From NCBI GenBank assembly GCA_043228905.1, contig JBHGNT010000015.1, positions 17,174,001 through 17,238,000 of the forward strand: a DNA stretch of 64,000 bases, written 5' to 3'. Origin of the DNA: Azolla caroliniana. Its lineage: Eukaryota; Plantae; Polypodiophyta. A program made the position numbers and the translations under genes. Of this stretch, positions 1 to 64,000 are shown one piece after another (the first letter of the stretch is position 1; the number at the start of each line of letters is the position of its first letter). The notes under the pieces were generated by a model, which had not been told where the DNA came from, did not search any database, and worked only from the letters and a program-made list of their open reading frames with translations.

Positions 1-1161
1 CACCCCTTTTTCAGCAACCCGTATAACGGCTCCGCGACGTGGGCGTAATACGGGATCCATATGTGGTAGAACGCGCATGCTCCCAAGAACTTCCGAACCT
101 CCGTGACCGAGCTACAGTCGTGCTTCATCGCGGAGATGGCTTCTACCTTAGCCGGAGACGGTTTCCGGCCGTACGACCCGCATAGGTGTCCGACGACCAT
201 GATCTCTGATTGCCCGAAGGCCGATTTTTCCCCGGAGAAGGTGAGCCTCGCGCCCTCTAACCTCTGCAACACCTTCTCGCAGTCATCGATGTGCGTCGCC
301 ACGAATTTCCGGCACCCATCCGGTCCGATCGTCTCATCCTTTTCCTCCACAGGGCATCCCTTGATTGGGACGTCGTCCAAAAACGGCATGGTGATGTCCA
401 GGATACAATCCCTCAGCACCTTGTTCATTGCGTTCACCATGTGAGCCACCGAGTTCGTCCCTCCTTGCGGTAGGGTAGACATCCGTACTAGGCCGAGAGG
501 AGTTCGCATTGTCGTGATGTCTCTGCTCTCTATGGCTAGCTGAAACTGATCGTATCCCGAATAGAGATCACCGACCGAGTAAATCGACCTTCTGGCGAAG
601 GCCTCCGCGAACTCGTCTATTGTCAGTCCGATTCCTGCATTTCGAATGGTCACCTTGTTGACTGGTTGCAGGTCTTGAATAAAGCGCAGCGTGCCGTTCT
701 TCTTTGGCACGGTAAACCACCGATTCGAGTATGGGGCACTCGACGGTTCGAGGATGCCCATCTCGACCTTCCGCTTTAATAGCTCCATCAGCTTCGGGAT
801 GTGAGCTCTGGGTACTGGAATCGGTTTGAGACTCCACGGCACATGCGGTACAGTGAATATCACCATCGGTTCCACAACTATCGGGTCTACGCACCCAATC
901 TCCTCCGGTGAGAATGCGAAAGCCTTCCCGTGCCTTCCGAGCATTCCCCGAAACCGGTCCTCTTCCGCCAGCAGTAGGAAGCCGCCCCCACCGATTTTGA
1001 GCTCTCGTAGCGTTATGTTGGTGAACGTGTGTCCTATGCGGGCCGGATTTCGTAAACTCGGGTCCGACGCAACCCCCTTTATTCGCAACTCGCTGCCCTC
1101 CGGCAAGGGAGCCGCGACTGGCCTCACCTTCCGGTCCACAATCTTGTACCTCGTGTCCACC

Positions 1162-1558
1162 CAGGCCGTCCGATCCGACTCGAGCCCTCTACTGAAGTTC
1201 GCGATGACTTTGTACATCCTTTTTGAACATACCGGAATCGTCCGGTCCTCTTTAAGGACTCCTCCGACTACCTTTCGCAGCTCCCCCAAGGTATCGTCGA
1301 AAGAGACTGCCTCCACGGCTCCGTTGATTTCCTCTCTAGGGCCGAGGATACCACATGCCTCAGGCCATCCGATCCGACTCAAGCCCTCTACTGAAGTTCG
1401 CGATGACTTCGTACATCCTTTCTGAACATACCGGAATCGTCTGGTCCTCTTTAAGGACTCCTCCGACTACCTTTCGCAGCTCCCCCAAGGTATCGTCGAA
1501 AGAGACTGCCTCCACGGCTCCGTTGATTTCCTCTCTAGGGCCGAGGATACCACATGCC
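1162..1558. repeat. 199-bp head-to-tail tandem duplication inside pol
   Basis: CAGGCCRTCCGATCCGACTC... starts at 1162 and again at 1361. The two copies differ by only a few substitutions. Confidence 0.95.
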
Positions 1559-1680
1559 CGAAGTCGCTCCTCCACCCTTTTCTTCTTCAGGCCAACGATG
1601 TCGCCTATCGTACACCCTCCGTTGTCAAAGAACCAAAATTTCCTACTTATAGTACAGGTCTTCTTCGCTATCGTACAGTT

Positions 1681-1746
1681 GTGGGGTTTTCCCGGAGTGT
1701 CCGGACTATCGCAGCCCCACGCCTTGATAGCCCTCTCTAAAAATCC
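1681..1746 (-). promoter_or_regulatory. Putative -1 ribosomal frameshift signal (G_GAU_UUU plus H-type pseudoknot) between protease and RT
   Basis: The heptamer is in register immediately before the gag-PR stop. It is followed by a 6-nt spacer, stem 1 GGGCTATC/GATAGTCC, and a loop GTGGGG complementary to downstream CCCCAC. The -1 frame is open into pol. Confidence 0.75.
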
Positions 1747-3829
1747 TCTCGGCTTTCGCCCCCGAGGATCTCGCGGTTCCGCTCATGGTTCGGTCTCACC
1801 GTTAGGAACTGGACCGAGTGACGCCCATCCTGGCTCTTGACCCTTGCATAGGCCGAGCCGTTGTCCAGCACCTTGGTCTCGATCCGTGCTGTCGTGATGT
1901 ACGGTTCTCCTAGTATAACCGGATGTGAGGACGTCTCCTGCACGAAGAAGTGCTGGTCAATCTCGACATCGCCGATCTTTACTCGTACATTCGGGCAGGC
2001 TCCATGCAGTTCTTCGGTGGCACGCGTCGTTGCCCGTATTTTCCACCCGTGCTTGGTGTTGATCGACCATTTCCCCTTCTTGTAGAAGTCCATGGACATC
2101 AAATTGATTTCTGAACCGTGGTCCACCAACGCCACCACCGGTTCATGAACATCTCCGATCTTCACGGGGGTCTCCGTGGTCGCTCTGGCCCAGTGCGGCC
2201 TCGAATAGTGGCTCTCCACCAACTCATCTTCCAGCCGTCCGTACCTCCACCGGCTTCTCCGGTTCTGTCTCCGTCGACAGCCTCTTCCTCTTCACCAAGT
2301 CTACGATGGAGTCGTGGAACTCCTTCTTGGCGATCCCGAGCACTTCCCTCAGCGACAGTTCCACCTTGCTGTCGAGGATTCGTTCTTCCAGGACCTTTCG
2401 CAGGTCCGTGGATCTTTCGATTTCTATACCCAGCCGGTACCCGCCCTTCTTGGGATTATCCTGGGCGCCGGTTACACCAGCCTCATTCCGCCTTTGCCCG
2501 AATCGAGTTTCATATCGTTGCGAGGGCCCGGCCCCTCCGGTTTTTCCTACCCGCTTGTCCTCCACCAGAGCCTCGTAGTTTCGACAAGCGGCTTCGACGA
2601 AGCCCGTCTTTTCTTCCACCGGGTCACTCCACCCGGTTACCTCCTGGACCCGTTTTTCCGTGCGGTCCGCCTCTTCTTTCCTTAGTCGTGCACCGGTGAG
2701 GCCTTCTAGCATCGTCGGCCAGAACCCGGCTTTGTTCGTCTTCAGGGCCTCGCCACCTCCGACCCGAATACCAGCTGACGCCGAGTAGTGGACGGTCTCC
2801 GCGTGACGAGCCGCTGCCTCCTCCATCAGCCTTTTCATACCTCCTCGCCCGACGTTCAGGTCCAGGGCCCTTCGGACCTCGCTGGTGTGCACCCGACCGT
2901 TCCACAGGTACACCACGTTGCTTCTCATCGCCTCAGCGAAGTCCCCGCAGTCCTTCCGGATGTGGCCAACCGCGTCACACCACATGCACCTGTTTCCAGC
3001 CAAAGGACGTCGGTCACGGGCCTATTCGCCACCATCCCTCCGTGCCTGGGCGATCTGGAGATCCTTTACCATCCGTGTCAGTTCCTCCAGAGCTTCTCCC
3101 CCAGATGAGCCCTTGACCATGCCGGTCGAAGCCGATTCTGTCTCGAGCCAATCTCGGGTCTCTTCCCTTCGCATTGGTGGTGTTGGCTCGAGCTTCCTTG
3201 CTGCAACAGAGCCCGCCCCTGTCGATCCTTTGTCAACCCATTCCCGTCGTTTGTTGAAACGGCCACAGACCCTCTTCACCACGGCCCAGTCGGCCGTCAG
3301 CCCGTCATCAGTCTCCAATAGGAGGCCTACTTGCTCCCGATCCCGCTCGTCAACTGACTTAACAAACAATAGGACACGACTTGTGTCCAGAATGGTCCGG
3401 TCAAGCACCGAGAGGCGCGCGAAGCGTTCCTCAAACTCCAGGAGGAGCACCGACGCGTTCCTTCCTTTGTCAGGGATCTCCACCCACTCCATGAAGTCCC
3501 GCTTCGAAAGTCGAAGCGCATCTTCAAGCCCGTATTTTTCGAGGAGCCGTCCTTCGAACTCCTCCCAGGTCTGGCTCTCGGCCCGTACCTCGAGCACCTC
3601 CGTATGGATGCCCGGCATCGCCACTCGAGGGAATCCGGTTAGACGCCTCTCTTCCGGAATGTCCCTCATTACCATACGCCAAGTAGCTCGTGGCATCCTT
3701 CCCACTAAACCGGCCGATCGTACCGACAACCGCCTCGATAGCCCTATCAAGGGCGCCGGTGCCTTCGCGCGCACTCACTATACGGTCCACAGCCGAAGCC
3801 ATGGCTTCTGCGAGGTCCGACCCCCTCAT
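1737..3829 (-). pseudogene. gag-protease of the gypsy element (split over ORFs 3524..3829, 3022..3774, 2224..3003, 1737..2222)
   Basis: Gag-like N-terminus (GRFSGKDATSYL), CCHC zinc knuckle and aspartic protease motif. One in-frame TAG at 3022 and two frameshifts. Confidence 0.88.
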
Positions 3830-3850
3830 CTTCTACTCCTTTGCCGCTTG

Positions 3851-3868
3851 TTCACGTCGGGTTCACCA
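3851..3868 (-). promoter_or_regulatory. Primer-binding site complementary to the 3' 18 nt of cytosolic tRNA-Trp
   Basis: The plus strand reads TTCACGTCGGGTTCACCA, which is the 3' end of plant tRNA-Trp(CCA) as I recall it. It lies 5 nt from the LTR boundary. Confidence 0.85.
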
Positions 3869-3873
3869 AAAGA

Positions 3874-4556
3874 TGTCGCGTTGTTACGCGCGTGCGTGGA
3901 GAACAAGGCGGGACCACTGGGGTCTTGGACCGAGGAATAGGTGAGAAAAAGGGAGAGAGAGACACACGCTCACACACGTATAGACAAAGAAGCGCACGGG
4001 AACGCGGCCCAACAACACAGGAGACACGAGTTGAGCAGGAGATAGAGTATAAGAACGCTAGCGTGTGTATATAAATATATGTATGCAGACGACTCGAACG
4101 GTTACAGCCGATCAGGTTGGCGAGATGGATGTCGACGCCTGATCAGCCACGCACACGGGGGAGCAAGATGGAGATTCTGCCGGAAGCACACGGGCATTCC
4201 ACGGAGCAGAATCAGCCTCTCGAGAACCTGCGCAAAAGAAAGCTTTGGAGAATGATAGAGAAGAAGAGCTCGGTCCCAGTCCGACAACACTTCTTCCCCT
4301 CTAGCGCCCCCTTTCTCTCCCCTTCTCCCTCTCTTTTATAGCTCAAGGAGGGAGGCCGTTGACCAGTTTACATCACATTAATTCTTTGTCCTTTCGGATA
4401 GAGATACTCCTCAATTCTCCCTATAGAATATTGCTACCTAGGATTAGACTTTTGTGCCTACCTATCTACTATACAACAAGGGGCGTGCCCACGTGTAAGG
4501 GCCGGTTCACACATGCTATACACGGTTTGCGCCTGGGGACGGTTTTCTTCACGACA
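3874..4556 (-). repeat. 5' LTR of the gypsy element (683 bp)
   Basis: Termini TGTCGCG...CTTCACGACA. Both ends are homologous to the solo LTR at 35796-36549. A reverse-strand TATA (TTTTATAG) lies at about 4335. Confidence 0.88.
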
Positions 4557-5812
4557 ACGTGCGGATCCTTCTCCAAACAAATCGGGAGAGGTTCACAGCG
4601 CAATTGAAAACGGCGTTGGACAAAGGATGCTAGCAGACCAACACTATGAAGAACTCGCACAACTCTTAGATGATTTTGGTGAAAGTCAGGAGGAGCTATT
4701 TCACCAGATCACACAAGCCGGCAACACGCACACAAACAAGGAATCCAGCGCGACGCCAATTCCGGCCACAGCCAAAGAAGAGGAACCTCATGCCCGATCA
4801 CCAGAGATGACAATGATGGAGAATAGCGGGGACTGACGAGCGGAGTTCCCCACAGAACCAGACAGCGAAACCACTACCCAACAAGAGGTCCAACCGCACG
4901 AGCCCACACTATCATCAGACCACGTGGAGAACGGTGCGGACCAGGCGGAATCTCCGCCCCACTCCCAGGAACATACAAAAACGGCCAACACCACGGAGGA
5001 CGTAACAATGGAGGCAGAGCCGCAGCTGACTGCAAGCACGACAACGGCGGAGCCCAACCCACTAACTCAAGAAGAGCCCACCATACCCGGACCACCCACA
5101 CACGGCGACAGCGACTCCGGGAGAAACCAGCCCGACCAAACAGAGGAGCCACACCACGATGCACCTACGGGCCCTACATCACCTCCGGACGAGGACACCA
5201 CAGTAGAGCTGAACATCCGGGCCATTTTGGAAGAAGATTAACGGGATGGGTCCGACATGCAAGGGCACTGTCCCACAGGCGTGCCAAGTGTTGTCCGCCG
5301 GAATAGTAACCGACAGACAAAAGCGTAGGAATAAGAAATTATATAAGAGCATAACGCATGTAACGGTTCACGCAGGAAGCATGAACGGCTAATTAGACCC
5401 TGCATATATAAAGGGCAGAAAACCTCTGATGGAGGTGCGTATAATTTTGGGAATGTAAAGAAACGCCTGATAATAGAATTCTATCTTCTCTGATTTTCTA
5501 TGTATAGCTACGGCTAATTCAGTGTGGGTGTCTTGAATACTTAAACGTTGAAGTACGTAAGTGTAACCCTTGATAGGGATTCGGTTGTAGCCGTCTTTCC
5601 TTATACGCTGATAGATTACAAGGGTTCTACCCTTACGCATTACGCTTAAACACTTGTTCGTTGTTCCACACCCACTTTGAGGTCTAGGTCGAAGGACTAA
5701 CCACGGACCGTGTTCCTAAACGGCAACAACGGTGTCGTAAAGATTGTGGTTGCGTGTTGCAATCGCCAAGGTTCACTGACTCGAGGATGATCGTGTGGAT
5801 GGTGCGATGACA
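4557..5812 (+). mobile_element. Probable 3' end of an older LTR element (acidic/Pro-Thr-rich ORF, PPT-like AAGGGCAC, LTR ~5269-5812) into which the gypsy inserted
   Basis: ORFs 4513..4836 and 4924..5241 are in the same frame, separated by one TGA. They are followed by AAGGGCAC|TGTC...GACA with TATATAAAG at about 5405. No partner LTR is in the window. Confidence 0.4.
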
Positions 5813-8280
5813 AGAAGGCAAGATAGATGCGACTTTGTTGCGAAAACAAATTTATTTGTAAAACACCACTTACAATATTTATTTGCCAAAATGTACTTGG
5901 CAAGACTCAAACTCTCGAACTCTATTTGGGAAGAGGCATTCGAGATAAACCACTTCAACTTCTTTGTTTTCTCTTTTTATTTAAGTCTCTTTCTCTTTAT
6001 ATTTACTAAATTTATCTTACAAAATTCAATTACCAAAAATAGATATTTTGAAAGGATTCAAACTCACAACCTTTTGTTTGCAAAGGTGCAAGATAAACCA
6101 CTTCAACTTCTTCCTTTCTTTGTACTTTTTCTTTTCTTTAAGTTTTGTCTTTGTTTATGTTAGCCACCATCTTCTTTTGCGAGCTTTTCATACCACACCC
6201 ACACGAGGTTCTTCACTCGCTTTTTCTTCTTCCTTCCTTCTTCTTCCCCTCTTTTCCCTTTACCCTTCCCCCCTATTCAGCCACGATGGGAGTGCCTTTT
6301 ATAGGGGGGGGTCAACCGCCTAGCCACCTTGAGGAGTTTTTCTTTTTATCTATTTATTTTATTTATAAATTCTACAAATTCGACAACTAATCTGGAACTT
6401 TGTAAAATAATTTGTACAAGTTGTACATTTGAGAAATTGAGACATAGTAATTTGGAACTTGTGTCATAACCCACTTTTATATTGGTGATTGACTTCACGT
6501 CCTCCCTTCTATCATTGTCATTATCGTCACTTTCTTTAGTTGTTTTTTGTTGTCTAGAGGGTTCTAAGTTTGTAACAATTTGGTAGAATATCCTGACATC
6601 TTTTACATTAATTGAATATCCCAAAGTTTTTTCAAAATGACTTGATACACCTACGTTTTAATTCAATGAAAATTAACCCTAATAACTAGATAATCGTGAA
6701 TGTTAATCATCATCTCAAATGCTATTATTAATGTTAGTTATAAGCTCTCCTTCCCTGATTAAGAATAATCAAATAATTATGAGTTTCATTTATGGGCTCT
6801 TGTTTAGTATTCAAATTAACACTAATAACTAGAATATCTTAACTACATTCTCTAACTATTAATGTGACTTAATAAGAAAATGTAGGGTGTTCTAGCAATG
6901 TATAAGCAATGCGTGGGTCATTTGGTAGTTCTAGTAAATACTAGGGGTATTATCGTAATTTGTTACAAAGCTTGTGTATCTTGGTGTCCCGCCCCTTTTT
7001 ATATTGGGTAGTAAGGGTATACAACATGGTGAGCTAAGAGGAAGACGTTGAGGCGATTTGAGCAATATTTTGTTACGCCCAAGTTCAGATGATATGGTTT
7101 TAGGCTACAATATCACTTACAACTTGAACCCGCAAGCAATAATGTTGTTGGCATGAACATGAGCATCACACTATCATGTTTTATATACATTTAAATCAAA
7201 TATCCTCATGAAAATATAAGCAATAATTTGTGGGGACCTCATATAAAGGCACTTTGTGCTTTAGCATATAATGCCTTGTTTGTAGATTGTTGAATGAGTG
7301 ATGAAGATGTTTGTTTTGTTATGGTTATTAGTCAACATATATGGAATAATAATCTAACTGTATTTTGATTTGTAGTTTTTGGAAAGATTCCTCGATACAC
7401 GTAGCAAGTTATGGTACCATGAATTCAATCTTAACATTTTCTTGCAATATATCTATATTGTTTGCTTGAATCTTGTCTAAGTCACTAGGATACTTTACTC
7501 AATACTCCATAATTAAACAATGCATTCTTGTTCAAGCACAAAGTGAAAGCATAAAGAAATATTATGTTGGTATTGGCAATCCAAGGCATTTGATGGATAG
7601 GATCGAAGAAACAATGAGGCAGAACAATATATGAGGAATGGTTATGGTTTCTTGAACAAGAAGATATTAAAATGAAGAAATTTTCGAGGCTCGAGAGATG
7701 TAATGTATTGCCTAAGGTATACTTCTACTTTGTGAGTTTCCACTTCATTAACCTCATAGGCGTTCAACATGTATCAACAATCAAATCTTATCAGCATACG
7801 ATTCATAGAGTCTGCATTGTTTGAGATTTACTTGAAATCTTCAATCCAACATCTTTGAACTATTGGTGTATTGTGATTATGCATGTTGTAGGTAGTCGTT
7901 GTTTATTGTTGTTGCATGCTTCGTGACATATGATTATTGTAATTATTGTTCTGTGGGCATGCAAGTGTTGGGCATCTTCTTGATCTTTGTTGTCTTCTTT
8001 TCCTTATAGCCTCTAACTTGTATATTTTAGTATTGTTTCAATTAATATGACCACCTCTTGAAAGGGTCTTATGAATAATTTGGCAATAAGATAGTGTTGC
8101 CAATTGGAAAGTTCACTTGATGGAGTGAAATCTAGATTATGGGAACAATGCAATAACTTTTTAATAATGTTGTTTTAGTTTCAATCATTGCCATTATGTA
8201 TGGTTATCCACTCAACTTGGAGTAACTTAATCATACTAGCTGTCTTAATCTAGTTAGACAATGTAACACTTCTTATCAAT

Positions 8281-8430
8281 CAAGTTACAAGATTAATAAT
8301 CAAAGGGGGTCCATGAACACTAAACACTTTATTAATTGAAAAATGTAGCATTTATTAGTGAACAAGTTACAAGATTAATAATCAACAGGGGGTCAATGAG
8401 CACTTAATTAATTAAAAAAATGTAGCATTA
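8281..8430. repeat. Imperfect ~81-bp tandem duplication
   Basis: CAAGTTACAAGATTAATAATCAA..GGGGGTC..AAAATGTAGCATT occurs at 8281 and 8362. Confidence 0.8.
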
Positions 8431-8463
8431 ACTAAATAATGATTAAGGGTTGGATAATAATAT

Positions 8464-8910
8464 TGTAAAGAATCGAATATGATTCTTGCGTAGCGGAAGA
8501 GATGTGTGTTATGTGTGAGAGAAAAGAGATGAGAGCAGAGAAACACAAGATAGATAAGCTAGAGAAATGAAATACTCAAGAAGAAGAAGATATATATTCA
8601 CATGTAAAATATCAAATACAAAATGTAGCATTACAAGGAGTCACAATCAACTTAATATGGAGTAGGAGGGTGCTTTATATAGTCACCCTCTCTATTCATT
8701 AACTAACTACAACAACCACTCTCTTGGGGAATGTGGAGACCCATTAGTCATGGGGAATATGAAACTCATTAGTTATGTGTCATAGAATATGATTCTATGA
8801 CACATAGTTAATGTGTAGAGAGTAGTGGTGTGACTCTTTACTTTTGAGTAATCATAAATTCTCAAAAGGTGTGTTCACACGTTGCACTATGTTGAGATTG
8901 ATTCGCAACA
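8464..8910 (-). repeat. 3' LTR of copia A
   Basis: TGTAAAG...CGCAACA, next to a reverse-strand PPT (TTGAGCTTGAGGGGGTG). Homologous to 16792-17250. Confidence 0.92.
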
Positions 8911-11507
8911 CACCCCCTCAAGCTCAACTCGGATCGGTTCCTTTCGGTTGTTGTCCGCTTCGGATGGTATCCGGTTTGGACGATCTCCGGTGTCCGCTTC
9001 GACTCGTACCCGGTTCGGACGGTTTCTGGTTCTTGCTTGCCGAAGTCAACATCTAGTTTGAGGTTTCGATCGAGAGGGGTTGCCACAAATTTGCACTTTG
9101 TCATCCCGAACTTGAATAACAAGTTCAGAATGTAGTGTCGTTGAGAGATCATAATGTTGGCCAGAATCCGAATTACTTCGATGCCTAGGAAGTAATGAAG
9201 CTCCTTCATGTCCGTCATCTCGAATTTGTTAGAGAGGAGGGACTTCATCTTGTTGATGTCGACCAGATCATCCACGTATAGGATGATGAAAACTGGATTT
9301 CGACATTTAAAAATCCGATTTGATGAAGATATTGTGTAATCTTCGAATGTTAAGCATGTGGTGCTTGCTTGAGGCCGTAGAGTGGCTTCTTGAGTTGGCA
9401 CACGGCTTTAGGTTGAGTACGCGATTCGAAGCCGGGTGGTTGTACCATGTACACTTCCTCTTCTAATTCTCCTTAAAGAAAGGTGTTCTTGACGTCCATC
9501 TAGTGGAGGTGCCACCCTTTTGCCACTTAAAGTGCTATCATGGTTCGCACAATTGTCATCTTTGCCACCAGGGAAAATGTCTCTTCGTAGTCGACTCCAT
9601 GTGTTTGTGCGTATCCTTTCGCTACGAGTCAAGGTTTATAGCGGTTTATGGATCCATCGACGTTATACTTCACCTTGTAGATCCTTCTGCAGCCGATCGC
9701 CTTCTTGTGCGGTGAGTGGGGAACGAGATCCCATGTCTTGTTTTTGGAGACTGCTTGCATCTCCTCATTCATTGCTTCGACCCATCGCGGGTCCTTCACG
9801 ACTTCGGAAAAGGTTTCCGGCTCCCGTACTATCGTCACCTTCATCATAAAAGTGTAATGATACGCCATGTAGTCATCGTAGCCAAATAAGCTTATGGGGT
9901 TCTTTTCACGGGTAGACCGACGTAGCTTCTCGTTCGTAGATACTAAGGCTTTCATCGCTCCATTTGTCCACACGTCGAGCCCTTCGAACTCACTGTCGAG
10001 AGAGTGAGTTGATTTGATTTCGATCGGATCTTCGTATTCTGGCATTTTCACCTTGCCTTTGTCAATCGTTGGACTAGGTCGAGATGTGCTTGGGTCACTC
10101 GGGGGCTCTTGTGGCCCACTAAGCCTTGTCATAATCAGATTTTCTTCAAACATGTGTTCGATTCAATCTCCATCTATCTCTTGTTTGGTGGATTCCACGT
10201 CAACTGGAAATGGTTTGGGAGGATTCGGCTCGGGTTCATACCGTGATGCCGATTCGTCGAAGACTACATGTCGGCTTACACAACCCTTCCAAGTAGAGGG
10301 CTTATAGCACTTGTACCCCTTTTGCTCCACTGAGTATCCTACGAGGATACATTTCTCGGACTTTGGGTCGAGCTTTTGTCGCTTCTTGTCGGGGATGTGC
10401 ACGTATGCAATGGAGCTGAATATCCAAAGATATGATAGATCCGACTTCTTTCCGAAAAACTTCTCGTGCGGGGTAACCTCATGCACTCCGAATGTTGTGC
10501 ACCGATACATTAGGTAGACGGCTGTGTTCGTGGCTTCTGCCTAGTACGACTTCGGCATGTGCTTTTCATTCATCATGGCCTGTGCTACTTCGAGGATGTG
10601 CCGATTCTTTCATTTGGCAACTCCATTTTGTTGTGGCGTATGTCGACACAAAAACTATTGCCGAATGCCTTCTTTCCGTAGAAAAGCCGACAATTTGTCA
10701 AACGAGTAATCCTTGCCTCCATCCGACTGAAAACATCATAAATGTCAGCCCGTGGCTTTCTTGACTTCATTCTTAAATTTTTGGAAGTGTCCGAACACTT
10801 CGCTTCTTTGCCGCATAGGGTAGATTCAGGTGTGCCGGGAGAAGTCGTTGATAAGGCCACGTAGTATCGGCATCCGCCAAATGTAGCCTTCTGAGCCGAA
10901 CCCCATATATCGGAATGAATTACGTCGAGTACGCCTTTGATCACGTTCCGCTCCTTCAGAAATGGGTGTTGATGTTGTTTGCCGAATTGGCAAGCGGCAC
11001 ACACGCCTTCAATCTCTTTTTCCTTGAATGTAGGGAGCCCAATGACGACTCTTTTCGATTGCATTGCCTTGAGCTTTTGGAGGTTGATATGGCCAATCCG
11101 CTTGTGCCATAACTCTATGTTGGAATCGGCTTTCGTGCCCTTTGCGAACATGGACGATTTGATCTCGTGCGAGTCGAGAATGAACATTCGGCCACGAGTA
11201 ATGAGTCAGCCCTCTTTTTGGATGAAGCAACCGCCTTGATTAAATCGTACTTGCATCCCTTGCTCAACAATTTGGCCGACGAAGACCAAATTCTTTGTAA
11301 TGGTTGGTACATGCAAGACATTCTTAATAAAAGTTTGGTTACCTTCTTTTCTGAATGGAACATTGCCGATGTGCCGAATCGGATGAGTAGTGTCATCTCT
11401 GGTTTCAACATTGTCGGGTCGTTCCGGTGCTCGAAGTTCTCGAAACCATTCTTGATGAGACGTCATATGGTTCGAGGCACCGGAGTCGAAAAACCATACG
11501 TCTTCTG

Positions 11508-12123
11508 TGTTGAGAAACGAATCGTCAATACACAAGAACAAGAATATGTTGAAATACACAACTCTGAAACACAGAAAACAGTGTACACAAATTTAATGTG
11601 GAAAACCCTAAAACGTGAGAAAACCACGGAGAACGAATCTTCACTATATAGTGTATATACAAAACCAAGATCAGAGTACACCACTCTCTACACATAGTGT
11701 AAATAGCCTCGCAGGATCTTGGCGTATGCTGTTTCTAAAGCACAGTTATGGCGTCGCTCCCACACACACTCTTCTCTCTAACGCTACAGAGGTTCACCCA
11801 TATATATATCTTAATGTTTTGTTTGCCCTAGGTGTATTTATACTAATACATAGAATGGGCTATTTACAATCATGGCCATTATTATTATCCAATAATAATA
11901 ATAATAGTCTTACTAATCAGCCGACTCATTCGTCGACTGTCAGGTCGGTCTAACTAGTCGGCCTGCTCATCCACCATCCGGTCGACCTGACTAGCCAATC
12001 GTGTTTTTGACCTTGATCAACTCTCTCTGAGTCAACTCCTCAACCGTCGGTTGTTCCCTGTCTTTGACTATCGGCTCTCTTCGAGCAGTTGGCTACTCCC
12101 ACTGTAGGGACATATTCCTAACA
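11508..12123 (-). mobile_element. Solo LTR B (copia-type, 616 bp) inserted in the gag/protease junction of copia A
   Basis: TGTTGAG...CCTAACA with a 5-bp TSD TTCTG/TTCCG (perfect TTCCG in the copy at 25571). Removing it restores ...SSGTE-DVWF. It carries the reverse complement of the CCGTGGTTTT/AGGGTTTTCCAC motif seen in the copia D LTR. Confidence 0.88.
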
Positions 12124-12460
12124 TTCCGTACCGGAGGAACTAGTTGAAGTAGAAGCCGATATAGAATTTGCTCTATGTCTCATCACAAACATTCCGCCAC
12201 GATCGTCATAGTCGGAGTTGGTGGCGTAATTCGTGAGTTGTCGGCTAGTGGAAGCCGACTCACACATCTTCTTACGCCACTCTTCTTCGTGGTGACCTAT
12301 TTTTCTGCAATATCTGCATTCGACCAAGTTTTGTCGACTCCAACCAGAATGGAAGCTCCCCCTTCTTCCGAAGGTTCCTCGATGGCTTCCGTGTTGATGC
12401 CGAAATTGCGAGTTGTTTTCGTAAGTCGGGCCTCGTCCGCCTCATCCTTGGCCGAATCGG

Positions 12461-14926
12461 TGTCGTGTGATTCTTCACACACTATGTAAAAAAATAATGA
12501 AATAATTTTTTTAGATTAGGGATCCATACGTTTTCATAGTTTGTCTTTGTCGTGCTACCCTTAGCCACTTCCACCTAATGGTTGTCCGCATTGGCTTTGA
12601 CCTTTGTTTCTTCGCCACCACCTTCTCTCTCTTGGGTCTTACATCGGTTAATGCCCAAGTCTCAAGAACCTTTGTGGGGAAAGTCTCTTCATGATCGTCG
12701 TCTACCCTCTTCGGCTTGACGTCATTCTCCATGGCTATTTCCTTAGACTCATGGGCCTCGTACCCATGGACCCTCTTGATCGAGAAAGCCTTGATTATTC
12801 TTCCCTCTTCTTCGCATGTGTTCGTTTCGGCCTTCACTTCCTCGCCGCCACCTTCCGTCTCTTGGGTCTCACATTGGCATTTCGACGCAACTGCCTAAGT
12901 CTCTGGAACAAGTGTGAAGAAAGTCTCGACACGACCATCCGCCATTGACTGGTCCTTAGCCACCTTTGACTCAATGACATTTTTCATGGCTATCTCTTCA
13001 ATCACGTTGGCCTCACACTTTTTATCTCCCTTGATCATGCAAGCTTTGCTCATGCTTACACCTTCATCACTTGATGTTTCAAACACGATGTGTGTTCCAA
13101 AACATTTGTCCTTGCTTGAAGTGACATTTGCCACCCTCGATTCATTGATTTCATTCTTCGTCATTGTTTCTTTGCAAGACGAGAAGGCGCCTTGTTCCAC
13201 ATCTTCTCCCATGGTGCAGTCATACCGAACTTGGGCCTTCGTATTCGTCATATCATTACTCCATGTCTCTTCTTCCTTAATCACCATTTTAATGGGTTTT
13301 GGTTCCATTATAAGATTCTCTTTGGCCTCGACGTGCACCTTTAAATTCTCATGTGCCTCGTTTATGAAGGCCTCTATGTCGAGCATCATCGAACCTTCCC
13401 TCTTCAAGCTCTCTTCTTTAGGTGGTATTTTGTAGTTGCTTCCTGTCCTCCTTTCACCATTCGTCGTGGGTTGTGTTGTTGCCGATGAGAATCTTGTCTT
13501 CCTCTTATCGTGTAGTCAACATTCTCTTTCCACTTTCATCCAATCCTTGGTGAGGCCATTTGCACCATCATCATCCTCAAGTCGGATTCCAATGGCTTTC
13601 CTTTCCTTTTGATCGATTGACTTCACAAACATTAGGACTTTTTCCACCCCCACCAATCTTTGATCCTGCTCCGAGAGTTGTGCAAAGCGACACTCGAACT
13701 CAACGAAAGCATGCATGGCACTTTGATAGGTCTTTAATGATGATACCCATTGGTCGAACTCGTATAGGCTGCATCTCTTCGACTCTTTGTATCTATATGC
13801 CTCCATGAGATATCCTCATGTCGGGTGTCTTCAAGAGCTTCATAATGCATTTTACTACACATGAAACGAATAAATAAGTATCAAGTTATGTGAATATGAA
13901 GTTTGAGAAGATAAGGAAAATAGAATTGTGAAATATTCCACATAGATAGGAAACTTTAGGATCCATCTATATAAGCAAATTGAGAACTATTAGTTTTCAT
14001 CTATGTGTTGAGAGCACGAAAGGAATGTTTGGACTTGGACCAATTTGTCTACATGGACAAATGTGGCTAAGGAACCGGTGACCGGATGGAATCAGCGACC
14101 GGATAGAACCAGCAACAAAGCTGGGAACCGGAAACCGGATGGAGCTGGCGACCGGATAGAGTTGGCAACAAACCAGAAACCGGATAGAGTTGGCAACTAG
14201 AAACCGGAAATTGGCAACCGGACGGAGCCAGCAATCAGCAACTAGACGGCGACAGAACGGAAACTGGACGCAAACCGGACGGAGCCAACAATCGGCAACT
14301 GGCAACCGGATGGAGCCGGCAATCGGCAACCAGACGGCGATGGAACGGAAACTAGACGCGGACCAGACGGATCGGATGGGCAACGGTTGAGATGGACGGA
14401 TGATAGGATCATGCGACGAATTAAAGTAAAGTAAAGTAAAGGTCATGTGGAAGGCATGCAACTAAAAGTAAAGGCGAAGCAACTAAAAATGGGCCATGCA
14501 ACTAAAAATAAAGGCCAAGCAACTATTAATGGAGGCCATGCAACAAAAAGTGGGCATGCAAAGTAACATTGGAGACTATGATCAACAGAGAACTCCATAT
14601 ATATTCCATTTTTTTCTCCACTTTTTCCGCTCTCCATTTTTTTCCTTTTCCTTCTCGGGTCCCTTATCTCACAGAGCCATAACACTCAAAAACCCTAATT
14701 TTCCCTACGGAAGCCTTATTTGTCAAAACCCCTAATTTTTCTTTTCTATTAATCTTAGTAAACCGAAAACTTCTTAATCCCAATCTTGGGACATATTGTA
14801 ATTTTTTCTTCCTTTGCTAATGAAAAATTACTAAATTTTCTCCTTTCTCTTCATTGTTAAAAGTATAAACGCACGAATGTGATATCCTCTGGTCGGAGAC
14901 CCCGGGGTCCTACCTCAAGTTCACGT
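12461..14926 (-). mobile_element. Insertion C1: 2.47-kb non-autonomous gypsy derivative with gag fragment and acidic ORF
   Basis: 4-bp TSD TCGG (12457-12460 and 14927-14930). Removal restores host gag ...ARRGR-FGQG in frame. ORF 13516..13806 is homologous to gag 3022..3774 (FE.RFA.LS..D......VL.FVKS.D..ER..G..LE.DDG...LT.DW..V.R.C). Confidence 0.8.
14070..14560. repeat. Degenerate short tandem repeats inside C1 (ACCGGA-based, then CATGCAACTAAAA-based)
   Basis: Many AACCGGA(T/A/C) units at 14070-14400 and (GCC)ATGCAACTAAAA units at 14455-14560. Confidence 0.8.
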
Positions 14927-15067
14927 TCGGCCTCTTCTTGCATGACCGCGTCCTCTTTCTCCGTCCGAGTGTGAGTAAAGCATGTGGCCTTCCGAGGCGT
15001 TGCTCATTGTTCGAACATGGTTTTCTTCGACCAACAACATGTATTGAAGGTCGAAAAAGGAGGGCGG

Positions 15068-16113
15068 TGTCGTGAAGTACTAAAGCTTCACATTAAAAGT
15101 CTACAATAAGATAAATATGTAATGAAAATAAAATAAACCTTTATAATGTCAATAACATACTATGATAATATTATACATTATATGTAGAGACAAAAATATA
15201 TATATCTATTATATTACATGGACAAAAAAGGACTTGAACTAATAAACCCTACCTTATGACACTCAAAGGTTACCATTTAGCCTATACTAATAATTTACAA
15301 AATAATATATGATTTGAAGTAGTATTTTATAGTCTAAACCATGTAATATAATACATACACACCAACAACCTCAACCTTATGGCGTTCAAACCTTACCATT
15401 TAGCATATACTTATAATGTATATAATAATGTGTCTTGTTTTGATTTGAAGTAGGATTATATGGTTTAAACCATCAAACGTGCTACATGTGCACCATATAG
15501 CACACATGCAAGAGCCTCTCTGCATGTGCGCCACATGGTCCACATGTAGAACCATCTCTTCCCTATAAAAGGAGAAGGAAGTATAGACAAAAGAACCCAA
15601 GAAATAAGATTGAGAGGATTATATTGGATCTAGAGAAAGATATATCATAATAGAGAAAGAGGGAGAGAAAGGTATTTTTAAGAGAAAAGAAGAATTAGCT
15701 TGGTGGTTGTGGTCCTCAACTCGCAACGGAAGGGCGACGATTCGAGTCTTATACTTGTTGAGAGATTGAAGGGAAGACTATGGTCTATTTCTACTATTAA
15801 GAAAGAGGAAGTTGGTTACCTTGCGAGACAAGAATTGAAGGTTCAATGTGACAACGACGCTTGCAACCATTTTGTAACTCTTTCATGAAAATGATTATAA
15901 ATTTCATATATTTTCTCAAATATTATTTTATATCTTATCTTGTCATATCTTATATTCCTTAAAAATCCTATCTTGTCATATCTTATTGATCTCTATTCAC
16001 TCCATCTCTACTCTTTCGTCTCTTCCGTCCATAATCCCAACGATTCCTTCCTCACTTTCACATTATCTTTTGTTTGTGCAACACCACGCTTCTAGGCGAG
16101 CCACGTCATGACA
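15068..16113 (+). mobile_element. Solo LTR C2 (1046 bp) of the TGTCGTGAAG gypsy group
   Basis: TGTCGTGAAG...TCATGACA with a perfect 4-bp TSD GCGG (15064-15067 and 16114-16117). Removal restores host gag ENP-PSFFDLQ in frame. TATA (CCCTATAAAA) at about 15561. Confidence 0.88.
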
Positions 16114-16780
16114 GCGGATTCTCCGGTGCTAGTATGGCAGTCCTCATCGCACCGAACCGTGGTGCAAGGCCGCCGAGGCATATTTGCACCATCTCATCAT
16201 CGTCCACATTGACACTTATCAAGCCAAGCGAGTCCCAAAGCTCCTTGATCTTCAAGGTGTAGCTCGTGATGGACATATCCCTTTGTTAGATGTTGTTCAA
16301 CTCTTGGCGGAGTTGAAGCTTTCTTGCAGTTGTGTTGGCGGCGAAAATCTTTCGTAGTCTCCCACGCTTCCTTTGGCGTCTCGGTTTCTCGAATGTAGCC
16401 GAGCATGTGGTCGTGAACACATGTCACCAACCAATATATCACTCGGCTTGCGACTTGCTCCCATGTTGCGTAGTCTACGTCTTTTGGGTCGGGTCGGTTT
16501 TCTTGTGCTCCTTTGATGTAACCCCAATAGCCTTGGCCGACAAGGTATTGGTGCATCTTGTACTCCCAAGATGCAAAGTTGTTTCGATCTAGCTTCTTAG
16601 TAGGGAGAGCGCTTCCCATTTGAGTATTTATTGTCGATGAAGATTTCTTCCTTCTTTTATGTTCCTTCTCTGTCGAATACGAGCTATGTAATCGCACTAC
16701 AATAGCGATGGACCGGTTCTTCTCGAACATCGGCGTAGAACACAACACACGTGGATGGGCTAGATCGAGCTACGAAACCA

Positions 16781-16791
16781 CTCCGATACCA
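16781..16791 (-). promoter_or_regulatory. PBS (tRNA-iMet) of copia A
   Basis: Reverse strand TGGTATCGGAG abuts the LTR. Confidence 0.85.
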
Positions 16792-17250
16792 TGTAAAGAA
16801 TCGGATATGATTCTTGTGTAGCGGAAGAGGTGTGTGTTATGTGTGAGAGAAAAGAGATGAGAGAAAAGAGATGAGAGAAAAGAAACACAAGATAGATAAG
16901 GTAGAGAAATGAAATACTCAAGAAAAAGAAGATGTATGTTCACATGTAAAATAGCAAATACAAAATATAGCATTACAAGGAGTCACAACCGACTTAATAT
17001 GGAGTAGGAGGAGGGTGCTTTATATAGTCACCCTCTCTATTCATTAACTACAACAACCACTCTCTTGGGGAATGTGGAGACCCATTAGTCATGGGGAATA
17101 TGAAACTCATTAGTTACGTGTCATAGAATATGATTCTATGACACATAGTTAATGTGTAGAGAGTAGTGGTGTGACTCTTTATTTTTGAGTAATCATAGAT
17201 TCTCAAAAGGTGTGTTCACACGTTGCACTATGTTGAGCTTGATTCTCAAC
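16792..17250 (-). repeat. 5' LTR of copia A (terminal base damaged)
   Basis: Homologous to 8464-8910. It ends ...TCTCAAC|T instead of CAACA. Confidence 0.9.
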
Positions 17251-18539
17251 TTATACAAAACAAAAATCTAGCTCAAAATGGTTTCTTATGTTAACAAATA
17301 AGAGTTAATCATCTACTTAATTTCAAGCAATATATATATATATTCAATTTTCAATTAAGTGCATGATCAATCTCCATGTATTAGTTTCCCAGTCAAGCTT
17401 TTATACAAAACAATGTGATGCAATAGGGAAGCATGTATGTAATGGAGTTGAATATCCAAACATGTGATAGATCCGACTTCCTTCTGAAAAACTTCTCGTG
17501 CGGGGCAACCTCATGCACTCCGGATGTTGTGCACCGATTCATTAGGTAGACGGTTGTGTTTGTGGCTTCTGCCTAGTACGACTTCGGCATTAGCTTTTCA
17601 TTAATCATGGCCGTGCTACTTCGAGGATGTGCCGAATTTTTCATTTGGCCACTCCGTTTTGTTGTGGAGTATGTCGACACAAAAACTGTCGCCGAATGCC
17701 TTCTTTCCGTAGAAAAGACGACAATTCGTCGAAGAAGTAATCCTTGCCTCCATCCGACCGAAGACATCATACATGTCAGCCCTTGGCTTTCTTGACTTCA
17801 TTCTTAAATTTTTGGAAGTGTCCGAACACTTCGCTTCTTTGCCGCATGGGGTAGATCCAGGTGTGCTGGGAGAAGTCGTTGATGAAGGCCACATAGTATC
17901 GGCATCCGCCGAATGTAGCCTTCTAAGCCGGACCCCATATATCGGAATGAATTACGTCGAGTACGCCTTTGCTCACGTTCCGCTCCTTCAGAAATGGGTG
18001 CTGATGTTGTTTGCCGAATTGGCAAGCGGCACACACGCCTTCAATCTCTTTTTCCTTGAATGTAGGGAGCCCAATGACGACTCTTTTCGATTGCATTGCC
18101 TTGAGCTTTTGGAGGTTGATATGGCCAATCCGCTTGTGCCATAACTCTATGTTGGAATCGGCTTTCGTGCCCTTTGCGAACATGGACGATTTGATCTCGT
18201 GCGAGTCGAGAATGAACATTCGGCCACGAGTAATGAGTCAGCCCTCTTTTTGGATGAAGCAACCGCCTTGATTAAATCGTACTTGCATCCCTTGCTCAAC
18301 AATTTGGCCGACGAAGACCAAATTCTTTGTAATGGTTGGTACATGCAAGACATTCTTAATAAAAGTTTGGTTACCTTCTTTTCTGAATGGAACATTGCCG
18401 ATGTGCCGAATCGGATGAGTAGTGTCATCTCTGGTTTCAACATTGTCGGGTCGTTCCGATGCTCGAAGTTCTCGAAACCATTCTTGATGAGACGTCATAT
18501 GGTTCGAGGCACCGGAGTCGAAAAACCATACGTCTTCTG

Positions 18540-19155
18540 TGTTGAGAAACGAATCGTCAATACACAAGAACAAGAATATGTTGAAATACACAACTCTGAA
18601 ACACAGAAAACAGTGTACACAAATTTAATGTGGAAAACCCTAAAACGTGAGAAAACCACGGAGAACGAATCTTCACTATATAGTGTATATACAAAACCAA
18701 GATCAGAGTACACCACTCTCTACACATCGTGTAAATAGCCTCGCAGGATCTTGGCGTATGCTGTTTCTAAAGCACAGTTATGGCGTCGCTCCCACACACA
18801 CTCTTCTCTCTAACGCTACAGAGGTTCACCCATATATATATCTTAATGTTTTGTTTGCCCTAGGTGTATTTATACTAATACATAGAATGGGCTATTTACA
18901 ATCATGGCCATTATTATTATCCAATAATAATAATAATAGTCTTACTAATCAGCCGACTCATTCGTCGACTGTCAGGTCGGTCTAACTAGTCGGCCTGCTC
19001 ATCCACCATCCGGTCGACCTGACTAGCCAATCGTGTTTTTGACCTTGATCAACTCTCTCTGAGTCAACTCCTCAACCGTCGGTTGTTCCCTGTCTTTGAC
19101 TATCGGCTCTCTTCGAGCAGTTGGCTACTCCCACTGTAGGGACATATTCCTAACA
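18540..19155 (-). mobile_element. Solo LTR B, duplicated copy
   Basis: 11508-12123 shifted by +7032. Confidence 0.88.
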
Positions 19156-19492
19156 TTCCGTACCGGAGGAACTAGTTGAAGTAGAAGCCGATATAGAATT
19201 TGCTCTATGTCTCATCACAAACATTCCGCCACGATCGTCATAGTCGGAGTTGGTGGCGTAATTCGTGAGTTGTCGGCTAGTGGAAGCCGACTCACACATC
19301 TTCTTACGCCACTCTTCTTCGTGGTGACCTATTTTTCTGCAATATCTGCATTCGACCAAGTTTTGTCGACTCCAACCAGAATGGAAGCTCCCCCTTCTTC
19401 CGAAGGTTCCTCGATGGCTTCCGTGTTGATGCCGAAATTGCGAGTTGTTTTCGTAAGTCGGGCCTCGTCCGCCTCATCCTTGGCCGAATCGG

Positions 19493-21958
19493 TGTCGTGT
19501 GATTCTTCACACACTATGTAAAAAAATAATGAAATAATTTTTTTAGATTAGGGATCCATACGTTTTCATAGTTTGTCTTTGTCGTGCTACCCTTAGCCAC
19601 TTCCACCTAATGGTTGTCCGCATTGGCTTTGACCTTTGTTTCTTCGCCACCACCTTCTCTCTCTTGGGTCTTACATCGGTTAATGCCCAAGTCTCAAGAA
19701 CCTTTGTGGGGAAAGTCTCTTCATGATCGTCGTCTACCCTCTTCGGCTTGACGTCATTCTCCATGGCTATTTCCTTAGACTCATGGGCCTCGTACCCATG
19801 GACCCTCTTGATCGAGAAAGCCTTGATTATTCTTCCCTCTTCTTCGCATGTGTTCGTTTCGGCCTTCACTTCCTCGCCGCCACCTTCCGTCTCTTGGGTC
19901 TCACATTGGCATTTCGACGCAACTGCCTAAGTCTCTGGAACAAGTGTGAAGAAAGTCTCGACACGACCATCCGCCATTGACTGGTCCTTAGCCACCTTTG
20001 ACTCAATGACATTTTTCATGGCTATCTCTTCAATCACGTTGGCCTCACACTTTTTATCTCCCTTGATCATGCAAGCTTTGCTCATGCTTACACCTTCATC
20101 ACTTGATGTTTCAAACACGATGTGTGTTCCAAAACATTTGTCCTTGCTTGAAGTGACATTTGCCACCCTCGATTCATTGATTTCATTCTTCGTCATTGTT
20201 TCTTTGCAAGACGAGAAGGCGCCTTGTTCCACATCTTCTCCCATGGTGCAGTCATACCGAACTTGGGCCTTCGTATTCGTCATATCATTACTCCATGTCT
20301 CTTCTTCCTTAATCACCATTTTAATGGGTTTTGGTTCCATTATAAGATTCTCTTTGGCCTCGACGTGCACCTTTAAATTCTCATGTGCCTCGTTTATGAA
20401 GGCCTCTATGTCGAGCATCATCGAACCTTCCCTCTTCAAGCTCTCTTCTTTAGGTGGTATTTTGTAGTTGCTTCCTGTCCTCCTTTCACCATTCGTCGTG
20501 GGTTGTGTTGTTGCCGATGAGAATCTTGTCTTCCTCTTATCGTGTAGTCAACATTCTCTTTCCACTTTCATCCAATCCTTGGTGAGGCCATTTGCACCAT
20601 CATCATCCTCAAGTCGGATTCCAATGGCTTTCCTTTCCTTTTGATCGATTGACTTCACAAACATTAGGACTTTTTCCACCCCCACCAATCTTTGATCCTG
20701 CTCCGAGAGTTGTGCAAAGCGACACTCGAACTCAACGAAAGCATGCATGGCACTTTGATAGGTCTTTAATGATGATACCCATTGGTCGAACTCGTATAGG
20801 CTGCATCTCTTCGACTCTTTGTATCTATATGCCTCCATGAGATATCCTCATGTCGGGTGTCTTCAAGAGCTTCATAATGCATTTTACTACACATGAAACG
20901 AATAAATAAGTATCAAGTTATGTGAATATGAAGTTTGAGAAGATAAGGAAAATAGAATTGTGAAATATTCCACATAGATAGGAAACTTTAGGATCCATCT
21001 ATATAAGCAAATTGAGAACTATTAGTTTTCATCTATGTGTTGAGAGCACGAAAGGAATGTTTGGACTTGGACCAATTTGTCTACATGGACAAATGTGGCT
21101 AAGGAACCGGTGACCGGATGGAATCAGCGACCGGATAGAACCAGCAACAAAGCTGGGAACCGGAAACCGGATGGAGCTGGCGACCGGATAGAGTTGGCAA
21201 CAAACCAGAAACCGGATAGAGTTGGCAACTAGAAACCGGAAATTGGCAACCGGACGGAGCCAGCAATCAGCAACTAGACGGCGACAGAACGGAAACTGGA
21301 CGCAAACCGGACGGAGCCAACAATCGGCAACTGGCAACCGGATGGAGCCGGCAATCGGCAACCAGACGGCGATGGAACGGAAACTAGACGCGGACCAGAC
21401 GGATCGGATGGGCAACGGTTGAGATGGACGGATGATAGGATCATGCGACGAATTAAAGTAAAGTAAAGTAAAGGTCATGTGGAAGGCATGCAACTAAAAG
21501 TAAAGGCGAAGCAACTAAAAATGGGCCATGCAACTAAAAATAAAGGCCAAGCAACTATTAATGGAGGCCATGCAACAAAAAGTGGGCATGCAAAGTAACA
21601 TTGGAGACTATGATCAACAGAGAACTCCATATATATTCCATTTTTTTCTCCACTTTTTCCGCTCTCCATTTTTTTCCTTTTCCTTCTCGGGTCCCTTATC
21701 TCACAGAGCCATAACACTCAAAAACCCTAATTTTCCCTACGGAAGCCTTATTTGTCAAAACCCCTAATTTTTCTTTTCTATTAATCTTAGTAAACCGAAA
21801 ACTTCTTAATCCCAATCTTGGGACATATTGTAATTTTTTCTTCCTTTGCTAATGAAAAATTACTAAATTTTCTCCTTTCTCTTCATTGTTAAAAGTATAA
21901 ACGCACGAATGTGATATCCTCTGGTCGGAGACCCCGGGGTCCTACCTCAAGTTCACGT
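19493..21958 (-). mobile_element. Insertion C1, duplicated copy
   Basis: 12461-14926 shifted by +7032. Confidence 0.8.
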
Positions 21959-22099
21959 TCGGCCTCTTCTTGCATGACCGCGTCCTCTTTCTCCGTCCGA
22001 GTGTGAGTAAAGCATGTGGCCTTCCGAGGCGTTGCTCATTGTTCGAACATGGTTTTCTTCGACCAACAACATGTATTGAAGGTCGAAAAAGGAGGGCGG

Positions 22100-23145
22100 T
22101 GTCGTGAAGTACTAAAGCTTCACATTAAAAGTCTACAATAAGATAAATATGTAATGAAAATAAAATAAACCTTTATAATGTCAATAACATACTATGATAA
22201 TATTATACATTATATGTAGAGACAAAAATATATATATCTATTATATTACATGGACAAAAAAGGACTTGAACTAATAAACCCTACCTTATGACACTCAAAG
22301 GTTACCATTTAGCCTATACTAATAATTTACAAAATAATATATGATTTGAAGTAGTATTTTATAGTCTAAACCATGTAATATAATACATACACACCAACAA
22401 CCTCAACCTTATGGCGTTCAAACCTTACCATTTAGCATATACTTATAATGTATATAATAATGTGTCTTGTTTTGATTTGAAGTAGGATTATATGGTTTAA
22501 ACCATCAAACGTGCTACATGTGCACCATATAGCACACATGCAAGAGCCTCTCTGCATGTGCGCCACATGGTCCACATGTAGAACCATCTCTTCCCTATAA
22601 AAGGAGAAGGAAGTATAGACAAAAGAACCCAAGAAATAAGATTGAGAGGATTATATTGGATCTAGAGAAAGATATATCATAATAGAGAAAGAGGGAGAGA
22701 AAGGTATTTTTAAGAGAAAAGAAGAATTAGCTTGGTGGTTGTGGTCCTCAACTCGCAACGGAAGGGCGACGATTCGAGTCTTATACTTGTTGAGAGATTG
22801 AAGGGAAGACTATGGTCTATTTCTACTATTAAGAAAGAGGAAGTTGGTTACCTTGCGAGACAAGAATTGAAGGTTCAATGTGACAACGACGCTTGCAACC
22901 ATTTTGTAACTCTTTCATGAAAATGATTATAAATTTCATATATTTTCTCAAATATTATTTTATATCTTATCTTGTCATATCTTATATTCCTTAAAAATCC
23001 TATCTTGTCATATCTTATTGATCTCTATTCACTCCATCTCTACTCTTTCGTCTCTTCCGTCCATAATCCCAACGATTCCTTCCTCACTTTCACATTATCT
23101 TTTGTTTGTGCAACACCACGCTTCTAGGCGAGCCACGTCATGACA
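22100..23145 (+). mobile_element. Solo LTR C2, duplicated copy
   Basis: 15068-16113 shifted by +7032. Confidence 0.88.
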
Positions 23146-23823
23146 GCGGATTCTCCGGTGCTAGTATGGCAGTCCTCATCGCACCGAACCGTGGTGCAAG
23201 GCCGCCGAGGCATATTTGCACCATCTCATCATCGTCCACATTGACACTTATCAAGCCAAGCGAGTCCCAAAGCTCCTTGATCTTCAAGGTGTAGCTCGTG
23301 ATGGACATATCCCTTTGTTAGATGTTGTTCAACTCTTGGCGGAGTTGAAGCTTTCTTGCAGTTGTGTTGGCGGCGAAAATCTTTCGTAGTCTCCCACGCT
23401 TCCTTTGGCGTCTCGGTTTCTCGAATGTAGCCGAGCATGTGGTCGTGAACACATGTCACCAACCAATATATCACTCGGCTTGCGACTTGCTCCCATGTTG
23501 CGTAGTCTACGTCTTTTGGGTCGGGTCGGTTTTCTTGTGCTCCTTTGATGTAACCCCAATAGCCTTGGCCGACAAGGTATTGGTGCATCTTGTACTCCCA
23601 AGATGCAAAGTTGTTTCGATCTAGCTTCTTAGTAGGGAGAGCGCTTCCCATTTGAGTATTTATTGTCGATGAAGATTTCTTCCTTCTTTTATGTTCCTTC
23701 TCTGTCGAATACGAGCTATGTAATCGCACTACAATAGCGATGGACCGGTTCTTCTCGAACATCGGCGTAGAACACAACACACGTGGATGGGCTAGATCGA
23801 GCTACGAAACCACTCCGATACCA

Positions 23824-24282
23824 TGTAAAGAATCGGATATGATTCTTGTGTAGCGGAAGAGGTGTGTGTTATGTGTGAGAGAAAAGAGATGAGAGAAAAG
23901 AGATGAGAGAAAAGAAACACAAGATAGATAAGGTAGAGAAATGAAATACTCAAGAAAAAGAAGATGTATGTTCACATGTAAAATAGCAAATACAAAATAT
24001 AGCATTACAAGGAGTCACAACCGACTTAATATGGAGTAGGAGGAGGGTGCTTTATATAGTCACCCTCTCTATTCATTAACTACAACAACCACTCTCTTGG
24101 GGAATGTGGAGACCCATTAGTCATGGGGAATATGAAACTCATTAGTTACGTGTCATAGAATATGATTCTATGACACATAGTTAATGTGTAGAGAGTAGTG
24201 GTGTGACTCTTTATTTTTGAGTAATCATAGATTCTCAAAAGGTGTGTTCACACGTTGCACTATGTTGAGCTTGATTCTCAAC
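23824..24282 (-). repeat. 5' LTR of copia A, duplicated copy
   Basis: 16792-17250 shifted by +7032. Confidence 0.9.
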
Positions 24283-24462
24283 TTATACAAAACAAAAATC
24301 TAGCTCAAAATGGTTTCTTATGTTAACAAATAAGAGTTAATCATCTACTTAATTTCAAGCAATATATATATATATTCAATTTTCAATTAAGTGCATGATC
24401 AATCTCCATGTATTAGTTTCCCAGTCAAGCTTTTATACAAAACAATGTGATGCAATAGGGAA

Positions 24463-26327
24463 GCATGTATGTAATGGAGTTGAATATCCAAACATGTGAT
24501 AGATCCGACTTCCTTCTGAAAAACTTCTCGTGCGGGGCAACCTCATGCACTCCGGATGTTGTGCACCGATTCATTAGGTAGACGGTTGTGTTTGTGGCTT
24601 CTGCCTAGTACGACTTCGGCATTAGCTTTTCATTAATCATGGCCGTGCTACTTCGAGGATGTGCCGAATTTTTCATTTGGCCACTCCGTTTTGTTGTGGA
24701 GTATGTCGACACAAAAACTGTCGCCGAATGCCTTCTTTCCGTAGAAAAGACGACAATTCGTCGAAGAAGTAATCCTTGCCTCCATCCGACCGAAGACATC
24801 ATACATGTCAGCCCTTGGCTTTCTTGACTTCATTCTTAAATTTTTGGAAGTGTCCGAACACTTCGCTTCTTTGCCGCATGGGGTAGATCCAGGTGTGCTG
24901 GGAGAAGTCGTTGATGAAGGCCACATAGTATCGGCATCCGCCGAATGTAGCCTTCTAAGCCGGACCCCATATATCGGAATGAATTACGTCGAGTACGCCT
25001 TTGCTCACGTTCCGCTCCTTCAGAAATGGGTGCTGATGTTGTTTGCCGAATTGGCAAGCGGCACACACGCCTTCAATCTCTTTTTCCTTGAATGTAGGGA
25101 GCCCAATGACGACTCTTTTCGATTGCATTGCCTTGAGCTTTTGGAGGTTGATATGGCCAATCCGCTTGTGCCATAACTCTATGTTGGAATCGGCTTTCGT
25201 GCCCTTTGCGAACATGGACGATTTGATCTCGTGCGAGTCGAGAATGAACATTCGGCCACGAGTAATGAGTCAGCCCTCTTTTTGGATGAAGCAACCGCCT
25301 TGATTAAATCGTACTTGCATCCCTTGCTCAACAATTTGGCCGACGAAGACCAAATTCTTTGTAATGGTTGGTACATGCAAGACATTCTTAATAAAAGTTT
25401 GGTTACCTTCTTTTCTGAATGGAACATTGCCGATGTGCTGAATCGGATGAGTAGTGTAATCTCTGGTTTCAAATAGCCGGGTCGTTCCGGCTCTCGAAGT
25501 TCTCGAAACCATTCTTGATGAGACGTCATATGGTTCGAGGCACCGGAGTCGACAAACCATACGTCTTCCGTGTTGAGAAACGAATCGTCAATACACAAGA
25601 ATAGGAATATGTTGAAATACACAACTCTGAAACACAGAAAACAGTGTACACAGATTTAATGTGGAAAACCCTAAAACGAGAGAAAACCACGGAGAACGAA
25701 TCTTCACTATATAGTGTATAAACAAAACCAAGATCAGAGTACAACACTCTCTACACATGGTGTAAATAGCCTCGCAAGATCTTGGTGTATGCTGTTTCTA
25801 AAGCACAGTTATGGCGTCGCTCCCACACACACTCTTCTCTCTAACGCTACAGAGGTTCACCCATATATATATATCTTAATGTTCTATTTGCCCTAGGTGT
25901 ATTTATACTAATACATAGAATGGGCTATTTACAATCATGGCCATTATTATTATCCAATAATAATAATAATAGTCTTACTAATCAGCCGACTCATTCGTCA
26001 ACTGTCAGGTCGGTCTAACTAGTCGGCCTGCTCATCCACCATCCGGTCGACCCGACTAGCCAATCGTTTTTTTGACTTGATCAACTCACTCTGAGTCAAC
26101 TCCTCAACTGTCGGTTGTTCCCTGTCTTTGACTATCGGCTCTCTCCGAGCAGTTGGCTACTCCCACTACAGGGACATATTCCTAACATTCCGTACCAGAG
26201 GAACTAGTTGAAGTAGAAGTCGATATAGAATTTGCTCTATGTCTCATCACAAACATTCCGCCACGATCGTCATAGTCGGAGTTGGTGGCATAATTAGTGA
26301 GTTGTCGTATGCAATGGAGCTGAATAT
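24463..26327 (-). repeat. Segment A': older, diverged duplicate of 10399-12243 (integrase, protease, solo LTR B at 25571-26187), followed by a 22-nt restart
   Basis: Collinear with 10399-12243 with scattered substitutions and the same LTR B insertion (TSD TTCCG). 26306-26327 matches 10402-10423 exactly. Confidence 0.88.
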
Positions 26328-28436
26328 AGAGCATGTCTCTGTTGTAACCACCGCTAGGCGAAGATCGTGAGCAGGAGGTCGTTGCCTTTATGCTCCCTGT
26401 TGTAATTGTTGGCATAGTGATAGTTTGGAGTGTGTGGACTCCCGTGGTTTTTCCCTCTAAGAGTTTTCCATGTTAACATCCTGTGTATTCTCTTTTCTAT
26501 TTGGGTACTTACCTCTATTCTCATTTCTTCTGTGTTCGATTGTGATCAAGTGATCTACGCTTCGGTTGTGACCAGAGATTATTCCGCGTATTTCCCTGTC
26601 AATTGGTATCAGAACGAAAAGACACAAAGAAAATGGACGATTCGTTGGGAGGCATGTTCAAGCTCACCAGCTCCAACTACTCAGTGTGGAAGTCGAAGAT
26701 GAGGGACATGCTGGTGGTCAAAGATCTTTGGTTGCCGGTTCAATTCGGGGACAAAAGATCGAACAAAATCAACGCCACTATATGGGAGGTGATGCATGTG
26801 AAGACAACTGCATACATACGGTGCTTCATCGACATGAGTTTATTCAACAACTTCAATGAAGAGAGCAAGGCTCATGAGCTCTGGGAGAAGATCGGCATTA
26901 TGTTTTAGAACAAAAATGTTGTTAATCAGGTGTCGGTATTTTGGAAGCTAGTAAGACTCCGGTACCAAGATGGCTCCAGCATGGCGGAGCACATGAATGC
27001 CTTCCAGGGGTTGATCCACCAGGCAACATCATTGGAAGTACCTCTCGCCGATGAGGTACTAGCACTACTCATGCTCGGTTCCCTCCCAGATAGCTGGGAG
27101 ACGTTGGTTGTCACTTTGGGCAACGCCGGGCCAGAAGGGAAATGGTTATCCCTAGCAAGAGTGAAGTCGAGCTTGCTAGATGAGGAGGCGAGTCGGAAAG
27201 ACAAGGATACGAGCTCCAACTCCAAAGCACTCCTTACCGAATCGGAACGCGGAAGACAAAGGAACCGTAGTCCCTAGAACCGGGAAAAGTCGGGGACACG
27301 GTCAAAGTCAAGGGGGAGGCCTACCTGCTTCTATTGCGGCAAGCCGGGACACTTCCAGAAGAACTGTCGGCACTTCCGAAAAGACAAGGAAACTGACGGT
27401 ACCGATTCGAAGCGGACACTGGATCGGAACAGTAAAGACCGGAGGGGGCCAGACCGGAAGGGAACGACGGCAATCGCGGCAAGTGAAGAAGAGTTGATGC
27501 TCATCACCGAGGAGAGTGAGTTGAACCTTGCCGACGATGAGACAACGTGGGTTGTTGATTCCGGAGCGTCGTTCCATCTTACCCCGGACCGTAAATACTT
27601 CTCATCCTACACAGCCGGTGATCACGGTTGTGTCCGGATGGGGAATGAAGGTACATGCCAAATTGTCGGCATAGGAAGTGTGTGGTTGACAACACCAACC
27701 GGATGCAATCTACTACTGAATGATGTCCGACACTTTCCTAAGGTTCGACTGAACCTGATATCAGCCGATCGGCTAGATGATGAAGGCTACACGGGTAGCA
27801 TCCGGAACGGAGTCATGAAATTCAGCAAAGGGAGCCTGATAGTGGCTCGGGCCCAGAAGGTCAACACGTTGCACTTGATGAATGCCCGGTTATGCCCGGA
27901 AAAAGTGAACGTGGCTTCCGACACTGCCGGTGAGCTGTGGCACAAGAGATTGTGTCACATGAGCGTGAAGGGGATGAAGAGGTTGCCGATAACAACCTCA
28001 TTCCGGTGAAGAACGTGCATCTTGAGAGGTGCACCGACTACCTGGCCGGTAAGCAAAACCGGACCTCCTTCCGATCAAGGCCACCAATGAGACGTAATGC
28101 ACCACTGGAGTTGGTGCATACTGATGTGTGTCAAGTGGACACAAAGATGCCGGATCGCAGTACTTCGTGACGTTCATAGATGACCACATCCGGAAGCTAT
28201 GGGCCACACCGTTGAAGACGAAGGATCAGGTGCTATCCGTCTTCAAAGAGCTCCACGCGAGAGTGGAAAGAGAAACCGGCCGGAAGCTGAAGGCGGTTCG
28301 AGCAGATAACGGAGGAGAATATCGGGGGCAATTCGAGGTGTACTGCCGCTCGAAGGTAATCCGGCTCGAATTTTCCGTGTCGAAAACGCCGGAACTAAAC
28401 GGGTTGGCCGAGAGGATGGAACGGACCATAATGGAG

Positions 28437-28887
28437 TGTCAGGAATAGTACTAAACAGAGAGAGGATTAGTACTAGAGAAGGGAGGTACTATTAGTACTA
28501 AGAGGACGGGACTGTGTAAGACTCCCGAGAGAGGAAGAGAGAAGTGGAGAGTGAGAGATAGCGAGGATGAGAGAGAGAGAGAGAGAGAGAGATGATGATA
28601 ACATATTATATATTATAAGAAGAGTAAGTACAAAAGGGCTATGAGGCTAAAGATTGGTGTTGAACCAATTTGGTTCAACATAATGCCTAGTGCCCTCTTT
28701 TATAGTGTTCTCAGGAGTAATCCTGAAGCTTCTAGAATGTTCAAGAGAAATCTGGAATATACATTAATTTCCTATAATAAAATGTAAATGAAAATAATAT
28801 CCTACGTATTACAATAGATGATATAATGGTCAAGAGCTCGACCCATATAACCTAAGTTATGGGTTCGAGTCTTGCCATATCATGACA
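28437..28887 (-). repeat. 3' LTR of chromovirus E
   Basis: Direct repeat of 33688-34140, adjacent to the PPT. Confidence 0.95.
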
Positions 28888-31800
28888 CTATCCCCCCTTT
28901 AAAACGACGAGTGTCACGAGTCGATTTGGATAGAGGACCCGGTTTGTGTGGATATTGACGATGGAAGTCTTCAAGAAGCGCACAAGCATTGGTAACATTC
29001 TCGATCGGTTCCCAAGTACGTTCATTGGGACTATAGCCTAACCAATCGACTAGATAGTAGAGCTTGTTGCGAACAATCTTGGAGTCAAGGATGGCAGCAA
29101 CCTCGTACTCTGGTCCATTTTCAAGCTCGATCGGGGGTGGAGGTTGTATAATACGTCCTGGGATGATGCTCTCATGATAGGGTTCAAGGAGAGAACTATG
29201 AAAAACCGGATGTATCCGAAGTTGAGGAGGTAGATCGAGGCGAAAAGAGACATCATTAATCTTTCCGATAATACGAAAGGGACCTAATCGCCGATAATCC
29301 AACTTCTCACATGGTCGAGTAGGCTTGATGTGTCGTCGTAGCAGCCACACCCGATCTCCAATGTTAAAACTAGATGGAAGTCGATGACGATCCGCGTAGA
29401 CCTTGTGTGTTTGTTGAGCTTGTTGGAGATGAGTAGATAAATCTGCTTGTATCTTGCGTAACTGCTCCAAACGATCCTCTGCTCAAGGATTTTGGACACC
29501 TCTGGGGTTTCAAGTACACTCCACCAAGGGTGACATCCCGTATAAGCATAAAAGGGCATAACTTTAGTCGATGCGTGGATAGAGTTATTATAGGCAAATT
29601 CGTCGAAGTGGAGAATTTCGGCCCAGTTATCCTGATGATAGCTGAGAAAGCACCACAAATATTGCTCCAGCGTTTGATTTGTTCGTTCGGCTTGGCCATC
29701 GGTTTGTGGGTGGTAGCCGGAGGAGAGGTTGCAAGTGACCTTGAGCATTTTAAAAAGGTGCTTCCAGAATTTTGACACGAACTGGGGTCCACGATCGCTG
29801 ACAATACTATCGGGAAGTCCATGATGCCGACATACTTCACGCATGACAATTTCGGCGGTGTCTTCACCGGAGATTTCCTTAGTACATGGCAAGAAATGAG
29901 CCATCTTCGTATATCAATCTACCACTGTTAGGATCGCATTGAACCCCTTAGAGACTGGAAGATCTGTGATGAAGTCTAGAGCAATGGATTGCCATGGCTT
30001 GTTTGGAATTGGTAATGGTTCTAATAAACCATATGGATGATGCCTTGACATTTTCGTTCTGCAGCATGTATCACAAGTCCGAACAAAATCTTCGACAAAT
30101 TGTCGCATACGGGGCCATTAGAATGATCGTTGTACTAAATCTAATGTTTTAGTACTACCAAAATGCCCAGCTGTATATGTGTCATGACAATTTTGTACTA
30201 CTCGAAGGCGGCAAGAACCATTAGGAACATACAAAAGTTCTTTAAAGAAGAGTAATCCATCATGGTATTTGAATTGCCGATAGTCCGTACCTGGTGGTTG
30301 CGACTGTGAACACGACATTCGAGAGGGATCAATTTGTGCTAGTATGGCTTGGGCGAAAGCATCTGTCTTCAGGTCCGCACGTATGATATTGATAACGTGG
30401 GAATCCATGGGCATGCCAAAAACCTGTGTTGCTTGCAGTCGTGCCGGTCCCAAGATTACTTGCTTTTGATTATCGAAAGTTGGCTCGCCGGGACGCGGTG
30501 TTAGATACGAACGCCGTGATAATGCATCTGCCTTCCCTTGGTGCTTCCCCGGACCATATGTAATTTTGAAGTCGAAACGCGTGAGGAAATGGGCCCACCA
30601 AGCTTGACGTCGATTTAACACACGAGCATCCTAAAAGTAGGCAAGGTTTTTATGGTCACTAAATACGGTGACTTGATGAGAGAATCCCTCTAAAAAATGC
30701 CTCCATTGCATAAACGAGTCCACTATTGCCAATAGCTCCTTATCATGAATTTCGTAGTTGATTTCGGCGGCGTCGAACTTGCGTGAGTGAAAAGCCACAG
30801 GATGTAGCTTCTCCTCATTACCCCGTTGTGACAGAATGCTCCCCAATGCAAAATCCGATGCGTCAACTTCGATAATGAATGGTTTTTCCGGATCGACATG
30901 AACTAGAATTGGAGCCGATGTAAAAGCCTTTTTAAGACTCTCGAAAGCCATATCTGCTTCTTCAGACCAAACGAACGATTGTCCCTTCCTGGTAAGTTGT
31001 GTGAGAGGCAAAACGAGCTTTGAGTAATCTTGTATAAACTTCCGGTAAAAATTGGCAAAGCCTAAAAAACATTGCACATCCCGCACTGAGCGCGGAGTCT
31101 GCCATTCTACCACCGTCTTGACCTTAGTTGGGTCCATGGAGATGCCTTCTGATGAAATGACGTAGCCAAGAAATTCCACCTGGTTGCACCCGAAACTACA
31201 TTTTTCTAGCTTTGCGTAAAGACCATGTTCTCGAAGTTGTTTTAGTACTAACAGTACGTGAGAATCATGCTCTTCTTCGGTCTTTGAATAAACCAGTAGA
31301 TCATCCAAGTAGATGATCAAACACACGTCCAAGAGATCTCGGAATATATCATTTGCCATGTGCTGGAAGACTGTTGGCGCATTAGTGAGGCCAAATGGCA
31401 TGACCGTATACTCGAAGTGCCCATATCTAGTGCGGAACGCGGTCTTCCATTCATCTCCTGGTCGGATCCGTACGAGGTTATAGGCCCCCCCATAAGTCGA
31501 TCTTTGTGAAGAACCTGGCACCATTGATCCGTTCTAAAAGACTTGAGATAAGGGGAAGTGCATACCTATTGCGGATTGTAACTTTATTCAAGCCACGATA
31601 ATCTACCACTATACGAAATGAGCCATCTTTTTTCTTGACGAAGAAAATGGGTGCGCCGGCTGGAGATTTCGAATGTCGAATGAATCCATTCTCCAAATTC
31701 TCCTCTATATAGGCTCGAAGGACTTCTAGCTCGGTTGGTGACAAATTGTAGATCGGTCCCCATGGTGGCTCTTTCCCCGGTTGTAAATCGATGGGGCAAT

Positions 31801-32476
31801 CACATGGTCGATGGTGAGGAAGCATATTGGCTCGTACTTTATCGAATACATCGGCATAATGATGATACTTCTTTGGAAGTTGAACGGTGGACTCTTCTTT
31901 AATGATGTCGGAGGGTTTTAGTGATATTGCGAAGAGAAACATTTCTTCCTTGAGTCCTTCTTCCTGCAACTAATGTAGTGAAATGGTGGCAATCTTCTGA
32001 GTAGATCCTCGGGTTTGTCGACACCGGATTTCTCTTGTTCCCCAATCTATGTCTGGGTTATGTAACTCGAACCATGGTAATCCCAAAATGATGGGATGTT
32101 CTGGGATACTAATAATGTTAAATGATACTACACATGCTAAGTTATCTAGGACAATATTAACAGGTTCTGACTCTTCTATGATATTTCTGGAAGCAATGGG
32201 ACGACCATCAATGACGAATACAGAGGCTGGACACGGGAGTTTTCTAAGAGATATCTAATGAGCTTGGGGAAAATTCCTATCCATAAAGCAAGAATTAGCT
32301 CCGGAGTCTAGAAGTGCTTAGACGTGTACTTGAGGGGTACTTTTAGTACTAACTGTTACTTGGGCTACGAATACATCACTAACTTGCTTAGAGGGAATGG
32401 AACCACTAATGGTATGCACAGATCCAGGGTTGTCCAACCAAACGGCTCCTATTTTGGCTGGACTTAGTCGTTTAAC
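28880..32476 (-). pseudogene. pol of chromovirus E (PR, RT, RNase H, integrase, chromodomain) with several stops and frameshifts
   Basis: ALLDSGANS at ~32.3 kb; WKTAFRTRYGHFEY, YLDD, DASDFALG, SDRGPQF, LGPFRI; chromodomain EYEVAAILDSK...YLVDWLGY...TWEP. Confidence 0.93.
32432..32476 (-). promoter_or_regulatory. Putative -1 frameshift signal at the gag/pol junction (G_UUA_AAC plus 11-bp stem)
   Basis: The heptamer is in register at the end of gag (E-L-N-D-stop), followed by a 6-nt spacer and stem GTCCAGCCAAA/TTTGGTTGGAC. The -1 frame contains the protease motif. Confidence 0.75.
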
Positions 32477-33615
32477 TCCTCTTCTAACTGACTAAGGACA
32501 TCAAATTTGTTCGCTAGATCTAGGCTATTAGTACTATTCGTACTATCAGATATCCCCGCTGTAAAAGGCTTGGGTTTAGTACAATTAGAACTAGCAACTA
32601 TTTGGTTTACCTGTCTTCTTGGCCTATGGGGACAATTTATTGCAATGTGTCCTGGTCCACCGCAATAGAGACATAGTCGATTTGTTCGGCGTCGCGGCTT
32701 TTCTTCTTCAGATAATGGCCCTCGATGACGTGTAGTGTCAATCTCCATCGGAGTTGGAGTATTTACTGGAGGCGCATTATAGTACTCCCTCGGTAAAGGT
32801 TTTGCTACCATTGAGGCGTAGGTGGGCTCTGATCTTGCCGTCGGCATCTGTAGCTGTCGTTCCGAACGTCGCTCAAAGAGGCGGTTGTCACATCTCACCG
32901 CGCGACTGATTGCTTCTGTTAAAGACTTTGGCTCTTCAGGGAAAGTCAAGAGTAAATCCTTGACATCGTTGCGTAAACCATAACGAAATTGCTCCATCAA
33001 CGCTTGATCATCCCAAGGGATGTCAGCGGCGAGTAGGCGGAAATCTGTTGCGTATGCGGAGGCTGGACGGTCTCCTTGGCGCAATCGCCGGATTTTGTTG
33101 ATTGCGGTCCTTATGCTGTCAGTATCCCCAAAGCATGCTTTAAACTCACCTATAAACTCTTCAAAGTTGTTGAGTAATGGAGACTCCTTTTCCAACAGTG
33201 GAGCGAACCATGCCAACGTTGAGCCACTTAACAACGTCCCTACTAAACCCACTCGTGATGCATCGGTAGGATATCGAGAAGGATGCATTTGAATAACTAA
33301 TCGTACCTGATTAAGGAACCCTCTAAACTGTGATCGTGTTCCATCGAACTTCGTGGGAAGGCCAATCTTGGGTTCCTTATGAATCCCTTGTGTTCCGGGG
33401 CCTTGTTGTTGCATCACTACGATGGTTGCTTCGAGTTGTTGCACACGTAATGCAAGTTCCCCATGTTGTTGTTGCGTTTGCTGCTTTTCTAAGGAGATTT
33501 GTTGAAGATCCCCCAGCAACCGTTGATTTTCTTGTTCCAAAGCAAGGAACTTCTCTTTCAAACATTGAAACTCGGAGAAAATAGATTGATATTCCTGAGC
33601 GCTAACTGTGGCCAT
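32464..33615 (-). CDS. Gag of chromovirus E (intact 383-aa ORF; coiled coil, capsid, CCHC knuckle)
   Basis: PTKFDGTRSQFRGFL, LRQG...YA.DF, PTPMEID and CLYCGGPGHIAINC. Confidence 0.92.
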   Translation of the reverse strand: MATVSAQEYQSIFSEFQCLKEKFLALEQENQRLLGDLQQISLEKQQTQQQHGELALRVQQLEATIVVMQQQGPGTQGIHKEPKIGLPTKFDGTRSQFRGFLNQVRLVIQMHPSRYPTDASRVGLVGTLLSGSTLAWFAPLLEKESPLLNNFEEFIGEFKACFGDTDSIRTAINKIRRLRQGDRPASAYATDFRLLAADIPWDDQALMEQFRYGLRNDVKDLLLTFPEEPKSLTEAISRAVRCDNRLFERRSERQLQMPTARSEPTYASMVAKPLPREYYNAPPVNTPTPMEIDTTRHRGPLSEEEKPRRRTNRLCLYCGGPGHIAINCPHRPRRQVNQIVASSNCTKPKPFTAGISDSTNSTNSLDLANKFDVLSQLEEELND

Positions 33616-33687
33616 GGGATGAAAAAGAAAAGCGGAATAAGATATTAGTATGAAGGGAGAGAGACAGAAGGGAAATTTGGTTCAAAC

Positions 33688-33816
33688 TGTCAGGAATAGT
33701 ACTAAATAGAGAGAGGATTAGTACTAGAGAAGGGAGGTATTATTAGTACTAAGAGGACGGGACTGTGTAAGACTCCCGAGAGAGGAAGAGAGAAGAGGAG
33801 AGCGAGAGATAGCGAG

Positions 33817-33851
<35 letters not shown>

Positions 33852-34140
33852 GATAACAGATTATATATTATAAGAAGAGTAAGTACAAAAGGGCTATGAG
33901 GCTAAAGACTAGCGTTGAACCAATTTGGTTCAACATAATGCCTAGTGCCCTCTTTTATAGTGTTCTCAGGAGTAATCCTGAAGCTTCTAGAATGTTCCAG
34001 AGAAATCTGGAATATACATTAATTTCCTATAATAAAATGTAAATGAAAATATCCTATGTATTACAATAGATGATATAATGGTCAAGAGCTCGACCCATAT
34101 AACCTAAGGTTATGGGTTCGAGTCTTGCCATATCATGACA
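33688..34140 (-). repeat. 5' LTR of chromovirus E
   Basis: Direct repeat of 28437-28887. The TSD TGGAG follows at 34141-34145. Confidence 0.95.
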
Positions 34141-35795
34141 TGGAGAGGGTCCAGAGTATGCTGGTACATGCAAAATTACCCAAGACGTTTTGGGTTGAGG
34201 CACTGTCGACGGCGACATACGTGATAAACAGATCACCCTCAGTACCCTTGGACGGAGACACGCCGCAGAGAGTATGGACCGGTAAGGAAGTGTCCTACTG
34301 GCATCTGAAGGTGTTCGGGTGTCTCGCGTACGTGCATGTAGCTAAGGACCGGAGAGGAAAGTTGGATCCAAAGACCCGACCATGCATATTCCTTGGTTAC
34401 TGCGATGATGAGTTGGGCTACCGAGTGTGGGACCTGGCCGACAAGAAGGTATTCCGGAGTCGAGATATTATCTTCATGGAGGACAAGACGCTCGTCGACT
34501 GGGAGTCGGAGAAGAAGATAATGAACTCCGAGTCGACCGGTAAGGATCGATTCTACGATGAGCAGACCCAACCGGCAAGAGACCGGTTAGCACTCGATGA
34601 ACCGGCCGGTGACGGTAAGGAGACAAGACAGGCCGAAGAAGAAGGAATAGGTGAAACCGGAACCAGCCAAGACCCCGAATCGGATTCGGATGAAGAACAA
34701 ATAGAGGAGTCGGTTGCCGAAAGCCAAAGACGGAGATATCCTCTCAGAGAGAGAAGGGCCCCCTAGAGATTTCCAGATGCAGAGCATGTGCTGCTGACCG
34801 ATGAGGGGGAGCCGGAAAGCTTCGAAGAAGCGAAGGATGACACCAATAGCCGCAAGTGGTTGAGTGCCATGCAGGATGAGATGGATTCCTTGCATGAGAA
34901 CCACACGTATGAATTGGTGGAGTTGCCGAAAGGAAAGAGGGCACTCCAAAACAAGTGGGTGTACAAGTTGAAACCGGGAGATGCTGGAAACCCTCCAAGG
35001 TACAAAGCCAGGATCGTGGTGAAGGGGTTCCAGCAGAAGAAGGGTGTGGACTTCGATGAGATATTTGCCCCAGTAGTAAAGATGACTTCCATCCGGACGG
35101 TGTTGAGCATAGCGGCAAGCATGGACCTCAAGATAGAGCAGCTAGACGTGAAGACGGCATTCCTTCACGGTGACCTCGAAGAGGAGATCTACATGCCGCA
35201 ACCAGAAGGATTCGTGGAGAAAGGGAAGGAGCACCTGGTTTTCCGGTTGAAGAAGAGCTTGTACGGACTGAAGCAGGCTCCTCGACAATGGTACCGGAAG
35301 TTCGACTCCTTCATGACCGACCAAGGGTATCACAAAACGCAAACCAATCACTACGTGTTTGTGAAGGATTTCGAAGGAGGTGACTTCCTGATACTCCTTC
35401 TGTACGTGGACGACATGTTGATCGTCGGACGGGACCAAGCCAAAATACGGATGCTGAAGAAGGCTCTCAACCGAACTTTCTCAATGAAAGACTTGGGCCC
35501 GGCAAGACAGATATTGGGGAGGCACATCATTCGGGACCTGTCAAAGAAGCAATTGTGGTTGTCACAGGAGAAATACGTGACAAAGGTGCTTCAGCGGTTC
35601 AACATGTTAGAAGCAAAACCGGTCGGATCGACACTCCCGGCAAACTGCAGACTATCCGGTAAGCAAAGCCCGAAGACGAAAGCAGAGAAGGCGGATATGG
35701 TGAAGGTTCCATATGCCTCTGTCGTCGGGAGCTTGATGTAGGCAATGGCGTGTACTCGGTCAGACATTGGATACACAGTCGGAGTGGTGAGCCGG

Positions 35796-36549
35796 TGTCG
35801 CGTTGTTACGCTCGTGCGTGTAGAAAGGCGGGACCACGGGGGTCCTGGACTAGGGAGTGACGGAGCGCAGGAAGTCATGCTTCACCCTTTTCGGGGCACC
35901 CCAGGAGCACACCGGAAGCAACCGAACGAGAGAGAGAAACAGAGGGAGACAGAGAGGGAGCGCGCGCTTGACACCGACTCGCACACACACACACACCGAC
36001 CCGACTCACGCCCTTATGTGCAGGAACGCAGGAAAGGGGAAGCACCCGACACCAACAGAGACACGAGTATACACAGACAGACGCAAAAGTATGTATTTCA
36101 AGGGAAAGAATACAACCCCGGCCTCGAGCCGAACCAAGCTAGGGTAGGTTACAACAGCAGTCTACAGCCAAGCCGCCGTCCGGGGAGCTCTCGGGCTCGT
36201 CACGCAGAGCGGGGTCTTGCACAGGAGACCGAGCGGGAACAACCCTCCACAGTCCACCCACACCGCAAAGAAGAGGAAGAAGAAGTAGAGGAACTAACCC
36301 TAAATCTAACGGTATACCCTCTAACACAAAATGGGCAACCCCCTCGAAGAGGGGCGCTCCCTTCCTTTTATAGAACAAGGAGAGGGATGCGTTACAATGT
36401 GGGATAAATCCCGACTTAACTATTGTTCGGCGCCATAAAGGCGCCCTCGTCATTCACACTAAATGTACAAGGGTCAGCGCACATGTTGCACCCCGCCGAT
36501 GTGGCCAACATTTCCCGGTTTCCGCCTCTGACTGAAATTCTTCACGACA
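35796..36549 (-). mobile_element. Solo LTR H (754 bp) of the TGTCGTGAAG gypsy group, inserted in the RT of copia D
   Basis: TGTCGCGTTGTTACGC...CTTCACGACA, the same termini as 3874-4556. 4-bp TSD CCGG. Removal restores GVVSR-FMSNP. Confidence 0.92.
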
Positions 36550-37127
36550 CCGGTTTATGAGCAATCCCAGCAAGGAGCACTGGAACGCGGTCAAATGGAT
36601 ACTACGGTACTTGAAGGGCACTTAGAATATGTGTCTCCGATTCGGCTCTGGTAAACCTTAACTTGACGGGTTTACCGATTCGGACATGTCGGCCGATGTG
36701 GATACCAGCCGGTCTACATCTGGGTATGTAATGACATATGCAAGGGGAGTTGTTTCATGGCAGTCGAGGCTGTAGAATACGGTTGCGTTGTCAACCACGG
36801 AAGCGGAGTACATGGATGTATTATGGATGAAGGACTTCATCAATGAGCTCGGTATCCGGCAAGATGAATACCGGCTCTATTGTGACAGTCAAAGTGCCAT
36901 CCACCTTGCTAAGAACGCAGCGTACCATTCCAGGACGAAGCACATCCAGCGTAGGTATCACTGGATCCGGGAGCGAGTAGAAGATCGAGAGTTCACACTG
37001 ACGAAGATCCACACGGCCGAGAACGGGTCAGATATGTTGACCAAAGTACTGATACCCGACAAGCTGGATGCATGTCGGAAGCGGATCGGACTAGTAAGAC
37101 ATCCCATGCCGGAGTGAAGGGGGAGTT

Positions 37128-37762
37128 TGTTAGGAAACAGGTCCCTCCAGATGGGAAGTGAGAAGAACAGTGTTGATGATCAACTCGGCCGAGGCCGAAT
37201 CCGGATGTGGAGTACCCGACAACGGAAGACCCAGTGAGAACCGGATGTGGAGTACCCGGCAACGGAAGACCCGGTGAGAACCGGATGTTGCAGGCCCAGT
37301 GAGAACCTCTCACCGGATGAAGGGACATATATGTAGATATGTTCTAGAGAGCCCACTAGGGCTATATTTTGTAAATAGCCGAAAGTCATATTAGTATAAA
37401 TATGACCTAGGGCAAACTCAGTAGTTGTGTGCGTGTGTATAATTTTGGTGTAACAATTGTACAGAGAGAGAGACAGAGAGAGCGATACAAAGCATGTCTC
37501 TGTTGTAACCGCCGCCAGGCGAAGATCGTGAGCATGAGGTCGTTGCCTCTGTTCTCCTTGTTGTAATGGTTGGCATAGTAATAGTTTGGGGTCTGTGGAC
37601 TCCCGTGGTTTTTCCCTCTCAGGGTTTTCCACGTTAACATCATGTGTATTCTCTTTTTTGTTCGGGTACTTACCTCTATTCCCATTTCTTCTATGTTCGA
37701 TTATGATCAAGTGATCTACACTTCGGTTGTGACCGGCGATTATTCCGCGTATTTCCTTGTCA
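37128..37762 (+). repeat. 3' LTR of copia D, containing a 40-bp tandem repeat (~37199-37290)
   Basis: TGTTAGG...TGTCA after the PPT. Its 3' part matches 26328-26601. CCGGATGTGGAGTACCCG.CAACGGAAGACCC.GTGAGAA occurs a little over twice. Confidence 0.9.
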
Positions 37763-37765
37763 ATT

Positions 37766-39663
37766 TGTGTGCACGAGCTCTAGAGGTTGTCATATCGTCT
37801 CATAGTGGAGAGAGTGCGGACTTCGGGTTTGTTTCCTATAATGACAATTCTCACAAAAGTCTGCTTTCGACTAGAGCTTCGGGATTTAGCCGATCGCCAT
37901 CAATCAGTCCAGTTTGGCTTGAGACATATGGTCGAGTCGGCCATGCCATAAGTTTGAGTCCCGCGATTTGGATATGTTCACTACCCCTTCTAGATTGATC
38001 GACATCAGTGGGTACAAGTTATTGTACTCCATTTTCGATTTTTAGATTTCCTCAGCTAATCATTCATGTCAACTCACTGAGAGTCGTTCAGTACCCGTCT
38101 TCGGCTAATATGTTGATGGAGACCAAACTCCTTTTCAACTCAAGTACGTGTTGGACTTGGTGCAAGCTGATCGTATTGTCATTCGGCAATTGGATGGGAA
38201 CCTCTTTGATCCCTTCGATTGTGCACTCCTGCCCATTGCCTAGTCAGACTATGCCGTTGGCGCCAGCCGAATAGTTCGAAAACCATTTGATATTCGAGGT
38301 CACATGAAATGTGGCACCGGAGTCCATTAGCCACGTTTGTGCATCTTGCACACTGTAGAGGACTTCTCCGATCATCGAGTCCTCTAGGGAGAGGATTTCT
38401 CCTGGTCGGGAGTTGGCAACATTGATTTGGTTTCCATCTAGAGAACAGTTCGAGTCGGATCGTCCAGAGTTCTGCTCAAATCATCAACTGCTCTCTTTCC
38501 TCTTGATCGACCAGCAGTCGGAAATGTTGTGACCATTTTTTCTACAATGTGTGCAGAAGTCACTTGGTCGACTGTTCCTCGACTTCAACCGTTGTCAGAC
38601 TCCCTTCTTTCTTGGTCAACTGGTGTTCCCGACCGGTTCTTCCGACTTGTTTTCTCGATCGACTCGGTCGTTCGATCGACTCGGTCGAGTGGTGGGCTTT
38701 TGCCGACTCGTCGATGGTGATTACCATCAATTTTTGCCGAATGTTCTCTATGAGGATTTGGCCGATTATCTCGTCCAAGTTCAGCCTAGGGCAACTATTG
38801 GCAAAAGTCGTGCAAAATACCTCCCAACTTGCTAGCAAGTTTGAAAGGAGGGCAAGGGCCTTAACTTCTTCTTCGAAGTTGATCCCTTGGGAGGAGAGTT
38901 CAAACAACACCCGACTGAAGGTGTTGATGTGCGAGGTTGTTGGATCTGTCTCTCTCATCTTCATGTTGAATAATTGTCGAATCAATATCATCTTTGAAGA
39001 GGGGGACTTCTTCTCATATACAGCATGTAACTTCTCCCACAAAGAGAATGTTGTTATCTCATTAGCCATGCTAAAATAGACATTTTCGGCCAGATGCATC
39101 TGAATGGTGGAGCATGCGATTTCGTCTATGGATCTCCACTCTTTAGCAATCATTGAAGAAAGTTTTCCGTTGTGTGTCGGATGGCTTCAACCTATCTTCG
39201 AATGATCAACACGGCTTGCATCATCTCCTTCCATAGGGCAAAGTTTTTGCCGTCGAACTTTCTAATTTCAACTCTTGTACCAGACATTGAAGCCATGTTC
39301 TTTTCGAAGTGAGATTTACTGACCTGGTCTTTTCTTTCAGCATTTCTGCTCTTCATTGCCATTGAACAACAAGTCGCTCTGATACCACTTGGTGGAGGAT
39401 AAACGTGGAAGAATGTGTGTGTGAGAACCTGTCGAGTTGTGCACAGCAAACAAACACAGATAGATGACAAAGGGGGAAACATAAAATATACACAGATTCA
39501 AGCTTCAATGGAAGTTCTTATTTCTCTCTCTGTAACTCTTTCTCTCTGAGATTCTCTAATCACCGTTACAATGTTAGGGCTGAGCTTATATACTCAAGCC
39601 CTAGATAGAAGACGTGTTCACACTAGGATACAAAGTGGAAGGAATCGACCATTTATGCCAACA
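37766..39663 (-). mobile_element. Truncated copia G (5' LTR ~39390-39663, iMet PBS, gag, protease)
   Basis: Reverse-strand TGGTATCAGAGC at 39376-39387. Gag VEIRKFDGKNFALWKEMM and LWEKLHAVYEKKS; protease WLMDSGATFHVT at ~38.3 kb. The outer LTR boundary is tentative. Confidence 0.8.
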
Positions 39664-42600
39664 CTAGTACACCCCCTAGAGGAATTTATCATGGATATAT
39701 GGTTCGCAATTATCAACTACCTACAAGGGCAATTAGACGAGGTTTGTGGCCACTCCAATGACGTGGTCACTGCCCGTTTGCGCTTCTGGAAAAAACAGTG
39801 GAACACATCGATGGTGACGCAAGGAGGAAACGACCGGAGGTGGAACTACCAGCCCCCACACTAGTTTTTTCCTACTCACCTCCCACCCTCCCTTCATTGT
39901 AGACCATAGGAGTCGGCTCGTATTGGCTGATGAGGAAGGGTAGTAGTTTATAGCTATATGTACCTACTTACATTAAGTAGTCAATTTGAAAGGATATATA
40001 CATAGTCTCATATTCTTGAACTTGATCGGAGGGTGATTCCCTGATTTATGTATAAGCCACCTTGTGTAGTCTTTCTGTAATAATCTCTCCTAACTAATGG
40101 GAAAGTAGCTTCTTTCGGAGGGAAAAAAAGAGAAAAACATGCATGATCATTTTATCAATGCATTGTATATCAAATGGGAAGCACTGAGACGTGAAAACTC
40201 ACAAATCTTTTTTTTCTTAGAAATCTAGTCATAGTATAGAAAAATATACATAGAGGTGTGATTTTCAAGTGACCAATGGAGGGAACAAATATCTTGGTTG
40301 CTGAAAATGCCAAAAGGGCTACCGTATTTTAAAGATAGAAGTCGAGCATCTTTCCAAACATTAATAAACCGGGGACGTTGAGTAATTGTAACTTTGAACC
40401 TCCAACAAAACCATTCCACAAATCATACCTACATGTCAGATTAAAAATGTAAATTTGAATTTATGACACGAATATGCCTACCCATGAAATTATAAACATA
40501 AAGGATTCTTTAGGTAAACTCTAAATAAACCAAAACCTCATATACCTGTGGTGTCCTCAAATTATATGTGTACTTTGTATATGTGCATATGTGGTTACAT
40601 GTGTCTGAAAGACTGAATGTATGAATGTATTCATGCATGCATGTATATATGTAATTTTTAATGCTATTCACTTATTTATCCCATTGATCAAATTCTGGTA
40701 ATAACAAATACCATAGAAATCTCAAAAGAGTAAACTTTGAGGAAAACACCAACAAACACAAGAACCAAGTTGAATGTTATGGGCAAATTCAATCAAAAAC
40801 TCATTTCTCACTAGCTTTACTAATTCACAAAGGGCTCATTCGATATCATACAAACATCTATGATCTTCGGCTTCAAGATTCCTCCTACTCACTCTAGAGT
40901 CTCCATAAATATTAAGACCAAAATATCATGTAGCAAGTCCTCTAAAAAAGTGTCTATCACTATTCTCAAGTACATATTGAGAAGTTGTCTAAAATAACTT
41001 GTCAACCTTCATATGATTATGCCCCCTAATACAAATCCGCATAAACAGAAAAAAGGAGGGAAAGTGACCCAAATACATCAACCACAAAAGTATGATTGCC
41101 TAGTTTTAAAATTAACACAAATGATCATCATAATTAAGAGGAAATAGTGGTGAATTTTTTTAGTCCACGTGGCTTCGAGGTGGTGCATTCTTTTGTCTCC
41201 ATGAGCAAGCTATTACTTTTTAAAATTCTTAAACAAAAGGTTGGATTATATAAGGTTTAGAAAATGCTTTAGTGGTGCCTTCCTTTACATCTTTCTACCC
41301 TATTTGATGAGCCCACCCGCCAATAGTTGAATGGGGTTCAAGGAATCACAAAAATGTGCATATATTGTTTGTTACACGAATATGCCCCTAAGGCAAAACA
41401 CCATTTTTCGATCTATATCAATATGTACATACGTATGCATAGACCATCCTTGAATGTGTGCATTTGTGTGTAACCCTTTGATACTTAAATGTTTGATGTC
41501 CTATCAAGTTGGAAGAGTGCCCCATAAAATGATAATACAATCATGGGAGAACATTGTGGGCATTTGAGGTTATCACCCAAGGAAACACAATTAAGTTGTA
41601 TCAATAAACAATGTGCAAGGTGCGATGATGCTTGGCATGACTCTTTTAAGTATATTTTCCAAAAAGGAGTGCATTATAACTTGTAGGCTAGCCTTTACCT
41701 ATAAAGTGAATGTCATCTAGCTAGCATGTTGTCATTCTCCATCTAATACGTTTGGGAAATGAAAAAATCGCGCTCAATTCTTTTGAACCTAGTTGGTTGG
41801 AAAATTGAAAGCCATGAATTAATTGAGTCAAAGATGTTATTATTAATAATAACACCACCGTAAATGTTCACAATATGATTATGGTTGGCTCATCAATATA
41901 ATAGCAGAAGCCAATGTGAAATATTCACAAGCTCACCTCAATTAAAACCCAAATGAGTCAAAATTAAAGTACACAATTATCTCGATTCTATTGACTAATT
42001 TCTTATTGTGCTTTCCAACTCTACACTATTAGCAACATGTCAAAGCATCGTTTTGAGTTTCTCATAACTATATACATTATGTCATAGGAAAATAAAAAAG
42101 GATAGCCATAGTACGATGATTGAAATGCTAACTCTTCAAACGCACCAACTGCCTTAAACATCAATGCAAACTCTTTGTGAGAGTCTAAAACATTGATTCG
42201 TGATCGTGCAAGAGATTTATATTATCTAAAAAGTGTACACACATTGTCATCTCACATACAATTCGAATGGTGCCCCAGGAGCAAGGCCATGGAAAAATAT
42301 CCAATTTTTTTGGACAACTTTGTGAGAATGTGAATACTTGAAATGCATTGTCATTGTCATTGTGAAATGTTTCCAGATATACATTTGAAACAATACCAAG
42401 GTGCTCGTCTTCATTTATCAAGAAATAGCATAAATAACCACTTTACAATATTTCAGTGGCCCTAACCGTCAGTTGTGACGAGACTATCTAAAGGTACGAA
42501 AACAAAACGTGTATAAAGAGAAGATGTAAAGTTGCCAATTGTGAGACTTGGTCATTTACCACGTATGTTGGTTGAATACAATGTATGTTTTCATCATTCT

Positions 42601-44029
42601 TCAACTTAAAATTCTTACTCTTTAAAGCAAACCGATTTTAAATGCGCCCTTCAAAGCATGCACAAGCTATGGCATTGGTGGGGTTCAAGGTACATAAAGA
42701 CAACTATTTGTTGAAGATGAAGTGTTTATTACAGATAATGCTAGCAAAGATCACTACATACCCTTGGTAAAAAAGTAAAGTACAATACTTTAAAACAAAA
42801 AAGAAGTTAACAAAGCATCAACATTATAAATCACGCTAATCACATTGATTTTTTATGATGTTTGCAATAAGCTCACTAAGTATATCATACTCTTGATTAA
42901 TTCTCTCCCTTTCTCTTATTAGTATTGTAGTAATATATATTAATTATGGCTTAATGATTGTCTCCTCTATGTACATTTCTCAAATGGGAGTGTAATCTTA
43001 GTTAAGTACTTTCTCAATTTTAGGGCCTAATTAGGAAATTATTGCAAGCATAAATAACACTTGTAACTTCATAACTATACCTTTTAAAATATAAACTCAT
43101 GTTACTCTAAGTATTATTTCTCTTAGTTGAAAGGTTCTCATTTATTAACATGTCTGGAAATCTAACGTGACATAGTTTATTCACGTGTGCCTCAAATGTT
43201 GGCACCTAGTATAGTTGGAAACTTGGAAGTATACAAAGTGTTTGTCTAGTTTGGGTACATATTCATAAGTTATAGGCTATAGCTTAAGAAATGGGTCACT
43301 GTAGATGCGTTAGATGGCGACTGACAAATTGTCATAACTCTTTGTGGGCACACTTTGCATTCATAAAAGTGATTGCTGAAAGGCTTGTCATGAAAAAGAA
43401 ATGATCTTCTCCACATATTATTGGGCTAGCCTATCCCTACGAAGATGTTTATGTTTTTCCAAAGCGAGTTCTCACGTGTTATTTAAGAGTGCTCATGGAT
43501 TGGTTCTTTTTTTATCATAATTTGAATGGACTTGAGTCGGGGCACCATGCCTTAATGACTCTTTGTCAAGCAGCTAGGTGAGATTCTAACAAGATTATGA
43601 GGCTATTGGGACCTCATCTTGTTAGAGTTGAAGCTGTGTTTCATCAAATGGGAACAAATTTTATTGGCCAAAGAATATGCATATTTGAGCCCAAGGATGA
43701 TTGGAAGCAATTAAAGCGACATTGTTCCAATTTGTGAAAACATACAACTTTGAGCTATACTAATGGAGTCGAAGTATTGAACACCATTAAAATGAACTAA
43801 TTTGGATTGGAGGGCATAAAGTTCATGTATTCGTGTCTCGGAGCATCATAGCATCATAGAAGCACACATATATTATTGTATTGGTCAATATGCACACATT
43901 CCCTTGCTTGTTTTATTGAGTCAACTCATCGGAATATAGAGAGATTACAGAAAGGGCATTTGATTTCCCATAAAAACATGGGAAAGCTCAAATAACACTG
44001 AGGCTCGAGAAAGCAATGTCAATAAGATT

Positions 44030-44210
44030 ATTTGCATGTGTGTGTGTGTGTGTGCATGCACGCAGACACACACAACATACACAAACCATTTGATTGTTGC
44101 ATGCAGGCTTATATCACATGGTTGGAATTTGGCATGAGGGCGCATACAAAAGATCACATCGTAGGAAGAAGGGAGAGTGCACACCCATTTCTCTATAGAG
44201 CTACATGTGC

Positions 44211-44241
<31 letters not shown>

Positions 44242-44320
44242 AGGTGCACACACACACACACACACATGCACGCACGTGTGCAGACACATATACGCATGCA
44301 CTTGCACACATGCACGTTCT
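44030..44320. repeat. Compound (GT)/(CA)/(ACACAT) microsatellite-rich tract
   Basis: Runs of GT, CA and ACATAC are visible directly. Confidence 0.85.
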
Positions 44321-44889
44321 TTGGATGAGAACTCGAAAGGGTTCCTAAAAAGGCGAGGAGGCGAGAGATTTGGGGGGGGGGGGGAGTGAAACAAGAATGT
44401 TATGAGGGTTGATGAGGAGAGGGTCGTTAAGGGGCAGTTGTATGTGTGTGTGTGGGGGGGTTGGGGTTGTGAAAAGTGTGAATCTTGAGAGGAGAGTAGT
44501 TGTGTGACCAATGTGTATGTGTGGGAATTATTATTAAAGAGGAAACAAAAGGCATATTTGTTTTTGAAAGACCTTAGGGGTGAGGGGCCCCGGGGGGGGG
44601 GGGGGGGGATTAATTTATATGAAAAAAAAGGCTTAACAAATAAAAAACTAAACCCCCAAAAAAAACCTCAAGGTTAAAAAGAAAATTAAAAGTCCTAAAG
44701 TTCTCCTCTACCCCGAAAGCCTTATTTATTTTTGGTTTATATTTATTTCCCTAATCTTATTTTGTTGATTTGTATTTTTTAGAGGGTCAACTAACGATTC
44801 TAACGTTTTTGTTTTTTTTATTTTATTTTAAGGGAGCGTAAAAAAACAAAATGGAAAAGGAAAGAAATAAACAAATAAAACGGGTGCCT

Positions 44890-45380
44890 CCCCTCTTAAC
44901 GGCGGCCGTTATGTAAGACGGCCGGCCCCCCCACTCCCAAACAGACGAAAAAAGAAATAGAAACAAAAAGGAATTATAGAAGCCCGAGGCCAGCTGTGGG
45001 TAGCAGGAGAAGGCCATCCGACGGTTAGGATTGCTTCACATCGGACGGTCCACAGAAACCGAAAAATATATATATGTATATATATAGGAAAAATAAAAAC
45101 AAATGACGTAGCGGTTAACGGCCGGTGGGCCCCACCGGCCCCGGTCGTACGCGCCATTTCAGAGAAAGGCCTAACTTGCGAGTACTAAAAGCCAGCCTGG
45201 CTTGGTCAACCTCTCAGGCGCACGGGTGAATCACGCATGGCCACGTGTCAGACAGCTGGGTGGCAACTGGCCTAAAACCCGCTGCTCCCGGTGGCCACCC
45301 GGTCACCATGAAGCTCATTCATGGGCTTAACGTGTAAAAATAGAATATGTATGTATGTGTACATGTATACATAGCAGTTG
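44890..45380 (+). promoter_or_regulatory. GC-rich upstream regulatory region of the MYB gene (MYB-core cluster, ABRE/G-box, TCP-like site)
   Basis: TAACGG/CCGTTA at 44897 and 44906, CGGTTA at 45022 and 45112, TAACGG at 45116, CAACTG at 45264, CAGTTG at 45375. GCCACGTGTC at 45240, GTGGGCCCCAC at ~45125, TGACG at 45104. Confidence 0.55.
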
Positions 45381-45887
45381 CCCCTTTTTAAGCGCATCTG
45401 CACATACATACATACATACATACATAACATATTAGCCCACATATGGATGGATTCACGGTGAGCATCCTCATGTATGCATGTATGGATTGTCTTCGTAAGT
45501 ATGAATGGCCTTGTAAGTATGTATGCATATATATATGTGTATGGTATATGTACGCATGCATAGTTGTAAGTTGTATGTATATTATGTATATGTGTATGTA
45601 TGTATGTGTGTGATATTCCTAATTAGGCAATATTTATTTATTTATTTGTTTTGTTTTTTTCGAATTTTCCTTTTTGTTATACTTTTCTTCTTCTTCTTCT
45701 TCGTCTCCTTCGTCGTCTTCACCGCCGGCGGGAAGCTTCTACCTTCCTACCGCCTGCAGAAGCTCGCAGCCGCCATAGCCATATCCCTCCGTCTTTCTCT
45801 TTCTCTTTCTCTTTCTCTGTCTCTCTGTTTCTCTTTTCTCTTGCTCTGCCAGAGAACGAATCCATCCATCCATCCATCCATCCATCA

Positions 45888-45986
45888 ATGGAAGGCTCCA
45901 ATCATGAGGAGCACCAACCGAAACAGAAACAGAAGCAGGAGAAGCAACCTCCGCTCGACTTCTCCGTGATCGCATGCTTCCCCTGA
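45888..45986 (+). other. Candidate upstream ORF (32 aa) in the pyrimidine-rich 5' leader of the MYB gene
   Basis: ATG at 45888 to TGA at 45984-45986, ending 51 nt before the main ATG. The transcription start is unknown. Confidence 0.35.
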
Positions 45987-46037
45987 TATATCTGATCGCA
46001 ACTTCTCGGTTGTCATCTTCCCTTGGTACTCGCTTCC

Positions 46038-48038
46038 ATGGCGCTCTCAAGCTCGACCAAGACATCTGCATCGGTCTCTCACGCTTCTGTGTCTGCGTCG
46101 ACCATCCACAACCCGAATGATCGAGTGAAAGGTCCATGGAGCCCCGAGGAAGACGCGGCTCTCCATCGACTAGTTGAGAAGTATGGAGCTCGAAACTGGT
46201 CTCTGATAAGCAAAGGAATACCTGGTCGATCAGGTAAGTCATGCCGACTTCGATGGTGTAATCAGCTCAGTCCTCAGGTAGAGCACAGACCATTCTCTTC
46301 TGATGAAGATCGGGCCATAATAGAAGCTCACGCTCTGCATGGAAACAAATGGGCTACCATAGCTCGGCTACTCCCTGGTCGCACAGACAATGCTATCAAG
46401 AACCATTGGAACTCTACTCTTCGTCGGCGTTGCCCTTCTTCCTCATCCACCTTCTCCGCTGAGAAGCTTAATATCAATGCCGATGCTTCGGCTTCATTGA
46501 GCGACGAGAATCTTCAACCTCATCATCTCGATAAGGCGTCTTTAATCAGGCCTTCTGCTCAGATATATATTAGTGGTAGTGATCAAGAGCTAGTATATGA
46601 AGCTGAAGAGATCTGTTATACGAGTAGTAGTTTTGATGGTTATTGCAGGAAACGGAGCAGTAACGATCAGCAGGTTTCCAACGATGGTAGCAGTAGTAGC
46701 CTTCTGCAGCAAGAAGATATCAACAGTTCTGCAGGAAACATATGGGAAGCAGAGTCAAGAAACAAGCTTATGAAGGTTAGCTTAATGAATAACCATAGCC
46801 ATGGACATGCTTATGGATATGCACAGCTCGAGTCACCTCTTGGATCAGATAACTGTGGCCATAACAACAGCAACAGTAACAATAGAAATAATTCATCAGT
46901 TTTCAAGCCTGTGCCGAGAGTTTCTGCATTCTCTACTTATGGATCAGCCATGGCGAAAAAATTATCTCCTGGTGAAGACTCAAGCTCGAGCACTGATCCT
47001 CAGACGTCGCTCAGCCTTTCATTACCAGGTCAACCAGCTGTCAGCAAGAAGCTTCTTTGTACAGATGTGGCGGAAGCCTGCACATGTCTTTCTTTACCTG
47101 TGCATAAAAAGAAGCTTCTGGATATCCCGGAACCTTGCATTTCAAGCCTTTCCTCACCTGTGCAAAGGAAGAAGCTCCTGGATATGGGGGAACATTGCAC
47201 TACAAGCCTTTCTTGTCCCGTGCTAAGAAAGAAGCTTGTGGATATGGCAGATTCTGTTGATCAAAGGAATGAGCTTGTGGATATGGCCGAATCTGTTCAT
47301 CAAAGGAAGGACCTTCTGGATGTGGCCGAAACTTGCACTACCAGCCTTTCCATACCTGTCTTTCAAAGCAAAAAGCTGCTTCCTGAAGCTCGCTCTATCT
47401 ATAGCTATGAAGAAAAGCCTGTGCTGTGTGCAGAAAACCATAGCTCTACTCCTTCTTCGGTGCTAAACACAGAAGCTTTCTCTCAAGCTTCAGCTTTCCA
47501 TGAACAGAAGAAACCTGTTTCCTTAATGCAAATGCAAACACAAGGGGCCTCAATGTCAGATAGAAAAAACATAGCTTCCATGATTGATCCTTCTTCAGTC
47601 ATGTCAATCGACATATTGCAAACAAAAACACAACTTCCTCTTCTTCAAGCAGGAAGTTTCATGAAAGTAGAAGATGCAATGAGCCTCATCAGTACTGCCA
47701 TTAAAGCTGCAGTTTCTCAAGTTCTTGCTCCCATTGTTCAACCACCACCTTGCCCCCGTCATAATGGTAAGACCAATGATGATGAAGAAAATGACGAGAA
47801 TGACGAGAATGATGGTCTTCTTTGTGCATCTGACTGCAATGGAGCTAGTCTGAATGAAGGTTTAATGGCGGCAATGAAAGAAATGGTAGCAAAGGAAGTT
47901 CACACATATATGGCCACCTGTTCTGTGCCGTTTCATGGCTATCCTAATAGTGCTGGTATTCATCATCATCAACAGCCAAGCCCTCACACTGAATCATATG
48001 AGGCTTCTACACCTCAATCCAGAAAGAAGGTGGGATAA
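46038..48038 (+). CDS. Intronless R2R3-MYB transcription factor, subgroup 22 (MYB44/MYB73/MYB77-like), 666 aa from first ATG
   Basis: R2R3 domain [12 protein letters not shown]...[15 protein letters not shown]...[33 protein letters not shown]-type TSLSLSLPG, and C-terminal [18 protein letters not shown] typical of subgroup 22. Single uninterrupted ORF. Confidence 0.95.
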
Positions 48039-51000
48039 TGTTGGGATGAAACACATTGTCGTCTATATATAATTATTTATATATGTTCAGGGATTGTTTG
48101 TGTTTAAGTAATTACTCTTCACTATTATAATTATATATTGAAGCACATTATAGCCTAATAAATTCTCCATAGAGAGCCCCCCCTCATTAATTAGAATGAA
48201 TAGGATTAAAAACCAGAGTTAGAATCAAAGCACATGGATAGATAGACATTAAAAAGCAAATTCTCTCTGCAGGAGCTTGGTTCTCTTTCCAAAGAAATTA
48301 TTAACCAGATCTTGCCAGGAATGCAGAGATCGCTCTTTGTTTCTTCTTCTTGTAAATCAGTTCATTTATCGATCTGATCCGATCTCATCTGACCCGATCT
48401 GATCCGATTTTATTCTCTTCGATCCATGTGCTTTGGCCAGCTCTATGCTTATGTGGAGTTTGTTGGATATAAAATTCAAGGTGGAGTTTTGTTAGCTCTT
48501 TCGTTGTGTTCTCTCGCTGAGTTCTTCGTTGATGATTCGTAGTATTGTTTTGCTATTGTTTCCTCTCTGGAGGCAGTCTTGATAAATTATAAAGCATAAA
48601 ATCACATGTATGAGTATAATCTACTGAGGCTATATAATTGGTGTAGTGATTGATGTCACTTTTCAATCGCCATGTTGTATCTCTATGTACATGTTAAGAC
48701 ACTATTGTATGCTGTGATTAATCCTCAAGATTGATGCGATAATTGTTCATGAATCATGATAGAAGAGAGTGAAGGTTTATTGTGTTTAACGAGTCAATCC
48801 TTCATTGTTTGTGATGAGTCTTTGTAGCCTTAAGGGTAATGGTGATTCCATGATGGTAGAGACCAGGATTAATGGTGAGATTGTGCGTCTAAGGGGATTC
48901 TATGAATCGCTCGCCTTCGACAGGGTATAGTCCTTGTTGGTGATGTTGTCTATCTATAGACATTCATTCTAGCTGATCTTAATGTGACAAAATCGTCTGC
49001 ACTAGGGTTATCCTCGATAGGTTAATCTCGAAATCCTGGAGTCTATGAACTTGATTCTCCTTTTCATTTATTACAGTTGGTTATCCTTGATGGACAGACG
49101 ATGTCCATGGACATATGGTTTGGTGTAATCACTGCTACCCATCATAGGACAAAACCACAATAAAGTTTTCTGCTATATAGGGTAATTGTTGCTTACCTGT
49201 GATACCTTGTGATTTTGAACAGACCCAAGGTGAATCCTTATTGGTAAGGTCACAAAACAATAGGGTAATCCTTGGTGGAGATGATCCTCTGTATCTTGGT
49301 AGTAAGTAAAATCTTCAACATTGGGGCGATTGTTGATGATGTTAGGAAAGAGCCAAGGCTTATTCTCAATGAGTTTAGGCCAATCCATAATGGTGAGTTG
49401 TCCTTGGCCATTCTAGAGAACTTCAACCATATACCTATTTGTGATAGGATAGATCATAGAACCAAGGTTAAGCCTCAATGCTAATAAAGCCCTTCATTGT
49501 ATGTCATGCACCTATATATAGTGTCTTCCTCGATAGTGAGATTTGTTAATGGTCATTCTAGGCGTAGCGATGACCCATGATGGTAGATAACCAATGTACA
49601 TGTTTAGTTTATGTTGTTGAGGCTAATTGTGAGATGTTCATCGGCCGAGACGGAAGGGTGGGTTTGATTTGTTACACTTTAGCTTATCCTTCATGTTGGG
49701 ATCATAGAAATGTCAAATAAATTAGGGAAGCCTGTGGGTCAAAATGTAGGCAAATGAAAGTAGCCAAGTTGCAACACATTTGTTGGTTTTGCGTGACGCG
49801 TCAATGATACAGAATGTGGGCCACCATAGGTACACAACTTCGTTTCATCCATTCAAGATAGCTCATAGTAGGAGATACGACATATGATTAAGGAAAGAGT
49901 GCATTTTGGAATTTTCCATGGAAATCATTATTTAGTTTGGGAGAGTGGTTCTTGCTAGGACATATTTCACACCAATACAAGACTAACTCACACGAACGTC
50001 TTAAAAATGTCTACACATGTAATATTCCTTCCATCAAGAGAGACCTTATCTTTGAGTTGTTAACAACTTTGCTTGAGTATATTGTATTGTTTGCAAGTCT
50101 GTATGGAATTTAGATGTATTTAGGCACAAACTTATATGCAAACTTGCCATTTCAAATTGCAAGAATAATGGGATGACCATTCAATTGAGCTAGCCATTAC
50201 TAGTTACATTGAATTTTCTTTTTGTCAGCTTCATGATCATTAGTGGCCGTCAACATTATCATTGCGGAACTTTTGGACTCAATTGGGCCTCTAGAGAAAT
50301 CCTATGTCACTAAGACACTTCTAAAGGAGATTTTGAAACACCAAGGATTGATAAAATTTGAGTTGTGATGTGAATGTTATAACTTTTCAGTTAATAAGAA
50401 TTCCAAAAGTTGCCCATTGAAGCCTCTTTATTATTACTTGAAAGATAATTTTTGAGCAACTCTGATTCTCCAAAGCCCCAAATTTGAGTCCATGGTTTTC
50501 ATCATGTCATTTGGCAATGTCAAGTAGACACTTCTATCAACTTTTGTAGAATTCTAAACTACACCAACAATTTGATTGTTTTAGAACAAAAGCAAAAATT
50601 ACACTAAAATGCATAAACTTCATCGGCCCTTTAACATTGTGATAAATGCACTCCAAAAATTATGGGGAAATGGACATTATAAGCACAAAAACTAATGAGT
50701 TTATGTAGTCGGGGTTAAATGGTGCCTTGGACTTGTCATACAGAAATGGTGTTTGAGCCATTCATTTCCTACTCACCTTATGACTATACATCATTGGCAT
50801 ATTGCATTTCCAATCTCATGATCAAATGCACATGGTAGTGATGTGGATATTTGTATTATGCTGATATTATGCTAGATGATTTTTTTTGCTTTCTTGACAA
50901 GAGAGATATTCACCATTTAAGGCAACATAAGGTAGTCCAAACATCACAATCCTTCATTGGTACAACTGGGTCAATATGTAGCTCCATTTGTAAAACCAAA

Positions 51001-51535
51001 AGTTAGGACATGGAGGAAGATGGCTATGTATTTGCTGGTTGGAAGGTGAATAAGTTTCATGTTGTTTGGTAAAAAATACAAAGTTATCATATCCCACCAC
51101 AAATGCCATTCATGGTCTTTGAGGGGTACAATGGGGTTAATATCAATTTGGAAGGCATAGAGTTTGTAGTCATTTTACTCTTCTGTGGGTTCATTGTACT
51201 CTTTCCACTAGAATACAATGGAATAAATAAAAGAAGATGGGCTCAAATCCATGTCAATGTTGGATCTATGTAGTCCACAAGATCAATGTTGGTTCAACCT
51301 ACATGATCTCTTATCAGTCAATTGAAAAAGATTCAAGCTGGAAAAATGCATACCATTGGAGCCCAACAAAAAGGCAAATTACTTGGGAGATACATCTAAT
51401 TGAAAAGGTGGTATGATTCATGGGGCCGATTAAAAGGTGATAACTAGCAACAAGATTATGATGTTTTAGAGAACAAATCAAAATTTCTTTTTCATTTTGT
51501 AGGAATATGTTGGTGTTGCTACACTATAATCAAAT

Positions 51536-51558
51536 CCCCCCCCCCCCCCCCCCCCCCC
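51536..51558. repeat. Poly-C homopolymer
   Basis: Run of about 23 C. Confidence 0.9.
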
Positions 51559-54500
51559 AAGATGCAAACACTATAGGGATAATATTGTTGGTATAGGTGT
51601 TGTTATGTGATCAAGGCAAGAGTGTTCTCTTTGTTTCGAAGCATTGTCATTTTGATGAAAGCGAGGTACAAGCAAAATTATGAGAGCATGGCTAGAATGC
51701 CCATACTATTGGGATGGAGAAAATGTAACTTGTTAACAAAATCTACATGAATGAGGTTGTACCTATATTATTTCTAAGTCTCATCCATTCGCATGCGTCA
51801 TGTTTGTAGTAAAAGATTATGAGATTTGTCTATGATTCGAGTATGTTGTTTCCAAACTACCCAAATTATCTTATGCATGTTGGTTGAGTGATTACAATGT
51901 GTCATTAATAAAGTGCCTACCATTTAATGAAATGCATCAAATCTTTGACTATGAGCGCGATCATTCAATAGAAAAAGGAATACATATTCACTATAAACAA
52001 AACATTATGAACTCACAATAAGATAGAAGGTAATATAGATTTATGTAGTTTGTAAGAAACTTGTCTCAATATAAGGATGCCATATCTTGTTAACCGATGG
52101 TTTTTCTATATGCCCATAGAACACATGCATGCACACACACAAGCACATGTACATTAAAACCCACACACACACACACACATTCGTAGATAGAGATGCTTTA
52201 TGAGATAAATGTAAATGTAAAAGAAACATTGCCAAAATACCTATCCATATATAATGGCCTTTTTATACAGTATCCATCGACCATGCACGAATATACAATA
52301 TTTTTCATCAAAGGCTTTAAATAAATCCAGTAGACATGGCCACAACTTTGACCGCGCCATTTCTCTAAAATCCGTAAAAACTTTCTTATCATAATAATTC
52401 TTGTGTGTTAGAGCAAAGGCATATCTTACAACGTTGTATATATATATTTAATGGGGATATACCCTCTTTTGGTAGCATTAGTATATTTCTTTCACAAATG
52501 TGTAAAAGTTTGAGCCTAGTTTCTTGAAGAACTTATGCATTCTAGACAATTTGTTCAACTTACAACATTGGTGGTGTATGTATCTATTATGGGGCACAAG
52601 GCAATGGATTATACATTTTCTGTTAATTTTTTTTTCGTGAAATCTGATGACTATAAGATCAATAAAAATATCCTCAACACATAAACACATCATGTATTTT
52701 ATATGCCCAACCACCATATATTAAATTCATCCACTCGTATATCTACCAACATAAGTGACAAAAAACCATATAAACTTCTCGTTCAAAAAGCTTAAATACG
52801 TAATGAGGGATGGCGCTTTGCATTTGTTGGATTTCGGAAGATGCGTTTTATTTGTACGAGTCAAGCACGGATCACAATGTCATAAGATTAAAAATGACAC
52901 ATGCATTGCTTCGGATTCTTCCACCTTCAGGCAAACACAAAAGAAACGTCTTTGTTTATTTGACATGGTCAAATCAGACCGTACATGAATAAACAAATGA
53001 TCATTGCTTACGTATTTCCATCTCCCGATTAACATTTATTGCCTTTCGTATTGCATCGTTCCACCTACAAATCATGTAACTTCCATGACAACATTATGAA
53101 GCATTATCCCAATGGTGCGTTCTTTCGTTAAAATATATTTGAAGTCAAGTGCTCGACATCATAATTGAAAAATATTTATATTTCCCACGTTTCTCGTGCT
53201 TAAGACTTTTAGGTAGCGATGATGACTCTTGAAGGGTCACATGTCATTTTGCAAAATTCTCTTTGATGCAATTTGACCGCAATGTCCGTTTTAAAGAAAC
53301 TTGTGAGGTTGTTCACATGTGATAGTTAGTTTAAAAAAACAACTACTTATCACCCATCTAGTTGGATGGATAAAGTATGCTAAAACCACCTATAATATTA
53401 TGAGCTTTTGTGAGGCATTGTCTACCACATGATTAGGATAACATAATGATTGAAAGACATTTCATTAGAAGGCCAAATCACAAATAGGTATTATGATAAT
53501 GGTTGCAATTACTACATGGTGTGAATAATTGAAAGACAGATGTGTATGGGGTGGTAACAAATTATGCTTAAAAGTGTACATTTAAATCGGGATGCTAACA
53601 ATCATGTAAGGTTGGTTACATTCTAGCAAATGTGACATAACATTATTATTGTTTGAAACTCATAAATATGATCTTAATGTATATAACTAATCTAGGGATG
53701 TTAAAACCATGGACGTTTTGAATAATGGAACATGTATCACATAACATTATTAAATTGCTTTCTTGAATCTCATAAATTATTGTATTATATGTTGTGCATG
53801 CAAATGTATATTGACACCATGATTCCTTTCCTTCGAGATGTTGTTTATATATTCATATGTTGCATGGATTCTTAATATGTTTTATATGTGGAGTTTTAGG
53901 ATCATATTGTTTATTTCTCTAAAAGTTACACTAACAACGAGTTGTCACCCCATTGTCCCAAATCTTAATATTATAGCACAATTACTTGTTCTACGATATC
54001 GTCAACTCCTCATAATAGCCATGTAGGACCTATATGATCAAGAGTTTGTAGATGAGAATTTGTTTTTTAATTGGATATGATTGTGTGGTTTGGACATGCC
54101 CAAGTTCTCTTAACATGCATTCAACAATGCTAATTATAATGACTTTGTCACGACCTAGTTATAACATGATATTGTTAACTATTGCATGAAAAAATAAAGA
54201 TCTTGCATACGCAATCAATAATATAGAGAAAAAGATGGGAGAACTATGTTTTATACTATAATTTGTAGAGCACCTAAATACAAAAAACTATATGTTCAAT
54301 TGTGTGTAAATGACATACAGATACAACTAAATGGCTTGTGGTGAAAACCTCATGGGCCTACAATTGTATTTGTACGTCATCTAGGAATAAATGTATTTGT
54401 ATGTCATTTAGGGTTGTCTATAGAAACATTTTGTTCAGGTTCTCCCGCTTGACGAAAACCTTGTCAAGGATTCAATGGATTTATAACCCATCCCAATGAA

Positions 54501-54746
54501 TCATATTGAAGTTTAAGGGGTAATCCCTTACCTCAAAATTATCATTGCCAATCAAATTTCTTAGGACCCTCCTTTGTTCCTTAACTTCCTTGCGAAGTAG
54601 TATTATGGGTAATGGGCAAACTATTACGTTGCATAGTCATTGATTTCCTCTTAGACTTGCCCTTACATGATGCCAATGTTGATTGGCAATAGCTTAAATA
54701 TTAGGCCTATCAAATGTTTTCCCCCCTTATCAGGAAGCAGTAGACG

Positions 54747-54945
54747 TTATTTTCCATTACACTTAGGCCCAAAACCGTGAAGTGGATCCTCGTTGTCACT
54801 TGTGCCAAAGGTTGTTCCTTCATCCTTAACAACCACAATATCTAATCTATCAACATCTCTCCCAACCCCTTCCACATCATTCCGTTTATTAGGAACCTCC
54901 AAAGCCAAAGGACAATGACATTGGCATTCCGCCATACAATGGCCC
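54747..54945 (-). pseudogene. Possible LINE ORF1 remnant (zinc-knuckle tail) cut by copia F
   Basis: GHCMAECQ resembles GHFMAECQ of the LINE ORF1 at 61061..61963 and stops at the copia F LTR boundary. Confidence 0.35.
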
Positions 54946-57900
54946 TGTTGAGCGAGCAAACTCAACAGGATCCAGATCGGCTGAATAAGCTAGAGCCGGA
55001 TCAGTATCCGGAAACGACCAGACGGATCGGGGAGACGGATTGGAGAGCCGGATTCGAGTGCGAACCAGAAGCCTAGTAGTAGCCTAGACTACTAGGTAAT
55101 CATTGTCTCGTAGTTAGTGTCAGTCGCTCGTATGAGCATTGAAGTACATAGTACTTCTGTCAATCCTTTTGAGGACTTGTATAAATAGTGTTGTTTAGCA
55201 CGTTGGATGTACAGAGTCTACAAAGAGTTTTTATTATTTTGAATCTACGTTTACGTTCTGCTCTCTCTGTCTCTTCCGCGTATACTCTCTGTGTATTAAG
55301 CTTCTCCATTAAACCTTCATCTTATTCTTTGTTGCTATCCGGCTAAGTTGGTTTTGTCTAACGCTTCCGCACGTTAACATTCACATGGTATCAGAGCGCG
55401 AGGGTTGAGAACCTCTGCACCCGACATTTGCTTTCGTAGACGAACCCTAGAACCCGGTAACAACAGACAGAGAGAAGATATGGACAGAGGAATGGCAAGT
55501 TCACTTCCAACAGAGAAGCTCGACCGGAGCAACTACTCGTCCTGGTCATACAAGATGCACCAGTACTTGTTGGGGCATGGATATTGGAGGTTCGTGGAAG
55601 GAACGAACGAGGTAGCGCCAGAGTTGGCACACGAGGACTTCCCGATATGGGAGCAAGGAGCGAGTCGAGTATTGTACTGCCTCGCGTCTTGTGTGCACAA
55701 CCAGATGCTCGACTACATAAAGGATGCAAAAAAGCCGAAGGAGGCCCGGGGAAATCTGAGGAAGATTTTCGTCGTGAGTACCACAACCCGTAAGTTGCAG
55801 CGCCGACAAGAGCTGAACAACATCTGACAAAGAGACATGTCAGTTATGGATTACACCACCAAGATAAAGGGGATTTGTGATGCACTCGGGTCGATCAACA
55901 TGATGGTGGACGAAGACGAGATGGTACAAATCTGCCTCAGTGGTCTAGCGCAAAGGTACGGGCCAATCCGGACAACGATCTGCACCCGGGAGAAACCATC
56001 GGCTTTCTTCGACTTGCGATCGATGCTAATGGTCAAAGATAACCACGTGAGTGGGTCCAGGACCACTCAATCGGACGGCCGGATGCTATACACAGAGACA
56101 GATTGGCCCCATGGACGTGGTGGATGAGGTGGGTCGACACACAATGGAGGCGGCTAGCAAGAGCAGGACCGAAGGCACAGAGCTAGTGCCGACATAAGTT
56201 TCGGACCCTCCACAAGCAGGGTGAGTCAAAGTGGTGTCGGGAACCAACAAGGACAGGCTGACACGGAATGTTGGTATTGTGGCAAGAAAGGCCACAAAGA
56301 GAGCGAGTGCTGGAAGAAACATGCCGATTCGGATAAATCCGGATCCGACAAGGCCAGACAAGGGAACTGGCAAAGCTCGCACTACGCAGAAGGATCAGAA
56401 GGATCCAGAACCGGGAAGACCGGTAAAGGGCCATCCTTCGTGATGAAGCACAAGGCTAACTCGATGAAGAAGACTACTTCCAAATCAGAGGAAGTATGGT
56501 ACGTTGATTCCGGAGTGTCCAACCACATGACGAGCCATGAAGAGTGGTTCTCTTTTTTCGAAAAACCGGAACAACCGGGGATTGTCGAAACTGGAGACGA
56601 CACCCCTCACCCCATAGTGCATGTCGGAGAAGTACCTTTAAGCCATGTCGGACATAAGGGGAAGCTGATGAACGTACTACACGTTCCAACTATCACAAAG
56701 AACCTGGTGTTGGTTGGACAAATCGTCAACTAGGGAATGTAGGTGCGGTTTACGCACCTCGGGTGCTTCATCGAGGAAGAAGGCCGGATAATTGCGCAAG
56801 GGCGAAGAGAAGGGAGGATGTTCATCCTCAACACTAATGACGTCGGCACCGCCATGTTTGCCAAAGGACAGAAAATTGAATCGGACATTGATATCTAGCA
56901 TACGTGGATCGGCCACGTCAACTACCGGAGGCTTCAGGACCTGCAATCGAAACAAGTTGTTTCCGGTTTGCCAAAATTTAGCGGTTGGAAAGCCAAAATT
57001 TGTGAAGCCTGCCAACTCGGGAAGCAACACTGGTTTCCATTCCCCACCGAACGAAACTGGAGCTGTAACAAGCTCGACCTAATCCATTCGGATGTATGGG
57101 AACCGACACAGAACGTTAGTCTTGGCGGGAGTCGATACTTCGTCTCCTTCATCGACGACTATAGTCGGCACACGTGGATCTACCTCATCGAGAGGAAGAG
57201 CAAAGTCTTCGAATGTTTCCGAAACCTTCAAAGCTTAGTTGAATGGGAAACAGAGAGGAAGATCAAGTGCCTGCGGTCGAATGGCGAAAAAAAAAACTTT
57301 TCCGGCCAATTCAACAATTATCTACAACAGAACGGAATTCGGAGAGAATTCAGCTGCAGATACACACCGGAGCAAAACGGCGTGGCCGAAAGGAAGAACT
57401 GGTCAATTGTCGACGCGACAAGGGCAATGCTGGAGGAGAAAAGCATGCCCCAATTCTATTGGGCTGAGGCGGTTCGGACGACCATCTACATCCAAAACCG
57501 GATCAGAGACAAGGTGTCAGCACACAAGCTGTATTTCAGGCGCAAGCCGAATTTGAGACAACTTCGGATATTCGGCAGCATAGCATATGTGCATGTACCA
57601 GATGAGAAGCGGAGGAAGCTTGATCCAAAGTCAAAGAAGTGCATCTTGGTCGGTTACTCGCATGAGCAGAAGGGGTATAAGTGTTATAACCCCCTGATGA
57701 AGCAGGTCTGAGTAAACCGAGATGTTGAGTTCGAAGAGATGACATCGTGGTACTCTCTACCGAATCTGACTTCCGACTCCGACCCAATCCCGGAGGATGA
57801 GGCCACTGAGCCTGAACCGGTCAAGATAGAAGATGACAAGCTTGAGACTCTAGAAGAGAGTCCGAAATTGTTTCAGTTGAGTAGACCGAACGAGCGACTG

Positions 57901-60490
57901 GGTCAAAGTGACCAATCAGATGAGGAACCAGTGAGTAGTGGAGACTCTGCCGTGCTCTCCCCTCGCAAGGAACTGAGGAGACGGTTCACGTGCAAAGAGA
58001 AAGGGAAGCAGATAATGTCGGAATACGAAACCGGCAATGTTGACTCGGATCGGAGAAAATCCGACTCCGGAAAGGATGAAGGTGGATCTTCGGGAATGAA
58101 ATCCGAAGCGGCCAAGAAGGGCCCCAAACCGGGTGATGACAAGTTACGTCGGTCTTCCCGCTAGAAGAACCCTATTACGCGGTACGTGTACAATGAGTAC
58201 ATGGCGTATCACTATGCGTACATGACCAAAGTGGCAGAAGTGCGTGAGCCGGAGAGCTACGCAAAAGCGGCAAAGGACGCAAATTGGTGTGCCGCTATGG
58301 AAGAAGAAATGCGGGCAGTCGATGCCAATGACACATAGGACCTCGTTGACCCTCCCCGACACTATAAACCGATCGGTTGCAAATGGGTGTACAAGGTAAA
58401 GTACAATGCTGATGGTTCGGTTAACCGGTACAAGGCCTGGTTAGTGGCGAAGGGATATGCACAGACCCACGGAATGGACTACGACGAGACCTTCACTCCT
58501 GTAGCGAAGATGATGACGGTTCGTGTAGTACTGGCAGTTGTTGCGGCAAGGGGATGACATCTACACCAAATGGACGTGAAGAATGTATTTCTTCAAGGTG
58601 ATCTTGAAGAATGGCTCTATATGATCCAACCCCCCGGTTTCCAATTAGCGATGAACAAGTCGGCAAGGTGCCGACTCAAGAAGTCACTTTATGGTCTAAG
58701 GCATGCCCCTCGAGCTTGGAATGCGAAGATCATGCACCAGTTGCGTAAGATGGGGTTTGTGGCCTCCAAGGCTGACTCTTCATTGTTCATCCGGAATGGT
58801 CCGGACAGTTCGGTTTATATTTTGCTTTATGTAGATGATTTAGTCATCACTGAACCCGGACTCGTTGAAATCGACCGAGTGAAGTCCCAACTATCGGATG
58901 CATTTGAAATGAAGAACCTGGGGGACCTTCACTATTTTCTTGGGATCGAGGTGATCCGCACCCCCGATGGCATATTGCTCTTAGAATGCCATTATGTGTT
59001 GAATATGTTGTACAAGTTCGGCATGACTTAATGCCGACCGATCTCTACACCCCTGGACCAGAACCTGAAGCTACGTCCCGACTCCGGCCCAGCCTGTGAT
59101 GAGAAACGGTTCCGACATATTGTCGGAAGCCTCATATACCTGACAATCACTCGACCCGACATCAGTTACCCGGTTGAAGTGATCAACCAGTTAATGCAGA
59201 AGCCGACTGTTGAGCACCTTCAGTGCACACACCGGATACTCCGGTATGTTAGTGGCACGAAGGATCAAGGACTGTTATACCAACACAGTATAGCTGGGAA
59301 GCTAGTCAGATATACCGATGCCGACTGGGCTAGTGATGCATCGGATCGCCGATCCACCTTTGGTTACATGTTTTCACTTGGTAGCGTGGTTGTTGCGTGG
59401 AGTAGCAAAAAGCAGCCAACAATGGCTCTGTCAAGCACTAAGGCTGAATACCGGGGCGCTACCAATGCCACTTGTGAAGCCATCTAGCTTCGGCAACTGC
59501 TGCGTGACCTCCGGATCGAGGTGCTTACCCCGATCCCGATCCACTGTGACAACATGAGCAACATATAGCTCACCTAGAACCCTATATTCCATGCTCAAAC
59601 AAAGCACATCGAAGTGCATTATCACTTTGTGCGTGAGCGGGTCTTGAGTTGTGAAGTCGAACTTCGGTATGTTTAGACAGATCGGGAGGTTGCCGACATC
59701 TTCACCAAACTGCTCGGATCAAACAAGTTGCAACACTTCACCAAAATGCTTGTTGTTTAGCATCTCGATGTGCCGCACTTGAGGGGGAGAACGGGCAAAG
59801 GCAAAGAAATTGCCGATGGCACAAGACAATGAACCGGAAAGGGAAGAACCAACAAAGGGGGAGACAAGAGGAAAAAGGAAGCCGAGTCGACAAAGGAAGT
59901 TGGCACATTCGAACAAGTCGGAGCAAGCGGCAGTGGTGGAAGAGTCAAGAAGGACAGAGCCGACCGGAAGGAGAAGGCCAAGACCCGAACATGGTCTACT
60001 GTGGTGAAGGGTCTGAAACCAGGAGACGAGTTGGAGAACACCGACTTGGACAAGAGCCGGAACGAATCAAGAGCGACCAATTCAGACAAGAGCTGGAGCG
60101 AATCGGAGGAAGCCGATTCGGTTCAAGATTTGAAGAAGCCGAATCAACTAAAGGCCAACCGGACGAGAAGGCAGCAGAATTCGATGCCGACACAGAGAAA
60201 TCGATGGATCGACAAACGCCTGTTGAATAGACAAGCTGACCAAGGAGGTCGAGGTACGCAATACCGGACGGGTCGAGGAAAGCGGAACCAGAGCAGACGA
60301 GGAGCACAAGCAAGGCGGAACGATGCCAGAAGGAGCCGAGTGGAAGGACCGGCTGCCACAGACACTAACACCACGATCCGACCTCAAATTGAGCTTGAGG
60401 GCAAGTGTTGAACAAGCAAGCTCAACTAGATCCGGATCGACATCCGGGAGGATGAGCCAGATCGGGGAGATGGATTGGAGAGCGGATCAG
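54946..60490 (+). mobile_element. Ty1/copia element F (same lineage as A), decayed; 3' LTR truncated
   Basis: 5' LTR 54946-55385 (TGTTGAG...TCACA) and PBS TGGTATCAGAGC at 55386-55397. Gag MASSLPTEKLDRSNYSSW, CWYCGKKGHKESEC, protease VWYVDSGVSNHM, integrase 56968..57711, RT YVDD, RNase H. PPT-like TTGAGCTTGAGGGCAAG, then a 3' LTR starting at 60406. Confidence 0.92.
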
Positions 60491-60560
60491 TACACTGCTC
60501 GAATACGGAGCATGTCCACTCTCGATAGCAATGGGCACCCCCCGAAACCATTACTATCAT

Positions 60561-60626
60561 GGATGTAACCAGGACTTCCCGGGAGGTCACCCATCCCAGT
60601 ATCATTCTGGCTCAAGCATGCTTACC
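60561..60626 (-). pseudogene. 5S rRNA-derived fragment (A-box to 3' end), Cassandra-TRIM-like or 5S pseudogene
   Basis: The reverse strand GGTAAGCATGCTTGAGCCAGAATGATACTGGGATGGGTGACCTCCCGGGAAGTCCTGGTTACATCC aligns by eye with the 3' ~68 nt of plant 5S rRNA (roughly 80% identity). The 5' ~50 nt are absent. Confidence 0.85.
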
Positions 60627-61060
60627 TAGCAATGCTTGAAGCATCCAAACAACCACAAAACTCATGGCATGTGAGTTGCCAAGGTAGGTAGGAATGTGCT
60701 ACACATTGATCCTCGGCAAGTGGTTGGCCGGTCACCCGCAAGTGGGTGGTATACTGACTGCAGACGCCACACCTAGGTCTGTAGTGTGCTCAACGGTGCC
60801 ACATGAGTTCAGGTGTGAGTTTTAGACTGTGAGGTCGATACAAGGAGTGCAAGCAATATACAATCGGTGGGTGGGTGTATGTGAGGGAGAATGAGAGTGA
60901 AAGAAGAGAAATGTGAGTCAAAGAGAGAGATAGAGAGAGAGGGAGGGAGGGAGGGAGGGAGGGAGAGAGAGAGAGAGAGAGAGAGAGGAAGAAGAAGAAG
61001 AAGAAGAATTAGGGAAGAAGAGGAGGAAGAGAAAATGCTCTTTCTCTTTCTCTTTCTCTC

Positions 61061-61963
61061 ATGATGGTGACTGAAGATATCAATTTGAAGAAACAGAAGA
61101 TTGATCATCCGAATCAGCAAAAGGAGGATATAGATATGGTGCAGAAGCCATCATATGCCCAAGTTGCGGTTGAAGGGGAGGAAGCGGCAATGAGTGATCA
61201 ATATTGGGAGACAATCCATGCTATTGCAAACCAAGCATTACATAACGTGCTACCCGATGATGAAGAGATTTTGGTGGACACAATGACTGATGATATTGTG
61301 GAGGTGGAACTGCCCCGCAAGGACATCTTGAAGGCCTTTTCCATGTTCCATGATCGAGGTATTATTTGTTTCTTTACTGGAAAAATTCTCCTAGTTGATT
61401 GGGTCCGGCAATGGTTAAATGTTATGGTGGGTAGAAATACTGTGGAGGATGTGTATAAAGGTCCAAGAGGTTTTTTTGAGGTTATATTTCGTACTGAAGA
61501 ACAAAGAGATAGATTATTATCTCGTATCGCAGTTTTCTTCAATAATAAGTTGTTATACATTGTTCCATGGCGACCATTAGCAAATTTTGAAGAGATTTTG
61601 AAGCAGGAGTGTCCAATATGGGTTGAAGTAGAGTGTAAATTCTCATTTTTGTGGCCCATTATACAAAGTGTAATGGAACAACTTGAAAAAGTGATAGTTG
61701 CTCCAGATCCAAAAGTGCGTAATAGATATAGGTTATGTATGTTGTGGAATACAACTAAGAAGAGACCGTTGTGGTTAAATATAAAATCGAAGGAAATGCG
61801 GTCATTTCGTTGCCAATTGCATTGGGGTTCATTTGCTGGTCATTGTTTTAAATGTGGTGGATTGGGTCATTTTATGGCTGAATGTCAAAAAATACCAATT
61901 GGTGAACAAAAGTCAGGAGGTAATGATATGGTAATGCTAAATCAAGTAACGCAAGAACATTAG
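61061..61963 (+). CDS. LINE ORF1 (RRM-like/DUF4283-type region plus zinc knuckle), probably prematurely terminated
   Basis: GFFEVIF..EEQRD, PW...PIWVE and CFKCGGLGHFMAEC. Coding-like sequence with stops continues to ~62.46 kb. Confidence 0.8.
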   Translation: MMVTEDINLKKQKIDHPNQQKEDIDMVQKPSYAQVAVEGEEAAMSDQYWETIHAIANQALHNVLPDDEEILVDTMTDDIVEVELPRKDILKAFSMFHDRGIICFFTGKILLVDWVRQWLNVMVGRNTVEDVYKGPRGFFEVIFRTEEQRDRLLSRIAVFFNNKLLYIVPWRPLANFEEILKQECPIWVEVECKFSFLWPIIQSVMEQLEKVIVAPDPKVRNRYRLCMLWNTTKKRPLWLNIKSKEMRSFRCQLHWGSFAGHCFKCGGLGHFMAECQKIPIGEQKSGGNDMVMLNQVTQEH

Positions 61964-62495
61964 AGGAACACAAGTCAGGAGGTAAATATAGGTAAAGAAA
62001 ACACTATAGTGCCTTCGGAGCAAAAAGGTAAACGTGTTGTAGAAGAAGTGTTAGAAGAGTCTGAAACAGAGGAAAGACCTTGGACCAAGGTTGGTGATAA
62101 TGGAAGGTTCTCACGTTATCATAAGGAGAATGTTCCATTAAAATAAAGACAAGAACTCATAGGTTCATCTAGCAATCCTATGGGGTTATCAAAGGTGATT
62201 TCCAATCAATCTCAATGAAAATCAAAACCTTGGCATAGGTCTCATTATCAATCAAATCAAGTATCAAGACCTTTTAACCTTAGATTTGATAAAAATGGTA
62301 AAAACTCATTTCCCCATTAGAGAAGCAACTTTGGAAAGGAGGTAATTCAAGAGTCATAGAGGCATCGGTCCATAACCAGCTACCATCTGTACAAAATGCT
62401 TTTGCAGTCTTAAGTGATTATTTTGGAGATATCCTAGAGATATTAGCTCAACGGGAACGCGCTTAGGTTCTGAAGAAGTAACCTTATTAGTGTTG

Positions 62496-63947
62496 ATGAA
62501 GGTAGTCACATGGAATGTAAGGGGTGTTTGTTCTCCTTCTAAGAAGTTTGGTATGTGGAAAAATGTTTTTGAGGGGCAATGGGATATATTGTGTGCAATA
62601 AAGCATAAGGACCATGCTAAATCTGGGTCTTTTATTCAACATAATGGGTATCATGTCTGTTATGCGGGTGTCACTGGTGGACTTTATTCAGGTGTAATTC
62701 TTATTGTTAATGATACCTTGCAACCAGTGGTAGTTCAAAGTGATATACATGGTCGGTACATAGTGGTAGAGATAAGTTATGAAGGGCAAAGGATTTGGAT
62801 TGTTGCTATTTATGCACCAAATGAAGTCTCTCAATGTATTGAACTTTGGCAACGTTTGAATGAAGTTCTTAGTAATGGAAATCCAAGATTTTTATTGGGT
62901 GATTTCAATATGTGTTCAGAGGTGGGGCAATCTACTTCGATGCATAGTTTGATGGATGCTCCAGAAAGAGCGGCTTGGGATTTATTTGCAATAGAGGTTT
63001 TGAAGTATGATGCATGGCTTTGGATTAATGGAATAGATTCTGGGTATACTTTCCAATCCACACAATTTAGATCAACATGGAGTAGGTTGGATCGCATATA
63101 TATAATGCATGATGAAAGGTTTTTGCCAGAAGTGTTGATTATGCAAGTATATAGAGGTATTGCATCATCTGATCATTTTCCAGTTATCTTGGAATGCACA
63201 CATCAAGGGGTGGATGGTTTTAAAGCTTTATTGGGAAGACAATCACTTAGATTTAATTCTTCTTTTCTTGAGAATGAAAGTTTCAGGCATGCTATGGGAC
63301 AACTAGTTGGAGAATTTAGAAGACAAGTTAACATTGGTGGTGTTTCTTCATGGGATATTTGCCTTTCTAATATTCAACAGTTTGCTCGACATTATGAGAT
63401 TCTTCAAGCAAATGTACATAAACAAAAAGTGAGAGCACTCCAACAATTATTACACAGGTGTAATGCTTTGTTGGTCTCAAGCTCGATGGATGACGTATTA
63501 TTGGATATTCAAGTTACATTGAATCAAGCACTACAAGATCCTGAGGTCAGAAGTTATCAACGATTTCAGATGAGGGACCAAAAACAAGAGGTATATGATC
63601 ATAACTCTGTCTCACATAAATTCTTTCGTGGGTTACATGCATCTCATGCCAGAATGCATGTGGTCCGCATAGAAGTTGATGGAACTTTGAGTACAAATCC
63701 ACAAGTAATTATTGATAAATGTATTCAACATTTTACAAAACTTCTAGGTCATGAAAGTATTCTAGATAATGATATGAAAGAAGCACGAGCAATGTTTTTT
63801 CAATCCATCAAGGGCAATGTTAGGCAACAAGTTGTGATGAGTATAGAAGAGGACATAAGAGAAGAAGAGGTGGAGTATGTCTTATCACATCTTGCAAATG
63901 ATAAAAGTCCAGGTTGGGATGGAATTACAAACGAGTTTTACAAATGA
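62496..63947 (+). CDS. LINE ORF2 N-terminal part (APE endonuclease plus linker up to the RT start), ends at a premature stop
   Basis: MKVVTWNVRG, IYAPN, LGDFN, SRLDRIY, SDHFPV and KSPGWDGITNEFYK. Confidence 0.88.
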   Translation: MKVVTWNVRGVCSPSKKFGMWKNVFEGQWDILCAIKHKDHAKSGSFIQHNGYHVCYAGVTGGLYSGVILIVNDTLQPVVVQSDIHGRYIVVEISYEGQRIWIVAIYAPNEVSQCIELWQRLNEVLSNGNPRFLLGDFNMCSEVGQSTSMHSLMDAPERAAWDLFAIEVLKYDAWLWINGIDSGYTFQSTQFRSTWSRLDRIYIMHDERFLPEVLIMQVYRGIASSDHFPVILECTHQGVDGFKALLGRQSLRFNSSFLENESFRHAMGQLVGEFRRQVNIGGVSSWDICLSNIQQFARHYEILQANVHKQKVRALQQLLHRCNALLVSSSMDDVLLDIQVTLNQALQDPEVRSYQRFQMRDQKQEVYDHNSVSHKFFRGLHASHARMHVVRIEVDGTLSTNPQVIIDKCIQHFTKLLGHESILDNDMKEARAMFFQSIKGNVRQQVVMSIEEDIREEEVEYVLSHLANDKSPGWDGITNEFYK

Positions 63948-64000
63948 GTTTTTTAAATCATTTGTTCAAGATCTTCAAGGGCCCCTTGCGACAATCTTTC

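What the first reader, a model, noticed from the sequence alone, without database searches (positions are those of the whole stretch)
3874..36553. A gypsy lineage that appears to integrate specifically at CpG, making 4-bp N-CG-N target duplications
Seen: four independent insertions share the LTR 5' terminus TGTCGTGAA(G): the element at 1-4556, C1 (12461-14926, terminus damaged), solo LTR C2 (15068-16113) and solo LTR H (35796-36549). Their TSDs are 4 bp: TCGG, GCGG and CCGG. Each is confirmed because removing the insert plus one TSD copy restores the host reading frame. The single visible flank of the first element is ACGT. All four have CG at positions 2-3. Even at 1/16 per site, four of four is about 1.5e-5. 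All four landed inside other retroelements (the first host is only tentatively one). Other elements in the window make ordinary 5-bp TSDs (TGGAG, TTCCG). Established: most plant LTR elements make 5-bp TSDs with weak sequence preference. Inference: this integrase reads CpG, possibly methyl-CpG, which would steer it into silenced repeats.
Basis: partly seen in the sequence, partly recalled or inferred. Interest (0 to 1): 0.82.

Follow-up and report, generated by a model that had tools for sequence, protein, structure and literature searches.

The report
CpG-targeting Phygy-type retrotransposon in a fern
This jumping-gene family, in what is likely a fern, almost always inserts at a CG base pair and duplicates four bases around it; the same habit is already published for the Phygy group of mosses, to which it likely belongs, and nothing found here shows that the CG has to be methylated.

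Summary
Three two-sided 4-bp duplications (TCGG, GCGG, CCGG) and one ACGT flank are in the window. Empty-site contigs skip exactly insert+4 bp for H and C1. In metagenome contigs carrying the E1/H LTR end, 35 of 38 independent host junctions are NCGN; the other three are single CG-to-TG/CA changes (background CpG 3.3%).

It is not new in kind. REXdb (PMC6317226) reports 186 Phygy elements with 100% 4-bp NCGN duplications and mostly tRNA-Trp priming, and Phygy is reported from ferns. E1 fits on duplication, primer site (tRNA identity recalled) and lack of extra domains; phylogenetic membership was untestable without a Phygy reference.

Methyl-CpG reading is unsupported. The integrase type has no chromo or methyl-binding domain. 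Only about 17 of 38 flanks are recognisably transposon-derived. Not found in my literature searches: a strong ACGT/ACGG preference with T almost excluded, and a one-residue-shorter integrase loop. Three look-ups in earlier scan notes found nothing similar.

The parts
3874..4556 (-). 5' LTR of element E1 (683 bp), TGTCGTGAAG ... CAACGCGACA
   Evidence: same ends next to PBS or PPT in loci
4557..4560 (.). single visible flank of E1, ACGT
3851..3868 (-). 18-nt primer-binding site after a 5-nt spacer; matches the 3' end of plant tRNA-Trp as recalled
   Evidence: sequence; conserved in 11 of 51 loci; tRNA identity recalled, not confirmed by a tool (searches found nothing usable)
1737..3774 (-). gag (with weak DUF4100 match) and aspartic protease of E1, broken by stops/frameshifts
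   Evidence: (DUF4100 E 1.2e-5, below cut-off)
3..1466 (-). reverse transcriptase of E1, runs off the window; RNase H and integrase lie outside
   Evidence: RVT_1; 79% to full pol P0121
12457..14930 (-). C1: deleted element of the same lineage with TCGG duplication; LTR body 13827-14926 (5' end damaged), gag fragments 12519-13826, last 58 bp of an LTR 12461-12518
   Evidence: (joints 12456>14927 and 12518>13827)
15064..16117 (+). C2: solo LTR (1046 bp) with GCGG duplication; lineage assigned by terminus only
19489..23149 (.). identical second copies of C1 and C2 inside a 7032-bp tandem duplication; not independent events
35792..36553 (-). H: solo LTR (754 bp) of the E1 family with CCGG duplication, inside a copia RT
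   Evidence: 79% over its length to L043
28432..34145 (-). control: chromodomain-bearing (Tcn1-like) gypsy element with 5-bp TGGAG duplication

Best explanation
These are copies of a non-chromovirus Ty3/gypsy lineage, likely Phygy, that insert with a 4-bp stagger centred on a CG dinucleotide, likely because the integrase itself reads the target sequence. Shown: 4-bp duplications, central CG, a palindromic preference for A or C before and G or T after the CG, and an integrase that ends without an extra targeting domain. Inferred by analogy with foamy-virus intasomes: the two active sites kink the target at the central step, which favours a pyrimidine-purine step. An additional base-specific contact must narrow this to CG; the C-terminal-domain loop and the shortened loop after the second catalytic Asp are candidates, both untested. 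Nesting in other transposons would follow from where CpGs are abundant, not from a methyl mark.
For: 35 of 38 unique junctions NCGN, with CG at no other offset above 3 of 38. CG is only 14.6% of pyrimidine-purine steps in the flanks, so flexibility alone fails (P 3e-26). Half-site bases are A44 C18 G7 T1 of 70, against background 24/26/16/34% (P 1.5e-14); ACGT 15 vs 2.0 expected. 9 of 38 sites have at most one other CpG in the adjacent 100 bp, and CpG next to sites is not higher than further off (3.0 vs 3.7 per 100 bp, n=33). L018 and L014 join this LTR to an integrase end 72-75% identical to P0121's. No chromo or methyl-binding Pfam family is listed for the 120 long homologues or found on 7 rescanned; the tail after the CTD has a median of 34 aa in 96. 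The model is a plain integrase matching PFV and Ty3 intasomes over its whole length. REXdb Phygy: 4 bp NCGN 100%, tRNA-Trp 81%, no extra domain; ferns carry Phygy and Tcn1, and this window holds a Tcn1-like element too. Central flexible-step rule: PMC4422553.
Against: No P. patens Phygy sequence was available, so membership rests on features, not on a tree. E1's own integrase is outside the window. No residue was shown to contact the CG; the PFV Ala188/HIV Ser119 position contacts bases outside the duplication, not its centre. A D(34)E spacing also occurs in a copia integrase in this window. Of 4 loci showing both ends of a solo LTR, only 1 has identical flanks (L040); L024 differs by one base, L047 and L048 by two, so the 4-bp length rests on the window cases, L040 and the empty-site joints. 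Absence of a reader domain does not exclude methyl sensitivity in the catalytic pocket.
Confidence: 0.72

Rival explanations
1. The integrase needs, or strongly prefers, methylated CpG, and so is steered into silenced DNA.
For: The three two-sided window insertions sit in copia coding sequence. At least 13 of 38 other sites lie within 1.5 kb of transposon-coding sequence. All 3 non-CG targets at the 3' end are deamination-type changes, and C>T/G>A dominate family variation. Phygy is reported enriched at centromeres of a liverwort. A methylation effect on retroviral integration in vitro is recalled (Kitamura 1992; only its title was seen).
Against: No chromo or methyl-binding domain. Deamination shows methylation at some time, not before insertion; L047 and L048 have CG on one side and TG on the other, as post-insertion decay would give if they are not chimeric. 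More than half of the flanks have no recognisable transposon sequence, though non-coding parts would be missed and short-read assembly favours unique flanks; one site is beside an Alba-domain ORF.
Confidence: 0.12
2. Same targeting, but a sister or separate lineage rather than Phygy proper (for example a fern/liverwort clade next to it).
For: No Physcomitrium name appears among the 240 listed RT homologues or in 10 clusters looked up. TatI also has 4-bp TSDs and tRNA-Trp priming.
Against: NCGN is described as exclusive to Phygy among plant lineages. No second RNase H was found in the relatives and linker lengths leave little room, which argues against TatI. The Selgy primer is tRNA-Ala. Transposon proteins are mostly absent from named gene sets.
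Confidence: 0.11
3. A host protein bound at CpG tethers the integration complex and fixes the cut position.
For: Factor-directed positioning exists for Ty3 (TFIIIB-bound tRNA genes; entry title).
Against: The preference is palindromic and confined to the four duplicated bases; positions -5 to -14 look flat (by inspection). A bound protein would be expected to occlude its own site (inference).
Confidence: 0.04
4. Artefact: the CG belongs to the element's end, or arises from how the cases were chosen.
For: The window grouping was made after seeing the TSDs; C2 is assigned by terminus only.
Against: The collection scan fixed only LTR-internal bases. The same terminus is followed by the PBS spacer, not NCGN, in 11 loci. 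Outer TSD bases vary and match on both sides. Empty sites retain one copy.
Confidence: 0.01

Closest known systems
Phygy clade of Ty3/gypsy non-chromoviruses (REXdb; Neumann et al. 2019, PMC6317226; read: passages, section 9, Additional file 5)
   Same: 4-bp TSD with NCGN motif; primer site read as tRNA-Trp; no chromodomain or aRH; pol running almost to the 3' LTR (L018); reported also in ferns (PMC13477047, passage) and a liverwort (PMC12885004, passages).
   Different: Host here is fern-like rather than Physcomitrium. The motif is resolved further to ACGT > ACGG/CCGT with T/A almost excluded at the outer positions. Non-autonomous-looking members with the same LTR ends occur (L020, L042). No direct sequence comparison was possible.
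TatI and Selgy clades (REXdb)
   Same: 4-bp TSDs; TatI uses tRNA-Trp.
   Different: No NCGN preference reported; TatI carries aRH between protease and RT; Selgy uses tRNA-Ala and is about 5 kb.
Drosophila ZAM-subgroup errantiviruses (PMC5408687, passages)
   Same: Gypsy-type integrases with a palindromic CG-containing target (CGCG).
   Different: Target CGCG has central GC, not CG; different clade; in an organism without CpG methylation (recalled), showing that CG-rich specificity needs no methyl mark.
Prototype foamy virus intasome (PMC4422553, abstract and passages)
   Same: Best structural match of the integrase model; 4-bp TSD class, central pyrimidine-purine step unstacked, T disfavoured at the joining base.
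   Different: PFV has only a weak preference. This lineage is near-absolute for CG and has a one-residue-shorter loop after the second Asp (D-R-G-E-L, D34E in 95 of 96).

Membership tests
Phygy (REXdb) | Clusters with P. patens Phygy in RT-RH-INT phylogeny | not testable with these tools
   REXdb element table and FASTA too large to read; no Physcomitrium-named homologue listed
Phygy (REXdb) | 4-bp TSD with NCGN motif | tested here: met
Phygy (REXdb) | PBS complementary to tRNA-Trp | tested here: inconclusive
   Conserved 18-nt TGG-starting PBS in E1 and 11 loci; identity as tRNA-Trp is recalled; scans for a tRNA gene carrying it found 0 (non-plant collections)
Phygy (REXdb) | No extra domain (chromodomain, aRH) in the polyprotein | tested here: met
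   Tested on relatives (P0121, 79% to E1 RT) and on family loci L018/L014, not on E1's own integrase:
Phygy (REXdb) | Length 7.7-10 kb with coding sequence filling the internal part | not testable with these tools
   E1 runs off the window; no genome; loci are under 4 kb
Tat/TatI | aRH domain between protease and RT | tested here: not met
   No second RNase H family in 7 polyproteins; protease-motif to RT distance 150-260 aa in 17 relatives, about 125 of it protease; none seen in E1's translation
Selgy | PBS complementary to tRNA-Ala | tested here: inconclusive
   PBS reads as tRNA-Trp by recall only; Selgy has no NCGN preference
Chromovirus (Tcn1, Galadriel) | C-terminal chromodomain on integrase | tested here: not met
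   E1 RT only 27% identical to the in-window chromovirus RT
Methyl-CpG-directed integrase (hypothetical) | Targets methylated before insertion; preference lost on unmethylated DNA | not testable with these tools
   No methylome or biochemical data available

The most novel reading that the evidence does not exclude
Phygy-type integrases read methylated CpG directly in the catalytic target pocket, helped by a lineage-wide shortened loop (D-R-G-E-L, D34E), making them a transposon that aims at silenced DNA by sensing the DNA mark itself rather than a histone mark or host factor.
Probability: 0.1. Interest if true: 0.8.

Novelty: new member of a known kind. Interest (0 to 1): 0.24.

Why it matters
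The headline is in print for Phygy, but as a single sentence and a table cell; a search for 'NCGN' with 'retrotransposon' returned 3 papers, only that one on this subject. That makes it a tractable system for asking how a DDE integrase reaches strict dinucleotide specificity, and whether methylation matters. Practically, LTR finders tuned to 5-bp TSDs would under-call these elements (inference), and decayed TSDs (TG/CA) can hide older copies.

Tried and rejected
No whole genome is held, so the genome-wide logo came from metagenome contigs instead.

I first suspected that C1's right end was a truncated primer-binding site and its TCGG a microhomology. Rejected: contigs join 12518 to 13827, so 13827-14926 is LTR body, and the empty-site joint skips insert+4.

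Loose-end tables of laid contigs did not expose flanks of other H, C1 or C2 copies (output truncated), so the C1 and C2 families have no independent TSD sample.

Confirming the PBS tRNA: a paper search returned only unrelated mouse papers; pattern scans of prokaryote and viral collections gave 0.

A Physcomitrium reference was sought and not found. The ESM Atlas gave only generic integrase clusters.

D(34)E as a lineage-unique marker: rejected, because a copia integrase in the window has the same spacing through a deletion further along.

My notebook entry calling the motif asymmetric was wrong; it is palindromic.

Rows dropped before the 38 count: 11 PBS-linked loci and 2 duplicates of 51. 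At the opposite LTR end, 8 host junctions were seen: 5 NCGN (L006, L008, L040, L046, L048), 2 deamination-type (L017, L047), 1 other (L024 AAGG).

Earlier scan notes: three look-ups, nothing bearing on this.
Full report
Observation. The window is plant DNA. Its MYB gene (45996-48038) has its best named homologues in ferns (Adiantum at ranks 4 and 12, with a lycophyte next), so the host is likely a fern. C1, C2 and H have exact 4-bp flanking repeats TCGG, GCGG and CCGG, and E1's one visible flank is ACGT. Host frames line up across each break when the flanks are translated separately, and C2's flanks overlap by four bases on a paralogue. Public contigs cross H with a 758-bp skip in 4 of 4 runs and C1 with a 2470-bp skip in 3 of 3 runs, each equal to insert plus four. 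C1 and C2 are repeated identically 7032 bp downstream in a tandem duplication. The four are at least three LTR families: only E1 and H share LTR sequence, C1 is linked by gag homology, and C2 only by its terminus.

Independent test. With no genome held, I scanned metagenome contigs for 24 fixed bases inside the LTR end shared by E1 and H, which does not constrain the flank; 51 loci came back. One is 94% identical to E1 over 1.6 kb, so they derive from the same or a closely related plant. Eleven continue into the primer-binding site and two are duplicates, leaving 38 unique host junctions. Of these, 35 are NCGN and the other three (ACAT, CTGG, ATGG) are one deamination step from it; background CpG is 3.3%, P about 2e-48, and no other offset exceeds 3 of 38. 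At the opposite LTR end, 5 of 8 junctions are NCGN, 2 deamination-type and 1 AAGG. Of four loci showing both ends of a solo LTR only L040 has identical flanks; the rest differ by one or two bases, through decay, recombination or chimeric assembly.

Shape of the preference. It is palindromic and confined to the duplicated bases. Half-sites carry A 44, C 18, G 7, T 1 of 70, against a background of 24, 26, 16 and 34% (P 1.5e-14); ACGT occurs 15 times against 2.0 expected. CG makes up only 14.6% of pyrimidine-purine steps nearby, so bendability alone cannot give 35 of 38 (P 3e-26).

The element. E1 has an LTR, a 5-nt spacer, an 18-nt primer site, gag, protease and RT on the minus strand; the primer site matches plant tRNA-Trp by recall only. 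RT homologues with names come from Riccia, Adiantum and Calypogeia. The closest full pol (P0121, 79% identical) carries RT, RNase H and integrase only. Two family loci, L018 and L014, hold an integrase end 72-75% identical to P0121's next to the polypurine tract and LTR, with about 130 bp between the end of the match and the LTR in L018. In 96 near-complete homologous integrases the tail after the C-terminal domain has a median of 34 residues, two exceeding 80, and 95 have D(34)E with the motif D-R-G-E/D-L. Alignments to Ty3, PFV and three gypsy integrases of other lineages put a one-residue gap right after that Asp. The predicted model (mean pLDDT 82, pTM 0.60) matches PFV and Ty3 intasome chains along its whole length, though with a different domain arrangement (rmsd about 24 A).

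Mechanism. Shown: 4-bp stagger, central CG, outer-base bias, no add-on domain in the integrase type. Inferred: intasomes with short staggers unstack a central pyrimidine-purine step and disfavour T at the joining base (PMC4422553, abstract and passages), which fits. A further base-specific contact is needed to reach CG alone; which residue makes it is unknown. The shortened loop is only a candidate, since the equivalent PFV/HIV residue contacts bases outside the duplication and a copia integrase in the window is also D(34)E.

Methylation. Nothing here measures it. Transposon-coding homology lies within 1.5 kb of 12 of 38 sites by tblastx/tblastn, plus one by Pfam among 101 ORFs from the remaining flanks. 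About four more flanks resemble LTRs or repeats (L004, L013, L044, L046). One site is about 70 bp past an Alba-domain ORF. Nine of 38 sites have at most one other CpG within 100 bp, and local CpG density is not raised. Short-read assembly favours unique flanks, so these fractions cannot be compared with a genome-wide expectation. In the window, transposon blocks have CpG O/E of about 0.8-1.1 and the gene-bearing stretch 0.2-0.75, enough to explain nesting without a methyl reader.

Comparison with what is known. Neumann et al. [quoted passage not shown] Jedlicka et al. (PMC6911290, passages) report 4-bp TSDs as commonest in Phygy and Phygy nested in Tcn1. Phygy is reported in ferns (PMC13477047, passage) and in a liverwort, with centromeric enrichment (PMC12885004, passages). 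PMC7466625 (passages, one supplement searched), PMC13469084 and PMC8282616 (passages) added nothing on target sites. I read passages in 6 of the 18 papers naming Phygy. Searches for a refined motif or a methylation test found none; subscription papers are not covered.

Verdict. A real and unusually strict target preference, correctly spotted, but already described for Phygy. E1 works like Phygy and meets the features that could be tested; the defining phylogenetic test could not be run. New member of a known kind, interest 0.24. The methyl-CpG reading remains open at about 10%.

Noticed in passing
window 10399-26307: Tandem duplication with a 7032-bp period, 99.1% identical, C1 and C2 copies 100% identical; a very recent duplication or an assembly artefact.
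   Followed up: no
L013:230-260: Two LTR ends of this family separated by only ACGT, as expected if a second copy inserted into the duplicated target left by the first.
   Followed up: partly
L020:333-3311 and L042:3-2294: Members with the same LTR ends and long ORFs without RT; L020's 993-aa gag-like ORF has no Pfam match and resembles C1's gag. Likely non-autonomous derivatives.
   Followed up: partly
window 1162-1558: 198-bp tandem duplication (97%) inside E1 between protease and RT.
   Followed up: no
window 3869-3873: A 5-nt spacer separates LTR and primer site in E1 and most family loci (6 nt in L036), longer than the 2 nt that integrases usually trim (recalled).
   Followed up: no
window 38000-54000: The gene-bearing stretch around the MYB ORF is CpG-depleted (O/E 0.2-0.75) while transposon blocks are not (about 0.8-1.1), the reverse of the usual expectation for methylated repeats.
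   Followed up: no
window about 28300 (+): A copia integrase with D(34)E spacing through a deletion further along the helix.
   Followed up: no
L002:718-1404: Insertion about 70 bp downstream of an Alba-domain ORF.
   Followed up: no
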